From: a virus
Taxonomy: Duplodnaviria; Caudoviricetes
Virus record (IMG/VR): IMGVR_UViG_3300009370_001679
Span: 14,606 to 78,605 of that record
DNA length: 64,000 bases
Reading direction: 5' to 3' (one strand)
In this document: positions 1-64,000 of the stretch, piece after piece
Numbering within the stretch: the stretch's first letter is position 1
How the letters are laid out: every line of letters starts with the position of its first letter
Program-made: the position numbers and the translations under genes
Notes under the pieces: model-generated
Told to the model about the DNA's origin: nothing
Databases searched by the model: none
The model's input: only the letters and a program-made list of their open reading frames with translations

Positions 1-2
1 AC

Positions 3-3000
3 AACCTGATGATGGCGGGCATGGCGGCGGGAATGGTTGCCCAGAGTATGGACGGACTGAACGACAAAACAAAAACTTTCGTGACAGATATTACTATGAT
101 TGGTATGATGTTGGGAATGGTTGCAATGTCCTTTGCTCCTATGTTAAAGGGCCTGTTTATGGTGGCTGGATCTTCGACCACAGCCGCTGCGGCACTTTCC
201 GCACAGACTGCGGCGACAGCTGTTGAAGTTGCGGCATCTGAAGCGGCGACTTTAGCAGATATGCAGAAGGCAGGTGCCGGATTCGCCGCATCCGCGATAG
301 ATGCACAGAAAACGGTTGCCGGTGGTGCTGCTACCATAGCCGATAGACTCAAAGCCCTTGCTGCCGCCGATGCGGCGAAGGCAGATAAAATGAAAGCCGG
401 TGCCGCCATGCTGGCAGGCGGAATTATGGTAGGTCTTGCGATAGCCGCCACTTATGTTATAATGAGAAGTAAGGCGCTTGGTGAACAGGCGAAAAAGCTA
501 ACCGAGGAATATCAAGATTCTATAAAAGAGTTGCAGGAGGGTGGCGCAGGTACGAATCTCGCAGACGCTCAGGCTAAAGTTAGAGCTGCCCTTCAGAAAG
601 AGGCAGAAGCCGCTGGGGCTACATTCAGTGGGTTCGTTTCTGCTATTGCGGCGACTATTGTAGTTATCGCCGCTGCGGTCGGTCTGTTTTTCGCGGGGAT
701 TGCCACGGGCGGTCTGGCTTGGGCGGCTGCGGCAGCCATTTTTATTGCGGCAGCTGGAGTTGCTGGAGCGGAAATGGGGGCGGCGTTTGCAACGGCTGAG
801 GAGGCGATAGGGGCGTCTACTGACGCTTTAGTAGCATCAACGTTCTATGCCGCCACAGCTCTGAACGGACTTACTGCGGCAAACCAAGCTATGGAACTTG
901 AGCAGCTTAGCGGCGTTGCGTTAATGGAGAGACAAGGACAGGCTTTTGACGACTTCTATGCTTCTTCTCTCCAAGCCGCCGGAGCTATGGCGTCTTTTCA
1001 GGGGATGGAAGCTGGTATGGATCAGGAGTTCAGGGGTGAGATGGAGGACTCAGACGTCTTTGAGGCCGTCAAGGATGGTGGGATTGATGCAATGAAGGAG
1101 TTAAGTCAGGCATGGTTTAAAATGGCTTCCGACATGAAGAACGGCATGAATGGCGCTGTAGACGAAATGATCGAAGGTGGCGCGTCTATCAGAGACGCGA
1201 TGGATAGCGCCGAAATACAGGGTCAGCTTAAAAAATACGGAGCTGCTGTCGAGATGGCTACACGACTCCAGATGATGATGAGTGGACTCCAAAAACAACA
1301 AGCCAAACAAGAGTTGGGGCTTGCTGGCATGACAGATGAAGAAATGTCTCGGGCTCAGCGCCTTCAGGTGATGGCGAGGGAAAAAGAGCTTATAGATAAG
1401 GCGTCCGCTGACACAGCCAAGAAAGCGTCAGATGCTCAAGAAAAATCAATGAACGACAGGCTAGAGGCTGACGCAAAAGCGAAAAAGGCTGCGGCAGAAA
1501 AGCTCGCTGCGGACATAGCTCTCGCAAAACAGGCATATCGATCTGCTTTAGCGTTAAGCACGTTTGAGGTTGCCATGGTTGGGCTGAGCGGCGCGATGAG
1601 TATGGCAGATATGGAATTTGGGGCCCTTACTGGCAGTATAAAACAGTTTAAATCAGTTAACGATAAGCTGATTGCCACCTTAGCCTCTGGAAACGTTTCT
1701 CCCGAAGCTGAACAAGCAGCAATGGCTACGGCTGGCCAATTTGGACTAGAGAGGGAGACAGTCGCTCTTATTCAAAAAATGAAAGATAACGAAAAAATAC
1801 GAAAAGTATTGACCGAAAAGGGGATGGAGGCATTTAGTGGAACGCTTGAGGAGAGCGCAGCAAATTTAAGGTTTGATGAATTCATGAGAGATCAGGGTAT
1901 TGATCTGTCTGGACTTGACGCTGACATAAGAGCAGAAATTATGAATATGCTAGAGGATGGGCTTCAGCCGGGCGAGATTGAAGAAATCATGAATAAAATC
2001 AATGGCGCCAATGAAGAGCAGATAAAGGTGCTTGCGGAACTAGCCAAAGCACAGAATGATTACGTTGGCGCCCTGTTTAAATTTGGTGGTGAGGTAGTAA
2101 AGCTCAATGAACTATATGCTAAGGCTATTAGTAATGTAATTAGCGTCCAGCTAAAGGGAGCAGAGCGCCTAGCTAAGGCTCAGGGAAGAGATATGACCGT
2201 GGGAGATGTTAGGGCGGCAGAAGAAGCTAAAAGAAGAGCTCCATTACAGGCAAGAGGTCTTGTTGGAGGTGGAGTCGGCGCTACACAAATACAGCTAGAA
2301 AGAAACAGACAGAAGGCTAGGGATCTGGCCGATAGAGTTAAGGCAGAGGCTGAGGGCGGTCAAGACGCAGAAACAATAACCAAGCTACAAAACGAACAAA
2401 AAGACCTAGCCTCTGAGACCAACGCTCTTACGGCGAACCTTAAGAAACTTTCAGATCAGTCTAAGTTGGCCGCCGCCATTATGGGCGAGATAGATAAAGA
2501 AAAGGGAAAACGGGAGACAATAAGAGGTTTAATCTCCGAGTTTACCTTTGCTAGTAATCAGGGCCGGAAGGATATGGATAGGAATTTCATGGCTCTCCAG
2601 AGGGTGATGGAGACTGGGAGCTTGAATAGTATTCCGGACGAGATGAGGTCTGCTGTTGGAGGGTTATTAGGCACCCTTGAGAATATAGCGATTGGGCCAC
2701 AAGGTCAAACGGGTGGAGAAATCAAGAAGATGCTAGAGATGCAGATGGCTAACCAGCTTAAGATTAGAGCTACTGGTAGGCCGCTTACTGCGGAAGAGAT
2801 GCAGAGAATATTTGATAAAACAACAAAAGAAGAGAAACTTATAGATGACCTAAAAGCTCTTAATGCCGAAGAGGTTGCGGCGGCGACGGCTCTCGCTGAT
2901 CATCAAGCAGATAAGATTGACGACTTGTTGGTGGGAATTGAGAGACTCATTGCAACCCTAGAGGCTGCGCAAGCGAATGCTGGTAATGCGGCACAAGGTG

Positions 3001-6000
3001 CGATGCAGCAGATGCAAAACCCTATGCATGGAGGGTTAATTCAGGGATTCGCAGAGGGCGGAACAGCTTCTTCGTCTGCAACTTCTTTAGCCGCTGGGAC
3101 TTCTGGAGTAAGCTCTTCGGCAAAAGCGGCAAGTTACACATCAAGCGGTAAAAATATGTTCCAGCCGCGAGGCACAGACACTGTTCCTGCTATGCTTACC
3201 CCGGGTGAGTTTGTTATGCAGAAGAGCGCAGTGGACAGCATTGGTGTAGCAACCCTAAGCGCTATGAATAAAGGTGAGAAGCCTATCTATAGGCAGGGGG
3301 GTGGTCCTGTTTCAACGAGCTGGATGAACTTTAACCAAGAGGATCTTACTCTGGGTGCCACTATGATGGGTGGAAGCATAACAGGGATAATTAACGATGT
3401 TATAAAAGGTATAACAGAAACCGTCGCCAATGTCGGAGCCTTGAAATTTAGTGATTTTAAGGGTCTTACCGGTTCGGATGTAATAGCAGAAGATACAGGA
3501 TACAGGCTTGATGGCTGGGACGATTTTGTCATGAGTGGCGGTAAAAGTATGTCTGTTAGCGGCGGCTCTTTACATAGGGCTGCTCTTAAAAGACAAAGAA
3601 CAAGGTCTGCACTCGAAGAATGGTTTGAGATACGTGCTTGGGGTCCGCGCATAGGTAATCCTGCGGTAGCGGCAGCAATGCTGGAAGACCTCTATAAGAG
3701 AAAAGATTACATGCAAGCCATTCGTGCTCATAGGTTCTTTTATAATAAAAAATATCCAGACGGAGGAAGCATAGGAAACAATAAAAATAGTGGAGCCTTT
3801 GATTATTGGAATATGTCAGCGGCGGTAGGGGCAGACGCTATAAATGATGCGTTAGCAGCAAGCGAGGAAGCAGCGCGGTATCTTACTACCAACCAAACAG
3901 AAGGAGAGGTTGGCGCGGTTCAAAGCATATCGTTTGCTGAGGATATAAGGAAAAGGTATGCTGGGGGGCCCGCAAGGGGCGTGGCGGCAGGTCTTGCTGA
4001 AGATCCGAACACTGCGGTAACATTGGCAGAGGCTAGCAATTACCGGAGTGTTCAGAAGACGCTGCCTGAGCTTAGAAGAGTCTACCAAGAATATAGGACA
4101 AATGGTCAAAATATATGGGGATCAAATAAAAACATATTGTATTCAGGTGAAGACAAAGGAGCCAAGAATAGCATGGGCATGCCTTACCCCCTTAAAACAG
4201 AAGGGTCCTCGCCAAAACTTTTTGTCCCAGATCCTAGTTTGGCCTCGCAGAAACTGAAGAACCCGGGCGATCCACAGTATGCGTGGATGAGTGGCCCTAA
4301 CTTTAGAACGAGTAAGTCTGTTCTCGGGACGGACAACGAGGCAGCGTACTACGAGTCGCTATTGGACGATAGCAAATTTGCTATAGTGGGAAATAGGATG
4401 GCGGAGATAAGCGGTATCGTTCGGTCCGCCACAAAATCGGCATCTTCTGCTTATGGTAGCTTTTTGCACAACAATTTATTTACCGATGAGATGGCGGGAA
4501 TGCTTAAAGAGTTTTATACAGATCCAAATGCAGCGACCGCAGAAAATCAGGTAAATCAAATAGCTGAAAAATTACAGAGGGCCTCAAATTCGGGTGCATG
4601 GCAAGGGGGAGACCCCAATGCGATCTTAGCTGCTGTGGTATTTAACCAACTAAGCAAGTTGCCGGGCATTAGTGATGCTATAGAGAACACGACTGGGTTT
4701 AACCAAGGACCTGCTGTTGGCAGTGAGACGGCAGATAAATTTGCAGGGGCACTTGGTTATGTTCCTTGGCGATTAGATGATCCATCTTTGATGAATAAAA
4801 ACATTATAAAAGCTGTTGAGGATAGACGGAATGATGCGGGGCGGAGAATGATGGGGGCAGGCTTGATAACTGCGGATTGGGGTGCGGAGTTTAAAGCTCT
4901 TTGGAAGGGCGAGGACGATAAAACCATTTCGGCAAGTTTCGTTGCGGATAAAATGACTGCTCTTCTTCGTGAGATAGAAGGGCCCGGCGGAAATGACATA
5001 ATGGGAGCGGGTCTTTTAGGTGCCATCCAACAACAACAAGCAGACGCTGCCGCCGACGCAGCAGCACAAGAAGCCGCCGCTGTGGAAGAGGTTGAAGGTA
5101 GGGTCGTGCCAAATCTAGATGTTTTCTATGGCGGTGATGCTCAAAAAGCACAGGCTTTACTGACGGCTCTTGGAGAATATCCGGGTCGCGACAAAGCACC
5201 AAAAGGTATATATCGAATGCCAGCATACTCAGGATTACGCGGAGAGAAGGGTGTCATTGATGAAAAAACGGGCAACCCAAGGCGAATCTTCGCCATAACA
5301 GATATCAAGCGTAATAAAGATCATTTTGATGCAATGTTCCCGTTCTTTAAGGAACTCAGTAACGAGATTTTGGGTATGGCAGGACAGGGCTATATTACGT
5401 CAGCTTCTACGGATGGAGGTGTTGGGTTTAATCCACAGAAAATGGCAGACCTTGGCGGAGCAATAGGTGGGGCGAGTAGGGATGCTCTAGCGCGTTGGTC
5501 AACGCTGGAGGATGTATCCAGTTGGTATGGTAAAGACGGACTCCCAGATAGAGAAGCAGAGAAGATGATTGGCCTGTTTTGGAATTTTAAAAAGGTAAAC
5601 ACAGCTCTTAAAAAGATGCAGGGAAATGCACGAACAGCAATGCGAATGGCTGAGGAGCAAAATAACGGAATGTGGGCTAGATCTGGCCTGTTTGGTGGCG
5701 ATGTCAAAAATTATCCAGACTGGCTGAAACCCGCACAAAGAAATCAACCAAACCAACAACCAAACCAACAACCAAACCAACCCCAGCAGATTCCCCAACA
5801 AAACGCACAAGGCCAACAATTCGCAACGGGTGGCCCAGTAGGAATAGACTGGTCTCCAAGAGGAACTGACACCGTTCCCGCGATGCTAACACCCGGCGAG
5901 TTTGTTATGAGAAAATCCGCCGTAGACAAGTACGGCATAGGCTTTATGGCTGCTATTAATGAAGGCAGAGGAGGTTCTGGAGGATATATGCACGAAGGTG

Positions 6001-6962
6001 GTGTTGCTAGTGTTTCACAGTTTGGAGATGTCGCTACTGCCCCCAAAGCAGATCCTGCCATAGCCAAGATTGAGAAAACCGGAACTGCGACATGGGATAA
6101 GATGACCAAAATGGACAATGGTATGCAAGCCCCTATGTCAGACATTAGCGCCATTAAAGCTACTACCTTAGCAACAAACGAAACTACCGCAGGTATGTCG
6201 AATTCATTCCCCACTCTGAATGACTTATTGCAAGGTATGAGAAGTAAGATAGCTGATATATGGGACAATGTTGGGGGGCCTGCTCCTGCCGCAGCTTATG
6301 CACCAGCCGATATCGATGTCACCGCGATAGTTGCTGAGCTGAAAGTGCTCGCCCAGAGCGCTATTAAAAATCGGAATCAAAACTTTACGAATGTCACCGG
6401 ACTCGCCAATATGCTGATGGAATTGCATCCGCTTCAACTGATGGCGATGCCCAACTTTTTCGCCACAGGAGGTATGGCTAGAGGAACCGACACTGTTCCC
6501 GCAATGTTAACTCCCGGCGAATTTGTAATGAAGAAAAGCGCTGTTGATAAGTATGGCGTAGGCTTTATGAGAAGCCTTAATAATGGTGCCTCTCCTACAT
6601 CAAGGTCAAGAGGTGTACAATACCTTCACGATGGAGGTTCTGCGGTGGGTGGTGGCGGAGGCCTCTTTGCAGGGGTCGGAGATATTGTTTCTTCAATTAG
6701 TGACTCTTTATCCGCCTTTACGCAAGCTTTTAGCTTATTTAGTGGGCTTTCTAGCATGCTAAGCAATACAATTAATAGTATGGCAGACATGAATATAACC
6801 CATAATATTAACATTAATGGAAGTTTAGCTATTCCCGGATTCTCACAAGAGGACATTGATGGTATAATTGCGAACATATCAAATGGGGTTACTCGTGGAG
6901 TAGACGAGAAAATAAAGCAAGCTTTTGCAAAGCGAGATACAGACAACGAGAACAGAACATAA
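3..6962 (+). CDS. Tape measure-like tail protein, 5'-truncated (>2317 aa)
   Basis: Frame is open from the window start. Ala/Gly/Met-rich hydrophobic helices, long Ala/Lys/Glu helical regions, and three copies of RGTDTVPAMLTPGEFVM, a motif type typical of phage tape-measure C-termini. Precedes tail genes. Confidence 0.8.
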   Translation, partial: NLMMAGMAAGMVAQSMDGLNDKTKTFVTDITMIGMMLGMVAMSFAPMLKGLFMVAGSSTTAAAALSAQTAATAVEVAASEAATLADMQKAGAGFAASAIDAQKTVAGGAATIADRLKALAAADAAKADKMKAGAAMLAGGIMVGLAIAATYVIMRSKALGEQAKKLTEEYQDSIKELQEGGAGTNLADAQAKVRAALQKEAEAAGATFSGFVSAIAATIVVIAAAVGLFFAGIATGGLAWAAAAAIFIAAAGVAGAEMGAAFATAEEAIGASTDALVASTFYAATALNGLTAANQAMELEQLSGVALMERQGQAFDDFYASSLQAAGAMASFQGMEAGMDQEFRGEMEDSDVFEAVKDGGIDAMKELSQAWFKMASDMKNGMNGAVDEMIEGGASIRDAMDSAEIQGQLKKYGAAVEMATRLQMMMSGLQKQQAKQELGLAGMTDEEMSRAQRLQVMAREKELIDKASADTAKKASDAQEKSMNDRLEADAKAKKAAAEKLAADIALAKQAYRSALALSTFEVAMVGLSGAMSMADMEFGALTGSIKQFKSVNDKLIATLASGNVSPEAEQAAMATAGQFGLERETVALIQKMKDNEKIRKVLTEKGMEAFSGTLEESAANLRFDEFMRDQGIDLSGLDADIRAEIMNMLEDGLQPGEIEEIMNKINGANEEQIKVLAELAKAQNDYVGALFKFGGEVVKLNELYAKAISNVISVQLKGAERLAKAQGRDMTVGDVRAAEEAKRRAPLQARGLVGGGVGATQIQLERNRQKARDLADRVKAEAEGGQDAETITKLQNEQKDLASETNALTANLKKLSDQSKLAAAIMGEIDKEKGKRETIRGLISEFTFASNQGRKDMDRNFMALQRVMETGSLNSIPDEMRSAVGGLLGTLENIAIGPQGQTGGEIKKMLEMQMANQLKIRATGRPLTAEEMQRIFDKTTKEEKLIDDLKALNAEEVAAATALADHQADKIDDLLVGIERLIATLEAAQANAGNAAQGAMQQMQNPMHGGLIQGFAEGGTASSSATSLAAGTSGVSSSAKAASYTSSGKNMFQPRGTDTVPAMLTPGEFVMQKSAVDSIGVATLSAMNKGEKPIYRQGGGPVSTSWMNFNQEDLTLGATMMGGSITGIINDVIKGITETVANVGALKFSDFKGLTGSDVIAEDTGYRLDGWDDFVMSGGKSMSVSGGSLHRAALKRQRTRSALEEWFEIRAWGPRIGNPAVAAAMLEDLYKRKDYMQAIRAHRFFYNKKYPDGGSIGNNKNSGAFDYWNMSAAVGADAINDALAASEEAARYLTTNQTEGEVGAVQSISFAEDIRKRYAGGPARGVAAGLAEDPNTAVTLAEASNYRSVQKTLPELRRVYQEYRTNGQNIWGSNKNILYSGEDKGAKNSMGMPYPLKTEGSSPKLFVPDPSLASQKLKNPGDPQYAWMSGPNFRTSKSVLGTDNEAAYYESLLDDSKFAIVGNRMAEISGIVRSATKSASSAYGSFLHNNLFTDEMAGMLKEFYTDPNAATAENQVNQIAEKLQRASNSGAWQGGDPNAILAAVVFNQLSKLPGISDAIENTTGFNQGPAVGSETADKFAGALGYVPWRLDDPSLMNKNIIKAVEDRRNDAGRRMMGAGLITADWGAEFKALWKGEDDKTISASFVADKMTALLREIEGPGGNDIMGAGLLGAIQQQQADAAADAAAQEAAAVEEVEGRVVPNLDVFYGGDAQKAQALLTALGEYPGRDKAPKGIYRMPAYSGLRGEKGVIDEKTGNPRRIFAITDIKRNKDHFDAMFPFFKELSNEILGMAGQGYITSASTDGGVGFNPQKMADLGGAIGGASRDALARWSTLEDVSSWYGKDGLPDREAEKMIGLFWNFKKVNTALKKMQGNARTAMRMAEEQNNGMWARSGLFGGDVKNYPDWLKPAQRNQPNQQPNQQPNQPQQIPQQNAQGQQFATGGPVGIDWSPRGTDTVPAMLTPGEFVMRKSAVDKYGIGFMAAINEGRGGSGGYMHEGGVASVSQFGDVATAPKADPAIAKIEKTGTATWDKMTKMDNGMQAPMSDISAIKATTLATNETTAGMSNSFPTLNDLLQGMRSKIADIWDNVGGPAPAAAYAPADIDVTAIVAELKVLAQSAIKNRNQNFTNVTGLANMLMELHPLQLMAMPNFFATGGMARGTDTVPAMLTPGEFVMKKSAVDKYGVGFMRSLNNGASPTSRSRGVQYLHDGGSAVGGGGGLFAGVGDIVSSISDSLSAFTQAFSLFSGLSSMLSNTINSMADMNITHNININGSLAIPGFSQEDIDGIIANISNGVTRGVDEKIKQAFAKRDTDNENRT
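3165..3305 (+). repeat. Tape-measure module copy 1 (PRGTDTVPAMLTPGEFVMQKSAVD...YRQGG)
   Basis: Protein-level repeat; further copies near 5856 and 6480. Confidence 0.85.
5746..5781 (+). repeat. Three exact tandem copies of AACCAAACCAAC encoding a QPNQ linker
   Basis: Read directly from the sequence; in-frame 12-bp unit. Confidence 0.9.
5820..6005 (+). repeat. Tape-measure module copy 2 (FATGG...RGTDTVPAMLTPGEFVMRKSAVDKYG...YMHEGG)
   Basis: Protein-level repeat with synonymous divergence at DNA level. Confidence 0.85.
6459..6640 (+). repeat. Tape-measure module copy 3 (FATGG...RGTDTVPAMLTPGEFVMKKSAVDKYG...YLHDGG)
   Basis: Protein-level repeat. Confidence 0.85.
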
Positions 6963-9900
6963 TGGCAAATATAAAATCCACAAAATCATTACATATACAG
7001 AATGATCAGACCGATGCTGCGGGTGTATACCAGCGCAATCGGGGTATGGATTTATTTCTAGAAGCTCCCGGCGGAATTCAGCAGTTTACAAACTTTGACG
7101 CCAAGGTTGCGTCTTATAATAACAATGACGCAGAGGTTAGAGCAGGACTCTTTGATAGTCCGTATAGATACCTTGAGCTGGAAAGACAGTATGATGGTAC
7201 CGCCACTATGCCTTTCGAGTATGATAATGGCCAGTACTACCCAAGCGACATAAAGATTCTTGATGATATAGCTGTCGTTTCCTATAAAGAGCATAGCCAG
7301 AGAGTTTATCTTATCAATGAGACTATGAAAACTGGACATGTCATCGTAAAAGTTACATATGATAAGGTGGGCGAAGATGAAGTTTTTAATGATGTTGACC
7401 TTAATAGTGGGTTGGTTTTTGCGAATGTTGGAACTGCGGCTAGAAACTTAACAGAGTTTGCCGGTGCAAGCAATATAGTGGGGAGTAATTCTGGTGTAGA
7501 GTCTGGATATAGTATTAGCCCCACCGGAGATGTCGCTGTAGACTTAGGGATAGGCTGTACTACCACAACATCTGATGAAGATTGCACCGTGTTTGGTGGT
7601 GATACATGGACATGGAGTGGGGGAACATGGGTTCAACAAACATTTACAGGATGTGGAGCATGTTTGGACCCATCGTCCGCGACCAGCTGTGGGTGTGATT
7701 CTATGCCACCAGTCGCTCCCGGCACATACGATGGTGAGGGTGGAACCGGAACATGTGCTGCCAAAACAGAAGTAGTTTGCGACCCATTTGTAGAAGATGA
7801 TGATGGTACTGATGTCAAGAAGAGGGTTAATGAGGGGGTTCAAGATTGCGCAGGCCCAACAATGCCCGCAGATGCGCTAGAGAATAAAGAAGGGGGTATA
7901 TTCTTTAGTCAGGTAAAGAACAAAAAGGGCGAAATCATTGACGTTCTTCAGGGGCTTGTAGTTGATTTTAGCGAGAAGTCAACACCTAGCGATGCAACAC
8001 TGTTAAGTCTTAGGTCAAGGCATGACTCTAATTTGATATGGGTAGATGAGTGCGCCGAGGATACAGTGACTTATTATTATAAGGTTCCCTGCCAAGTGGT
8101 TGATTCTTTTTACTGGCAGATAGGACAGAAGACCCAGTGTGGAAGAGTGGATATCTTTGAGCGTCGTAGCGGGACCATAACAGCTGTTGACGGAAATAAG
8201 ATTACGGTAACAGGCCCCACTGGAGACAGTGAACTGATAATTGATGGTTTTGACACTAATCTACTGAATGACTACGATAGAATTAAAATTGTTTCGGGGG
8301 TAAACGAAACCCCAAAAGATCACGTCCATCCTATTAACGGAATCAAATATGTTAAACGAACAGCTAATGGTGATACTGAATATTATATATATGATGATGA
8401 AAACTTAACACAGGAAACAGACACCTCCTCTCTTAAAAGCACCGATGGTTTACTATGGGCTTTTCATCCCGATGACTCTGACTTTGGGGTTTGGAGATAT
8501 AAGACCACATTATTTTCCCCTAACGGTCTCAATGGAGACGGAGTGACGGGTCGCGGAAGAACACCCTACGTAAATCAGGGCGGCGTAGGCCAAATAGCAG
8601 GCTACACAGGAGGGTATTACAGTGGGGGAAATGACACCGATATTCGCAACGCTTTAGATTTAATGGCGTGGGGATATAGGTTTGGTCAAGCAATAGATAT
8701 TATAAAACAGCCCGGCACTGATTATTACTGGCTTGCTATTAGTGAGTTGGGGAATATAGCTAATTCAGATAGTGGAATGGATTATTTTGGGCGGGTTCAA
8801 GGGTCTCAGAATAGTCTCGCTCTCTCAAAATCGGTTTTAATAACTGATAAAGATGGCAACCCCGTTTTAGATGAAAATGGTCTTCGTCAAACAGAGATGC
8901 GGGGCATTTCTCTAGATGAAGCAATTGAATTCGGTCTAGACCCTAAACTTCCCGGACTGGCTAGCATGTTTATAAATCACATTACTGGTAAATATGATGA
9001 GCAAATCGATTGGAACCACACAGAACACTATTCTTACGGCGGGGTAGAGCAAGACCAGAGCAACAGGGCTTCGGGTAAAATCACCTCTATTTTGTCTCCC
9101 TATGGGTACCAAGTTCTAAAACCTAAACATTTAGGGTATGGAAGGGTTTGGCTTTATAAGATAAACATGAATAGTGCTGACTCTGCTATTTCCTCAATAG
9201 GAACCGCTGAGGAGATTAACGCAGCTACAAGAAATGGTCACATTTCAGAGCCACCATTATGCATGGGTGATTACATTGCTGGTTTAACGGATGTCGATTT
9301 TCCTACCAATGTTGAGGGATTGGATGGCTATGGTTATTCCATCTTTTCAAAGTTGGGGTATTTGTACTGGTTTAGAGCGTGGATTTCTAACCTTAAATCT
9401 GGAACGGTTGGAGGTTTTAGTGGGCATGCTAAGGCGCACCACAGGGGGTCGTTTGATAAATGGAACTATAATTCTGGATATCCCAAGAAGTGGGCGCCTT
9501 CATGGTCTTCCGACGAAGAAGACACAGATGAATATGGAAATCCGGGCGGGTTTGATTCGGGTATGGATATTGATCTGCCCGGCGGCGGAACGATGGGCGG
9601 CATGATGGGTGATATGGGCGGTGGTGGTGATGGTGATGGTGGTGATGGTGGTGATGGCGAAACCAAGACCATCGGCCGTGGTGGCGTTACAAACCTGTTC
9701 TTTATTGAATCGCAGAGGTTCGTCAATGAGCTAGTTATGTATAAAGGCGAGTTCGGTTCGGTATTTGGCACGGCCAATGTTAATTTTTTTCCAGATGATA
9801 TACTACAATTTTTTAGGACTAACGAGACTCCGTATGCCCCCTATGCAACATCTGCTGATATCCTAACTAACGGTTTTAAGTTCGCTGACGGGTTTGGTTT

Positions 9901-12900
9901 TAATATATGCATGAAGGTTGACGACGTTACAAACGGAAGTAAGCCAATAATAGCTATTTCAAATACCGCATTCCCATATCTACCCCCTGTTAGTAGATCT
10001 ACAGACGGTGCTCTTGATTCATTGCAGAAATATTTAGACAGGCTTAAAAGAAAGGGGTATGAAGACGCAAACACTCAGGACTTTATAGACAGGCACACTA
10101 AGACGAATGAGTTTATTATAGATTTTCTTAGCGATGGAAGTGGAGAAGCTATAGATCTTGGTAGCCTTTCTAGAAATGGCTCAATTTTTATACATAATTG
10201 CAACCAACAGGTAAACACTCAGGAGTTAGATCATACACTGAGAGTCTCTCGACGCGACTTTCATCTCCCCGAAGACCCTCGAAAGGGTTGGTGGAGCGGG
10301 AAGGATACCCTGTATAACAAATATTTTTATGAGTACAATTATTGGTATGGGAATCCCCCATCGATGATGTTTAGGGATGGATCGCTTCTTGTTGGCACAG
10401 ATGAGGGACGCATTAAAGTATTTAAAGAGGGGTCTCTATCAACACACAGATGTAAGCGCACAAAGCCAGATTCATACTATACTTTACATAGTAAATTTAT
10501 TACCATTGGTGATGTCGATTACCTTCTGCCAAAGCCGGGGTATGCTGGAACATTCGCCGGTGATCCTAAACAGCCCGTAGAATCTTCAGGATATAGGTAT
10601 TTTACCGACGAAGATAAAAAACACATGAGAAAAGGCGCATTTTCAAATAGGGGAATGGTCGGCGATAGTGGTACCTTCGAGGGGGGTGTGGATTATCTCG
10701 ATACGTGGGTATGGAACGCAAGCTCTAAATCACCACAGATATATAATATTGAGGGTGGTCGTGAGTGGAGAGTAACTAATCGTCAACCGATATCCCAGTT
10801 TATACCCATGATAGTGGAAGATGATAAACCGGCAGATTTCGTTTCTGTTTATCGTAACTATTCCCACTACTATATCAATCCTACTAGCGATATTCTCACA
10901 ACCCCCATTATGCCAGTATTGGGAGATAACACATCTGGGCAATCAGCAACAAGTCCTTATGCCATAAGTAACCAGACAGATCCAAGGGTTCAAGACAAAG
11001 ACCAAAGAAATATATTGCTTGGTCAGCCTTTTGGGTATACATTTAGGTGTGATAATAGACTTCTTATAGTTCATGGAGCTTCTTATACTAATGAGTTTGA
11101 TACTGTAGGTAATGATATAGCCCATAGGTTATATCTATACGAGGTGAATAAGAATGGGTTTTTTGACTTCTTTCAGAAGATAACTCCAGCGACCAGTAAT
11201 TTGGCCAACGGGACTATCCCTAAAGATGGTGTTCAGAATGTTCGCCGTAGAGTTGATTATGGGTCAACCACAAAGGACACTCCAGAGGAATCTACACCAG
11301 AATATGTCAATGTCTTTCCCGAAGGAGCTATGACTTTTGAGGAGAAGAACGAAGAAAGCAGGACAATAGCATACCTAATGACAAATATGTATGATGCCCT
11401 ATCTGGGATGTTGGTATTGATGACCCCTTACGGGAAGGCGGTATTTGACGATAGTGGGGCAGCCAAGAGCTATGAATTTGTCGGCGACCAGAGGAGCGTT
11501 CAGATATCCCCCTATTTCTCATTTACAGAAGAGTTTAATGCAAAAAATCCATATAACCTTAACAATATGTACTCATATCGTGAGGGTCTTGGCATTGATT
11601 ACCCTGCAAATATTTATGATATAAATGATGAACATGGCGGTTTGTGCGCTTTCTATAACATAGAAACTAACTCATCACAATACAACTCAATTAGAATATT
11701 AAAAAGTGTAAAATTTACAGTTGATGTAGCAGAAAATGTTACCATTAAGGGTGCGGATGACACTGACGTTACTCAAGTTTTGCCGATTTTAACATTCTAT
11801 AAAGACGACCCTAGAAAGACAATAACACAAACGGGAGTTACTGATGTGATAGGGGGCGGAACCAAGCTGCCTTATGGGCCTAATTCGGCGAACAATCCTA
11901 ACTCGCCACACAATCCTCTCTACGCTGATGGACTTCAAGATAGCGCAGCCCTAATAAAATATCCTACTTATGCCAGAACCAGTGTGGCTGGAGATCAGGG
12001 TTGGCGCGGAACAGTAATTATAGATGGGCCCGAAATATCTGTTTTTGCTGCAAATGGATCATTAATTAAGGGTTCTAGTGACAACAAGACTATTCTTTAT
12101 AATGATGGAAATGGATATACAGATGGGTCTTACAGTCAAACGTTTGATGATGTAAACAAGGCTAGCTTTGATTCTAGAGCTCAGGTTGAAAGCACTTTAG
12201 TTGTAGGTCTGATGTCTCACAATACTCAAACTTCAGACTTTGACGGAACCTATAGAACGAAGTGGGTAGCTGGGGACGAGGATACTGGAACATGGGGTCA
12301 AGAACTTAACTATATTCCATACAGTAAGCCATTTGATATTTCCTCCAACGTGCACTCATTTATAAATAAAGCTAAAATATCATCTGTTGAGTTTACTTAT
12401 AAGGACTATGATCTTGGAGATTTAAGGAGGTTTCGGTGTGCGACTTTCAGAGAGAGTCAACACGGCCCCCTAACCAAACCTTTTGCTGATGGCTTCAGGC
12501 AGCCGGGCACTGAAGGGTTTTTAAGAATGGGAAAATCTAAAACCCCTGCGTTTTTTGATACAGAGGGCATAGTTCTTAGTGGGACAAATAGTGAATCTAT
12601 ACAGATAATAGAATCTGTTAGTTATGATTATTGGGGCCCTAACTATATTCAATACGTTTCGGACCCGATTAGTCATGCTTCAGATATTCAAAAACCAGAG
12701 TTCTTGAGTCTCTCAATATTTTCTGCACCCCAAAGCTCTGAAAGCTTTAATATGTCAACATCTGGCCATATTGCCTCTAGTGGATTGATTCCTACTTATA
12801 TAGGTGGTGTTGCGAGTCATTCTGAGAGTATGCCTCTTAAAATCGGATCTACTCCAGTTGTGAATTATTTAGGGCTATCCCTTCCTGTGCCATTTGGGTT

Positions 12901-15900
12901 TAAGTGTGACGGAATGTCTCTGTTTACCCCAACAGCGTTTGGTACAAGCATAGCTAGCGGCATGTCGGCTCAATTTCCGGGCGGAACTGGTGTAGATAAA
13001 GGCATGGCATTATCTATAGGTATGCCGCATAACAGCGGTGGAATGAAGCTTGCAATGGGTCAGGCAGCTTTGGGTAGTGGCAATATGAATGTTGCAATGT
13101 CTGGAGTGTATGGCTCTTACAATAGTATACCATGCATAGAGGGTAATCTATACCTCAACGCTACCTATGTCAATAACGGCAATATGCCTTTAAACTTAGG
13201 TAGGCTTTCAGACAGCGGAAATATGCCACTATATATGAGAACACCAGATCCGGCTTCTGGGGTGGTGAATTTGGCTATTAATACAGAGCCATTTAATAGT
13301 AATAATGCTTCATACCCCTCTGGGCTTCATCTTCGTCAAAAGGGGTTTGCAGAAAAGACAGCAAATACAAACTTGTATATTGGCGAGCAGGCCAGCGAAG
13401 CTTCTGCACCTTTATTCTTAATGCAACCACACAGGATTCCGTTTATAGACCCGCAATCTCCGGCGACCTATGAGGGAGACGACACATCTCAAATACCAAC
13501 ACTTTACGTTTCTGGAGCCGCTGTTCCTACTGCTAATAGTTTAGATGATAATTTTCATCATCAAAAACAGATGGTTCAGGAAAATTCACAGTTTGACTAT
13601 AGCTCTAACGCAGAGACTATTATTTCTTACAATAGCTCGAACTCTCTGTCTAGAAACACTTTAAGCCCGAGCAACACGGCAGACTATGGGGTAAAAAGAA
13701 TATCCAAAGTCGGAAGCAGTCTGGAGAATTACAATGGGTTGGGTACAAACTCTTTCTATAACAATGAAATGTCTAGGCAGGCAATAGATTCAAATGGAAC
13801 ATATTTAGCGGTTGGTACGAATTCTAGTGTTCTATCCGACGATCCATCTTTGCAGATTTTCGACGTTTTAAATGAAAGCTCTGTCAGGTTAGCGTATACA
13901 TACACTGAGTTTGAGGAAGACCTTTTAGATTTGGGAATCTCTGATGCTGGTCAGATTATGTTCTATTATAAGGATGTTAAGGTCTCACCAGAAAATAAAA
14001 TAGCCGTTTCTATAAGAGCTCAGTTTGATCAACATGTTTCTGATATGATATTCATATTAGAGGAACAAGCGTTCGATAGGATATCAACAACAAAAACTGA
14101 TTTTGATGAGTGCGCAATAAAACCTCAAAAACGACTTAGTGTTAGCGTTGAATCTTTTGAGAGGTGGAAAATCACATCAGTATTTACTTCTAGCTCTTGG
14201 AAAGAAACGACCAGTGCAGATAAGATTCTGAATAGGGTTATGGGCGAGTCTATATCTTGGAAGGGCGAAGATTTATACTACGGAAAACAAAGCACGCGGT
14301 TTGCCAATGTTTACGCTAGGTATGAATCGGATGATTATGCAACAGAAAACAAAGCGTTTGGGTTTGGTGACACGAGCGATGCTACGAACTACAACAAAAA
14401 TATAAACAACATACCGACAGGAACAAAGACTGGGTTTGGAGCAAAAATTCAGCTTGCGGGAGACTTCGCTTTTGTTGGTGCTCCATTGCTCGACCCATAT
14501 ATTGCAAACAATAATCTTTCTGCTGTTAATGCCGCATCGCCAGATGGAGCTGTTTATATATTCAAATATGATAGCGGATGGTCGTATGTTGATGCAATTT
14601 ATAGTGGTGGATTAATATCTTCTGCTATTGCAGGGGTGGATAGCTGTGCTTATGATGCAAAACTGTTTGGGTATGATTTAGATTATGATTCCACATCCGG
14701 ATACCTATCTGTGGGCGAACCAATGTCTAACACGGTATATCAGTTTAATATTAGCTCTACGGGAACGCCTTCGCTATTGAATTCTTACTCTAGTACAGAC
14801 AGCAAGTTTGGAACTTTTGTTAATTCTGTATCGGCAGGACTGATAACAAATACAAAGTCTAAAATACAAGATGTAGTATACTCTCAAGATTTTGAGTTCT
14901 CAACAGAAGAAATAGAATCCGAAATCCAGCAATATGTGCCCGGCGTCAATGTTATAAACAGCGTTTCTCACGAGATAGTGTCAGTCCAGAGGGCCACCCT
15001 TACTGGCAAAGAAAAGCTGTTGGTGGCGCGAGATTTTGAGGTCAATTACGGCGCTGGGAGGGTCAAGAAAATACAAAAGATATCACTCTTGAACCTGCAC
15101 GATATAAACGGCACGCTGTATATCTCTGGCCCGGGACCTGTTTCTGATTCACTAAACCTAAGTATGCCCATTCCTTCAGGAGGAGCTACTGGAGACTTAG
15201 GTATAACATTCGGGTCAATCGGGACTGGCGTTGCGATGCCGTTACATCTAAGTAATTACATTGGTAGCGGGGAAGCTCCGCTACATATGAGAGGGCCATT
15301 GGAAATCCCAGTGCCCCTCTATATGAGCGCCGACTATACAGATACCACATCAGAGACTTCGCTAGTTACGGAGGGGCCAGTTTATGCTAGCGGCACTTCT
15401 GACCTTAGCATTGAGGGTAAAACCGCTCGGGCCCTATCTTCCTCAATGTTTGTTCTTGGGGGAACAGAGGCGGGTGGAGGAATGGCGCAAATGGGAGTGT
15501 CTATGAGGATTGCTCAGGTTGACCTTTATCCTACATCTGGCCAGCAAGATGTTCTAATTGCCGGAATCGGAGACGGAATCGGAAGCGCTACGGCTACCCC
15601 TTCTCTTTATCTTGGTGCTGGAGATTATGGGCCTGCTAGCGGCACAAGCCTTCTAAGAATGGAAGGGCCTCCATCAGCAACCGTTAGCGCCTCCAAAGGC
15701 TTGGCAATCATTACAGATCCCGCGTCGGGAGTGTTTGAGACCGTAGCCACCCTGATGATACCTAACACTCAAACCACAGACGTGAATGGTAGAATACTTA
15801 AAGCATCAGAGTCGTTATACTTGAGTTCTACTGCTCCAAATTCTGGAAACATGAACTTGGTTGTATGGAGAGAGGGTATTGGTGGCGGAAAAGAGCTGGA

Positions 15901-16066
15901 TGCAAACACCAGCCTGATGTTAACTAGCATTACATCGACATCAGACATAAATGTGTATATGTCAGGGGGATATATATCTACAGGCACAGCAAGTCTTGCA
16001 ATTCCATCCGGTATATCGTTACCTAGTGGAAATCCAGAGTTGTTCATAAGAGGTTATAGCGAGTAA
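6962..16066 (+). CDS. Giant virion structural protein, 3034 aa (tail/baseplate; FG-GAP-like propeller blades plus SG-rich beta repeats)
   Basis: Directly follows the tape measure. FG-GAP-like blades (GFGAKIQLAGDFAFVGAP, LFGYDLDYDSTSGYLSVGEP). Two blocks of short SGxxxL repeats. Ser/Thr/Gly-rich. Confidence 0.65.
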   Translation: MANIKSTKSLHIQNDQTDAAGVYQRNRGMDLFLEAPGGIQQFTNFDAKVASYNNNDAEVRAGLFDSPYRYLELERQYDGTATMPFEYDNGQYYPSDIKILDDIAVVSYKEHSQRVYLINETMKTGHVIVKVTYDKVGEDEVFNDVDLNSGLVFANVGTAARNLTEFAGASNIVGSNSGVESGYSISPTGDVAVDLGIGCTTTTSDEDCTVFGGDTWTWSGGTWVQQTFTGCGACLDPSSATSCGCDSMPPVAPGTYDGEGGTGTCAAKTEVVCDPFVEDDDGTDVKKRVNEGVQDCAGPTMPADALENKEGGIFFSQVKNKKGEIIDVLQGLVVDFSEKSTPSDATLLSLRSRHDSNLIWVDECAEDTVTYYYKVPCQVVDSFYWQIGQKTQCGRVDIFERRSGTITAVDGNKITVTGPTGDSELIIDGFDTNLLNDYDRIKIVSGVNETPKDHVHPINGIKYVKRTANGDTEYYIYDDENLTQETDTSSLKSTDGLLWAFHPDDSDFGVWRYKTTLFSPNGLNGDGVTGRGRTPYVNQGGVGQIAGYTGGYYSGGNDTDIRNALDLMAWGYRFGQAIDIIKQPGTDYYWLAISELGNIANSDSGMDYFGRVQGSQNSLALSKSVLITDKDGNPVLDENGLRQTEMRGISLDEAIEFGLDPKLPGLASMFINHITGKYDEQIDWNHTEHYSYGGVEQDQSNRASGKITSILSPYGYQVLKPKHLGYGRVWLYKINMNSADSAISSIGTAEEINAATRNGHISEPPLCMGDYIAGLTDVDFPTNVEGLDGYGYSIFSKLGYLYWFRAWISNLKSGTVGGFSGHAKAHHRGSFDKWNYNSGYPKKWAPSWSSDEEDTDEYGNPGGFDSGMDIDLPGGGTMGGMMGDMGGGGDGDGGDGGDGETKTIGRGGVTNLFFIESQRFVNELVMYKGEFGSVFGTANVNFFPDDILQFFRTNETPYAPYATSADILTNGFKFADGFGFNICMKVDDVTNGSKPIIAISNTAFPYLPPVSRSTDGALDSLQKYLDRLKRKGYEDANTQDFIDRHTKTNEFIIDFLSDGSGEAIDLGSLSRNGSIFIHNCNQQVNTQELDHTLRVSRRDFHLPEDPRKGWWSGKDTLYNKYFYEYNYWYGNPPSMMFRDGSLLVGTDEGRIKVFKEGSLSTHRCKRTKPDSYYTLHSKFITIGDVDYLLPKPGYAGTFAGDPKQPVESSGYRYFTDEDKKHMRKGAFSNRGMVGDSGTFEGGVDYLDTWVWNASSKSPQIYNIEGGREWRVTNRQPISQFIPMIVEDDKPADFVSVYRNYSHYYINPTSDILTTPIMPVLGDNTSGQSATSPYAISNQTDPRVQDKDQRNILLGQPFGYTFRCDNRLLIVHGASYTNEFDTVGNDIAHRLYLYEVNKNGFFDFFQKITPATSNLANGTIPKDGVQNVRRRVDYGSTTKDTPEESTPEYVNVFPEGAMTFEEKNEESRTIAYLMTNMYDALSGMLVLMTPYGKAVFDDSGAAKSYEFVGDQRSVQISPYFSFTEEFNAKNPYNLNNMYSYREGLGIDYPANIYDINDEHGGLCAFYNIETNSSQYNSIRILKSVKFTVDVAENVTIKGADDTDVTQVLPILTFYKDDPRKTITQTGVTDVIGGGTKLPYGPNSANNPNSPHNPLYADGLQDSAALIKYPTYARTSVAGDQGWRGTVIIDGPEISVFAANGSLIKGSSDNKTILYNDGNGYTDGSYSQTFDDVNKASFDSRAQVESTLVVGLMSHNTQTSDFDGTYRTKWVAGDEDTGTWGQELNYIPYSKPFDISSNVHSFINKAKISSVEFTYKDYDLGDLRRFRCATFRESQHGPLTKPFADGFRQPGTEGFLRMGKSKTPAFFDTEGIVLSGTNSESIQIIESVSYDYWGPNYIQYVSDPISHASDIQKPEFLSLSIFSAPQSSESFNMSTSGHIASSGLIPTYIGGVASHSESMPLKIGSTPVVNYLGLSLPVPFGFKCDGMSLFTPTAFGTSIASGMSAQFPGGTGVDKGMALSIGMPHNSGGMKLAMGQAALGSGNMNVAMSGVYGSYNSIPCIEGNLYLNATYVNNGNMPLNLGRLSDSGNMPLYMRTPDPASGVVNLAINTEPFNSNNASYPSGLHLRQKGFAEKTANTNLYIGEQASEASAPLFLMQPHRIPFIDPQSPATYEGDDTSQIPTLYVSGAAVPTANSLDDNFHHQKQMVQENSQFDYSSNAETIISYNSSNSLSRNTLSPSNTADYGVKRISKVGSSLENYNGLGTNSFYNNEMSRQAIDSNGTYLAVGTNSSVLSDDPSLQIFDVLNESSVRLAYTYTEFEEDLLDLGISDAGQIMFYYKDVKVSPENKIAVSIRAQFDQHVSDMIFILEEQAFDRISTTKTDFDECAIKPQKRLSVSVESFERWKITSVFTSSSWKETTSADKILNRVMGESISWKGEDLYYGKQSTRFANVYARYESDDYATENKAFGFGDTSDATNYNKNINNIPTGTKTGFGAKIQLAGDFAFVGAPLLDPYIANNNLSAVNAASPDGAVYIFKYDSGWSYVDAIYSGGLISSAIAGVDSCAYDAKLFGYDLDYDSTSGYLSVGEPMSNTVYQFNISSTGTPSLLNSYSSTDSKFGTFVNSVSAGLITNTKSKIQDVVYSQDFEFSTEEIESEIQQYVPGVNVINSVSHEIVSVQRATLTGKEKLLVARDFEVNYGAGRVKKIQKISLLNLHDINGTLYISGPGPVSDSLNLSMPIPSGGATGDLGITFGSIGTGVAMPLHLSNYIGSGEAPLHMRGPLEIPVPLYMSADYTDTTSETSLVTEGPVYASGTSDLSIEGKTARALSSSMFVLGGTEAGGGMAQMGVSMRIAQVDLYPTSGQQDVLIAGIGDGIGSATATPSLYLGAGDYGPASGTSLLRMEGPPSATVSASKGLAIITDPASGVFETVATLMIPNTQTTDVNGRILKASESLYLSSTAPNSGNMNLVVWREGIGGGKELDANTSLMLTSITSTSDINVYMSGGYISTGTASLAIPSGISLPSGNPELFIRGYSE
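9617..9658 (+). repeat. GGT/GAT low-complexity tandem repeat encoding a Gly-Asp linker
   Basis: ggtggtggtgatggtgatggtggtgatggtggtgatggc = GGGDGDGGDGGDG. Confidence 0.85.
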
Positions 16067-16077
16067 GGAGTTAATTT

Positions 16078-17553
16078 ATGGCGGTTACATTTAATCCAGT
16101 TGGGGGAGACTCAATCACAATCGGCGGTACAGCCGCTACGGGGCCTTTTCCTAAATATTCAGTTTCTACCGAAAGGGTAGAGGCGTCGGACGGCACCCTT
16201 ATAGATATGATATACAGCATATCTGTAACTGGTCAGGTTATAGCTAGTGGAGACATGACAACTGCTGGTGCCAGACAGGATAGTTTACATGCTGCAATGA
16301 TAGCTAAATTAGCAGCTATGGAAAACGAGGTTCCCGTTGGAACTCTGGAGATTGTTGCTTATGGTGGGCTTTCTAATGTTTTGCAGTTTAATGACGCAAC
16401 ACTCACAGGTATAAGCTTTGGCGAGCAAGATGATGAAACCGCCGGAACCCAAGTTGGGGATTATACTTTTGAGTTCACCGCCCACAAAAGAAGTTCTACT
16501 AAAACTGGTAGTTCGTACAGCCTAGTTAGCGCGGAAGAGAGTTGGGATATATCTGAGAACGCTGAGCGATATTATGTAAGTAATGATTTCACCAACCTCC
16601 CCAGCAAGACTTATACTATAACCCATACAGTAAGCGCAACCGGATATAACAAAATCACAGACACTACCTTCAATGATTCTGGATGGGCTCAAGCTAAAGA
16701 TTGGGTTCTCAGTAGGTTGGTTACTACTCCCGCAACAACCATTGAAACAAATGTCGCCGGTAAAGAAAGGTTCACTGATTTTCAGGGGATCTACATGGGC
16801 GAAAGCTCTGGCGACTTTATTGATCTAAGCACCGATAGCGCATACAACCATAGTCGAGTAGCGCAGTCAGACCTTCCCGGCGGCTCATATTCTGTCACAG
16901 AGACATGGTATATATCTAAACTCGCGGTCACGCATGATTTTGATATGTCGCTAGATACGGGAGAAGACGGAATAACCAATGTTACAGTTAATGGTAGCAT
17001 ACAGGGGCTTAACACATCTTCTTTTGCTACAAGATCTGAAGATAAAATTACACAGGCGGAGGGCGTTCTTGATAATTGTTTAACTCAGGCTTATGGGTTA
17101 GCAAATACCTTTTATCAAGCAACTATTACGTCTGCTACACCTCTTAGTACCTCAGAAATGTCTAAAAGTGTATCTAAAAATAGAACAACTGGTGTTATAA
17201 CCTATAGTTTAAGCTATAATGATAATGAGTTAGAGTCAGATGATACAATAACTGAAAGTCTTCAAATTTCAGACGATAACGAAGATCGGTCAAACAATGT
17301 TGTTGCCATAATACAAATTATAGGTAAAACTGATGGCCCTATTTTTCAGAACATGGGAACAACCACTGAAAGGAAAAGGAGTGCAAGCTTGGAATGGACA
17401 ATGAAAAGAGCTAATAGGAGCAGTAAGCCCTCTGCGGATGCTCTCGCTGCTGTTAATGCGTATAAACCTACAGGAGCGTATCAGCTGAGTAAGTCAGAAA
17501 GTTGGACACCCTCAACTGGCGGATATTCTTTATCAATAGAATGGACATATTAG
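16078..17553 (+). CDS. Putative tail/baseplate structural protein, 491 aa
   Basis: Strong RBS (AAGGAG). Thr/Ser-rich beta protein with repeated E-S/T-W...G.YS motifs. Lies in the tail module. Confidence 0.55.
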   Translation: MAVTFNPVGGDSITIGGTAATGPFPKYSVSTERVEASDGTLIDMIYSISVTGQVIASGDMTTAGARQDSLHAAMIAKLAAMENEVPVGTLEIVAYGGLSNVLQFNDATLTGISFGEQDDETAGTQVGDYTFEFTAHKRSSTKTGSSYSLVSAEESWDISENAERYYVSNDFTNLPSKTYTITHTVSATGYNKITDTTFNDSGWAQAKDWVLSRLVTTPATTIETNVAGKERFTDFQGIYMGESSGDFIDLSTDSAYNHSRVAQSDLPGGSYSVTETWYISKLAVTHDFDMSLDTGEDGITNVTVNGSIQGLNTSSFATRSEDKITQAEGVLDNCLTQAYGLANTFYQATITSATPLSTSEMSKSVSKNRTTGVITYSLSYNDNELESDDTITESLQISDDNEDRSNNVVAIIQIIGKTDGPIFQNMGTTTERKRSASLEWTMKRANRSSKPSADALAAVNAYKPTGAYQLSKSESWTPSTGGYSLSIEWTY

Positions 17554-17554
17554 C

Positions 17555-20500
17555 ATGGTACAATTAACAGAGCCTTTAAAAATGTTCGGCGTATATGTCG
17601 AATCTTTTACGTCGTCGGTTGGATATGGTGCGGAATCCAGCACTATGCAGATGACCCTCGTAGAAGATCCAGACGATAACATTACAATAAAGCACTCTCT
17701 TGATGGTGGAGCTACATTTGTAGATGGGTTTCCAGAGGTTGGCACAGTGTGCCAGTTTGCTTTTGAGGGGTTTGAGTTTGTAGGCATATTCCAGAGGTAT
17801 AACTATTCTGAGTCTACTGGTGGTAGAAAGTATGACGTAACTTTTGAGTCTCCATCTAAAATTCTTGATGGCGTACAGGTTATATTGAGTGGGTTTGAGG
17901 GTACTGGATTTTGGGATAAACCATTTTACCCTTCTACTGACTGGAATTTCACTAGCCAACTTAACAATGTTTATAACCCCTTTGGTATTAAAGAAAACTA
18001 CACTTGGGGAGGAACGTTTGGCTATTCTGATTATAACTCAGCTGGCTTTCCTGTTGTAGACGACCCAAACCAAACAGGGTTGGCGGCTAAGGGTCTCCTC
18101 ACCATGATAGAGGAGATATCTCAGTCTAAGTATACTTACGACAATCCAAACGGAGCCGCGATACATACTTCAGTTAACTCTAGCGGTGAAGAACTGATAG
18201 GTGGGCCTATATGTTATGGCGACAGTAAATTTGTCATAGACTTTGGAAATCTAAAAACTATTGTGCCGGATTTCTTTAGGCTAAAAGGGCCCACCAAAAG
18301 TATAAATGCTATACTTCAAGAGTGCTGTGAATTGATTGTTCATGATTATGTTACGATCATAGACCCTGTATATACCCAACAGCAAACAGGATACAGTACT
18401 GGTACCACCACTGGTTTTGCTCCCGGTGTTCCGCAGGGTCAATACAAAAAGGTTATTAGAAATGGTGTGGTTCCAATTCAATATGATGTAGATGGGAACG
18501 TTACAGGGCCGGTAATATCTTTTAAGTATTTAGATAAGTCTGAGCAGCCCAGACCGGGCGTTGTCGCAGACCTTGTTGCGGCGGCAAAACAAAACGATAC
18601 TCTTATTTCTGCTAATAATGGTCAGGAATATGCTGATGTCGTTACACAAAAAATGATTATTGGAGATCAAGCTACTCGCGTATGGGAAGCGGGTATGGAA
18701 TATCTTATTCCCGCATATGGAAAAGATCTTAACGGTAACTGGCTATTAGGAACGGGGTTTGGCGATCAAGATTTCGCTCCAGTGGCGCTCGCTAATGGTG
18801 CAGTGTATCAGGCTCGTATTCAGGAGTTTAGGTCTGCAATGTCGGGGTTTGAGCAGTGGCAATTATATCATGAGCTAGGGGGATTTTATGGGTATAGCAA
18901 TGTGGGCAACCCTCTTTACGGTTCAATAGCTATGGGTACTTCGGCAGCTATTACCGGCTTTCTCCAAAACAGGATGCCGGGCCCAGCTTTGATGGCTGGC
19001 TTTAATGGAGATTGGCATAGAAGGGTGGCAATGGAGGGGAGGGGGGGCATTGAAGGTTCGGGTCGCAGTATGCAAAAAGAGATATTTGACGCGGTTTTAA
19101 ATACGGCTACAAACTATTGGGGCAAGACTTACTTTGTATTGCTTCCCGTAGAGCCGGGCGGCTATGATAACAATATTAGATATAAGAATGCATTTGAAAC
19201 AGAAGCAGCTTGGGAAATAACTGATGCTGGTTGGGACCCTGATTTTCGTGTTAAAGACATAAGTATGTATAATGATGAGGGCGCACTAAAAGCTTGCGCC
19301 GGATATTATCCCTCTATTTCATCAGGCAGAGCAAGTGCAGCCAAGATGAAAGATTTTGGGAATATAGAAAAAACTGTACCTTATACACTTCCCGGATCTA
19401 CCACGCTAGTAGGGTCAGAGATAAAGGTTGATAAGCAGATCTACTGGATGAATAATCCATACCATCAGAATAATAATAATCCATATGATGATGTAAGTGC
19501 TATGGTACATATAGAGTGTCCACAAGTATGGGAATTTGACCCTAATGCAAGCGAAAAGGCCGCTTTAGATTCCACGATGAACCTCGGGGCATTCTCGGCT
19601 GCATTCCAAGGCGCTCCCGGGTTTATCGGAAAAGTCGATGTACAGGGTAAGCAATTCACTCAGGAGGTGGAAGATGATGATGGCAATAAGTTTACGATAC
19701 CATACAACACATCTAGTTATTCAACATTTGAAAACGAGATGATGGCAATGAGATATGCGCCAAGGGCTGTTAGGCCTTTTAAGGTTTCAATTCCTCAAAA
19801 GAGCAATCGCTATAGCTGGGGTCCTTGGTATAGGTTTAGCACTAAAATAGGTAAGGCTGAGGTAGAACAAAACAGTCAGTTAAAACCTGAAACATTTGGA
19901 AGTAGAGCGCTTTTAGATAAAGCCGGTGCGGCTTTAACTTATGCTGGAACTGCTGATTTATATGCTTCTGAGTCTGGGTCTGTTGATTTAGCCGAATTCC
20001 CACAATATAATATCGCAGATAGGTTTAATACAAATGGCCCATATATTACAAAGATGGATGTCTCCGTTGGTACGGGTGGGATTACTACAAAATATCAGTT
20101 CTCTACATGGACTAGGAATTTTGGTAAGATAGCTAAGTATAATATTGACCGAATAGCGAAGATAAACAAAGATAGAATTAAGGCCCAGAAAGAGGGAACT
20201 GTCGCTCAGTTTAGCACTAATCAAAAGAGCTCTGCAAATGCATTACAGCAGCATGCCAATGTCCTTAATCCCATAGATACAAACTTCATGAGTGGACTTC
20301 AGGTTCCTGCTCTTCCCGCTGGCGGCGCTAACTCCAATTCGCTTGGGTCAACTGTTATGTCTATGTCTACAAAAAATGCGGCGTCTTTACATTGGTCTTC
20401 TGGTCGAGGTGTTAGCTTTCACGGAAAGAATGCGCCCAGTTATAACTTTAGCTTTGGATGTACTCCCGAGCAGCTATTCTCTCCGGTCGGCATAAGAAAA

Positions 20501-21337
20501 GCACCCACCGAGGGAAAAGATCCGCAAGGCAATCCAGACATTCTACCTTACGTTTGGGAGCCGACTAAGGGGGAAAATATAGATGAAGATGCCGATACGT
20601 CTGGTGGAGCAGATCATTTTTATAACCAGCACGTATCTCCTACTTCCAGAGATTTAGACCCATATGCTTTGAGTAGGGATGATCCAAATATGCCTGCGAG
20701 AATGAAAGAATTCGTTAAGCTTGATTTTGGGGCAGTTCTGATGGATGACTTTGATTGGCTAATTGGTAAGAGTCCCCTTACGGGCGAAACAAACAACATG
20801 CATCTATCTTTCAATGGTAATACTGTTCCCAGCGATGTTGACGAGGTGAGGACATTTGGTTTGCGTGGCCCACTACTACTGTCTGGATGGGGTTATGACG
20901 TTATGGGGCATCCTGTTCCCGGAAAGAAAGATGGTAATTTTGAACCAGTTAATCCCGCAGAAAATAGAGCGAGCTGGAAAACCGGCCCTGTTGATTTAAA
21001 ATGGGACGATGAGCGTCAGGTTTGGGCTGGTGGACTTCAGTTTGTAGAGGGGATTCTTGAAACCATAATTAATCCAGCAGAGGACCCCATTGATAAGCCA
21101 GACACTACGGGCACAATGAAAGTATATAGACGTACTAATAAGGGTGCGGAGATGGAATGGAGCGAGGAAGACGAGCATGGAGAGTATGGAATTATAACCC
21201 TTACAAACCGCGATGCTTCTTTGTCTGTTGATCCTGATGCTGCCGCATATAAGATATATGTAATGGCGGTGAGGATTAACCAAGAGTGGCGTGTGGTTTA
21301 TGTAAGTTGCGATAACTTTGAAGCGCCGGAGGAATAA
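17555..21337 (+). CDS. Putative tail hub/baseplate protein, 1260 aa
   Basis: Long ORF translationally adjacent to tail genes; beta-rich N-terminus. Function inferred from position only. Confidence 0.5.
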   Translation: MVQLTEPLKMFGVYVESFTSSVGYGAESSTMQMTLVEDPDDNITIKHSLDGGATFVDGFPEVGTVCQFAFEGFEFVGIFQRYNYSESTGGRKYDVTFESPSKILDGVQVILSGFEGTGFWDKPFYPSTDWNFTSQLNNVYNPFGIKENYTWGGTFGYSDYNSAGFPVVDDPNQTGLAAKGLLTMIEEISQSKYTYDNPNGAAIHTSVNSSGEELIGGPICYGDSKFVIDFGNLKTIVPDFFRLKGPTKSINAILQECCELIVHDYVTIIDPVYTQQQTGYSTGTTTGFAPGVPQGQYKKVIRNGVVPIQYDVDGNVTGPVISFKYLDKSEQPRPGVVADLVAAAKQNDTLISANNGQEYADVVTQKMIIGDQATRVWEAGMEYLIPAYGKDLNGNWLLGTGFGDQDFAPVALANGAVYQARIQEFRSAMSGFEQWQLYHELGGFYGYSNVGNPLYGSIAMGTSAAITGFLQNRMPGPALMAGFNGDWHRRVAMEGRGGIEGSGRSMQKEIFDAVLNTATNYWGKTYFVLLPVEPGGYDNNIRYKNAFETEAAWEITDAGWDPDFRVKDISMYNDEGALKACAGYYPSISSGRASAAKMKDFGNIEKTVPYTLPGSTTLVGSEIKVDKQIYWMNNPYHQNNNNPYDDVSAMVHIECPQVWEFDPNASEKAALDSTMNLGAFSAAFQGAPGFIGKVDVQGKQFTQEVEDDDGNKFTIPYNTSSYSTFENEMMAMRYAPRAVRPFKVSIPQKSNRYSWGPWYRFSTKIGKAEVEQNSQLKPETFGSRALLDKAGAALTYAGTADLYASESGSVDLAEFPQYNIADRFNTNGPYITKMDVSVGTGGITTKYQFSTWTRNFGKIAKYNIDRIAKINKDRIKAQKEGTVAQFSTNQKSSANALQQHANVLNPIDTNFMSGLQVPALPAGGANSNSLGSTVMSMSTKNAASLHWSSGRGVSFHGKNAPSYNFSFGCTPEQLFSPVGIRKAPTEGKDPQGNPDILPYVWEPTKGENIDEDADTSGGADHFYNQHVSPTSRDLDPYALSRDDPNMPARMKEFVKLDFGAVLMDDFDWLIGKSPLTGETNNMHLSFNGNTVPSDVDEVRTFGLRGPLLLSGWGYDVMGHPVPGKKDGNFEPVNPAENRASWKTGPVDLKWDDERQVWAGGLQFVEGILETIINPAEDPIDKPDTTGTMKVYRRTNKGAEMEWSEEDEHGEYGIITLTNRDASLSVDPDAAAYKIYVMAVRINQEWRVVYVSCDNFEAPEE

Positions 21338-21340
21338 ATC

Positions 21341-23437
21341 ATGGGAAGACCAGCATGTAGCTCCTGCTGTAAGGTTCAACCGTTTGTACCCACGAAGAAA
21401 AAGGGGTGCCGCAAGGAGGATTTTAAGGTCTATTATAAATATGGGGCGGGCGGATGGAAGACATCTAATGAATATGCCGCCTATTTAGCGAGAGGAGGTA
21501 AGAATTCTGGCTTTAAGAGCTTGCAAGAAATAAAGTATGTCTCTAGTAAATCTGATTATGGTGAGTATGCGTCGGAGCTAAACTGCTGGAACTTTCCTAA
21601 GGCTTTCTTTGAGGAAGGCAAGACTATAGATGAGATTGATGAAGAGTTTCAAGCTGGAAACCCAAATTACGGTGTTCATATTCCGAAATTTTGGGTTATT
21701 ACACTTGGTGATGATGATGAAAAAAAGATAGTGGTGACTAAACAGCTTTCTGGTAAAAAGAACTATGCATATTTTAGCGTAAGCGGCCTAGACAAGCAAT
21801 ATTTTCCTAGTGGACATAATTGGTATAGCTGGGAAGACTGGCCTAAATACTTTCCTAGAGATTATTGGACTCAACCGGAGCCTAGCGATTTCTCATATGA
21901 AGCCACGACTTACGTGGCGGTTTGGACTACTGATATACACTATAGGGGCAAACAAATATTCTACGGTTCTAAATGCATACCTTATAAAAAAGAATATCGG
22001 CTCTACAACTTCGGTAGCCCTACCACCGCAGAGGTCTACACTCAGAATATACTAAGGTTTCTTGGCTCGCCCATCTACGAGCTTGATCCCTATGCTAATT
22101 TTAACTATTGCCTTACATTTCCGTTTTTTGCGTTCGATAGCAGTACCAACAGTACTGTACGATTAAACGGCAATACGCATTATTTTCATGCTGGCGAGGA
22201 TTGTAATGTTGTTGGACCTCCAGATGGAACAATAGAGGATAACGATATAGAGTTTTATCATGCAGATAAAGAACTATTCACCAAAATAAGTGTAGAGTCT
22301 AAAGACTTCATAGTGTTTAACCCATACTCTGAAGGGGAGGAGCTCGGGAGAGAGGTAACAGATGACGAGCTTGCGGAATACAAAGGAGACACGCTAAAAG
22401 AGCAGGAAGAACTTGTTGACACCCCATTCTTTCAATATGTCGATAATAAAATACGTCTTGAGTCAGACCTACCTCAATATATAATAGCAGAGGATGAGCC
22501 TCTGGAGGGGATGGTGGAATTCCCAGAGGGTTGGCCCAGAATTGATGGAGAGCCCGGTAAATCAGTTGAAACATTTAAAGAGTATATGGAGAAGGGTAGA
22601 GAGGAAGTTATTTTTGTGTCGTTTAGGACGAAGAGAGGTGCTGATGCATCTGGGATAGATATTGAAGAAGGTATGGAGGTCTATCATCCTGTGGGGTCTG
22701 ACGACAAATATACTATTACCGACATAATAGAGTGGGGGCCAGACACTAAGCCCACCAAGGTCAAGCTTAGCAACGGCAGCGTAGTTAATGTGTCAGAGAT
22801 TGAGTTGCTACAAGACGCGCTTTATTACGCCATGAATGAGCGTACATATTATTTACAGTTGATATATCTGAAATCTTTAGGCGGAGATTTTTATAATCCA
22901 TTCAAATATAGGGTTACGCAGATTGACTTTACCAACCCAGATATTGACATAGACTGTGTAGAAGATGAAGTTGCAGGGCAGCCAAAAATGGGCGGAGACG
23001 AAAACCCGACCTATATAACGATAACGCAGGACTATTCGTGGGGCAAGGTAGACAAAGATAAAAAGGAAAAAGGCTCATATTTGAGGCTATCTGAAGGAAA
23101 CCCTATAACTCTAGATCTTGACGATCCGGTTCCAATGAGCCTAAAGGATGATATTGTCCTTACCAGTTCGGCCGAGTTTAGGTATAACCCAAAGAGCAGT
23201 GACAACAATATTTTTGCTAGTTTTGATAAGCTATATCCAGCAGAAGACTCTTGGACTATAAATTTTCCTGAAACAACTGGTGAGACGCAAGATTTTTTAT
23301 TCAATATAGATGACGGCAGCGAGGTAGTATGGTTCACCAACAAACAGCTACCTAAAAGCGGGTATTTCTTTGGCAATTTTGTCAATTTAACATTTTACTT
23401 ACAGGAAATAGACGAATGGAAAAACGAGCAGATATAG
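21341..23437 (+). CDS. Hypothetical virion-associated protein, 698 aa (N-terminal CSSCC)
   Basis: Long ORF with RBS (GGAGG); acidic and aromatic-rich. Confidence 0.6.
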   Translation: MGRPACSSCCKVQPFVPTKKKGCRKEDFKVYYKYGAGGWKTSNEYAAYLARGGKNSGFKSLQEIKYVSSKSDYGEYASELNCWNFPKAFFEEGKTIDEIDEEFQAGNPNYGVHIPKFWVITLGDDDEKKIVVTKQLSGKKNYAYFSVSGLDKQYFPSGHNWYSWEDWPKYFPRDYWTQPEPSDFSYEATTYVAVWTTDIHYRGKQIFYGSKCIPYKKEYRLYNFGSPTTAEVYTQNILRFLGSPIYELDPYANFNYCLTFPFFAFDSSTNSTVRLNGNTHYFHAGEDCNVVGPPDGTIEDNDIEFYHADKELFTKISVESKDFIVFNPYSEGEELGREVTDDELAEYKGDTLKEQEELVDTPFFQYVDNKIRLESDLPQYIIAEDEPLEGMVEFPEGWPRIDGEPGKSVETFKEYMEKGREEVIFVSFRTKRGADASGIDIEEGMEVYHPVGSDDKYTITDIIEWGPDTKPTKVKLSNGSVVNVSEIELLQDALYYAMNERTYYLQLIYLKSLGGDFYNPFKYRVTQIDFTNPDIDIDCVEDEVAGQPKMGGDENPTYITITQDYSWGKVDKDKKEKGSYLRLSEGNPITLDLDDPVPMSLKDDIVLTSSAEFRYNPKSSDNNIFASFDKLYPAEDSWTINFPETTGETQDFLFNIDDGSEVVWFTNKQLPKSGYFFGNFVNLTFYLQEIDEWKNEQI

Positions 23438-25161
23438 GCATTAGGGGGCAAGATTTTTTTGGTCATTGCCCACAGTGTGGTACCTCATGTGAAGATGAAA
23501 TAATTAGTCTTGCAAACAAGTTTTGTGAAGGCTTTGTTGCCGAAGCAGGCGATGAAAGTAACAACATCTGGTATGAGATCGTAGAAGAACCCGTGGGTTG
23601 TAACCGAGATAACGGAGACTATTGGGCGTGGACGTACTTTGGCCACATATGTGCTGACCCGTTTCATAATGATCCGTGTGAGAATAGACCGAATACTTAT
23701 GGTAGTCTATTCGAGGGCTGGACGACTTATGACCCTCGGGGAGTTTGGACTCCAATGATTCTTGGGGGAGGGCTAGATGAGGGAGATGGATACACAGGTC
23801 TCGGCAAAGGCCAATTTCAGTCCAATCAGCGATGGAAATTAACAAATAACTGTAATTATGACTCCTATACAGGCTGCGGCAAGCCTGTCAGCACCACAAT
23901 ACCGGGACAATATGGTTCACCCACGTTTGCTGGCAGTATAACGGTAGAAGAATATCACAATGGAAAAAGACAGGTAGAGCTAGGTACATGCTACCCTCTA
24001 GACCCGAGGTGTTCCGAAACAGTATTAGACGCGGATGGAAATCCTGTTACTAGAGGCGGCACAACAATACTAGGAAAAGTATATGACGTATTTAACATAC
24101 AAAATCAATTTGATATCTTTCCCGTCTGTGGTGAGATGGAGGTGCAGGACAGTGGCGATTATTATTATGAGTTTGAGCGCGCCGGAACATTCCAATCCCT
24201 TGATTCGACTAACGAGCTCTTCTTTCTGCTTCTGAAGTCGGTTTGTTCAGACACATCTATTTCTGAACGGTCTCAACACCCCCATATAGTTGGAACCAAT
24301 AGCCGGAGCAGCGGTAACTTTTGGATCAATCGTGGCGAAAATAGAAGTAGGCAGTTTGATAACCATGAAGAAGTTAAGAAAATCGGGCTCCGCAGGGAAA
24401 TCTCTGTAGCAAAGCTTGGCAGCATAACGGAAGTCTATACTTGTGAGGAGTGTGAATATAATAATGACTGGCCCCATGAAGAAACTCAAGAATGCGTTAA
24501 TATAATAACTAAGTATAGAGTGTCTCCAGTCTCTGGGTCGTTATTGTACGGCGCCACGTATGACACACTTGAGGAGGCTTTTGATGATCTGAAATCGGAA
24601 GGAGGCATCCCCTTTTTTGGGTCGTCCAGCTACTTGTCGGGGATGGGTAAAGCTGCTTATAAATATTTAGGTCGAGAGGTAGGTTCCGGATTATTATGTG
24701 ACTCTCAGGTTCTGGCATATGGGAAAACAACGGTTACGCCGTTAAGTCTTCCATCCGACCCACAGCCCGCCGAACCATCCAGTAGCTGGAACAGGTATTT
24801 ATATAGCAATCCGGGCCTACCAGAAGACCTTGAGTCTACATTAGGTCGAGAGGTCCGTATTTCATACGGAATCGGTGCCGTCCTACAGGGTCTAAATGGA
24901 GCCATCAACCTAAACGGTTTCAATGTGTCTACAAATGACGACGCTTTTGATCTTAGTTCTACAGAAAAGTATTATCCTGTTAGTGGCTATTCTCTAATAG
25001 GGGTAGAATTTTATCAAGCGCACCTTTCTTATAACAGCGATGGTGCGGCTATAAATAAAGAGTGGCCTCTTGAGTTTACACGAATATACCAAAAACAGCT
25101 TGACTTCAACGGCAAAACAATAGACATTCCACCAATGACAACCACTATAACTTTAAAATAA
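23416..25161 (+). CDS. Cys-rich hypothetical virion-associated protein, 581 aa
   Basis: Long ORF with AGGA RBS; many dispersed Cys (CPQCGTSC, CEEC). Confidence 0.6.
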   Translation: MEKRADIGIRGQDFFGHCPQCGTSCEDEIISLANKFCEGFVAEAGDESNNIWYEIVEEPVGCNRDNGDYWAWTYFGHICADPFHNDPCENRPNTYGSLFEGWTTYDPRGVWTPMILGGGLDEGDGYTGLGKGQFQSNQRWKLTNNCNYDSYTGCGKPVSTTIPGQYGSPTFAGSITVEEYHNGKRQVELGTCYPLDPRCSETVLDADGNPVTRGGTTILGKVYDVFNIQNQFDIFPVCGEMEVQDSGDYYYEFERAGTFQSLDSTNELFFLLLKSVCSDTSISERSQHPHIVGTNSRSSGNFWINRGENRSRQFDNHEEVKKIGLRREISVAKLGSITEVYTCEECEYNNDWPHEETQECVNIITKYRVSPVSGSLLYGATYDTLEEAFDDLKSEGGIPFFGSSSYLSGMGKAAYKYLGREVGSGLLCDSQVLAYGKTTVTPLSLPSDPQPAEPSSSWNRYLYSNPGLPEDLESTLGREVRISYGIGAVLQGLNGAINLNGFNVSTNDDAFDLSSTEKYYPVSGYSLIGVEFYQAHLSYNSDGAAINKEWPLEFTRIYQKQLDFNGKTIDIPPMTTTITLK

Positions 25162-25171
25162 GGAATTGAAC

Positions 25172-25573
25172 ATGCGAACATGCAAAGAGTGCTCAGCGAG
25201 ATTAGTGTGTCATGGTAGCTGTATATGTGCGACCTGTGGGATTCTAAATATGTCTGAGCCACCAATAGAAACGGAACCACCGACAGAACCCGCAGAGGAG
25301 CAAAAAATGCCTTCTGTATTTAAGCAGGCGAAAAACTTTGCTACGTCGGCGGCAAAGCATGTGATGAATAGAGGGCAAAACGTACCTGAGAACTTAAAAA
25401 ACGCCCGATTAGAGATATGTAGTGGTTGCGATAAGCTCTCTGGAGATAGATGCTCTGAGTGTGGATGTGTGGTATCAATAAAGGCTGCGTGGGCCTCAGA
25501 AGAGTGTCCAATAGGGAAATGGGAGCGATACGAGCAAACTAGAGGAAAGTGTGGAGGATGTGGAGGAAAATAA
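25172..25573 (+). CDS. Small Cys-rich metal-binding protein (RLEICxxC...CSECGC...CPIGKW)
   Basis: C-terminal RxxICxxC...CxxCGC...CPxGKW pattern is recurrent in phage tail regions; extra N-terminal CxxC clusters. Confidence 0.65.
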   Translation: MRTCKECSARLVCHGSCICATCGILNMSEPPIETEPPTEPAEEQKMPSVFKQAKNFATSAAKHVMNRGQNVPENLKNARLEICSGCDKLSGDRCSECGCVVSIKAAWASEECPIGKWERYEQTRGKCGGCGGK

Positions 25574-25599
25574 CTTAAAATTTAACTTAAAACTAGGCA

Positions 25600-25653
25600 T
25601 TTTGTGTATTACATTATATAGGTGCCCTTAGATGCAAAAAAGGAGATATTATA
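25600..25653 (+). promoter_or_regulatory. Possible promoter plus strong RBS for the 312-aa gene
   Basis: 80-bp AT-rich intergenic gap containing TTGTGTATTACATTATATAG and AAGGAG 8 nt before ATG. Confidence 0.35.
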
Positions 25654-26592
25654 ATGGCAGAAATCACATTTGGTATAGGAACACAGCAAAATATTGTTGG
25701 TTCTGGTTTAGGATTTTACGGTGCCACGTTTGGCTCATCGGTCCAAATCGGATCGTTCCAAGACTCAACATACGTAACTAATGCCGCTGGAACAGCACAA
25801 GGCCCAGCAGCTACGAACATAAAATTTAGTACACCGGGCTCTGGTGAGCCTAGTACAGTAGGGTCAGGTATTCCCCTGACTAAGATGAATTCTGGAAACA
25901 GAACTTTCCATGTTAACTTTGACCACAGCTCTGATGTCAATGTGCAAAACTGTCAGCTAAGAATATATGATAGAACAGACACTAACTTCCCAGCCTCTGG
26001 TGTTGTAACCAAAGTAGCAGAAATTGTTAACTTTGATGGTAAAACAACGGCAGCTTGGACGTCAAGCAACGGCTCTGATAATGTTGCTTATAATAGTAAT
26101 TGCTATGGTTCTGGAGACATGTTTTGGTGGGGAGCTCCTTGGCCAGATGCAGGTACATGGCGAGCTGCACAAAACTATTACGATAACTCTTCTGGCGTTA
26201 GATTCCGGAACTTTACCCAGACTGAAGCAACAGCTGGTAATGGTAATGGCGACGAAAGACTTGGTGTAGTAACTGGTGACACTGAAACTGTCGGAGGTAC
26301 TGGAGTAGTGGTTCCACTCTTCAATTCTCCCGGTAGTGGTGGGCACTTTGTTAACTCTATTAATACAGATGTTTCCGCCGTACAGCCCAAATGGTTGCAA
26401 TACTACGACAGTACGAACAGAGATACCGCAGCTGGCGGAACACCAAATCTCGGAACAAAAACCACGACCAATACTTTTGGCGGAACTGGCTTAGCAAAAA
26501 GACATACTTGGTATGCTGCTCTTTCTGCATCTCCTCTTAGTATCGGTTCTAAGACGCAATATGGACTGTATGTATCTCTAGAGTACCTATAA
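25654..26592 (+). CDS. Putative structural protein, 312 aa (Gly/Thr/Ser/Asn-rich)
   Basis: Strong RBS, virion-like composition, last gene of the + strand block. Confidence 0.6.
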   Translation: MAEITFGIGTQQNIVGSGLGFYGATFGSSVQIGSFQDSTYVTNAAGTAQGPAATNIKFSTPGSGEPSTVGSGIPLTKMNSGNRTFHVNFDHSSDVNVQNCQLRIYDRTDTNFPASGVVTKVAEIVNFDGKTTAAWTSSNGSDNVAYNSNCYGSGDMFWWGAPWPDAGTWRAAQNYYDNSSGVRFRNFTQTEATAGNGNGDERLGVVTGDTETVGGTGVVVPLFNSPGSGGHFVNSINTDVSAVQPKWLQYYDSTNRDTAAGGTPNLGTKTTTNTFGGTGLAKRHTWYAALSASPLSIGSKTQYGLYVSLEYL

Positions 26593-26616
26593 AGCTTGAG
26601 CCTTTTGGTCCATTAT

Positions 26617-26648
26617 AAAGCCCTTCACTCGCGTGTGGGGCTTTTTTT
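26617..26648 (+). terminator. Intrinsic terminator for the structural arm
   Basis: AAAGCCCTTCAC-TCGC-GTGTGGGGCTTT hairpin followed by a T run. Confidence 0.75.
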
Positions 26649-26654
26649 ATGCAC

Positions 26655-26690
26655 AAAAAAACCCCGCCCAAGAATTAACTTGAGCGAGGT
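26655..26690 (-). terminator. Intrinsic terminator for the minus-strand arm
   Basis: On the - strand: ACCTCGCTCAAG-TTAATT-CTTGGGCGGGGT (12-bp stem, two G-U pairs) followed by a T run. Confidence 0.8.
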
Positions 26691-26711
26691 AGCCCTAACC
26701 GGAGCTTCCCT

Positions 26712-27041
26712 TTATTCAAGGGATTTGGTCTTAGGATTCCACTTCTGCCAACCGCCATTATCGATCCAGTTGCCATCAGCATCTTTTCTTCGGGGGAATA
26801 AACCACCGCCCTGCTTGTTTGCACCAAACTGAAGTTTAGCATTACAGTCCATACATCGCAGCTCGTAGTACTCGTTACCTTCATTTTCTCTTACGACAAA
26901 ACGTAGGTTTTCAGAACCACACTTCCCACAGGCAGATTCGCCGAATACTTCCTGAAAGACAGCAATCTGTTTCCAGACGTCTCGTACTGTCTCACCATCA
27001 AATTCTACGCTCAGCTTGCTTAAATTATAGTTTACCTTCAT
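26712..27041 (-). CDS. Zinc-ribbon hypothetical protein
   Basis: CGKC...CMDC motif; start taken at MKVNY. Confidence 0.7.
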   Translation of the reverse strand: MKVNYNLSKLSVEFDGETVRDVWKQIAVFQEVFGESACGKCGSENLRFVVRENEGNEYYELRCMDCNAKLQFGANKQGGGLFPRRKDADGNWIDNGGWQKWNPKTKSLE

Positions 27042-27043
27042 CT

Positions 27044-27817
27044 TTATGATCTCCAATTCTTGTTATAGCCCAGTATGTTTTCAGGTATAACTTGCTGTTT
27101 AGTTTGATACTTGTTAAGGACTCCGAGCATTGCGGCAGCTTTGGTTTTCTCCACTATCTCAATTGACTCATAATCGCCCTCTCCAGAATTTACAAACTTC
27201 ATGACATTGATATCTAGTTGTCTACACTTGTTATCAATAAAATTAATTTGTGAAGAGCTTACAATAGCGCCTTCATCCCATTCCCCATCGGTGGGGTTAT
27301 CCTTTTGTACACTTTGTTGAACAATAGATACAATATCTTTTCTTGCCAATTCCTCAGCAGCTAAACATCGCACCTTTAATGCTTTTCTAAGTGCCCTTCC
27401 TTCTGCTCGCGTACTCGCTGTGGCAACAGGGTGTGCACAGAATAAATCATCTGTGTTCCCATGCCATACGTCTGCAACTTCCTTAAAAACCCTTAGCTCT
27501 CCAGAGTTCATCCAGTTGAAAACAACCTTATAAACTACCGTAGCTCTTCCGGGCCCATTTCCGTCCATAGCTGGAAAAACCTGATCGGGGCCAGACTCAA
27601 TTACGTCACCAAGCAATAGCTCAGATACACGTCTTAGTCCAGCACAAATAGGGTTTTTGTCTATCAGCTCATTCCTTTGAAAATGTGACATCACATAATC
27701 GCTCCAACCTTCACTACCGTAAGCTACTGCGTCTGAATCCGTTTCCTCTTCTGGAATCAAAACATCTTCGGTAATACTATCAACATCAAATAATTCTGTT
27801 TCAACTTGCTCTGGCAT
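27044..27817 (-). CDS. Putative ssDNA-annealing protein (Rad52/Sak-like)
   Basis: HPVATASTRAEGRALRKAL resembles the A-x-T-x-A-x-x-R-A helix of Rad52-like annealases; C-terminal SSSQINFI helical domain. Confidence 0.5.
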   Translation of the reverse strand: MPEQVETELFDVDSITEDVLIPEEETDSDAVAYGSEGWSDYVMSHFQRNELIDKNPICAGLRRVSELLLGDVIESGPDQVFPAMDGNGPGRATVVYKVVFNWMNSGELRVFKEVADVWHGNTDDLFCAHPVATASTRAEGRALRKALKVRCLAAEELARKDIVSIVQQSVQKDNPTDGEWDEGAIVSSSQINFIDNKCRQLDINVMKFVNSGEGDYESIEIVEKTKAAAMLGVLNKYQTKQQVIPENILGYNKNWRS

Positions 27818-27818
27818 A

Positions 27819-28589
27819 TCAACAAATCTCCAATTCAATAAGTCTTTTGTTCTTAGATGGGAATTTTTTCTCTACTTGCTGAAGAACAGGTTCAACAAGT
27901 TCCCACAACCTTCTACCAACCGAACGGGTGAACGTAGGGCATAGGTACTTTACTCTAATTACACAATAGCCTCTTTTGACAAGAACGCCATTCTTAATTA
28001 TATCGTGTTTTACATAACCCCGTAACATCTTTTCTCCAAAAACTGGCTCAAAGTGTTGGGGCCCATCTACCTCTATTATAGTCGAAAGCTCGGGCAAAAA
28101 CAAGTCCATTTCATATTTTGTACCTTCTATTAGGTCTTTTTTATGAAGGATAACTTCCCTGCCTGATGCGTGAATTTTTTCATAAAGGAGTCTTTCGGGC
28201 TTTGAACCTTCCTTGATTGTTAGCAATAAAGCTTTAGCCGCCTTACTGCGTAACTCCTCCTTGTCGTGATCAGACATGTTTTCCCATTGCTCTTTAGCAA
28301 GGGCAGATCTGCGTTTACGTTCTTTTTTTGGCAAGTCCGCCCACGCCTTTTCCAGACTGATACTAATTTTATCTTTAACCTTTTCGGTTCTAGTCTTTCC
28401 CTTTGTTGGGTGGGAATGTCTACCAGACTTTAAAGCCTCTTTTTGAGCCTCGCTTTTGCTGCGTAACTCAACACCATTAGATATTAACACTCTGCGTATT
28501 TTATTGGGATACGTGTCAAAGTTATCTGCAATGGCTTTCGTGCTTAGGTTATTTTTTGTATACATTTCTATTACTGTTTTTACGTCCAT
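27819..28589 (-). CDS. Free-standing homing endonuclease-like protein (HTH, NUMOD3-like repeats, Vsr/DUF559-type nuclease)
   Basis: HPTKGKTRTEKVKDKIS NUMOD3-like motif; DLFLPELSTIIEVDGPQH catalytic motif. Confidence 0.7.
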   Translation of the reverse strand: MDVKTVIEMYTKNNLSTKAIADNFDTYPNKIRRVLISNGVELRSKSEAQKEALKSGRHSHPTKGKTRTEKVKDKISISLEKAWADLPKKERKRRSALAKEQWENMSDHDKEELRSKAAKALLLTIKEGSKPERLLYEKIHASGREVILHKKDLIEGTKYEMDLFLPELSTIIEVDGPQHFEPVFGEKMLRGYVKHDIIKNGVLVKRGYCVIRVKYLCPTFTRSVGRRLWELVEPVLQQVEKKFPSKNKRLIELEIC

Positions 28590-29041
28590 AGTATTTTCTC
28601 CATTTTCTCCATGTCCCAGTCATCAACGACACCTGCGACTTTTTTGTTAGAGTAGTTTTCAAACAGCTCCTTGTGGGAGTAGCTTCTAGTTATTATATTA
28701 AGTTCCGGGTTTCTTACAACAGATGAAACATAGTTAAAGTCCATCGGCTTCCTTAACCATTCTAAGTCCCATAGATATAGGAATTTCTTGGCATTGTTCT
28801 TTGTCTTTATCATCATGTTCGCACAATCAACACTTGTCGCAATCGCGACCCCATCAAATTTAGCATAATAAGAAATATTCATACATGCGAAAAATGGTGT
28901 TATTGGAGCCGCACTTAATGTGCTATAAAAACACATAGGTGAACAGTCCGTATTCTCCTTCATTTTATTAAAAGCCTTTATAAGGTAATAAGACTCTTGT
29001 GAGGTTGACAGTGTTTCAATTATCGCCGCTATCTTTTTCAT
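28580..29041 (-). CDS. Glycosyltransferase-like (partial GT-B-type) protein
   Basis: FLYLWDLEW motif; last gene of the glycan cluster. Confidence 0.45.
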   Translation of the reverse strand: MKKIAAIIETLSTSQESYYLIKAFNKMKENTDCSPMCFYSTLSAAPITPFFACMNISYYAKFDGVAIATSVDCANMMIKTKNNAKKFLYLWDLEWLRKPMDFNYVSSVVRNPELNIITRSYSHKELFENYSNKKVAGVVDDWDMEKMEKILWT

Positions 29042-29799
29042 GCTAGTATTTTGTTCTTCCAGTAAGAGAATGACAATTTATTAAGTTTATATTCTTTGGT
29101 TTGCATATCCTTGTATTCTTTTTTAAGTCTATCCTCTGTGACCTCATTCCAGTCCTCGATAAACAACACGGGCAAACCTTCTAGGCACTCATGAGTTATG
29201 TATTTTTTAACAATAGGAATACACCCAAGATACAGAGCCTCCCATATTCTGTGTGTATCTATCCCGTTTCCTCTTGGGCACAGGCAAAAAGCATACTCTC
29301 GCAAGTGATTGACATATCTTTCAAAATTTTGTCCGTTTATAGATAGCCCATAGTCTGCAAAAACTGTCCCTAAATGCAATTTGTGCAATAAATCGTGCCT
29401 CTCTTCATGTGTCGATGGGTTAAACTGGGTAAAAGCCCGCACCTTTCTATTGCCTAAAAGTGGGGCGTTTTTCATTATATTTCTTTTTTGAGGGTGCCAG
29501 TGGTTATTCTCTAATCCAATGGGCAGAGGGTGGACTCTAGGGTGCTTAAAACCGAGGTTTTGAGCATACCAAACAACTAAATTATCGGGCACTTTACACT
29601 CTTTTATCTCTACATCACTATTATGTGTCAATAGCTTAAACTGATTGTCTGGATGCTTGAGAATAAAATCCAATACCTCTTCATGATTATCAGAGGCTGT
29701 GTACATTAAAGACACGCTTTTTTTGGGAATTTTTTCACCAAATTTAAAATCACATGTATTTTTAAACTTTTCTCCATCTACCTCATCTACAGGGTACAT
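29038..29799 (-). CDS. Exostosin-like (GT47-like) glycosyltransferase
   Basis: FCLCPRGNGIDTHRIWEALYLGCIPIV signature. Confidence 0.75.
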   Translation of the reverse strand: MYPVDEVDGEKFKNTCDFKFGEKIPKKSVSLMYTASDNHEEVLDFILKHPDNQFKLLTHNSDVEIKECKVPDNLVVWYAQNLGFKHPRVHPLPIGLENNHWHPQKRNIMKNAPLLGNRKVRAFTQFNPSTHEERHDLLHKLHLGTVFADYGLSINGQNFERYVNHLREYAFCLCPRGNGIDTHRIWEALYLGCIPIVKKYITHECLEGLPVLFIEDWNEVTEDRLKKEYKDMQTKEYKLNKLSFSYWKNKILA

Positions 29800-30470
29800 T
29801 CATACACTCCTGCTGTGCTTAACTGGCTGCATAGATATGGGTTAGTGTGCCAAACCTTTAAGTTGTTTTCTTTAAAGTGATAGTTGAGTTCCCAATCAAT
29901 AGAAGTGCATATTGTGGTGAATGTGCCGAGAACCTTCTCTGCCGCACCTTTTGTTAGAGCATAGGAAGATGTGCAGTTCGTGGCGGGATGGTCAACGAGC
30001 AATAGGTTTCTATAAGACCCGCAAACTCTATCGGCAACAAGGCTATGGTCAAAACCCCCACCAAAGAACAGGGCGTCATGGGGAACCCCTTCTGCTGTAT
30101 GTAGAGAGTTAATAATATCTTTTTTGGTTCCGTGAAACACAACATCGTCTTCCAAAAAGACTGCATTATCATAATCAGAAGATACCAAGTCTTCCATACA
30201 TTTTATATGTTTTATACATAAGGATATATGCCCCATCGTTGGCCCTTTATACCCATCATAATCGACCTCCTCATACATACCTAAAGTTCTCTCTTTAAAG
30301 AGATCTAAATCAGTGGTACAATATGTGTCGATGACGGCTTCTGATAATTCATTTTTATCATAGTCAGTATACCATGTGGCCTCAATTTCCATCTCCTCTA
30401 GAATAGGCTCTAGCCTAGCTCGCCGCTCAACGTTCTTTTTGTAGTGCATAACATAAAATTTTGTCTTCAT
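29787..30470 (-). CDS. GT25-family glycosyltransferase
   Basis: YVMH...ERR, GHISLCIKH, VFLEDD and SSYALT...A motifs. Confidence 0.75.
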   Translation of the reverse strand: MKTKFYVMHYKKNVERRARLEPILEEMEIEATWYTDYDKNELSEAVIDTYCTTDLDLFKERTLGMYEEVDYDGYKGPTMGHISLCIKHIKCMEDLVSSDYDNAVFLEDDVVFHGTKKDIINSLHTAEGVPHDALFFGGGFDHSLVADRVCGSYRNLLLVDHPATNCTSSYALTKGAAEKVLGTFTTICTSIDWELNYHFKENNLKVWHTNPYLCSQLSTAGVYECTL

Positions 30471-31628
30471 TTATACCATCCTGTTGATTATAGAACAAAT
30501 TCTCTTAATGTCTTTATACCTTAGGTCTTGGTGATTGGGAATATACATTCCATATTTTTCCACAATGTTCGCATTGACCATTGGCTCTTCCCCATAGAGG
30601 TTGACCCATGCTGGCTGAAGACCCATGCTACCAGCTACAAGAGGGCGACACTCAATTTTTTTATTGTTTAACTCCCTGTAAACTTCTTGCTTATTTTCCA
30701 AGATAAGAGGAAAACCCATGTTAGATATAACCTCTTGAGTTCTCTCCGGCTTTGGAAACCAGATTTTTTGATTTAAGTTATTATAATAGTCGTAATAGTT
30801 TTCCTCGCGCGTTCTTGATATATGGTTTATTTTAGGTATCTGGTTAAGACCTATGAAAGCTTGTAGGTCTGTTGCCCTCAAGTTGAATCCTGCGTAGTAA
30901 AATTTATATAGCGAATCAAAGTCGTCCACTCCATATTTCTGTCTATATTTTTCTTTAGAGTCTTGGCTTAGGTCTCTATCCCAACCGTGACTTCTAATCA
31001 TCTTTACAACGTCCGCAAAATCGCTATTATCGGTACAAACCATCCCTCCCTCAATAGTTGAGATATGATGGCCAAAGTAAAACGAAAATGAGCTAGCGAA
31101 ACCAAACGTGCCAAGCATCTTGCCGGACGTTCTAGATCCTAAGCTTTCGCAGGTATCTTCAATTACCAGTATGTCATTCTGGTTGCATATTTTGATAATC
31201 TTCTCTATAGAGGAGTCAAGTCCTAATACATGTACGAGCATAACTGCGGCAGGCTGCTCTTTAATTATAATCTCCGATAGATGATCGACATCCAGCCCTA
31301 AGTTTTTCATATTGCAGTCACAGAGTATCGGGTCTAAACCAAACTGTATAGCAGGAAAGATAGTTGTTGACCAAGAAACCTGCGGAACTACTATCTTGGA
31401 GTTTCTAAGAAGCCCCATCTGCTTGAGGGCGGACACTATTAAAAGGTTTGCCGAAGAACCAGAATTACAATATATGGAATGTTTACACCCTAGATATTCG
31501 GAGAATTTTTCCTCGAACTCTACTGTCTTAGCCCCTTTTGTTAATTGAGGCATTTTTCTTAGCCAGCCGATAAGAGAGTTTATATCCCTTTCGTCTATAA
31601 TGTCTGAACATAGTTTAATTGGTTTCAT
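30471..31628 (-). CDS. colD: PLP-dependent GDP-4-keto-6-deoxymannose 3-dehydratase (ColD-like; DegT family)
   Basis: NSGSSANL, EDTCESLG, SFYFGHHISTIEGG (His in place of the Schiff-base Lys) and RSHGWDR; 385 aa; lacks the E1 Fe-S cysteines. Confidence 0.75.
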   Translation of the reverse strand: MKPIKLCSDIIDERDINSLIGWLRKMPQLTKGAKTVEFEEKFSEYLGCKHSIYCNSGSSANLLIVSALKQMGLLRNSKIVVPQVSWSTTIFPAIQFGLDPILCDCNMKNLGLDVDHLSEIIIKEQPAAVMLVHVLGLDSSIEKIIKICNQNDILVIEDTCESLGSRTSGKMLGTFGFASSFSFYFGHHISTIEGGMVCTDNSDFADVVKMIRSHGWDRDLSQDSKEKYRQKYGVDDFDSLYKFYYAGFNLRATDLQAFIGLNQIPKINHISRTREENYYDYYNNLNQKIWFPKPERTQEVISNMGFPLILENKQEVYRELNNKKIECRPLVAGSMGLQPAWVNLYGEEPMVNANIVEKYGMYIPNHQDLRYKDIKRICSIINRMV

Positions 31629-32551
31629 AGCTCTAGCACCGTTTTGAATTTCTCCAATAGGAACTCTGGGTTAGCACAGTCGGGAATTTTGTTGTCTGGA
31701 AAGCATGACTGACTCTGAATCTCTTGGAACAGGTCAGGTTTATTATATATACCAAGAACGGCCTCGTTTAGTTCATCTATATTGTTAAATCTTCTAGCAT
31801 GAATGAAGGCGCCCTCATTAAATTCTTCACCCACATCTGGACAGCCCCAATATATTGGTATTACCCCTTTAGATAGTGGATGTATTAGTTTTTCAGTTAT
31901 CCACCCGTCAGCCTCACCATTATCAAAACATAGGTTAAACTTAAAGTCATTAATATACTCTAGCTTGTCTTTTTCATCTCCTCCTATGGAGGGCATATTT
32001 GTAAAGGCTCGACCTCTACTTTCTACCAAAAGGCCGTTCTCTACGCCGAACCCTATAAACTCAGGGTACACTTCGGCTCTCAGCGCCATATCGTTATTTG
32101 TTAATACACAGCAGAACTTTTTCTTTTCCGTGTAGTCGGGAGGATTTAGCAACAACTCTGGTGAAACAAGAAAGGCTTGGTTCCTTCCTTGAACATATTG
32201 GTTTCCAAACCAGTCTACATACATAGCCCATAGTGGTATTCGCACGTTTCTATTATCGTCAAACTTGCAGGACGAAAAAGAGAAATCGCAGCTACTGTAG
32301 TCTGGGTCTCCCGTTCTATCAATTGACTCTACGAGCCAGTGGATAATCTTAGCTCGCCCCTTCATTCCATCCGTTAGGCTTGCTGCCGACGGAGACTGAT
32401 GATCTGGCGGAGAGCTCTGGCAAACGATAATGTCTGGATTGTTTTCATCAACAATAACATTATATTCTAATGACAGGGTGTTGGTGATTATATTGTCATG
32501 CTTAAAGAAGCCGCCCCACATGTTTTTAAAATCTATTTTTATCTGCTTCAT
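31625..32551 (-). CDS. GT10 alpha-1,3/4-fucosyltransferase-like enzyme
   Basis: FKFNLCFDN...GWITEKL...IPIYWG matches the GT10 motif of H. pylori-type FucT. Confidence 0.85.
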   Translation of the reverse strand: MKQIKIDFKNMWGGFFKHDNIITNTLSLEYNVIVDENNPDIIVCQSSPPDHQSPSAASLTDGMKGRAKIIHWLVESIDRTGDPDYSSCDFSFSSCKFDDNRNVRIPLWAMYVDWFGNQYVQGRNQAFLVSPELLLNPPDYTEKKKFCCVLTNNDMALRAEVYPEFIGFGVENGLLVESRGRAFTNMPSIGGDEKDKLEYINDFKFNLCFDNGEADGWITEKLIHPLSKGVIPIYWGCPDVGEEFNEGAFIHARRFNNIDELNEAVLGIYNKPDLFQEIQSQSCFPDNKIPDCANPEFLLEKFKTVLEL

Positions 32552-33372
32552 TTTTCAATCCTTTTAAACATATATTCCGCAAGCCTTTCTGGAGAACAAA
32601 AGTGTTCGTACCACAGCTTGGCGGCATTAGAATGGTATTCCAACACCTCTTCTTCTCTTCCTAAGATGAAGTCTACTGTTCTAGTCAGCTCTGCCCATCC
32701 AGCGTCCATTGGGAACGCCGGAGCTGCGTTATACATTGGGGTTTGTGGCATCCCCACATTTATTACTATACACCCCGCGCACATAGCTTCAAAAAATCTA
32801 AAACTTTCCTTGCTACCTGAGCCAATGGGCACCAACGCTATCTTGGTATCATTCATCACATCGCAGTAGCTGTCTATAGCGTCTCCGTTATTCCAGCCCT
32901 CATACCACAAGACATGACTATTGTAATTTGGTCGCTCGCCATGTAATCTGTCTACAGCCTGTCTAAAGTTCACCCTAGTATAGGGGTCAAACTGGCCCAT
33001 CCAAGACCAGTCTCTTGTTCTTTTTGTTATCGGAATATCCTGACTAGCAAACCCTTCGAGGCAACCTAAGGGCAATGGGCTAACTCTATTTATGTTCTTT
33101 ACCGATGTCTGATCTGTGGGTGTTCCCATAGGTGCGTACTGCTTGAATATGTGCACATACGAGTCATCCTGTGTTTGGTCAGGAACATTGTGTGCCTCAT
33201 CTGATGTAGATATTAATATTTTTGGATACTTTGTTTCTTTCGGCATCTCATGATTCCATACCTGCAAGATAAAAGAATAATCATTTTTCAGCTTCTTGGA
33301 TAGTATCTCGACAGCCTCTTGATACACATAGCTGTCCGGATTTTGTTCAATAAGGTTAATTATTTCAGACAT
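32548..33372 (-). CDS. Exostosin/GT47-like glycosyltransferase
   Basis: KIALVPIG...ESFRFFEAMCAGC motif. Confidence 0.65.
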   Translation of the reverse strand: MSEIINLIEQNPDSYVYQEAVEILSKKLKNDYSFILQVWNHEMPKETKYPKILISTSDEAHNVPDQTQDDSYVHIFKQYAPMGTPTDQTSVKNINRVSPLPLGCLEGFASQDIPITKRTRDWSWMGQFDPYTRVNFRQAVDRLHGERPNYNSHVLWYEGWNNGDAIDSYCDVMNDTKIALVPIGSGSKESFRFFEAMCAGCIVINVGMPQTPMYNAAPAFPMDAGWAELTRTVDFILGREEEVLEYHSNAAKLWYEHFCSPERLAEYMFKRIEK

Positions 33373-34228
33373 CTATAAAACCCTCCAAGTTTTTACTATG
33401 TACATGTAGATTAAAAATTGGGTGTTTCATTCCATCTGACCCAATGGCATATGGCTTATCTGTAAACTCTGCCCCTATTTTATTATTTCTAAGTAGCGCG
33501 CCTATCATATGTTTAGGGTCTGTAAACCCAGATTCATGCCCGTTATTTGTACCGCCTAGATATTGACCATAGGAGCCGGGATCAAACACGAAGTCCTTTT
33601 CTCCAATTTCAGGTACTGTCTTGAAGGCTTCAAACATCTCACACTTGTGAGCCACATGCAGGAGCGACATTTCGCTTACGTGATCAAATCCAAACTTGTT
33701 TATCAGTACCTGCTCCCCAAGAGCCAGCACTTCGTTTAAAAACTTGCATAGATAAACAATGAGCACAGGCATTGGGATGTGGACAAAAGCAAACGTAACT
33801 TGATCGACCGACATTGGTGTAAGGCTTATCCTATTAGACTGTGGAACGCCGTCAAGGTCGTGGTATAAAAGAACGTCATTTTCAAAGTGAAAGACATCGT
33901 ACAGTCTATTCTTGTCTATATACTCGCTGAGATAGTATATTCTTTCACAGGTTCTATGCCAGAACAGCTCAGGGCTAGGATGGGTCGTGTTAGGCGTTCC
34001 GTGTCTTTTAAACCAGCATAGATTGTTAAACTCTTTAAGGGTGGTGCCATCCTTTAGTGAGTCCTGAGGGACCCAGTTTACATCAATATCTTTAAAAAAT
34101 GGCTGGTCATCTTTACATATAAAATCTATAGTAACGTCAGGATTTGTCTTGCGAGCTTGCGCTAGTGAAATTTGTGTATATGCCGGTAATTCTCCGCCAT
34201 CTGAAATAAATGTGTTAACTATTCTCAT
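33365..34228 (-). CDS. Putative glycosyltransferase (GT-A-like)
   Basis: FHFENDVLLY DxD-like motif, FDPGSYGQYLGG and NLHVHSK; cluster context. Confidence 0.5.
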   Translation of the reverse strand: MRIVNTFISDGGELPAYTQISLAQARKTNPDVTIDFICKDDQPFFKDIDVNWVPQDSLKDGTTLKEFNNLCWFKRHGTPNTTHPSPELFWHRTCERIYYLSEYIDKNRLYDVFHFENDVLLYHDLDGVPQSNRISLTPMSVDQVTFAFVHIPMPVLIVYLCKFLNEVLALGEQVLINKFGFDHVSEMSLLHVAHKCEMFEAFKTVPEIGEKDFVFDPGSYGQYLGGTNNGHESGFTDPKHMIGALLRNNKIGAEFTDKPYAIGSDGMKHPIFNLHVHSKNLEGFIDV

Positions 34229-34229
34229 C

Positions 34230-35006
34230 CTAAAATATACTCCCTTCTTTAGGTTCTATTTTCTTGCTAGAGTCTCTGAAGTATGAGTGTTCAAGCTTTC
34301 CGTCAATAGCCTCCACATACCAATTGTATTTTAATATCTCTTTCGTGGTACTCTCCCGCCTCTCGTCCTCGATAGCAGAAAATATTTTATGTTCATCGTT
34401 AGCATATTTAAACTGTAGGTTATTCTTTTCGATCTCTTCGTCTGCTATAAAAATCGCATCTACTCCTGATGCCGCCACTAAAGTGTACCCCATCCAGTTC
34501 AATAGATCTTTTGCTGCCGTTATGCTGCAACCATAGCGGCTGTCGCCAGACCAGACCCAATCTTTTCGGTGGATTTGTATTATAGTGCGAGGAGGAGGGA
34601 TTTCCGGATTAAACTCTATGGATACCACTCTAGGTTTAAATTTTTCCAAATCCACGCTTCCAGCTACCCAGAAATCCTCTCCATCAATATCTATGGATAA
34701 AAAATCAAATACTCTCGGAACCTTGTACTTTTCTAGCAGCTCATTTATGTTTTCTGCGGAAACAAACTCATTTTTTAGATCATAAATAGCCTCTGGGTTT
34801 TCTGTGCCGTCCATTAGTAAGCCGTCAAACCCTAGAGTTTTTCTTAGGTAGATAGAGTTACCCCGTCCTGTATCTGTGCCATTTGATCCAAACTCAACAA
34901 AATACTTGTTGGTAACACCTATTAGTTCAAAAATTTTCTCCAAAATACCATCTTGGTAAAATTGTGAAAAAACACGCTTCTCAAAATTAAATAAATTTAT
35001 TTCCAT
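34230..35006 (-). CDS. FkbM-like SAM-dependent methyltransferase
   Basis: FSQ..QDGI, FVEFG and DFLSIDIDGED motifs. Confidence 0.7.
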   Translation of the reverse strand: MEINLFNFEKRVFSQFYQDGILEKIFELIGVTNKYFVEFGSNGTDTGRGNSIYLRKTLGFDGLLMDGTENPEAIYDLKNEFVSAENINELLEKYKVPRVFDFLSIDIDGEDFWVAGSVDLEKFKPRVVSIEFNPEIPPPRTIIQIHRKDWVWSGDSRYGCSITAAKDLLNWMGYTLVAASGVDAIFIADEEIEKNNLQFKYANDEHKIFSAIEDERRESTTKEILKYNWYVEAIDGKLEHSYFRDSSKKIEPKEGSIF

Positions 35007-35007
35007 G

Positions 35008-35730
35008 CTATGTCCAGCTATGAATTGTAAAAAGGTCTACGTCTTCAGTTCTATTTTCGTCAACTATTTGTTTTATCTCTTCTCCAGACCAAGGTTCGTT
35101 ACTGTACCTTCCGTACATTTTGGTTTTAGTGAGCTGTGAGCCATAAAGATTCGGGTGGTTTTTTGTGATATAATTACCATAGGTCTCAAATTCTGACAGG
35201 AGGCAGTCATCAGACATAAGTGCATTAATAGCAAGAACCAAATGATCTTTGTTTGGTATCATTTCTGCGCATATATTTTTATCAAAAACCATGAAGTCGT
35301 TAATAAATGTATGGTCAACCTGCCTGCTTAACCCAAAATAAAGCTCCATAAAGTTAAAGTATGGCTCATGGTGTTGATCTCTATCGCTAACAAAAAAGTT
35401 TGGTTTGCCGTCTTTAAATATATCAATAGGCCTGTTGAATATGAGGTCAGAATCTACACATAGATAAAGGTCGTTTTCCGTAAAGTCTTGAAACAGTTTG
35501 ACAAGCTGTTGGTATATCCAGTTAGACCGCCTGTATTTTATAGTGGCTTTATTTATTTGGACTGCATCTTCGTCCTTGATGCCCGTGGCAATACTTCCCC
35601 CTAGACCATCTGGAGTTATTACATATATGTTTTCTGGTGATGGGTTAAGATGTTCTAAGCATGAATTTAAACAAAACTGTAGCTTTACATAATCTTTAGG
35701 GTGTGATGGTATTATAAGATCGTATTTCAT
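35008..35730 (-). CDS. GT-A-fold nucleotide-sugar transferase (DUF6492-like)
   Basis: WIYQQLVKL, VDSD and LSEFETYG motifs. Confidence 0.6.
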   Translation of the reverse strand: MKYDLIIPSHPKDYVKLQFCLNSCLEHLNPSPENIYVITPDGLGGSIATGIKDEDAVQINKATIKYRRSNWIYQQLVKLFQDFTENDLYLCVDSDLIFNRPIDIFKDGKPNFFVSDRDQHHEPYFNFMELYFGLSRQVDHTFINDFMVFDKNICAEMIPNKDHLVLAINALMSDDCLLSEFETYGNYITKNHPNLYGSQLTKTKMYGRYSNEPWSGEEIKQIVDENRTEDVDLFTIHSWT

Positions 35731-36599
35731 TCTAACCCCTTTAATATATCTATCTCTTGGTGAGGACAAGCAATATTGCCAAACGGAATCTTTGAGAGGG
35801 ATAATCTTTTTCCCTGCTTGAAATATTTACATAGCTCTTCCGAGGAATACGAATAGGTGTCGCCATTTCTGTTTTGTATGGTTTCTTGAACTCTGTTATT
35901 TGGGCTATTCACAACGCAACTCTCTCTTGGGGCCGCCATCATCGGTGGAAGATCAAAGAAGAACCTTTGTAGCTTTCCTTCAAACTCATTGGGTGTTTGC
36001 TGCCAAGGGTTTTTTGTGTTGTATTTATTTAGGACGTCTAATTCTTCACAGTATGGCTCTAGCGTACTCCTCTCAAATATATGGCCGTCTACAGAAAGGG
36101 GGTACGCCCAATAGCCTCCTACAGGGATTGCTGTACGATTCCATATTATGAACTGACCCTTTCCTCTTGACCCTACCTGAGTAGGCATAGCGTCCTGCCT
36201 CATGATTCCATCTCCGTAGTCTCTAAGTGTCGTATTTTTACCCAACCTAAGGGAGATGCACGAATAGAGAGACTCATTACTAAACAGGGTATCAATATCG
36301 TCAATATTGAATTCAACATACCTATATATTACGTCGTCATCCGTGAAAAAAGAAATATATTTAGATTTCGCGGAAGAAACTAAAGACCTAATATCTTCAA
36401 ATATTGAAGACTTCTGTTTTACAAAATCTACCGCTGGATGCTCGACAGATAGTTGCGTATAGGTATCCTCATGGTCTTCGCTGGATGTAGCATATAACAC
36501 AATAACCTTAGAGCAGCACCTCCAGTTTTTGTTAATACTTTTGAGCGTAAGGTCAAGCTGTAGGGCTCTATCTTTACTAAATACTATCGAGGTAAGCAT
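35727..36599 (-). CDS. GT2-like glycosyltransferase
   Basis: IVFSKDRALQL, FFTDDD and YPLSVDGHIF motifs. Confidence 0.65.
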   Translation of the reverse strand: MLTSIVFSKDRALQLDLTLKSINKNWRCCSKVIVLYATSSEDHEDTYTQLSVEHPAVDFVKQKSSIFEDIRSLVSSAKSKYISFFTDDDVIYRYVEFNIDDIDTLFSNESLYSCISLRLGKNTTLRDYGDGIMRQDAMPTQVGSRGKGQFIIWNRTAIPVGGYWAYPLSVDGHIFERSTLEPYCEELDVLNKYNTKNPWQQTPNEFEGKLQRFFFDLPPMMAAPRESCVVNSPNNRVQETIQNRNGDTYSYSSEELCKYFKQGKRLSLSKIPFGNIACPHQEIDILKGLE

Positions 36600-37563
36600 C
36601 AAACTCCTCTGCATTGGTCTTGAACCATTCTATAGTTTTCTCTAGCCCCTCGTATAGGCCCACAGTAGGGCTGTATCCAAGCCATTCTTTTGCTCGGTTA
36701 ATGCTCAAGCACCTTCTAGGCTGACCATCAGGGTATTCAGAGTTAAATCTTATTTTACCGTCATAGCCCATAATTTCAGCAATAGAAAGGGCTAGATGTT
36801 TTATCATCACCTCTCCCCCTGTCCCAATGTTGATAGGTTCTGCGGATACGTCTTTCTCCAAAGACAGCCTAATAGCTTCTGCGCAGTCATCTATATAGAG
36901 AAACTCTCGGCTTGCCTTGCCTGTTCCCCAAATCTCCACAGCATCTTCTTTTTTGTAAAAACTCTTATTGTTTTTAACGTCACGCATTGCCTTATGGAAC
37001 TTAAGTATCAGGGCGGGTATAACATGACTGCTAGCAGGATCAAAATTGTCTTCCGGCCCGTACATATTTACCGGAATCAGGTTAACACCATTGAAGTCAT
37101 ACTGCTCTTTGTATGACATTATTAATTGCATCAGGCTTTTCTTTGCCACTCCATAAGGGGCGTTTGTTTCTTCTGGGTATCCGTTCCATATATCTTCTTC
37201 TTTAAATGGGACAGGAGTAAACTTTGGGTATGAGCACACCGTTCCAACCATGATAAACTTTTCAACAGAGCCTAGCTTTCTGCACGCCTCAATTAGGTTA
37301 GCCCCCATAATGAGATTATTATACATATATAATCCCGGATTTGCTTTATTGGCTCCAATACCTCCGACGGTAGCGGCTAGGTGAACAACAGCAACGGGCT
37401 TAGCATACCCTAGTAAGTCATCGACCTCTGATGCTATTGTTAAATCATAACTACTACCTACGGCGACAATGTTTTTATATCCGTTTTCTTTAAGGTTTCG
37501 ATATACGGCTTTACCTAAAAACCCAGTACCTCCAGTAACTAAAACTGATTTTTTCTTAAACAT
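36577..37563 (-). CDS. fcl: GDP-L-fucose synthase / GDP-colitose synthase (Fcl/ColC-type epimerase-reductase)
   Basis: GGTGFLG, HLAATVGGIGAN, GTVCSYP, YGVAK, NMYGPEDNF, SHVIPALI, WGTGKASREFLY and DGQPRR. Confidence 0.9.
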   Translation of the reverse strand: MFKKKSVLVTGGTGFLGKAVYRNLKENGYKNIVAVGSSYDLTIASEVDDLLGYAKPVAVVHLAATVGGIGANKANPGLYMYNNLIMGANLIEACRKLGSVEKFIMVGTVCSYPKFTPVPFKEEDIWNGYPEETNAPYGVAKKSLMQLIMSYKEQYDFNGVNLIPVNMYGPEDNFDPASSHVIPALILKFHKAMRDVKNNKSFYKKEDAVEIWGTGKASREFLYIDDCAEAIRLSLEKDVSAEPINIGTGGEVMIKHLALSIAEIMGYDGKIRFNSEYPDGQPRRCLSINRAKEWLGYSPTVGLYEGLEKTIEWFKTNAEEFDAYLDSI

Positions 37564-38602
37564 CTATATGCTCCTTGGCTTGATTCCAGCCTTTTATAAT
37601 ATTTTGAGCTTCCTGTTCATATCCGAAATAGCCTAGTATTTGAGCAACTCGGTGGAAGCTAGTATGGTTGTCCAAAATGAACTTCCTGCCTGTGATTGCA
37701 ATTTCTTTTCTCTCTTCCTCATGAGACAGATAATAATCAATCTTCTCTTTAAAGTCGTCTGGTGAATCAGCAAAAACAACACCGTTGCCATTGAAGATTT
37801 TACTTATCCCTTCTATATTATCAGAGATACAGAACCCTCCAGCACATAATATTTTGAAGCATCTCTCATTAATATCAAACCCGAATTCGTGGGCGTGGGG
37901 CTCGCTTAGGTTTGGGCAAATTTTTGCAGAGATAAATAAATCTTTGGCTTTTTCATCTGCTAAATATCCGCAGTATTGGTTGGCGTTAGGCCAAGGTTGA
38001 TTTCCAAATATTTTGACATTATATCTACCAGTGGGATACAGTAGGGGGGTAAGGTACTTATCTATAATAATACCTTTATATGGCCAGTACCCGCCAAGAA
38101 AACCTATGTCGCAAGAAAGAGCTTCGTCAAACGCCGGAGTAACATACTCATGTACATTTGCGCACATTATGAGCGATTTAGCGTCAACACCTATCGACTT
38201 GAACTTTGAGTGCGTTTGGTCTACGGCATACTGGCTATAATGGATATGTACAAAGTCTGGCTTGCCCGTCTCGTCTTTAAGTTTCTTTAGTATGTCTTTT
38301 TCTTTCTCTGAGGAATACAGGACATTAAATCTAGGGTCTGCCTCAAAGTCTCCCCAATCTCCGGCTCTTAGCCCGACTTTTAAGTGAGGTCTTTCGTATA
38401 TACATTTAATTAGGGGCGAATCTAAATTGTAAGACTGTCCTAAGAAAATATCTGGCTCGAAAGTATCAAACGCATCAAAGGCTGAAACCTCTTTGCAATG
38501 CCAAAAAGAAGCCTCAATTCCACACTCATTAAATGCCCTTAACCAAGACTGTCTCTGAAAGTAATGGGCATGCAGTCCATCGCTAGCAATTAAAATTTTC
38601 AT
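37556..38602 (-). CDS. CgeB-like GT-B glycosyltransferase
   Basis: DIGFLG, INERCFKILCAGGFCISD and IDYYLSHEEER motifs. Confidence 0.7.
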   Translation of the reverse strand: MKILIASDGLHAHYFQRQSWLRAFNECGIEASFWHCKEVSAFDAFDTFEPDIFLGQSYNLDSPLIKCIYERPHLKVGLRAGDWGDFEADPRFNVLYSSEKEKDILKKLKDETGKPDFVHIHYSQYAVDQTHSKFKSIGVDAKSLIMCANVHEYVTPAFDEALSCDIGFLGGYWPYKGIIIDKYLTPLLYPTGRYNVKIFGNQPWPNANQYCGYLADEKAKDLFISAKICPNLSEPHAHEFGFDINERCFKILCAGGFCISDNIEGISKIFNGNGVVFADSPDDFKEKIDYYLSHEEERKEIAITGRKFILDNHTSFHRVAQILGYFGYEQEAQNIIKGWNQAKEHIDV

Positions 38603-39293
38603 TCTTTATATCCTTCATGCAGTCTATTTCAACGATAGACATGTTGTCTGGCTCGTAAACCTTTATAGTTCCGCCTCTACTTATTATAGAGTTAATAACC
38701 TCAAAAGCCAACAGTGTTTTTGTTTCATTGGCTGCTTTTGAGCAAATTTGCCGCAGTATAGCAAACTCTTTTCCCGTCAAGAAAGCGATCTGGCACCACT
38801 TGGTGTCTAGTCCGTAGGATAATATGCTTGCCTTGTCGTTGACAACAGTAACCCCAACCTCTTTCTCTCTCATCTTATTCTTGTTATCTACAACGATAAA
38901 TGACCTAGAAAAGTCTGCTGAGTTGATGGTTTTAATATCAAAATATAAATCCCCATGAAAGAACAAAACACTATTACTGGTTATGTTGTTTACTATTAGC
39001 CTTAGGGTTTCAAAAGGCCCAGTCGTATCGTGTAGTTGGTTTTCTACAAACCTGACTTCGCCGGGAAATTTTTTAAGTATTCTGTTCGCTTCTACCCCTA
39101 TACCAACCACAATCTCTGGCTCATGAAAAACCGAATTCACTGTATCCAACTGGTGTTGCAATAAAAACTTTGGCCCCACTTTAAGTAAGGCTCTAGGCTC
39201 ATGGGACTTTATCCTACTGCCTGTTCCGGCAGATAAAATGCCGACACTGGTATTAAGAGGTTCCTTTTTTATTTTTTGTGTAAATCTACTCAT
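38583..39293 (-). CDS. Sugar-phosphate/phosphocholine nucleotidyltransferase-like protein
   Basis: ILSAGTGSRI...PRALL, GDLYF and EID motifs. Confidence 0.7.
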   Translation of the reverse strand: MSRFTQKIKKEPLNTSVGILSAGTGSRIKSHEPRALLKVGPKFLLQHQLDTVNSVFHEPEIVVGIGVEANRILKKFPGEVRFVENQLHDTTGPFETLRLIVNNITSNSVLFFHGDLYFDIKTINSADFSRSFIVVDNKNKMREKEVGVTVVNDKASILSYGLDTKWCQIAFLTGKEFAILRQICSKAANETKTLLAFEVINSIISRGGTIKVYEPDNMSIVEIDCMKDIKNENFNC

Positions 39294-40089
39294 CTCTAGA
39301 GTTTATCTTCTCCATATTTTCTACAAATATACCCTGTGTCATTCTCATGGATTGGTTCTGCCCTGTTTCTCTAACGAAAGATAGGGGCTGTGGAACATGA
39401 ACCATCATGCAAATTCTTGAGAGTCTAAGCCATAAGTCGTAATCCTCTGTGCATCCAATAAAGCCCTGAGATGCTGGGCCATGTAAATTACTATCATAAA
39501 ATTCCTTTTTTTCTGGTAGCAGTATTTCTTGTAAACATCTTTTCTTTATAACTCCAGCGCTATGAACTATACACTGTTGATGTAACCCCCTTAGAGAGTA
39601 TGGGTGTTTATATTCGTATTTCTTATAATCGTTACCATCATAAGTTTTATGTATAACATAGTCAGAGTACGTGACTCCAATATCTTCATACTCCATAAGT
39701 TTTTCAACCTGTATAGATATTTTATTATAAGCATACATATCATCAGCATCTAGTATAGCAAAAACATCAGCCCACTCCCAAGCTTCCCAGATGGCAACGT
39801 TTCTTGCGGTGCTAGCCCCAGAATTATCAATTCTAAAAGCCGTTAATCCGTCCATCTCTCTGTGCTCAATTGGCCCCTCATAGTAAGGAGTACTTAGGGT
39901 CTTTTTTGATATTGCGTTTGCTGCAAACGTAGATATCTTTTCCCAAGAGTCATCAGAAGATCCGTCATCTAAAACAAAAACTCTGAGCTCTCCCTTGTAG
40001 TCTTGGTCTAAAGCGCTATGTATAGCCTCCAAGACAAATTCTCCATAATTGTAGTTGCTGATTATGACAGCAACTTTAGGCAGTACCAT
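39286..40089 (-). CDS. GT2 glycosyltransferase
   Basis: YNYG, DDGSSD, ARN, LDADD and EDYDLWLR motifs. Confidence 0.9.
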   Translation of the reverse strand: MVLPKVAVIISNYNYGEFVLEAIHSALDQDYKGELRVFVLDDGSSDDSWEKISTFAANAISKKTLSTPYYEGPIEHREMDGLTAFRIDNSGASTARNVAIWEAWEWADVFAILDADDMYAYNKISIQVEKLMEYEDIGVTYSDYVIHKTYDGNDYKKYEYKHPYSLRGLHQQCIVHSAGVIKKRCLQEILLPEKKEFYDSNLHGPASQGFIGCTEDYDLWLRLSRICMMVHVPQPLSFVRETGQNQSMRMTQGIFVENMEKINSRDE

Positions 40090-40885
40090 TGATGAACTCC
40101 TTCCACTCGCAAACATTGTCGGGATTGTCAGAGGCCATAAGCTCAACCTTTTCAATAAAGTTAATTCTAACCTTCTCTTTAGTTTTAGGGTCTACCAACC
40201 CCTTATTGCCATCAAGAAACTTATATACGGCTGACTGGAATATCATACCGTTCATTTTTTCGTATGGTTTCACAAGCACTAAACGCTTCATATCTATATT
40301 CATTCTGTCGTCTATCTTTTCAAATAGGTTTTCAGGTATATCCTCCCCAGAAGTTGTTACAAAAACCCAGCCATTCTTAGCATGTCTAAACGCTTCACCC
40401 ACTAGAAATAAGTCCATCTGACCAACGAGGCTCAGCACAATATGGTACTCGGTTTCTTCAAAGTCAAATTCGGTAGCAAGCAGAGCCTGTATCTCTTCGT
40501 TGTATTCAACGCCCGGATTAATAATGACTATGTATCGAGGCGCGCCACGGGTTTGGTTTTTAATTTGCTTTATTGTATACTTAAGGTCTTCTATGGCGTT
40601 ATCAGAGCCGGTATCTAGAAACACAAACATCCCAATACGTGGAAAAACCTCACTAAGAACTGTTTGTCTTAAATTCTTCTTCTCTTCTTTAGACAGAACC
40701 TTCTTCCACTCTTTAGGTCTATAGGTATTACAAAATCTATCGAAAACAAACTCAAACTTGCCTCCTTCAGTTTTTCCAGCCTTTTCCGGATTTAGCAACT
40801 CCACTCTATTTAGCTTGCAGCCGATTTGCTTTTTATTTCTATACTCGGCAAATACGCAGCCTTTGCAATGTGTCTCAACCCTCAT
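40076..40885 (-). CDS. Hypothetical protein (N-terminal Cys cluster, possibly degenerate GT-A)
   Basis: CKGC...C...C N-terminus; coupled into the cluster operon. Confidence 0.5.
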   Translation of the reverse strand: MRVETHCKGCVFAEYRNKKQIGCKLNRVELLNPEKAGKTEGGKFEFVFDRFCNTYRPKEWKKVLSKEEKKNLRQTVLSEVFPRIGMFVFLDTGSDNAIEDLKYTIKQIKNQTRGAPRYIVIINPGVEYNEEIQALLATEFDFEETEYHIVLSLVGQMDLFLVGEAFRHAKNGWVFVTTSGEDIPENLFEKIDDRMNIDMKRLVLVKPYEKMNGMIFQSAVYKFLDGNKGLVDPKTKEKVRINFIEKVELMASDNPDNVCEWKEFINGTA

Positions 40886-41312
40886 TATTGCTTCTCCTTG
40901 CTGTTATGATTGATTGCATAGTTTCACTACTGATAAATTGCTCTTCTATCCTTAGTCCCAGTTCCTCCAGCCTATCTGCTATGGTCTCTATATTTAGGAC
41001 AGAGGCTATCGAACCAGATGTATCAAACAGTAAGTCATTTATGTCTTGAACGCCCATTCCCATCTTGTTGTAATGGTGGCATATCATGTCTATATCTTTT
41101 TCATAAATAATTATCCTGCCGTTAATCCTAAGTTTTGACACAACCTTATTCAGTACTGGGCCAAGTTCAATATATGGAAAAGAGGTGAGCATTGAGTCTA
41201 TAATGATTTCTATGGCTTCTGAATCATCGACAAAAAGATCAATTGATGATATATCGCTCACCCATATATGATTTGACTCAGAGGGTTTCCTGTTAGACAA
41301 TATGATTTTCAT
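40875..41312 (-). CDS. Hypothetical protein, possibly a truncated methyltransferase fold
   Basis: KLRINGRIII resembles a class I MTase post-II/III segment; no clear SAM-binding glycine motif. Confidence 0.4.
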   Translation of the reverse strand: MKIILSNRKPSESNHIWVSDISSIDLFVDDSEAIEIIIDSMLTSFPYIELGPVLNKVVSKLRINGRIIIYEKDIDMICHHYNKMGMGVQDINDLLFDTSGSIASVLNIETIADRLEELGLRIEEQFISSETMQSIITARRSNNEG

Positions 41313-41314
41313 GT

Positions 41315-42337
41315 TTATTTCCTGTAATTTTGTATAACGTTAAAAAATTGTTTATTCCAACTCTCAACAAATCGGTCTAGATTGAACTCATTTATAATTG
41401 TGGCTTTTGCGTTGTCTCCCAATCTTCTGGCTTCGTCAGGATTGTTAAGGAGATACTCGCAATGACTCCTAAGCTCATCTTTTGTGTTGCCGAGAAGACC
41501 GTTTTCTCCGTCCTGTATAATTTCGGGTATCATACAGTTGTTGGTGCTAACTATAGCGCACCCGCAAGCCATAGCCTCCATTAATACTGTTGGTACGGGA
41601 GAGTGAATAGATGTGTTCAGAAAGATAGAAGACTTCTTATACTCTTCTCTTAAGACCTCAAGACTGGAAGCGGGTTCAGATAATCCGGGACTGCTGCCAA
41701 GAACTTTTATGGGAAGTTGATCGGGAGAGTTAAATCCAACTGTTTGTTGCCATAGGTTCCAGCCACAGCACCAGTCCCTGTTTGGCCAATCGTTGACTAC
41801 AGATATACAGACATTTTCGCGGTCATATGAATCGCCACCGCTCCAGAAATCAGTATCTATTCCATGTTCAATAAAAGAAGTAGTGTTGGATAAATTTTTC
41901 CCCCATTCCTCCATATTGTATCGAGATATAAAGCTGTCATGATCGACCTCAATAGCATTAAAGCTAGCAATCTGTGAACTAACATCAAACCGAATATCTG
42001 GTAAAACATGTGTGTGTCGCAAGATAGGTATATTGAAAAGCTGTTGAATTTGTTTGGCGGTCATAATTCTTTCGCAGCTTGTGTGGCAAAGAATTAAATC
42101 AAAGTTAATATGCCAAGGCACGATATCAATCTCTTGATAGTTTGTGGGAATTAAGCCATAGTCTGTATTCCATGTTTTTCCATGATTCATAGAATAGAAA
42201 TTATGTCCTGTTTTGCATAGACCCTGTTCGTATCTTTCGTGCGTACAAAATGTCAATATATTAAGCGCATCTCCTTCGCTTAAGGTAGACCTTCTCATCA
42301 TAGACCTTACAGACTGTTGGCTCGCGGTACTACTCAT
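41315..42337 (-). CDS. GT4 glycosyltransferase
   Basis: IEHGID and LMEAMACGCAIVST...IPEIIQDGENG motifs. Confidence 0.85.
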   Translation of the reverse strand: MSSTASQQSVRSMMRRSTLSEGDALNILTFCTHERYEQGLCKTGHNFYSMNHGKTWNTDYGLIPTNYQEIDIVPWHINFDLILCHTSCERIMTAKQIQQLFNIPILRHTHVLPDIRFDVSSQIASFNAIEVDHDSFISRYNMEEWGKNLSNTTSFIEHGIDTDFWSGGDSYDRENVCISVVNDWPNRDWCCGWNLWQQTVGFNSPDQLPIKVLGSSPGLSEPASSLEVLREEYKKSSIFLNTSIHSPVPTVLMEAMACGCAIVSTNNCMIPEIIQDGENGLLGNTKDELRSHCEYLLNNPDEARRLGDNAKATIINEFNLDRFVESWNKQFFNVIQNYRK

Positions 42338-43436
42338 ATAACAACTCCTTTAGTTTTTTGCCAATACACTTTATATCGTATTCTCTAGCCTTAGCCATAG
42401 AATCATCTTTTTTGGCATTGTATTCTTTTGGGTTATTCTTGTAAGTCTCATAAGCCACCCTCATTATAGAGCATAGCGACTCCAAGTCTGGCTCCATCCA
42501 TCTGGTAAGCGATGTATACACACTGTCCATCGAGTCTGTTGCCATGTAGCATGGGGCTGGAGACGATGGAACTTTCCACCCCACACAGAAATCATCCATA
42601 CCAGTATTAGCTGTATGTATAACAGGTATGCCCATAGCCATAGACTCTAGTGCCGGTATGCACCAAGCCTCTCCAAAACTAGGCATAACAAAACAGTCGC
42701 ACTTATCCATCAGTGAGTGTAGGTGCCTACTTTCCAGATGCCCTGTTATAGCAATTTCTTTTCTGTAGTTCTTTCTTATTTTAAGCGCTCGTCTTACATT
42801 GCCTGAAAGGGTGTCGAAATATTTAAGCGTCTCATCGTGACTATATCCCGGCTTACTCAGCTTCAAGAATAGGTTAACAGGTTCTGACGGGTGAAACTCT
42901 GTATGAAAAGCCCGTAACAAAGTTTCAATATTTTTTCTCTTGACCATCTCCCCGACAAAGCAGAAGTTAAAACACCCACTAAACTCCCCTACGTTTGCGC
43001 AGTCTTCTATGTTTTGATAATCTTCCATAGGTAGACATAGCGGTGCTAACTTAACGGGGATTGTTACTCCGCTTTTCTGGGAGGCTGTTATCATCTGATT
43101 GTTAGGAACCCACGCTTCGTCAAGCAAGTTTATATGTTTGTGCCACATAGTCTCTGAAAAAGTCGCTGTTTCAGTATAGAAGATACCTATGTTTTTGAAT
43201 CTTGAGTTGTAAGAGTATAGCGGCGGAAGTGTGTGTTGAATACAAACATCTACGCCCTGTTCGCTCTGCCCCTCTAACTCCGCAATTCTTTGGTTGCTAG
43301 TATTGTGCGAGTCATTAAAGGTGATAGCTCTAGGCACAACATTTACTCCAGCAGAATCTAAAGCCAATATATTATTGAAGCAAGCGTTTCCCCACCCCGT
43401 TCTGTCGTTATAGTTTCCTATATAGAGAACTTTCAT
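42330..43436 (-). CDS. GT4 glycosyltransferase
   Basis: RKNIETLL and DCFVMPSFGEAWCIPALESMAMGIPVI motifs. Confidence 0.85.
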   Translation of the reverse strand: MKVLYIGNYNDRTGWGNACFNNILALDSAGVNVVPRAITFNDSHNTSNQRIAELEGQSEQGVDVCIQHTLPPLYSYNSRFKNIGIFYTETATFSETMWHKHINLLDEAWVPNNQMITASQKSGVTIPVKLAPLCLPMEDYQNIEDCANVGEFSGCFNFCFVGEMVKRKNIETLLRAFHTEFHPSEPVNLFLKLSKPGYSHDETLKYFDTLSGNVRRALKIRKNYRKEIAITGHLESRHLHSLMDKCDCFVMPSFGEAWCIPALESMAMGIPVIHTANTGMDDFCVGWKVPSSPAPCYMATDSMDSVYTSLTRWMEPDLESLCSIMRVAYETYKNNPKEYNAKKDDSMAKAREYDIKCIGKKLKELLYE

Positions 43437-45085
43437 CGTTGCCCTCCTTGGATTTTATTAGCCCTAATTTTTTCCCACTCGTTGTGCATCTCTCTCATTT
43501 TGGCCATATGGGTATATGCCAAGTTGACATCAAACTTACCCCAATTTCTTATGTTGTTGTTGAGGTGTGATTCATTGAAATAGAAATCAACATTTGTACT
43601 ACTAGCGGTACACTTATACGTAATATCCCTCAGTGTTCTTTTCCACATATGGTTGCCAATCCAGTCTGGTCTTCGTAGAACATGACTAAAGAGGAAATCT
43701 ACCTGCTCTTTGATGCTAAGGTTTGGCGGGATTTCAGTAGCGGATGGTAATATTCTTGGAGCGGAAAGCCATGTCTCGGCGTGATTTCTAACTGGCGTCT
43801 TCTCAAAATAATCTGCCCATTTGCTCGCAGTATCATCCCAGCTATATCGAGAAAGCGTGCTCTGCCTCATGTTATAGCCCGCCTGTTTACGTTTTTCATC
43901 GCTGGTATTGTAGAGGTCAGTAATATGCTGTAGCGCTACTTTGTTATCTGGGATAGCCCTATTACACCCCGTCTCACATTCCATTTGAAGGTAGCTTACC
44001 GGAACCTTGAAAGCCCCAATATTGTCTGCGACAGACTGCATAGCGGAATAGTCAACGGTAATGACGGGAACTCCCGACTGAGACGCTTCTAGTTGGGGCA
44101 TGCCAAACCCTTCACTATTTGCATATTGTATATATACATCAAACAGGCTGTATATTTGCGCAAGTTCATCTCTTTCTATTTTATTGTTTATGCCAACAAG
44201 CTCTCTTGTAAAGTTTGCGCACTGATAGCAATGATTAATAACATCATTAAAAAATGAGGCATTAATATGACCGCACTTCTTGCACCTGTATGTAAATAAA
44301 ACCCTATTGGTTAACCCATACTCTTGAAGAAGCTGAGGTATTTCCCAACCAATGTCAGGATAAGATGTGTGGCAATAAAGATATGCATTGGGAGCATCGT
44401 TAGAGTCCAGAAACTCCCTGAATGTTTTAAACAAATCTGGAAACAGTTTTCTTCGCTGGTTCCTCATTACCGTACCAAGAATAAACGAATCTTCAGCTAG
44501 CCCAAAATTTAATTTATGCGAGATCTTGTCATGAACAATATCAAACTCCTGACTAGCACAGGGAGATGCTATATCTATAAAGTTCAAATCTTGGCATTGC
44601 CCTAAGAGAACATCTTTGCCGAACTCGGAGTACGCAAACACGGCGTCTGCACTAGCGAAGGTGTCCATCCACTGGTTGTTTTGGGGGGCGGCGTCTACTG
44701 TCGGCATTATGCACCAATTAAAGAAATCTCGAAACGGAGTTCTTTGCTGGAATTCAAACATCCACCAGTCTCGTATGTCTACAACAAAGTCGGGCATAAA
44801 GTCTAGCAAGACATGATTAAATGTATACTCACCAAATTCATACGATGGCTGTGACTTGTACTCATCCCACTCTGGACTGCCTTTTACGGGCTGGTTTGGA
44901 AATATAGTCCAATTACAGTTCTTGGCCTCTTTATTTGCCCTTGCTTGGTCTACATAACAGGCAAGCTCGGCAACCTCAAATCTAGGGTCTACACTCAGGC
45001 GAGAAAGAACCTCTTTTGTATATACAGAATACCCTGTAGGCAAGAAGTGTCCCTCTGAGCAGAAAAGTATTTTTTTACGTCTCAT
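43433..45085 (-). CDS. GT4 glycosyltransferase with internal zinc ribbon, 550 aa
   Basis: MRNQRRK and SEGFGMPQLEASQSGVPVI motifs; inserted CKKC-x14-CYQC. Confidence 0.85.
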   Translation of the reverse strand: MRRKKILFCSEGHFLPTGYSVYTKEVLSRLSVDPRFEVAELACYVDQARANKEAKNCNWTIFPNQPVKGSPEWDEYKSQPSYEFGEYTFNHVLLDFMPDFVVDIRDWWMFEFQQRTPFRDFFNWCIMPTVDAAPQNNQWMDTFASADAVFAYSEFGKDVLLGQCQDLNFIDIASPCASQEFDIVHDKISHKLNFGLAEDSFILGTVMRNQRRKLFPDLFKTFREFLDSNDAPNAYLYCHTSYPDIGWEIPQLLQEYGLTNRVLFTYRCKKCGHINASFFNDVINHCYQCANFTRELVGINNKIERDELAQIYSLFDVYIQYANSEGFGMPQLEASQSGVPVITVDYSAMQSVADNIGAFKVPVSYLQMECETGCNRAIPDNKVALQHITDLYNTSDEKRKQAGYNMRQSTLSRYSWDDTASKWADYFEKTPVRNHAETWLSAPRILPSATEIPPNLSIKEQVDFLFSHVLRRPDWIGNHMWKRTLRDITYKCTASSTNVDFYFNESHLNNNIRNWGKFDVNLAYTHMAKMREMHNEWEKIRANKIQGGQR

Positions 45086-45554
45086 GTCTTCTTATTTTTC
45101 CTATTGCTGAGTATAGTAAACTATAGTATTCATTCTTTGAGAGGAAAAGCTCTCCGCAAATATCTTTTCTGGTATATCCTCTCGATTTAAAATCCAGTAT
45201 TTTTCTTTCCATCGGTAACAGCTTATTCTTGTACGCGGCTAACAAACTCTGGAACTCCAGCATGTGGTGATCCTCTGTGTATTCAGACGGCGTGGCTATT
45301 TCTAGTTTTGATAGGCTCTGCCAGTCGCTCTCTTTCTTTAGAAATTTTATTAGGTGGTTTCTAACAGAGGAAAACATATAATTCCTGAGTGGGCCAATTT
45401 CAGCGTCATAATTTTTAATTGCCTGTAGGGAGCCCAAAAAAGCAACCTGAAGCAAGTCCTCAAACTCATAAGATTCAGACTGATCATTAAACTTTGTAAC
45501 AAGATATATAATTACATCTAGGTTGTCGTCGATGCTCGCTTTAGTTCTGATCAT
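45075..45554 (-). CDS. Phage sigma-70-family (ECF-size) sigma factor
   Basis: Region 2 (EDLLQVAFLGSLQAIKNYD...VRNHL) and region 4 HTH (LLPMERKIL...GYTRKDICGEL). Confidence 0.75.
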   Translation of the reverse strand: MIRTKASIDDNLDVIIYLVTKFNDQSESYEFEDLLQVAFLGSLQAIKNYDAEIGPLRNYMFSSVRNHLIKFLKKESDWQSLSKLEIATPSEYTEDHHMLEFQSLLAAYKNKLLPMERKILDFKSRGYTRKDICGELFLSKNEYYSLLYSAIGKIRRHET

Positions 45555-45882
45555 TCGGTCTTTCTTTTTCGTTGAAAATCTTAAAGCTCTGTACTCTGAA
45601 ATTTATTTTTTGTTTGTTTTCACCTTGTGAGTTAGTCCATTTTTGCTGCCTAGCAGAGGCGTGGATAGCGATAATCTGGCCCTTTTTACAGATTTTATGT
45701 ATGGTTGTTCCTCCACTATCCCAAGCCTCGAACTCAAAAAAATCCACTCGCTTCTTTTTATTACCCTCTTTATCTCTGCGGTATTCCTCAACGGCAAGAG
45801 AAAAGGTTACAAGCTGGGTATTCCCAACATCCCTTATTTCAGGGTCGGCAGTAAACCTTCCCACAAAGTTACAGTTATTCAT
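45541..45882 (-). CDS. ssb: Single-stranded DNA-binding protein (short, no long acidic tail)
   Basis: MNNCNFVGRFTADPE...FSLAV...DFFEFEAW...KGQ OB-fold pattern. Confidence 0.9.
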   Translation of the reverse strand: MNNCNFVGRFTADPEIRDVGNTQLVTFSLAVEEYRRDKEGNKKKRVDFFEFEAWDSGGTTIHKICKKGQIIAIHASARQQKWTNSQGENKQKINFRVQSFKIFNEKERPNDQN

Positions 45883-45914
45883 TTACAATCTCCAATAATG
45901 TATGTATATAGAAG

Positions 45915-45943
45915 ATTATAGCCTATTATTACGCTTGAGACAC
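45915..45943 (-). promoter_or_regulatory. Possible promoter upstream of ssb-sigma-glycan operon
   Basis: Perfect TATAAT (45915-45920, - strand) in the intergenic gap; only a weak -35 (GTGTCT) at 17 bp. Confidence 0.4.
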
Positions 45944-47482
45944 TTTGTTAATGACCAAACTTGTATCTTTTTTGCTGGATACTTGACCAAAGGCAACAAT
46001 TGTATTGCCTTCATATAGAATTTCCTTGAATTTGCCATATGTCTCAGGAAATATAACGGCAGAGTCAAGGGTTGCTGTAGAGTCTTCCACCGACAAGAAA
46101 GCCATAATCTGGCCCGGATTTTTACCGTTCTTTGTGGCATATTCTCGCAAGGAGTTTATATGGATTGCTACGTTTACCTTGCCCGTTCTACCGTTAACTA
46201 TCTCTTTACATGTACAATTAACCGCCGCACTTTGTATGGCATCAGTTTTGGAGAAGGTTAGCGCCACGCCCATATATTTGTTTTCTGCATCTGCAATCCA
46301 GTTAGGGTGGTCAGTAAGGTCAAACGGCGGAGACTCGATAATATTTCGGACATCAAACACTTTGATTAGTCTGTTAGAATTTATCTTTAGGTTATTTATC
46401 ATGTTATCTATAGCGGCAATTATAGAATCGTCTGGATTGTAGTTATTAGACAGCCATTCTCTTTCTCTAATGGACAAGTCTCTATAGCTCTTGTATTCAT
46501 AAAGAAGGGCATTTCTATGTTTAGTATTATTTTTACCATTAAAAGCGCCAACAGTAATGAGTGCCTCAATGCATGTCTTGTTTACTTTTAGACCTAAATT
46601 AAATAGAGTGTCTAACCAAGTGAACTCAGCAAAAGTTTTGCCTAGCTTTTCTTCTAGCTCTGGAACCAAATCCAACATCTTCTTGGTTTCAGCCGTACCA
46701 ACACCTTTAATGTTTGTAATGCCAAAGTATATATTGCTTTCTGCCGCAGTAAAGGATGGATAGAAGTGCCCTAGTCTGGGAGGTAGGGTCTCTATGTCAT
46801 ATAGCTTTGCGTCAGACACAAGCTCTTTGATTTCCACCTGTTGGTCGGGCTTTCTTTCTGAGTGATTGAGGTAAGACTCAAAGAACCTCATCTTTCTGTG
46901 AACCTTACAGTATGCACTTCTGTAGGCGTTAACAGCATAAGAAACAGCATGAGATTTATTAAACGCATAGCGATTAGATTTTTCAATCCAGCCAAAAATT
47001 TCTTCCGCTATCTCTTTATTAAGACCCTCAGTGCTTGTCACTCCAGACAGGAAAGATTTTTTAACCTTTGCCATCAAGCCCGCTTTCTTCTTACCGATAG
47101 CCTTACGGAGGTTGTCCGCTTCTTTTAGATCGAATCCAGCAAGCTGCTGGGCAATTTTCATGGACTGCTCTTGGTATACAAGAACCCCATAGGTTTCACT
47201 AAGGATTGGCTCAAGGCTCGGATGAAGATATTTGACTTCATCAATACCAGCTTTCCTATCTACGTAGTGCTGAGTCATGGACTTGCCCTCAGTAAAAGCC
47301 TTTAGACAGCCGGGCCTAATCAATGAAATAAGAGCCGACAGCTCTTCTATGCTACGAGGCTTAACTCGCCTCGCCCAAGACCTACCAAGTTGAGACTCTA
47401 GCTGGAATACCCCTTTGGTTCTTCCGTCGCAAATCAAGTCCCACACTTTGTCATCATCAAAATCGTCAATATTAAATATCAT
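45929..47482 (-). CDS. dnaE: DNA polymerase III alpha, C-terminal half (fingers, HhH, OB)
   Basis: GVFQLES, LIRPG, ETYGVLVYQEQ, LRKAIGKKK, YAFNKSHAVSY, IKGVG and MAFLSVED motifs. Confidence 0.92.
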   Translation of the reverse strand: MIFNIDDFDDDKVWDLICDGRTKGVFQLESQLGRSWARRVKPRSIEELSALISLIRPGCLKAFTEGKSMTQHYVDRKAGIDEVKYLHPSLEPILSETYGVLVYQEQSMKIAQQLAGFDLKEADNLRKAIGKKKAGLMAKVKKSFLSGVTSTEGLNKEIAEEIFGWIEKSNRYAFNKSHAVSYAVNAYRSAYCKVHRKMRFFESYLNHSERKPDQQVEIKELVSDAKLYDIETLPPRLGHFYPSFTAAESNIYFGITNIKGVGTAETKKMLDLVPELEEKLGKTFAEFTWLDTLFNLGLKVNKTCIEALITVGAFNGKNNTKHRNALLYEYKSYRDLSIREREWLSNNYNPDDSIIAAIDNMINNLKINSNRLIKVFDVRNIIESPPFDLTDHPNWIADAENKYMGVALTFSKTDAIQSAAVNCTCKEIVNGRTGKVNVAIHINSLREYATKNGKNPGQIMAFLSVEDSTATLDSAVIFPETYGKFKEILYEGNTIVAFGQVSSKKDTSLVINKVSQA

Positions 47483-48156
47483 TCAACTTCTTCCCACCTT
47501 GCTGTAAATTCCTTAAATTCCTTTTGTAGCCCTTTTATCGTCTGATTATCAAATATATTTTGAGCGGTTTTAGGTTCTGGATTTTGAATATGGGCGCCAT
47601 GAATCCCAGACTTGTCATCAATACAGCTAAAATCATTACCGATTTTTGCTTGAATACCCCGATGAGAACTTATGGAAAAATCTCTTTCTATTAAATCTCT
47701 ACGCTCTTTATCTATGGTGCTATTGAAACGATTCTCTAGCTTTTTAAAAATATAGTCAAAGTTATTCCAAAAGGATTCATACTTAAGAATAACAACATCT
47801 TTACCATCATCGCGAATAGAGTCAACAAACTCCCAAAAACTACGATGATGGCCTAAACTCTCATGGCAAACAGGCATATGTTCTTCTTGCTTCTTTTTTG
47901 AAATTCTCACAAGAGAAGCCGCTGTATCTATAGGGTTTCTTATAGTGCATATAGCAGGTAACTCTTTGGTGGGAAAATGACTAACCCCCTGAACCCTACA
48001 TCCAAATACCCAAATATTATAGTCGATTGGATGGAAGTAGTGAACTTCAGAAAAAACATTTCTTAATATTCTATTTACTAACGTTGACCCGCTACGAGAG
48101 ATTGACCACTGTAAAACCGTTTTCTCTATGATAGGATTAAACGTAGAATTCGCCAT
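47479..48156 (-). CDS. Sulfotransferase-fold protein
   Basis: SRSGSTLV (5'-PSB loop), IRNPIDTAAS (3'-PB) and LKYE motifs; start uncertain (48156 or 48174). Confidence 0.7.
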   Translation of the reverse strand: MANSTFNPIIEKTVLQWSISRSGSTLVNRILRNVFSEVHYFHPIDYNIWVFGCRVQGVSHFPTKELPAICTIRNPIDTAASLVRISKKKQEEHMPVCHESLGHHRSFWEFVDSIRDDGKDVVILKYESFWNNFDYIFKKLENRFNSTIDKERRDLIERDFSISSHRGIQAKIGNDFSCIDDKSGIHGAHIQNPEPKTAQNIFDNQTIKGLQKEFKEFTARWEEVE

Positions 48157-48826
48157 TTGCAAATGCTTTCTCAAACTTAGTCTTCTGTGAAATGTTTCTT
48201 TGAAACTTCAGGAACTTAATGAGGATATTTGCCGTATCCTTTACGTCTTGAAGGGCGTCGTGAGCGTTCTCTTTGCTCTCTTCTGGGAATCCCATATACT
48301 CTCGCAGGAAGTCCATGCTGATACTCTTAAAGTCTCGATTGTTTTCTGTCCAAGAGAATACCATATCCATCAAGTCGAGCTTGAAGATCGGATTGAAGAT
48401 AGACTGCCGACCTCTAGTATCGGTAGTGCCGTACATCTCGCACATTCTCTGAGCAATAGGTAAGTCAAAACCAATAATATTATATCCAGCGGCTATAGGT
48501 GCAGTATAAGACGAGCCTCTGAAGTTGAACTTATTACAGAAGTCCTCAAACTTTTTCCATACTGTTTTTGGCAATGGGGCTTTAGCAAGAGCTTTTCTGT
48601 TCTTGCCAGTAATCTCTAACGCTTCCTCCTCTAGTGGGTCAACTCCGGCTTCAATAGCTTTCTTATCGTCAATGATAGGTCTAATCTCACTATTAAAAAT
48701 TCCGCCCGGCTGAATTGTTAGCTTACGCCCGTGTAGAGCGATAGCCGCAATCTGTGTTGGTTGTGTTGTGAGCGGGTTTCTAGAGCCTGTCTCAAAGTCA
48801 AACACAATTATATCTCTAAAATTCAT
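48137..48826 (-). CDS. DEDDh 3'-5' exonuclease (DnaQ/epsilon-like)
   Basis: VFDFETG (Exo I), AGYNIIGFD (Exo II) and HDALQD (Exo III). Confidence 0.88.
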   Translation of the reverse strand: MNFRDIIVFDFETGSRNPLTTQPTQIAAIALHGRKLTIQPGGIFNSEIRPIIDDKKAIEAGVDPLEEEALEITGKNRKALAKAPLPKTVWKKFEDFCNKFNFRGSSYTAPIAAGYNIIGFDLPIAQRMCEMYGTTDTRGRQSIFNPIFKLDLMDMVFSWTENNRDFKSISMDFLREYMGFPEESKENAHDALQDVKDTANILIKFLKFQRNISQKTKFEKAFANGEFYV

Positions 48827-49050
48827 TTAAGTGATCCTTTTAATTCAACAAACTTGTTAACAGCTTCATCTATGTCTTTAAAGATTTCGCTATACTTACA
48901 ACGAGGGTTATCTGAGTGTACCTGATAAGCACCAGTAACATACCCTTTATATTGTGGTAGAAAATGTCTCAAATCGCACAAGCTTATGCTTTTAGATTCA
49001 ATGGCGCAGCCAGAAAAAATGACCGACTTGTAATCCCGCTTAATACTCAT
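48823..49050 (-). CDS. Hypothetical protein, 75 aa
   Basis: Translationally coupled between dnaE-N and the exonuclease. Confidence 0.6.
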   Translation of the reverse strand: MSIKRDYKSVIFSGCAIESKSISLCDLRHFLPQYKGYVTGAYQVHSDNPRCKYSEIFKDIDEAVNKFVELKGSLK

Positions 49051-49052
49051 TC

Positions 49053-50630
49053 TTACTCCTTAATTTCCATGATTTTACTAAGTAGGTCAATACCCAGTAT
49101 ATCAAATTTAACATGTCCTTGATCTTCTAAATCGCCCATTTCAAAACCGGCGATGAGATTTTTACTTTTATCTTTAACCATAGGACAAACTTTATTTAGT
49201 TTATTTGCTGATATAATAACTCCAGCAGCGTGTTTCCCTTGAGATTTTATCGTACCTTCAATGTCAATTGCTTGCTGAAAAATTGCTGCGAACGGGCCAA
49301 CTAGATCATTATCACTATTTAGCTTACACCACCTATCTAGAACTTCTGGCTGATAAGCAAGTGTCCATCGAATTAGTGAGCCTTCACCGCTTTCCTCTAA
49401 AAGGTCTGAAACGTCAGCCTCATTAGGTATGTTTTTAGTCACGTCGTTCATCTCTCCAAAAGAAACGGCGCTATTGATACGCATGATTTCCTTAAGGGCT
49501 GCTCGACCCTGTAGCTTATTGAATGTCAACATTTGGGAGACGTTATCTTCTCCGTATTTAGATTTAATATATCCAATAACTTCGTCTCGCTTTTCGGCAG
49601 GAACATCTAGGTCAATATCCGGAAGAGATACATGACCCTCAGTATTACGGCCAGCATTGTAAAATCTCTCAAAGATTAAGTCATACTTGATAGGGTCAAT
49701 TTCCGTAATACCGATAAGGTATGAAATCAAACATCCGGCAGCCGACCCTCTTCCCGGGCCCGGCAACCACCCCTCAGACCTAACATAATTAACAATGTCT
49801 TGAACAATCAAAAAGTACCCAGAAAGACTAGCATCAAAAATTACACTCATCTCGTTTTTAATTCTTTTTAGGTATTCCTCTTTCTTATCTTCGCTCTTAA
49901 CAACACCAGTATCCTCTAAGAGCTTCTTCCAGCCCTCTCTACAGAGCTGCTTTAAGTATTCGTCTTCGGTGTACCCTTCTGGACAATCGAACGCGGGGAG
50001 CATTGGGCTACCGAGAATGTCATACTCTTCACACTGGTCAGCGATCTCTAGACTGAGCTTTATTTGTTCTTCACTATAAATCTTTTCAACTTCACTCGGG
50101 TTCGGTAGATAGTGTCCGTCACTCTTAAAGAAGGGCTTCAGGTGCTTAAACGAATCAGAAACGATTTTGTCTTTAGCCTTTTTCATGCTTGTTTTCATCC
50201 CTGAGCATAAGAGTATTCTATGTAGCTCTGCGTCTTTGGTCGCTACATAATACGCCGGTTTTTGTTTTAGGTCGTCAATACATATAAGGTTTTCGTCTAG
50301 GGACGTCTTTAACAGTTTCTTCACTACGTCGTCAGAATACGTGTTCTTCTTAGAAACAATATCAATGAGCGCGTACCAGCCGTCTTTGTTCTTTGCTATA
50401 TATGTCTTGCTCTTGTGGTTTTCAAACTCAACAGTGCACCCCATAATAGGTTTAATGCCATGCTTTTTACATTCTTTGTAAAAATTGACAGCCCCAGATA
50501 TAGTGTTAATATCTGTAATAGCACAGGCCGGATAGCCGTACTCTTTACACTTAGCTGCTAGCTCATCAGGTTTCGAGAAACCTCTCTGTAGGCTAAAGTG
50601 CGTCTTGTTATTTAGTGGAACCCAAGTCAT
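49053..50630 (-). CDS. dnaE: DNA polymerase III alpha, N-terminal half (reduced PHP, palm, thumb)
   Basis: AITD, GPGRGSAAG, FERF, PDIDLD, GKHAAGV and KFDILG; all three catalytic Asp positions are present. Confidence 0.92.
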   Translation of the reverse strand: MTWVPLNNKTHFSLQRGFSKPDELAAKCKEYGYPACAITDINTISGAVNFYKECKKHGIKPIMGCTVEFENHKSKTYIAKNKDGWYALIDIVSKKNTYSDDVVKKLLKTSLDENLICIDDLKQKPAYYVATKDAELHRILLCSGMKTSMKKAKDKIVSDSFKHLKPFFKSDGHYLPNPSEVEKIYSEEQIKLSLEIADQCEEYDILGSPMLPAFDCPEGYTEDEYLKQLCREGWKKLLEDTGVVKSEDKKEEYLKRIKNEMSVIFDASLSGYFLIVQDIVNYVRSEGWLPGPGRGSAAGCLISYLIGITEIDPIKYDLIFERFYNAGRNTEGHVSLPDIDLDVPAEKRDEVIGYIKSKYGEDNVSQMLTFNKLQGRAALKEIMRINSAVSFGEMNDVTKNIPNEADVSDLLEESGEGSLIRWTLAYQPEVLDRWCKLNSDNDLVGPFAAIFQQAIDIEGTIKSQGKHAAGVIISANKLNKVCPMVKDKSKNLIAGFEMGDLEDQGHVKFDILGIDLLSKIMEIKE

Positions 50631-51117
50631 AATTCGTAAATTCTTTCAATTCTGATATAGCAACGTTGTGGCAATCTGCCCGAACAACGAACCCGTTAGA
50701 CGGGTCAACCTGTCCTTTGGTTAGCTTTCGAGCTCTTTTGAAATATTCATCGTGCTCAAGCCACCCAAGAACCCACGCTCTTCCCCATCTCTTATTTTTA
50801 TTTTCTATTCTAACAAATACATACCTATCGCACTTTTGCTCGGTGTTAAAGTTTGCAACAGAGCAATCATAATATGGTTTTGGCGGAGACGTGCACCTTT
50901 TAGTTTTAACATCATATTTAATTCCGCTTTTTGAAACAACGTCATAGTCATATGTATTACTTATTGTACCATCAATAACTACATTTGCAACCTCTTCCCC
51001 CAAAAAACCTGCAATATTTCCGTCACCCTTCATTATAGAGTTACGTATTACGCCCATTTCACGGGATTTAGCCCAAGCCTGCTTCTTCATTTTTTCTGTA
51101 ATTTTTATCTCAATCAT
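50608..51117 (-). CDS. Putative PD-(D/E)xK nuclease-fold protein
   Basis: GFLGE...YDYD...YDVKT pattern. Confidence 0.5.
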   Translation of the reverse strand: MIEIKITEKMKKQAWAKSREMGVIRNSIMKGDGNIAGFLGEEVANVVIDGTISNTYDYDVVSKSGIKYDVKTKRCTSPPKPYYDCSVANFNTEQKCDRYVFVRIENKNKRWGRAWVLGWLEHDEYFKRARKLTKGQVDPSNGFVVRADCHNVAISELKEFTNYDLGSTK

Positions 51118-52127
51118 CCCGGCGCCTCATAGTGTCCAATACTGAAACCTTCTTTAGTGCAATTCTGAACGGTATCCATCATACCAAACTGCTCTAGGTT
51201 ATTGCTTACATGTCTACATATATTCTCGTTAGTTCCGGGCCAATCCTTTTTACAGAAATCACAAAGCTTCGTACACTTCCAGTGTGCCTGTCTTCTGGAT
51301 AGCATTTTTGGGTTAGTCGTTTTTTTGATTTCTTCAAATCTATCTTTCAGCATACCTAAGAACTTCTCTTTGTCTGACTCTTCAAAGCAGATACTAAATG
51401 GCCCACCATCGCGTATATAAAATATCGACATGATAGCATCCTTGTATTCAGGAAACTTTTTAGATATAGCATAATAATAAAGCATCAGTTGAGGGTCTTC
51501 GCATAGCTTTTCGTATGTCTTCTCTTCTCCTGTTGCCCAGTTTAGCCTTCTCCCTGTTTTCCAGTCAATGACCTCAATGACACCATCATCAATTTCTGTC
51601 ACTAGGTCGATAGTACCCTTAATGGCTAGTTGCCCTTCTAGAGTTTCCCCGTCTTCTGTTTCATATGAAAATTTTGCCCAGTCTTCCTCAATCTCAATAT
51701 CAAAATGAGGCTCTGATGCGACAATATTTCTCTTTCGCGGGTCGAAATTTCCGTCGTCGTATAACAAACCTTCCCAAGTCGTATCTTCACAGAACTTATA
51801 GTCAGCATTTGTATAATGATGAGTGCAGTTCTCTGTGTAGTGTTTATAGCTTCGTTTGAGAATCTCGTTTACAAATTTCTTTGTGTTAAGTTTCCTCTTG
51901 GTGAATTCTATTTTTCCTAATGCGTCATCATTTAATACCATCTCATCCTTGTCTTGTAAAATCTTTTTACACCCACCTAGCACCTCCATGACCTTGTGGA
52001 CGATTGTTCCCAGCTGGGCTTTTTTACCAGAGACACTTTGATGGCCTAAGACATAGGTTATAAAGTATTGCATCTGACAGTATTCAAAATTATTATAACT
52101 AGAGCTACGTATATACGTTACTAACAT
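51114..52127 (-). CDS. PD-(D/E)xK exonuclease (RecB/AddB/Cas4-like) with probable Fe-S cysteines
   Basis: C near the N-terminus, GTIVH, KGTIDL, IDWKTG, QLMLY and C-terminal CTKLCDFC. Confidence 0.8.
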   Translation of the reverse strand: MLVTYIRSSSYNNFEYCQMQYFITYVLGHQSVSGKKAQLGTIVHKVMEVLGGCKKILQDKDEMVLNDDALGKIEFTKRKLNTKKFVNEILKRSYKHYTENCTHHYTNADYKFCEDTTWEGLLYDDGNFDPRKRNIVASEPHFDIEIEEDWAKFSYETEDGETLEGQLAIKGTIDLVTEIDDGVIEVIDWKTGRRLNWATGEEKTYEKLCEDPQLMLYYYAISKKFPEYKDAIMSIFYIRDGGPFSICFEESDKEKFLGMLKDRFEEIKKTTNPKMLSRRQAHWKCTKLCDFCKKDWPGTNENICRHVSNNLEQFGMMDTVQNCTKEGFSIGHYEAPG

Positions 52128-52128
52128 A

Positions 52129-52956
52129 TTATTCCTTAATCTTTTGGATGCCACCTAGAAGATTTGGGTCTTCTGTAGGGGGCGTAGGACTGGGTTCCTC
52201 GATAACGCTACCGAGCCATCCCCATTCTTCAAGTAAAGATATTACCTTCACATTCGTTTCCATTAAAGATAACTCCTTGTTGTCAATAATGGCGTCGTAT
52301 TCAATGTCATCAACAGAGGACTCGCTAGAATGACTGTCGCCATTTATACCGCGAGTTAATTTAATAACCTTACCTCCGGCTTTTTGTATTGCTTTTGATT
52401 CGTTTGGAAATCTACAGTCAGAGATTACAGCCATTAAAGAACCCTCTTCTCTAATACTTCTCATAGTTCTATCTGTCCAAATGTCCGTATAGATATGCCG
52501 ACAAATATCTGTACCAAAGACCTGTAAAAACTCTCTAGCGGTCATTCTACCTGTCTCGCCTCCGGTATAACCCGGCATGTCTTCCCATTTAATCCATGTA
52601 GGGCTATTTTTATCCGCGTCTGTTCCGTAACACTGTTTCTTTGTTAGTCCAAATAATCCACACGCAATCTCCTTAAGAGAAGCGGCAAAGGAATAGTGTT
52701 TTACAAATGGCCACATGTTGTGTGCGGCCCAAGGTGCAAATTCTGGGTCAGTTCTAGTTACGTCTAAAACACCTTTACCTGTTTCTTCTACTCCAGAGGC
52801 ATCAGAGTCAACGGTATCTACAACAATCCTTCCCTCAGTGTCTAGGTCAAAACCTTTAATAATGTGATAAGACCGCATTTGATATCCGTGCAGAAAGGCA
52901 CAGCACGAATTTTTACCTGATTGCTTTTTTCCGGCAAAGGCTAAGATTCTTGTCAT
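52129..52956 (-). CDS. Deoxynucleoside monophosphate kinase
   Basis: GKKQSGKN P-loop, SFAASLK, REFLQVFGT and ISDCRFPNE. Confidence 0.85.
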   Translation of the reverse strand: MTRILAFAGKKQSGKNSCCAFLHGYQMRSYHIIKGFDLDTEGRIVVDTVDSDASGVEETGKGVLDVTRTDPEFAPWAAHNMWPFVKHYSFAASLKEIACGLFGLTKKQCYGTDADKNSPTWIKWEDMPGYTGGETGRMTAREFLQVFGTDICRHIYTDIWTDRTMRSIREEGSLMAVISDCRFPNESKAIQKAGGKVIKLTRGINGDSHSSESSVDDIEYDAIIDNKELSLMETNVKVISLLEEWGWLGSVIEEPSPTPPTEDPNLLGGIQKIKE

Positions 52957-54002
52957 TATAAAACTCCTTGTAGTTCTTCTAGTATTTCAGTTTTGATTTG
53001 TTCTACCGACATATCGCCAACATCTTTTTCTGATATGTTAGGTCTATAGTAATTAAATCGCCTTCCGCACTTTTTCATTATTTGTTCTGCGGCTCTATGT
53101 CCGGCATCGTCATAATCTGTAAGTATGACTAAACTGAGAGCGCCGCTTTGTTCTAATAAAACCAGCTGGTCGTCACTGAGGCTAGCCCCAAAAATACCAA
53201 CCGTGTTTTCTACTCCCGCTTCATGCATACGCCAAACGTCGCCTTGGCCCTCAACCAAAACTGCCGTAGCTGTTTCAAATATTTTTTCTTTTGCCACATT
53301 TAGACCATACAGATATGAGCTTTTTCTAAAGCCTTTGCTGTGCAACCATTTGGGTTGCATGTTTTCATAGCACGACCTACCTATGCATCCAATATAATTA
53401 TAGCCTTCATCATAGATTGGGACAACAACTCTTCCTGACATTGGCTTGTTTTTTTTGTCACAGAGGCCAATATCAAATTTAGTTAATATATCAGTAGTGT
53501 ACCCTCTGTTAATATAGTATTCAGCCGGTATTTGTATTGTGTCTAGAATAACTTCTCTGTCTACTTTTGGGGGCTCTCTTTCTGGCTCCCTATTGAAGAT
53601 GTCCAAAAGCTTAATAGCATTATTGCTCTCTACGTCTTGTAATAGGTCGAGTTCAGAAATATCAAGATCTAAAAACTCTAAACAAAAATTAATTGTATCA
53701 ATAATACTAACCGTTGAAGCTCGCTTATTGGAGAGTACCCCTCTGACGAAGCCGAACAGGTTTCTAGAAAAGTCTTCTTCGCAGTGGTTAGTCCAACAGT
53801 TCCAGTTACCCTTAGCGGTGTTTCCGTCCGTGAATATGGTACAACCTTCTGTGTTGTCTCCCCCGTGAATAGGGCACGCAAAAGCAAACCTGTTGGGATA
53901 TTCTATGTAGTCTATACTGAAGTATTTTAGAAGCTGTGACAGCTTAGTAAATAGCTGGTTAGACAGTTTCAATATCTGCTGGTTGTTGATCTCCTGATTC
54001 AA
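52956..54002 (-). CDS. dnaG: DNA primase (CHC2 zinc finger plus TOPRIM)
   Basis: CPIH...CWTNHC, LVEGQGD and DYDDAG. Confidence 0.85.
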   Translation of the reverse strand: MNQEINNQQILKLSNQLFTKLSQLLKYFSIDYIEYPNRFAFACPIHGGDNTEGCTIFTDGNTAKGNWNCWTNHCEEDFSRNLFGFVRGVLSNKRASTVSIIDTINFCLEFLDLDISELDLLQDVESNNAIKLLDIFNREPEREPPKVDREVILDTIQIPAEYYINRGYTTDILTKFDIGLCDKKNKPMSGRVVVPIYDEGYNYIGCIGRSCYENMQPKWLHSKGFRKSSYLYGLNVAKEKIFETATAVLVEGQGDVWRMHEAGVENTVGIFGASLSDDQLVLLEQSGALSLVILTDYDDAGHRAAEQIMKKCGRRFNYYRPNISEKDVGDMSVEQIKTEILEELQGVL

Positions 54003-55434
54003 AACCTGTATCCTTAATAGTTGACTTAGTTCTCAATTCATTGCGAGTCTGACCCTCTACTAGCTTGCCAAACTTCCCAAACATATTCATATTTATATAG
54101 TCGCCATCATCTAATCCTGCTCCGTGACGAGCAACAATAGGTACCAGCTTCCTGTTTCCGTTTTCGTCTGTGTCGTCGGCTATCTCTTCGTCGGACTTTA
54201 ACTTGAAGATGCTAAAGCTCGTACAGAGCCAAATAAGTCTGTCAGAACCCGAAACGACATCTGTTGATTCTTTTGTTATGCCGTCTCTGTTTAATTGTAC
54301 AAAACTAAGGCACGGCACATCGTACTTAACACAGAAGTTATGCAGCTGAGTTATTTGGAACCCAAGAACCTGAAACTCCTGCATGGAGTTTGAGATGCTA
54401 GTAGAGTTCATTAGCTTTAGATAGTCATAAACAATTAGACAATCTTTGGTTCTTCCGTTTTCGTCAAACCCAACCTCTTGATAAATCCATTTGCGCATAA
54501 TACTAAGAATATTCTCAAACGGTTGACCAGCAATGCTCACATAGTGAAATGGTATTTCCCCCAATTCGTTAGCCGCATTTTCCACCTTTTCGGTGTTTAG
54601 CTGGTTGCTATCAAACTTGCCGCTGGCAATAGTGTTGATTTCGACACCGCTTAGGTTCGCCAACATTCGGTGGAGGTGGTCTTCTTTAGACATTTCGGTA
54701 TCTAGAACCAGCACTGGGATTCCTAGATTTTTAGATACGTGCATAGCTACCGCGTCGCCAAACATAGATTTACCAACCTTAGGTCGGGCGGCAACTAAGT
54801 CTACGCACTTTCTTCTTAATCCCCCTCCTATAGCTTCGTCATAAGCAGGGAATCCTGTGCTTATGCCAATCATGTCATTTTTGTTTTCTTTTAGAAACTC
54901 TATATAGTCTGTTATTTCCTCGCCGATTATTTCAGGCTTATTGTCAGAACCTTGATATATTTTAGATGTCGCATCAAGAACGGGAGTTTCTATGAGGGAG
55001 ATGATGTCGTTTATATCTTCATCTCCTGTGACCTCCTCAATTTTATTAGAACAAATAGCCAGTGTCTTCTTGACTTCTCTTGCTATTCCTAGCTTCGCTA
55101 GTTTACCGGCGTGTATTGAAACATTTTCTTCATGTATTGGAAAGTTAAATAGTGAACGTAAAAAACCAATCTCCTCTTGGTTATTTATATTTTCATAACA
55201 TCCAAGCTGATTGGCGGCAGAAAGCAAGGAAGATAATTCTACCTTGTTGGATTTCTCTAAGACCTTTTTAATGCACCCAAAAATAATTTGGTTGGTAGGG
55301 TCTGTGAAGTGTTCGGACTCCAGATAGTCTGAATCAAGCGAAACGCTTAATCCATATTGACACAATCCGGAGAGAACCGCCCTCTCTGCTGCTAGGTCTT
55401 CTAGCTTCCGCTTGTTTTTTTGATTTCGTACCAT
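53959..55434 (-). CDS. dnaB: Replicative DNA helicase (DnaB family)
   Basis: AERAVL, AARPKVGKS, EMS, VYDYLKLM, QLNR and ARHG. Confidence 0.92.
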   Translation of the reverse strand: MVRNQKNKRKLEDLAAERAVLSGLCQYGLSVSLDSDYLESEHFTDPTNQIIFGCIKKVLEKSNKVELSSLLSAANQLGCYENINNQEEIGFLRSLFNFPIHEENVSIHAGKLAKLGIAREVKKTLAICSNKIEEVTGDEDINDIISLIETPVLDATSKIYQGSDNKPEIIGEEITDYIEFLKENKNDMIGISTGFPAYDEAIGGGLRRKCVDLVAARPKVGKSMFGDAVAMHVSKNLGIPVLVLDTEMSKEDHLHRMLANLSGVEINTIASGKFDSNQLNTEKVENAANELGEIPFHYVSIAGQPFENILSIMRKWIYQEVGFDENGRTKDCLIVYDYLKLMNSTSISNSMQEFQVLGFQITQLHNFCVKYDVPCLSFVQLNRDGITKESTDVVSGSDRLIWLCTSFSIFKLKSDEEIADDTDENGNRKLVPIVARHGAGLDDGDYINMNMFGKFGKLVEGQTRNELRTKSTIKDTGFESGDQQPADIETV

Positions 55435-55562
55435 AAGAGTCCACTATTGGCTAACGCATAAGAAAACCACATTAGGGCATGCGGGTAATCTTTTTGCTTG
55501 ACGCATGAAGCGCAAGTTAATAAATAAAGTAATATCGTAATCCCTACGGCGGTAATGGCCAT
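55401..55562 (-). CDS. Small two-TM membrane protein, 53 aa (absent from ORF track)
   Basis: Translated by hand: MAITAVGITILLYLLTCASCVKQKDYPHALMWFSYALANSGLLWYEIKKTSGS. Confidence 0.6.
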   Translation of the reverse strand: MAITAVGITILLYLLTCASCVKQKDYPHALMWFSYALANSGLLWYEIKKTSGS

Positions 55563-55566
55563 TCTA

Positions 55567-55665
55567 TTATATCCCGTGATAGATGTAGATACCCATACAT
55601 GTGCTAATTCCTAGCAATAATCCCAATAAAAAATCTTTAACATCAACGCTTAAATATTTCTTCAT
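55567..55665 (-). CDS. Small single-TM peptide, 32 aa (absent from ORF track)
   Basis: MKKYLSVDVKDFLLGLLLGISTCMGIYIYHGI; ATGA overlap with the upstream stop. Confidence 0.5.
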   Translation of the reverse strand: MKKYLSVDVKDFLLGLLLGISTCMGIYIYHGI

Positions 55666-55928
55666 TCTTCAGTTTCCTTTTTATGTTTCTGATATAAAAA
55701 ATTATCACTAAAATACTCATTAGATAAAAGCCTAATAAGTATATCTCTTAGGTCTTTATCTTCTACAAAAGATAGAACCTTAGATGCTAAGTCAAAAGAG
55801 CTCTGCCTAAACACAGGAACCTTGAGGGGTGGTTCAGGTCGGCGCCTAGTATAGTCTCTGTGGTAAAAGGTTGGTGGGGGAATATGTCGGCCATTTGTAT
55901 CAGACGTTTTGGGTTTTGATTTTGACAA
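55662..55928 (-). CDS. Hypothetical protein
   Basis: Fills the gap in the operon; non-ATG start. Confidence 0.5.
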   Translation of the reverse strand: MSKSKPKTSDTNGRHIPPPTFYHRDYTRRRPEPPLKVPVFRQSSFDLASKVLSFVEDKDLRDILIRLLSNEYFSDNFLYQKHKKETEE

Positions 55929-55937
55929 TATACGCCC

Positions 55938-56201
55938 CTAAAAGAATCCCTTAATCATTTCCAAAACTCCGCCCACTCCGCCAAAACCGCCCTTTGAAAT
56001 TACCACATAGGCTACAAGACCCAAGCCAATCATAAACACTAGCCATTTGCGTTTTTTTGCAACGGCAGTGGCTTTCGCTGTGAGCGCCTTGATTTTGTCT
56101 AGCCTGTATCCCCTTCTGGAATCAACCTTTTCTTCACGGGCATCTTTTCTGTCTTCTCGGGCGTCGCTTTTATCTTCGCCCCGTTTTCTAGTATGTGGCA
56201 T
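55938..56201 (-). CDS. Small membrane protein (charged N-terminus, C-terminal TM)
   Basis: GGAGG RBS; WLVFMIGLGLVAYVVI helix. Confidence 0.65.
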   Translation of the reverse strand: MPHTRKRGEDKSDAREDRKDAREEKVDSRRGYRLDKIKALTAKATAVAKKRKWLVFMIGLGLVAYVVISKGGFGGVGGVLEMIKGFF

Positions 56202-56222
56202 AATACTGCCTCCTATTTAAAG

Positions 56223-56663
56223 TTATCTTCTTTTGTTTGATAAGCATCCATCACAGATAAAGAAATCTCTCCTGTGAACATCTGATACTTCTATAGTTTT
56301 TTTACACTCAACGCATTTCTGTTTGGTTTTTTGGGCTTTATCTCTTCTTGGCGAAGGGGTAAAAGCGGGAGTCTCAATGTCCATATGCTCTGACTTGTCG
56401 TCAGTAAAAAGGTTGTCTCCACGATCAACCTTATTAATTGGTGTTGGGCCTTCCTTTATTTGTCGGCCAGTCATTGAGAAGTCATCAGCACCAACCCTCT
56501 CAGGCGGAGCAGGTTGCTCAACAACCTGTGTAATATCAGATTGAACAGCTGTTTCAGCCGCCGTGTCCGCCTCTATGAGAGAGTTAGCCATTTCTATTAG
56601 CTCTGCATCATTAAGAGCTATACCTTTTCTAAGTAATTCTTTTGCTGTATCAAGAGTAGACAT
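56223..56663 (-). CDS. Hypothetical protein with C-terminal zinc ribbon
   Basis: CVEC...CDGC. Confidence 0.65.
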   Translation of the reverse strand: MSTLDTAKELLRKGIALNDAELIEMANSLIEADTAAETAVQSDITQVVEQPAPPERVGADDFSMTGRQIKEGPTPINKVDRGDNLFTDDKSEHMDIETPAFTPSPRRDKAQKTKQKCVECKKTIEVSDVHRRDFFICDGCLSNKRR

Positions 56664-57130
56664 TAATAATTTCTCCTTCTTCCTAAATCTTGCAGGACTG
56701 TAGCCATCTTCTTGACTATATCAATCTTTCCTGAAATTCTTGTTATTCTAGATTCTGCTGATGTCTTTAATCTGTTCAGCTCTGAAGCTAGTGGGTTTTC
56801 TTTTATTGCGGAAAAATATCGGACTTCCCATTTTGCGTACTGCCCGCCATAGTTCTCCATTTTGTCTGCGACTATGTACCAAATGCTGTTATTGCAAAAG
56901 TCTAATACTGACTTCTCTTTATTATATAGTGACTGGAGGTATTCTGCATGCGCAAAAAGTATAAAACTGTTGGATAAAGCCAAAGTAATATCCATATTAT
57001 TGATATCATCGGAACTTAAGTTTAATATACTTTCTACATCCTCATTCTTCTTAACAAGGTCTGCATTTCTATCCTCTACCCAGTCGTCTACCTTCTGTAG
57101 AAATTCAATAGCTTTTTGTTCGTTAGTCAA
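56663..57130 (-). CDS. Helical protein, possible UvsY-like recombination mediator
   Basis: 155-aa coiled-coil two genes downstream of recA; assignment rests on size and context only. Confidence 0.35.
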   Translation of the reverse strand: MTNEQKAIEFLQKVDDWVEDRNADLVKKNEDVESILNLSSDDINNMDITLALSNSFILFAHAEYLQSLYNKEKSVLDFCNNSIWYIVADKMENYGGQYAKWEVRYFSAIKENPLASELNRLKTSAESRITRISGKIDIVKKMATVLQDLGRRRNY

Positions 57131-57536
57131 ACTTCACTCTCCACTCAGGCTCTTTCTCATTATAATTTAGTTCAATCAAATTCATGTTATTCAATTCACA
57201 CCAAGCCGCTTTGTCTGTATCTCTAGCCTTTGCCTTAAAAAATGCCATCTTGTCTTTATAAAAAAAGGAGTTAAACTTAAAGTGCTGCTCTCCATGAACC
57301 TCAACAATTAAACTTCTGTTTGGTATGTAAAAATCAGCATGTAGTAGTGTTCTTCTAGAGCCCGTCTTGGTTCCGGGAAGTGTTAGCTCTTCTAGCACTC
57401 TATCAAACGGAAACAAGTCCTTTAGGAGTGCTCTTGCCTTAATGTGTAATTTTGATCTATTTTTATCTGCAACAGAGGACTGTCTTCTAGATGGGTTCCA
57501 TTTGTGTTCTTTCCCGTCTAGACCTAGAATAATCAT
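57123..57536 (-). CDS. Vsr/DUF559-like endonuclease
   Basis: ADFYIP...IVEVHGEQH...RD..K...C motif. Confidence 0.7.
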   Translation of the reverse strand: MIILGLDGKEHKWNPSRRQSSVADKNRSKLHIKARALLKDLFPFDRVLEELTLPGTKTGSRRTLLHADFYIPNRSLIVEVHGEQHFKFNSFFYKDKMAFFKAKARDTDKAAWCELNNMNLIELNYNEKEPEWRVKFD

Positions 57537-58597
57537 AGCATTGCCTTAATCTCTTCTTCTAGTATACCAAACACTTTCTCATTTGCAAGTAAAAAATTGT
57601 ATAATCTTTCCTGTCCCTGAAACTTAACAGCCTTTAAAACCTCTTCGATATTTTCGGTGTCTATTTCGGGTTTTATTTCTTTAACCACTTCTGCATGTTC
57701 TGCCATAAACTCACATGTTAGCCAAGCTCCAGCCTTGCCAATAAGCCCAATATCTAGACCGAGCATAACAAGCTCTTGAACCTTATCTATCCCGTGACCA
57801 TACTTAATCCAGCTTTGACATTCGGTTCCCGGCGACCCAATAGACGAACAGATAACCTTCCAGTTGACAGCCTGACCAACCTGCTTATCGCTTTGAGTCC
57901 ATGGGGTTATTGATTTCACTTCCATTCTAGTGTCTGCTTGATACTGAATTTTTTTACCACAGTCAGGCATACGAGAAGCCCCATATCCAGACGTGTTTGC
58001 GATGAAGTGCGTTATGATAATCATGGTCGCTCGCTGATTGGGAACAATCTGTCCCATTTTTTTGCAGAACATGGATAGTATTCTGGGCAGCCCTGCTCTT
58101 CCCGGAGACATATCTCCATCTAATTCTTTTTCCGGTATTAGGGCAGATGTGGAATCTATAATACAGACACAGCCCTCGTTTTCTTTTGCGCTCACGAGCT
58201 TGACTGCAATATCTAGAAAGGCTTCTGCGCTTAATGGTTCATCTTCCGAGTGGATGATTTTCATTTTATCTCTATCGAGACCATCGACACCAAGAAGGTT
58301 CATTTCTTTTAGTCGCCCCTCTGCGTCTAAATATATAATTGGACGACCTTCCTTTTGGCAGTTTGCCGCTATCTGTAATGCTGTAGTTGTCTTTCCGCAT
58401 TTAGGGTCTCCCGTGAGTATAACCCACGAACCCTCTTTGATTCCTCCACCTAGAGAGAGGTCAACTGAGGGGCTAACCTTAATTATCTTATAGTCTTTTC
58501 TTCTTTCGAGAACTTGCGCTCCAGTAGAGATAACATTCCCATACTTTTTGACTATCTCTTTAATAAAGGCTGGGTCGTTATTCTTGGTTCTTGCCAT
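57533..58597 (-). CDS. recA: RecA/UvsX-like recombinase
   Basis: SVDLSLGGGI, GDPKCGKTT, YLDAEGR, IIDS and YGHGID. Confidence 0.88.
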   Translation of the reverse strand: MARTKNNDPAFIKEIVKKYGNVISTGAQVLERRKDYKIIKVSPSVDLSLGGGIKEGSWVILTGDPKCGKTTTALQIAANCQKEGRPIIYLDAEGRLKEMNLLGVDGLDRDKMKIIHSEDEPLSAEAFLDIAVKLVSAKENEGCVCIIDSTSALIPEKELDGDMSPGRAGLPRILSMFCKKMGQIVPNQRATMIIITHFIANTSGYGASRMPDCGKKIQYQADTRMEVKSITPWTQSDKQVGQAVNWKVICSSIGSPGTECQSWIKYGHGIDKVQELVMLGLDIGLIGKAGAWLTCEFMAEHAEVVKEIKPEIDTENIEEVLKAVKFQGQERLYNFLLANEKVFGILEEEIKAML

Positions 58598-59027
58598 CGG
58601 TGTTCCTCAATTTTGAAAAAAGTGTTTTCTTGCCAAATGTTTTTCTTGGCTGAGACTCTATATTATCTCTAGATACTTCTGTTACTTCAATTTTTTGTTT
58701 GGGTTGTCGGTCTAGAACTGACTTATGTTTTTCTACCGCTTCTCTTACCCATTTAGGAGATGCCGAGTACACTCGCTTATTTGTATTGATAATATAATCA
58801 AATACTGCTGACTCCCCAAACTTTCCTATTAGGGTGCTAACGGCCTGTACCTGTCTGGTATAATTTTTCTTTTGGGTCTTATTCCAGAACTTGTAAGCCA
58901 AAGAGCCCTTATTGTCGGCCTCTGCTTTTCTCTGGATGAGTATCTCTGCTATGTATTGAGCGACCGTGCAATACTCACCCGTTGAGGGTGACTTGAACCT
59001 GCTCGCTTTGCTTCTTTGTCTCGCCAT
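58578..59027 (-). CDS. Hypothetical protein, basic
   Basis: ORF in the tightly packed operon. Confidence 0.6.
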   Translation of the reverse strand: MARQRSKASRFKSPSTGEYCTVAQYIAEILIQRKAEADNKGSLAYKFWNKTQKKNYTRQVQAVSTLIGKFGESAVFDYIINTNKRVYSASPKWVREAVEKHKSVLDRQPKQKIEVTEVSRDNIESQPRKTFGKKTLFSKLRNTDGKNQE

Positions 59028-59484
59028 CTCGCCATATCATAAAAGAAAGGTTTTCTTGAGTAGCTTTTCTTTTCTGTGAAAAATCTTCAAACTCACATTC
59101 AGGCCAGCTATATTTTTTAACATCAACTCGTTCTAGGCTGTCCTCTAATAATCCGAATGTCATATGTTGATATGATGGGCCATCCCCAGTAACCATATCT
59201 ATATCCTTAGAAAACCCTCTAGCAATAAAGAATCCATCTAAACCATTCTCATCTTCAAACACAACCTCTTCAGGAGCACCCATAACAATTACCTGAGCTT
59301 TTGCTACGCACCGCCCATTCTCTTTGCAGAACTCTTGAAGTCTAACCCATGGACTTTCGGGAACTCCGGGACGCTCATAGTCGCCCCACACAACAGTTCC
59401 ATCGTCTAGAGTGCACTTCCAAGTCATGGAAATATCTTCCATTATGAGTTTACGTATATGCTCGTCTCTAACCGTGCAAATCAT
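58975..59484 (-). CDS. Hypothetical protein
   Basis: AAGGA RBS before MICTV start. Confidence 0.6.
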   Translation of the reverse strand: MICTVRDEHIRKLIMEDISMTWKCTLDDGTVVWGDYERPGVPESPWVRLQEFCKENGRCVAKAQVIVMGAPEEVVFEDENGLDGFFIARGFSKDIDMVTGDGPSYQHMTFGLLEDSLERVDVKKYSWPECEFEDFSQKRKATQENLSFMIWRDGETKKQSEQVQVTLNG

Positions 59485-59485
59485 A

Positions 59486-59812
59486 TTATTTATCCTTAAT
59501 TCTATGAATTGCCCCTCTATGTCGTCGGGCAACATTTACCTCTTCTGGTTTATCTTCTTCTAGCTTGGTGGCCTTGGACTCATCTCCAAGCATGGAAGCT
59601 TGCTCTGTCATTGTGACAGCTCCGTACTTCTCATTTCTACCCATTAGATCACCCGCTTTTGGCAATTCAGGAACATCTTCCTGTTTAGATAGCTCTTTGC
59701 TGACAACGTTTTCCGATCTATCTAATACCTCTGCAATATCTGCAACGCTATCTTTGCTATGTTCAGCAATATAAGCCTGCTCTTTTTTTGAAAGTCTGCC
59801 TTTTTTAGTCAT
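59486..59812 (-). CDS. HTH-containing hypothetical protein
   Basis: SVADIAEVLDRSENVVSK helix-turn-helix pattern. Confidence 0.6.
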   Translation of the reverse strand: MTKKGRLSKKEQAYIAEHSKDSVADIAEVLDRSENVVSKELSKQEDVPELPKAGDLMGRNEKYGAVTMTEQASMLGDESKATKLEEDKPEEVNVARRHRGAIHRIKDK

Positions 59813-60148
59813 TTAATTAATCTCCATTAATGCTCTTCTTGCTCTTGTCAAAAAGATTCTTTCAGAATTTGTAATGTATTGCATATAATAATTATATACA
59901 TCCTCATTTACTTTTTTAAAGTCAAAGTATGGTCTACTGTGTTTGCCTCTATCTGTACCTAGTGGGTCTAGAAGGTCTCCTCGACCATACTTAATGTAGT
60001 AAGTCATGAAGCCTCCATTGTCAACAACCTTAACGAAGGCATCGCTCTCTTTGGATTCTTCACCGCCCACACCAAAAAATGTATAAACTTTTTTCTCTGG
60101 GTCTGGTAAATTTAGACTCTCTAGGTTCTCGTTTTCCCATCTAGCCAT
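59813..60148 (-). CDS. Hypothetical protein
   Basis: Coupled ORF. Confidence 0.6.
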   Translation of the reverse strand: MARWENENLESLNLPDPEKKVYTFFGVGGEESKESDAFVKVVDNGGFMTYYIKYGRGDLLDPLGTDRGKHSRPYFDFKKVNEDVYNYYMQYITNSERIFLTRARRALMEIN

Positions 60149-60365
60149 TGAATTTCTCCAATCTCTTTTTAATGTTATCTATGCATGATGCCCTATCAAC
60201 CCCATCAACTTTAATGGCGGCCTTTGGGGCGATTCCATATTTGTTTAGCTCTTCTGTGGAAACAGGAATGGGGTCTAAGCTACCGTCTTTCAGTACTTTG
60301 TGAACGACAATAGTAAAATCAATAATTGCCGCATGTGGAATATCAGCTCGGTTAGTTTCACTCAT
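60141..60365 (-). CDS. Hypothetical protein, 74 aa
   Basis: Coupled ORF (TAATG overlap). Confidence 0.55.
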   Translation of the reverse strand: MSETNRADIPHAAIIDFTIVVHKVLKDGSLDPIPVSTEELNKYGIAPKAAIKVDGVDRASCIDNIKKRLEKFNG

Positions 60366-60706
60366 TAGTCACCATTCTCTATATAGTTACGTTTTTGTTG
60401 GGGTGTCATTTTATTTATTTTGTTTCTAATCGCGTTAGCTTCTTTGTTCTTTTTATGTACGTCCATATTGTCAGCCTTCCGACGGTCTTGGAGTTCATAA
60501 TGCCCCATTTTTTGAGTATTTCTATCAGCGAGCTGCTGAACAGTGGTGGGCTCACCCTTAACAAAACTAAGAGGGGCCTGTAGAATAACCCTGCCATATG
60601 TGCTAGAAGCACATTCTGGGCATGTATTAACCTCTTTCTCAGAGAATTTTTGAAACATTTCTTCTAGGTGTCCACACTCGGAACACTCATAATCATAGGT
60701 AGGCAT
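60365..60706 (-). CDS. FmdB-family zinc-ribbon protein
   Basis: MPTYDYECSECGH...CPEC signature. Confidence 0.85.
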   Translation of the reverse strand: MPTYDYECSECGHLEEMFQKFSEKEVNTCPECASSTYGRVILQAPLSFVKGEPTTVQQLADRNTQKMGHYELQDRRKADNMDVHKKNKEANAIRNKINKMTPQQKRNYIENGD

Positions 60707-60738
60707 ATTCACTCCGCAACAAAAGGTATGTCTATGAT

Positions 60739-60767
60739 ATTATAGACTTAGCCCTCCATTTCGGCAA
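60739..60767 (-). promoter_or_regulatory. Sigma70-type promoter driving the recombination/replication block
   Basis: TTGCCG-N17-TATAAT on the - strand in the intergenic gap. Confidence 0.7.
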
Positions 60768-60769
60768 GA

Positions 60770-61057
60770 TCATTCTGAAGATTTTTCGAGAATTTTTTCG
60801 TCCTCATTTTGGCTATCTAGCTTCTCGTACCGATCTCTAGTTTCTCGGAGCCATTCTTGTTCTTTCTCTCTACTCTCTCTAAGTTGGAGGTTCAAGAGTA
60901 CATCTATTTGCCTTGCTTGGTACATATGTAAGACGTATATATTAGTTATTTCTTTTCTTATGTTGTTTATACTATAAGTTAAGGCCCACATTCCAGAGGC
61001 GATGGCAATTAAAAGGGCTGCACGCACATAAGGAGCTACTGATTTTAGCAGTTTCAT
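60770..61057 (-). CDS. Membrane-anchored coiled-coil hypothetical protein
   Basis: N-terminal hydrophobic helix followed by a charged helix. Confidence 0.6.
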   Translation of the reverse strand: MKLLKSVAPYVRAALLIAIASGMWALTYSINNIRKEITNIYVLHMYQARQIDVLLNLQLRESREKEQEWLRETRDRYEKLDSQNEDEKILEKSSE

Positions 61058-61082
61058 TTACTCAGTCCTTATTTTAATGTTG

Positions 61083-61793
61083 TTAAAAGTACTTGACGGG
61101 ATTCGCATCTTCATCTGTATCTTCCTTTTTATTTAGCTGTACTAATATTTTGGAAACAATGTCACTCCGAACGATGTCCTCATAATCCAGTCTACAAACA
61201 CCAACATTCGGGATTTCCGAAAGTTTTTTCATGCATGTATATAACCCTCCCTGCTGACCGCCCAAGTCTGATTGTCTTAAATCCCCATTGATGACGGCCT
61301 TTGATCGCTGCCCTATTCTCGTAATGAACATTTTAATCTGATCAAAAGTGGCGTTTTGCGCCTCATCTAAAATCATAAAACATCCATGAAAGTTTCTACC
61401 CCTCATATACTCTAAAGGACAAAGCTCAATGATGTTCTTCTTTCTATATGCTTCTACTGTCGCTTTGGTGAGATATTTATTCATCTCTTCAAGTATAGGT
61501 ATTAAATAAGGGTTTATCTTTTCCACTAAGGTTCCGGGAAGATGACCCAAACCCCTACCGCTTTCCACTACGGGGCGAGTAATAATAATCTTATCTACTT
61601 TCTTTTCTATAAGGTATTCACAGGCCATTCCGACAGAAACGCTAGTTTTGCCTGAGCCAGCAGGGCCAGAACAAAAAGTCACGTCGGACTTGTTGATAAA
61701 CCCCATATAGTTTTCTTGGTTCCGTGTCTTAGGTCTTAATATTTTTCTTCTTTGTCTTGTTGTTCGTGGCTTCTTTTGGTTACGTTTTGCCAT
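61083..61793 (-). CDS. phoH: PhoH-family ATPase
   Basis: GPAGSGKT, RPVVE, LGHLPG, YMRGR, DEAQN and GDLRQSD. Confidence 0.93.
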   Translation of the reverse strand: MAKRNQKKPRTTRQRRKILRPKTRNQENYMGFINKSDVTFCSGPAGSGKTSVSVGMACEYLIEKKVDKIIITRPVVESGRGLGHLPGTLVEKINPYLIPILEEMNKYLTKATVEAYRKKNIIELCPLEYMRGRNFHGCFMILDEAQNATFDQIKMFITRIGQRSKAVINGDLRQSDLGGQQGGLYTCMKKLSEIPNVGVCRLDYEDIVRSDIVSKILVQLNKKEDTDEDANPVKYF

Positions 61794-61816
61794 TAATTAT
61801 ATGCTCAGTTAAAGGT

Positions 61817-62089
61817 TTATATTTCAGTAATTCTTAGTTCTTCTTGGCATTCAGGACACAGCCCTACGGTATCCCCTTCATGAAGCCCTTCTTTATGTGG
61901 ACCTATTAAGATCGCCTGTAGGATTATGCTTTGTCTTATTTTACTGTCCTCCACCAGACTGTCTAATGCGGGAATACTAAGGGAGGGTAATGGTTTTTCC
62001 TTATTTAGCTCCATAAAAGAGCAAACTGTAAGAACTATATTGGCTACCGACAGAAATATAATTGAATAGACTGCTTTTTTGGGGGTCAT
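61817..62089 (-). CDS. Membrane-anchored hypothetical protein (H...H...CPEC)
   Basis: AAGGAG RBS before MTPKK; N-terminal TM. Confidence 0.6.
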   Translation of the reverse strand: MTPKKAVYSIIFLSVANIVLTVCSFMELNKEKPLPSLSIPALDSLVEDSKIRQSIILQAILIGPHKEGLHEGDTVGLCPECQEELRITEI

Positions 62090-62090
62090 G

Positions 62091-62732
62091 TTATCTCCTT
62101 TCGTTAAAAGATTGTGCTGAACCTGTTGAAAAATTAAAAGTGTGAACTTTTCCAACTCCCATCATTATAGGAGTGTTGGGTGTTGTTATCCTCACGTATC
62201 TGCGGTCTGCGGATACAATAGGGGACACCGATAAGCTGGCCCCCTGTGGAAGTATAGATATAATAGGGTGATACCCAACCCCTCTTTGCCCTAGAGTAGG
62301 TGTTCTGTTAAACATTAGGGCTTTCCTGTCTCTAGCAAGCTCTCGTGTCGCAGGAGTATCTTCTAGGCTATTGAGCTTTTCCCTGAGAGACAACTCTCTT
62401 TCTTTTGGGATATATCTCTCAACCTCTAACATTATTCTCTTCATCTCTATTTCGGGAGTTTTATTGGATTGCATGGCTATCTTAATCCCCTCCCTCATCC
62501 ATGGCTGAGTCTGCCCATTCCTCATAGCAAAAAGCATTATATCAATAGAGTCCTTGACAAGAAGCTTGGCCTGCTCAACCTTCCCTTGGTTGTACAGGTT
62601 GTGAGCCTGAATCATTTTAAGTTGAACGGTAAGTCTTACCTGTTCCTTGCTTTGTGGTTCTTGTGCGACTAGAGTAGTCGAAAACAAAACCATCCCCAAG
62701 AGGATTAAAGATTTCTTAATTATACCTATCAT
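62091..62732 (-). CDS. Secreted protein with Planctomycete-type VSADRRYVR motif
   Basis: Signal peptide (MIGIIKKSLILLGMVLFSTTLVA) and C-terminal GYHPIISILPQGASLSVSPIVSADRRYVRI. Confidence 0.65.
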   Translation of the reverse strand: MIGIIKKSLILLGMVLFSTTLVAQEPQSKEQVRLTVQLKMIQAHNLYNQGKVEQAKLLVKDSIDIMLFAMRNGQTQPWMREGIKIAMQSNKTPEIEMKRIMLEVERYIPKERELSLREKLNSLEDTPATRELARDRKALMFNRTPTLGQRGVGYHPIISILPQGASLSVSPIVSADRRYVRITTPNTPIMMGVGKVHTFNFSTGSAQSFNERR

Positions 62733-63943
62733 GCAAACAGCTCCTTGATAACTTTGCCACTGTTGGCAATCTTCATAGGTCTTCCGCTATTGCTAGTAAA
62801 GGTTGTACTCAAAGAAATGCCTAGCGCTTTGCAGACAGATGCCATAACATCCTGAGATGTATAAGGGTCTGTTATAACCTTGGTGCCATCATCGCTTGTT
62901 GCTCCTACTGCAATGCCGCCATTCATGCCTGCTCCACCAACCACGACGCTCCAACTACGAGCCCAGTGATCGCGACCGGCGTTTCCATTGATACGAGGAG
63001 TACGGCTGAATTCACCCATCCAGATAATAGCCGTATCTTTTAACAACTCTCTTTGTTCAAGGTCTTCAACCAGCGCACTCATCCCTTGGTCGAGTACGGG
63101 TAGTTTATTGTCTTTAAGTGTCGGGTGGATATTTTGGTGATTATCCCATCCTCCTAAATTAACTTCAATAAAGGGAACTCCAACTCCGACAAGCCTTCTT
63201 GCCATTAGGCAGCCCTTACCAAATCCATTATCTCCGTATCTTTCTTTAACGGGTTCAGGTTCGCCTGCAATCTTAAAGGCCTCCATCTGCTCGCTTGTAA
63301 GAAGATTAAACGTTTGCTTTAATACCGACTGGTGATCCTTAGCAAGAGAGCCTCTTTTCTGATTAATGAAATTACTTTCTATGAGGTCAAGAGCATAAGC
63401 TCTCTGTATAAGTCTTTCGTCCACCTTCATATCTAGGTTTCTTATTCTACCATCACTATTGACAGAAAAGGGATTATATTGGGCGCCAAGAAAACCTGCC
63501 CCCATACTACCTCCTCCGACAGTAACAAACTGAGGTATTTCAATATCGTCTCGTCGCAACTGATGAGACAGCAAAGAGCCATAGCTAGGGTGTTCAATAG
63601 ATGGGTTAGGAACATAGCCCGTATGCATATAGTATCGTCCTCGCATATGGTCTGCCTCGCGAGTACTCATCGACCGAATAATAGCCATGTTGTGCATCTG
63701 CTTGGCCATCAATGGCATGTGCTCGCAAATCTGGACATCTCCTGTTGTGCCAATTGGTCTAAACGGCCCTCCGGTTGCGGCGTTTGGTTTTAGATCCCAA
63801 ATATCCATAGTAGACGGCCCTCCACCCATCCATAGTAAAATGGCGGATTTCCCATTTTTCTTTATCTCTTCCTGATTAGCTTTTAGGGTTTGGAGAAGCC
63901 CAAGGACACCAGCGGTGCTCGTTAAAAATTCTCTTCTTTTCAT
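62729..63943 (-). CDS. DUF1501 family protein with Tat signal
   Basis: MKRREFL twin-Arg signal, LWMGGGPSTMDIWDLKP, CLMARRLV..GV.F, GWDNH and GEFSRTPRIN...GRDHW. Confidence 0.88.
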   Translation of the reverse strand: MKRREFLTSTAGVLGLLQTLKANQEEIKKNGKSAILLWMGGGPSTMDIWDLKPNAATGGPFRPIGTTGDVQICEHMPLMAKQMHNMAIIRSMSTREADHMRGRYYMHTGYVPNPSIEHPSYGSLLSHQLRRDDIEIPQFVTVGGGSMGAGFLGAQYNPFSVNSDGRIRNLDMKVDERLIQRAYALDLIESNFINQKRGSLAKDHQSVLKQTFNLLTSEQMEAFKIAGEPEPVKERYGDNGFGKGCLMARRLVGVGVPFIEVNLGGWDNHQNIHPTLKDNKLPVLDQGMSALVEDLEQRELLKDTAIIWMGEFSRTPRINGNAGRDHWARSWSVVVGGAGMNGGIAVGATSDDGTKVITDPYTSQDVMASVCKALGISLSTTFTSNSGRPMKIANSGKVIKELFA

Positions 63944-64000
63944 TATAACTCTTCCTTTAAATTAAATAATTAATTCTTGTCTTACTTTACCGCCGTCTAT

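Follow-up and report, generated by a model that had tools for sequence, protein, structure and literature searches.

A family of small restriction-endonuclease-like phage proteins associated with the absence of CCWGG from the genomes that carry it

T4 endonucleases II and IV destroy host DNA, and the phage's own DNA is protected by hydroxymethylcytosine; chloroviruses encode restriction-modification systems. A restriction site that is wholly missing from a phage genome is usually taken as a sign of escape from host enzymes. In a survey of restriction-site avoidance, Rusinov et al. (2018, PMC6286503) report complete or near-complete site elimination in about one tenth of prokaryotic viral genomes, mostly those of non-temperate dsDNA phages and mostly for orthodox Type II sites. 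A solitary restriction endonuclease, PacI of Pseudomonas alcaligenes, is described as residing in a host without PacI sites (Ershova et al. 2012, PMC3488263). For the BisI family, PvuII is given as the closest canonical relative, and the active site is described as a helix Glu, a PD Asp, and (D/E)xK (PMC11347163).

Here we analyzed a window of 64,000 bases from the 78,605-base record (G000) of a large, uncultured phage of marine origin. This record represents about half a genome, complete relatives being about 155 kb. As in the avoidance described in the survey of non-temperate dsDNA phages, a short Type II-type palindrome, CCWGG, was eliminated synonymously, several other palindromes were purged, and searches of the phage for DNA methyltransferase and hydroxymethylase families were negative. 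Unlike in that account, the purged word went with a gene carried by the phage, in unrelated phages and hosts alike, and not with the enzyme of the host. The gene product resembles PacI in being a restriction-type endonuclease, here of predicted activity, that was found without a methyltransferase and would be tolerated because the carrier genome is site-free. However, PacI is a cellular HNH-type enzyme, and the absence of its sites is nearly free because its 8-bp AT site is rare and the genome is rich in GC, whereas the present carrier is a phage, the word has 5 bp, and the carrier phages had to lose about 100 to 390 sites per genome and not regain them. The role proposed below, a virus-encoded endonuclease acting against non-self DNA during infection, is like that of the T4 and chlorovirus nucleases; protection in those viruses is by base modification, whereas genes for modification were not found in the present phage, which would be protected by the absence of sites.

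A direct count over the 64,000 bases gave 0 CCAGG and 0 CCTGG. The expected number of CCWGG in the window was 98.5 (sd 8.6) as the mean of 100 dinucleotide-preserving shuffles, 98.3 with an order-1 Markov model, and 77.7 with the maximal-order model. The whole record also contained none, against 97.1 ± 7.9 when the codons of its 74 ORFs were shuffled synonymously 1000 times (minimum 73). With strong under-representation taken as a compositional bias below 0.1 relative to a composition-aware expectation, CCWGG was strongly under-represented both in the window (0 against 78-98) and by codon shuffle (0 against 97.1). These counts confirm the statement of the initial annotation, made from reading the sequence, that CCWGG is avoided completely across the window. 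In the count of all 4-6-mers that it had proposed, CCWGG was the most depleted word in the window (z -8.8). The depletion was specific to W, as the sibling CCSGG was normal, with 59 occurrences in the window and 71 in the whole record, against 55 by codon shuffle and 70 by the Markov model. Furthermore, the neighbor word classes of CCWGG showed observed/expected ratios (O/E) of 0.81-1.30 by codon shuffle.

Table 1 Positions of the features discussed, in coordinates of the 64,000-base window.
Feature	Position	Strand	Basis or location
CCWGG absence, both arms	1..64000	.	Counts, codon shuffle, one-step pre-site comparison with G001 and G002
HNH endonuclease-like protein	27819..28589	-	PHROG 559/9084
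Recoding example: CCSGG at 49753, 49754, 49759	49753..49763	.	DnaE N-terminal gene
169-aa PD-(D/E)XK protein, candidate CCWGG-directed solitary nuclease	50608..51117	-	Motif, AF2/Foldseek fold, carrier association
PD-(D/E)XK nuclease, Cas4/RecB type	51114..52154	-	Pfam PDDEXK_1, E 1.8e-20; PADLOC Cas4 models
HNH homing-endonuclease-like protein	57123..57536	-	PHROG 9084/559, E about 1e-14

Synonymous recoding kept CCWGG out in each of the three reading frames. All 62 Pro codons preceding GGN in the whole record were CCC or CCG, and CCA or CCT accounted for 647 of the 944 remaining Pro codons. In the other frames, none of the 102 Ser, Pro, Thr, or Ala codons before TGG or AGG ended in C, and no CWG codon in the record had both a C before it and a G after it. 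The Pro-Gly codon choice reported initially was thus borne out in every case, and CCSGG was present at, or at most 1 base from, all 12 of the positions given as its examples. In the recoding example of Table 1, three CCSGG stand within 11 bases where CCWGG would otherwise be available.

Subsequently, 1444 aligned one-step pre-sites were compared with the relatives G001 (92% nucleotide identity) and G002 (72% identity). The site-creating base was seen at 19 pre-sites in G001 and at 40 in G002, where 48.4 and 79.4 were expected, respectively, and no site was formed in either relative: all 19 and all 40 creating bases were neutralized by a second change within the 5-mer. Because the creating bases were always paired with a blocking change, selection at synonymous sites is ongoing, and it is this selection, not mutation bias, that holds the depletion.

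ORF 50608-51117 sits in the replication operon, flanked by the gene of the Cas4/RecB-like nuclease and by the N-terminal DnaE gene. E41, D59, D69, and K71 of its product were invariant in 21 sequences, and of about 220 ORFs of the family nearly all had the E-D-[DE]-K pattern. The AF2 model (pLDDT 83.5, pTM 0.80) had its best Foldseek matches in the PDB with NhoI and Eco15I of the BisI family (E 2.7e-6 for NhoI), followed by DpnI and PvuII, at moderate TM scores of 0.43-0.45. NhoI, Eco15I, and PvuII share with it a length of about 150-170 aa and the helix-Glu/PD-Asp/(D/E)xK layout. The model thus predicts a PvuII/BisI-like restriction-endonuclease fold with an intact E-D-(D/E)xK motif. At the sequence level, the product had no match in Pfam, PHROG, or NCBIfam and a weak one to PADLOC REase_II (E 1.7e-4, 19.5 bits). 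Membership of the BisI family was rejected, since the likeness is one of fold only: the profile of the ORF's own family found nothing among PDB sequences, no BisI-family chain included, and GCNGC, the modified form of which is the target of the nearest solved structures, was not avoided in G000 (278/260, observed/expected). The PvuII site, CAGCTG, was not avoided either (18/19).

In Vibrio aquimaris, a distant bacterial homologue is encoded 1.85 kb away from the gene of a C5 cytosine methyltransferase, a neighborhood that fits an origin of the family from restriction enzymes. In the phages, an orthodox Type II restriction-modification system was not supported, as a cognate DNA methyltransferase was not found in G000 (PF00145, PF01555) or in G001-G004 (PF00145, PF01555, PF02086); the records of this immediate clade are 51-71% complete, so that a methyltransferase could lie in unsampled DNA. 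Searches of the phage for DNA hydroxymethylase families likewise found none.

Presence of the family coincided with absence of the word. Among IMG/VR loci with a family member, counted as informative when at least 5 CCWGG were expected, 195 of 198 had no CCWGG and all 198 had an O/E below 0.2, over a GC range of 25-62%. CCWGG was absent from 63 of 63 informative loci in the A3 scan and from 29 of 29 in the DnaE-close set; the A4 and A5 scans gave 103 of 106 at zero and 106 of 106 below 0.2, with 7 sites observed against 1617 expected (GC 0.25-0.62). A few sites were retained in the carriers L356 (2/12.7), L357 (4/25), and L379 (1/14.8). The controls were 91 informative distant-DnaE loci without the family, chosen by the single marker gene DnaE and counted without dereplication; none of them was at zero and 4 were below 0.2 (1635 observed against 1783 expected). 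When the carriers were dereplicated at 70% family-protein identity, 34 of 36 informative clusters were at zero and all 36 below 0.2 (Fisher 1.5e-27); at 50% identity, 11 of 13 were at zero and all 13 below 0.2 (Fisher 3.5e-13).

Repeated tblastn searches found the family in 3 of 50,697 GenBank phage records, all three CCWGG-free. CCWGG was absent from the carriers Ruegeria phage RpAliso (whole, 149,362 bp, 61% GC; 326-386 expected), MW202701.1 (57-65 expected), and MW202481.1 (whole; 31-39 expected). Almost absent from cultured phages, the family forms at least 1597 clusters when its members in public metagenomes are grouped at 50% identity.

The carriers strongly avoid many palindromes in general, and a lifestyle common to them could therefore confound the association. 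No word but CCWGG was both purged in all carrier lineages (36/36) and rarely purged in controls (4/91). The carriers include the alphaproteobacterial Ruegeria phage and phages from freshwater springs, and such varied hosts, together with the GC range, leave no single host restriction system common to all. Since the genes flanking the family member differ among carriers, the shared element is the gene itself. Taken together, these comparisons show an incompatibility of the gene with CCWGG, and not the mechanism behind it.

The relatives showed that the purge does not need the gene. Five related records (474 kb) contained no CCWGG against 541 expected; in the same 474 kb, the palindromes GGATCC, CTCGAG, GTCGAC, and CCTAGG occurred at 1/46, 1/41, 1/37, and 0/33, respectively. 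The sister G414 (155,259 bp, CheckV 100% complete) was also free of CCWGG (0 against 181 expected), although it has no family member and no MvaI_BcnI, EcoRII-C, or C5-methyltransferase gene, and all 30 loci of its lineage were CCWGG-free (0 against 302). The purge in the clade is therefore probably older than the gene. G005 (94% complete), which has no family member, contained 85 CCWGG sites; in a quick DnaE tree it branches inside the CCWGG-free clade, and it has regained sites, which speaks for the nuclease reading given below. GCGC was absent from G005 (0/98), and CCSGG was at zero in the phage lineages L044, L046, L047, L048, and L050.

Self-avoidance of a phage nuclease had been offered as one explanation, with candidates at 27819, 50608, and 57123. 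The comparative data lend strong support to such self-avoidance for ORF 50608-51117 only, the predicted restriction fold of which goes with CCWGG-depleted carriers. The two HNH proteins were rejected as its cause, since G005 keeps orthologues of both, with 44% identity for the one at 27819 and 41% for the one at 57123, along with its CCWGG sites. The adjacent Cas4/RecB-type protein, probably a recombination exonuclease, was rejected on the same ground. No EcoRII-C (PF09019) was found in G000 or G414-G418, and no MvaI_BcnI (PF15515) in G414, G415, G307, G005, or G001.

From these genome comparisons, we think it rather probable that the gene encodes a CCWGG-directed solitary nuclease tolerable only in a purged genome, the purge itself probably having been begun by host restriction. 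Host CCWGG restriction would have started the purge before the gene arrived, only an already purged genome could have acquired the nuclease, and the nuclease would now impose a second, absolute penalty on each new site. The predicted enzyme may cut the DNA of the host or of competing phages, and its own genome would be immune because no CCWGG is present, not because of methylation. As the predicted target, unmodified CCWGG is favored over C5-methylated CCWGG, which is to be considered since the solved structures nearest to the model belong to methyl-dependent enzymes. We put at about even the chances of the wider proposal that the family is a widespread, undescribed group of phage-borne solitary CCWGG-specific restriction endonucleases, which would serve as a weapon against hosts or co-infecting phages and would protect the carrier by a site-free genome instead of methylation.

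That one small phage gene predicts the CCWGG-free state almost perfectly in unrelated phages turns an untestable account resting on hosts into a testable one; RPALISO_107, from the cultured Ruegeria phage RpAliso, is one gene that could be assayed for CCWGG cutting. If the gene does encode a solitary nuclease of this kind, some of the "restriction-site avoidance" described for uncultured phages would amount to self-avoidance. The word missing from a phage genome could then indicate which site its own orphan nucleases recognize, and matching purged words with orphan nuclease families would allow specificities to be assigned from metagenomic data in general. CCWGG cleavage would make this a new family of CCWGG endonucleases of about 165 aa; if there is no such cleavage, the case is a very clean yet ordinary one of restriction-site avoidance.

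A less likely reading is that ordinary restriction-site avoidance is the whole explanation, with host enzymes of the EcoRII/MvaI/BstNI type driving the purge and the nuclease having another job or target and co-occurring with it through ecology or ancestry. This would agree with the CCWGG-free state of G414 and the 30 loci of its lineage without the family, with the purging of further restriction-type palindromes by the clade (GATC, GGCC, and GGWCC being depleted) and of other words, CCSGG and GCGC, by the lineages named above, and with the site elimination reported in the survey of prokaryotic viruses (PMC6286503). CCWGG methylation has also been reported in marine viral MAGs (PMC9516812). 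As to hosts, contigs of the clade were binned with Flavobacteriales in two MAGs; in one case the link is a protein that carries the name of an Ulvibacter sp. MAG, in the other it is contig L077, which is 96% identical and was binned into a Flavobacteriales MAG. Known members of the EcoRII-C and MvaI_BcnI families cut CCWGG or CCSGG, and the search for EcoRII-like genes in the candidate host order, suggested at the outset, placed 2 of 301 sampled Flavobacteriales genomes over the cut-off for EcoRII-C and 10 of 301 for MvaI_BcnI. At 0.7% and 3.3%, however, both are rare in that order, the MAG holding L077, a candidate host, had no EcoRII-C, and CCWGG was near normal (47/60) in ten of its contigs, together 50.6 kb. 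Moreover, the carriers span 25-62% GC, diverse hosts, and differing gene neighborhoods, and yet 198 of 198 informative loci were depleted against 4 of 91 controls. Escape from host restriction, the first option of the initial annotation, is therefore retained in part: a CCWGG-free sister without the family and the occurrence of restriction-endonuclease families in the candidate host order speak for it, and their rarity there against it. Host restriction is probably part of the story.

Vsr has a restriction-endonuclease-like fold and acts in a CCWGG context, so that the 169-aa protein could be conceived as a sequence-specific mismatch or nicking endonuclease working in reverse of Vsr. Its biased repair would turn nascent CCWGG into other words, and the purge would follow from this repair as a side effect, without selection. 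The association of family and motif and the paired changes would also fit such directed conversion. We nevertheless regard this as very improbable, since Vsr was not among the Foldseek matches listed, the action would have to be essentially perfect given that about 2850 expected sites are gone, and G414 is purged though it has no gene.

Finally, mutational loss through deamination of a host Dcm-type C5mCWGG without very-short-patch repair, giving CTWGG/CCWAG, is hardly credible: CTWGG/CCWAG were indeed raised (273 against 242.6 by codon shuffle, O/E 1.13, z 2.5), but ACWGG/CCWGT (1.13, +37) and TCWGG/CCWGA (1.10, +32) were raised equally and CCSGG more (1.30), the excess of about 30 falls far below the roughly 97 missing sites, the Pro-Gly dipeptide was retained 62 times with CCS where C-to-T would have given Leu, a bias yields depletion and not 0/541 over 474 kb, and the blocking second changes in 19 and 40 cases indicate selection or something like it. 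The earlier option of deamination is thus contradicted, the Pro-Gly replacements being synonymous W-to-S and not C-to-T changes, and the excess of CTWGG/CCWAG that was to be looked for is not a specific one. CCTAG, CTAGG, CCAAG, and CTTGG, which had been called plentiful, do number 37, 32, 76, and 72, respectively, but without special enrichment, the O/E of 1.13 matching that of the neighbors.

Several 6-bp palindromes were also absent from the window, namely GCCGGC, CTGCAG, ACTAGT, GTCGAC, CCTAGG, CTCGAG, CCGCGG, CGTACG, TTCGAA, and GGATCC, and the depletion of GATC, GGCC, and GGWCC was seen there as well.

CCAGG and CCTGG (together CCWGG) were both completely absent from the window, in which 77.7 CCWGG sites were expected from a maximal-order Markov model, 98.3 from an order-1 model, and 98.5 ± 8.6 from dinucleotide-preserving shuffles. 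The whole 78,605-base record likewise contained none, and the avoidance across the window claimed in the initial annotation was thus confirmed. When all 4-6-mers were counted against a Markov expectation, a check proposed with that claim, CCWGG was the most strongly depleted word in the window, whereas the sibling word CCSGG was undepleted (59 in the window; 71 in the record against 55-70 expected). Ten 6-bp palindromes were likewise missing from the window, and GATC, GGCC, and GGWCC were lowered. Seventy-four ORFs covering 98.5% of the record were called, and synonymous codons were shuffled inside genes 1000 times; the shuffled records contained 97.1 ± 7.9 CCWGG (minimum 73), against 0 observed. 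The recoding was visible in all reading frames of the record ORFs. As had been noticed by eye, Pro-Gly was never encoded by CCA-GG or CCT-GG: all 62 pairs used CCC or CCG, whereas 647 of the remaining 944 Pro codons were CCA or CCT, and a CCSGG lay at or within 1 base of each of the twelve example positions cited at the time. Furthermore, none of the 102 Ser, Pro, Thr, or Ala codons ahead of TGG or AGG ended in C, and no CAG or CTG codon was flanked by both a 5' C and a 3' G.

Five related records, 474 kb in total, contained 0 CCWGG against 541 expected. G001 and G002 shared about 92% and about 72% nucleotide identity, respectively, with the record of the window, and the other two fell in a group of about 80% DnaE identity. 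All record positions one substitution short of CCWGG were then collected, and the frequency of the site-creating base in a relative was compared with the rates at sites of the same class. The creating base was seen 19 times against 48.4 expected in G001 and 40 times against 79.4 expected in G002, and in all 59 cases a second difference within the 5-mer blocked the site. Such neutralization by a second change is the pattern expected of continuing selection against CCWGG, and the absence of the word through continuing selection at silent sites is well supported.

Three nuclease candidates, at 27819, 50608, and 57123, had been named in the initial annotation. Those at 27819 and 57123 were rejected as CCWGG nucleases, being HNH homing-endonuclease-like with orthologues in a relative, G005, that has 85 CCWGG sites; the one at 50608 was retained, since it is restriction-like and its family tracks CCWGG-free DNA. 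The 169-aa product of this ORF (50608-51117, minus strand) had no match in Pfam, PHROG, or NCBIfam, and PADLOC gave a weak match to a Type II restriction-enzyme model (E 1.7e-4). Its AlphaFold2 model (pLDDT 83.5) was nearest to the BisI-family structures NhoI and Eco15I, followed by DpnI and PvuII (Foldseek E 2.7e-6; TM 0.43-0.45); PvuII is also described as the canonical enzyme nearest to the BisI-family structures (PMC11347163). E41, D59, and D69-V-K71 were invariant in an alignment of 21 homologues, and the E-D-[DE]-K catalytic pattern was retained throughout the family. These residues fit the BisI-family active site, which consists of a helix glutamate, a PD aspartate, and (D/E)xK (PMC11347163). 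However, the BisI-type enzymes nearest to the model cleave GCNGC in modified form, and the phage does not avoid this word (278/260). A homodimer prediction for the protein (score 0.00, mark 0.42) counted neither way. A 148-aa ORF in the syntenic slot of another viral locus, L033, proved not to be related to this family (hhalign probability 0.3%).

A library clustered at 50% identity yielded 1597 representative family clusters with E up to 0.001, and the family was nearly missing from cultured phages. Ten distant representatives were looked up, and all of them were nameless. By tblastn, it was found in 3 of 50,697 GenBank phage records, and all three were CCWGG-free: the complete Ruegeria phage RpAliso (OR257569.1; 149,362 bp, 61.4% GC; family member RPALISO_107 at 73614-74168; 0 CCWGG against 326-386 expected), MW202701.1 (50 kb; 0 against 57-65), and MW202481.1 (complete; 0 against 31-39). 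The broad 59-sequence family alignment was too divergent for a scan of the IMG/VR collection, which was therefore scanned with three narrow sub-alignments (A3, A4, and A5). Viral loci were sorted by the family HMM, and those in which 5 or more CCWGG were expected were regarded as informative; control loci, found via distant DnaE homologues, had no family member.

CCWGG content of informative viral loci with and without a nuclease-family member
Set	Informative loci	Zero CCWGG	O/E <0.2	CCWGG observed/expected
Carriers, A3 near scan	63	63	63	0/879
Carriers, A4 and A5 distant scans (GC 0.25-0.62)	106	103	106	7/1617
Carriers, DnaE-based set	29	29	29	0/357
Controls, distant DnaE	91	0	4	1635/1783

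Collapsing the carriers at 70% identity of the family protein left 36 informative lineages (34 with zero CCWGG, 36 with O/E below 0.2), and collapsing them at 50% left 13 (11 and 13, respectively); Fisher tests against the controls, which were not dereplicated, gave 1.5e-27 and 3.5e-13. CCWGG was the sole short palindrome purged in every carrier lineage yet rarely in controls. The flanks of the family member varied, with DnaE and a Cas4-like nuclease in the window, MazG and an RNA ligase in RpAliso, and RNR in MW202701.1. Residual sites, 1-4 each, were present in three carrier loci. Five records, among them those of the four CCWGG-poor control loci, yielded no family member at a completeness of 15-77%. 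Taken together, the finding that intact family members are confined to genomes wholly or nearly devoid of CCWGG, across hosts and base compositions, is well supported.

G005, which is 94% complete, lacks the family and contains 85 CCWGG against 176 expected. A quick DnaE tree placed it inside the CCWGG-free clade, and it fits the association between the family and the missing word from the opposite side. The sister lineage represented by G307 gave a different result: all 30 loci examined were CCWGG-free (0 against 302 expected). Its member G414 (155,259 bp, CheckV 100% complete) had 0 against 181 expected, with no family member in either a database search or a six-frame HMM search with E up to 10, and with no MvaI_BcnI, EcoRII-C, or C5-methyltransferase gene. 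Besides CCWGG, from which G307 itself is free, no word was purged only in family carriers and spared in G005 and G307. A genome can thus be purged without the nuclease gene. The gene is probably the younger of the two in this clade, and acquisition by already purged phages is favoured over a gene-driven purge.

The association is most simply explained if the family enzyme acts on CCWGG, so that a genome carrying both gene and site would not survive. On this reading, which we consider moderately probable, the nuclease encoded by the phage itself would be what keeps CCWGG out at present; the avoidance of many other palindromes by carriers counts against it. Under the order of events indicated by G414, the purge in this clade would have been started by host restriction or by an unrecognised agent, and the nuclease gene would have been gained later. 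In agreement with host restriction as that cause, sampling of 301 genomes from the candidate host order showed EcoRII-C in 2 and MvaI_BcnI in 10, and CCWGG methylation has been reported in marine viral MAGs (PMC9516812). The same observations would suit host restriction acting alone, with the nuclease unrelated, an explanation that we regard as rather unlikely. Deamination of C5mCWGG, raised in the initial annotation, was not supported as the cause of the purge, since its products CTWGG/CCWAG (O/E 1.13) were in no greater excess than ACWGG/CCWGT (1.13; TCWGG/CCWGA 1.10, CCSGG 1.30), the missing sites were distributed over all neighbour classes rather than one, and the Pro-Gly substitutions are synonymous changes at the central W; deamination and biased repair are jointly very improbable.

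Some phage nucleases destroy unmodified DNA while the phage DNA is chemically protected. In searches of this record or of four related records (55-71% complete), no DNA methyltransferase of the C5, N4/N6, or D12 class and no EcoRII-C domain was detected, and G001-G005 had no member of the thymidylate-synthase/dCMP-hydroxymethylase family and hence gave no hint of hydroxymethyl-type DNA modification. If enforcement by the phage nuclease is true, a solitary restriction-type enzyme whose phage is immune because a 5-bp word has been removed throughout its genome would be a new variation on known themes; a literature search, thin on subscription journals and excluding supplements, found no paper on a phage-encoded CCWGG nuclease or on phage self-avoidance of its own restriction enzyme. 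Restriction-site avoidance is well documented (PMC6286503), and PacI is described as a solitary restriction enzyme tolerated as its host has no site (PMC3488263).

Several observations on other words and neighbouring genes were made in these genomes. CCSGG was absent and CCWGG normal in five distant DnaE loci (L044, L046, L047, L048, and L050), and some carriers were CCNGG-free, lacking both words (MW202481.1 and the L347, L365, and L374 groups). One nuclease subclade (L374, L365, and L362) unites three CCNGG-free lineages; this co-variation was set aside as evidence because CCSGG loss occurs in non-carriers too. The residual CCWGG of one carrier lineage (L356/L357), at 3580, 5935, 14654, and 15519, lay in an ACCWGGT context in three of four cases. 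The 50 kb of RpAliso examined also lacked CCGCGG, CCCGGG, CTCGAG, GGCGCC, GAGCTC, CAGCTG, and GCCGGC, and its annotation includes a small DNA methyltransferase (RPALISO_15), integrases, and an immunity repressor. In G005 (record of L037), CCWGG was uneven: the replication and glycan arm (50-130 kb) had 11 against about 71 expected, and the remainder had 74 against about 101. GCGC numbered 0 against 98 there, and a C5 cytosine methyltransferase adjoins a 243-aa protein (L055 847-2671) whose match to the UpaP162 family of Type II restriction enzymes fell below threshold. A distant bacterial homologue of the nuclease, in Vibrio aquimaris (L463, NZ_CP045351.1 64086-78424), is 199 aa long and is preceded by an unannotated 480-aa ORF, with a divergently oriented C5 cytosine methyltransferase 1.85 kb away; this locus had five CCWGG in its first 5 kb and 0 in the 9.3 kb from position 5009 on.

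The window is DNA of a large tailed phage and spans positions 14606-78605 of its IMG/VR record, which is linear with a CheckV completeness of 51%. No close relative was found among the 50,697 GenBank phage records by megablast of 12 kb or by tblastn with the 1260-aa protein, which had no homologue there. The giant ORFs diverge between relatives much faster than the replication genes.

Features of the window and of the related record G002
Feature	Position	Strand	Remark
Three consecutive giant ORFs	1-21337	+	3575, 3034, and 1260 aa; extending 3.8 kb beyond the upstream end of the window
Glycan gene cluster	29038-45085	-	about 18 kb; glycosyltransferases and sugar-nucleotide enzymes
Sigma-70-family factor	45075-45554	-	region 2
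Sigma-70-family factor, G002 copy	L063 11574-12017		regions 2 and 4
DnaE C-terminal gene	45929-47482	-	finger and HhH
231-aa ORF	47479-48174	-	between DnaE halves
RNase T-like exonuclease	48137-48826	-	between DnaE halves
DnaE N-terminal gene	49053-50630	-	PHP and NTPase
DUF1501 (sulfatase-like) gene	62729-63943	-	conserved clade core gene

The 231-aa ORF looks like a recent insertion because it is missing from G001 and G002; a 75-aa ORF also lies between the split DnaE halves. The minus arm further encodes a Cas4/RecB-like nuclease, dNMP kinase, primase, DnaB, RecA, PhoH, and the DUF1501 protein, and no tRNA was found in the window. In the relatives, terminase and capsid-protein genes lie upstream, and ribonucleotide reductase, radical-SAM, and sulfotransferase genes with three further DUF1501 genes lie downstream; in G002, four DUF1501 genes are clustered (L063 18760-19998; L064 571-3592). 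As a host indicator, the list of DUF1501 homologues was filled by the same phage clade (contigs up to 171 kb) and gave no host information, and the nuclease family was not found in those searched of 401 sampled genomes from the order of the MAG containing the viral locus L077. Two independent MAG binnings assign clade contigs to Flavobacteriales, which is a weak lead to the host order. The glycan cluster encodes at least nine glycosyltransferases (GT1/4, GT2, GT10 fucosyltransferase-like, GT25, and GT47-like), together with DegT aminotransferase, NAD epimerase/dehydratase, nucleotidyltransferase, FkbM methyltransferase, and DUF6492 genes among others, and G002 (L063 406-9695) additionally has another epimerase, PAP2, a sulfotransferase, a double radical-SAM/SPASM protein, and a GT4.
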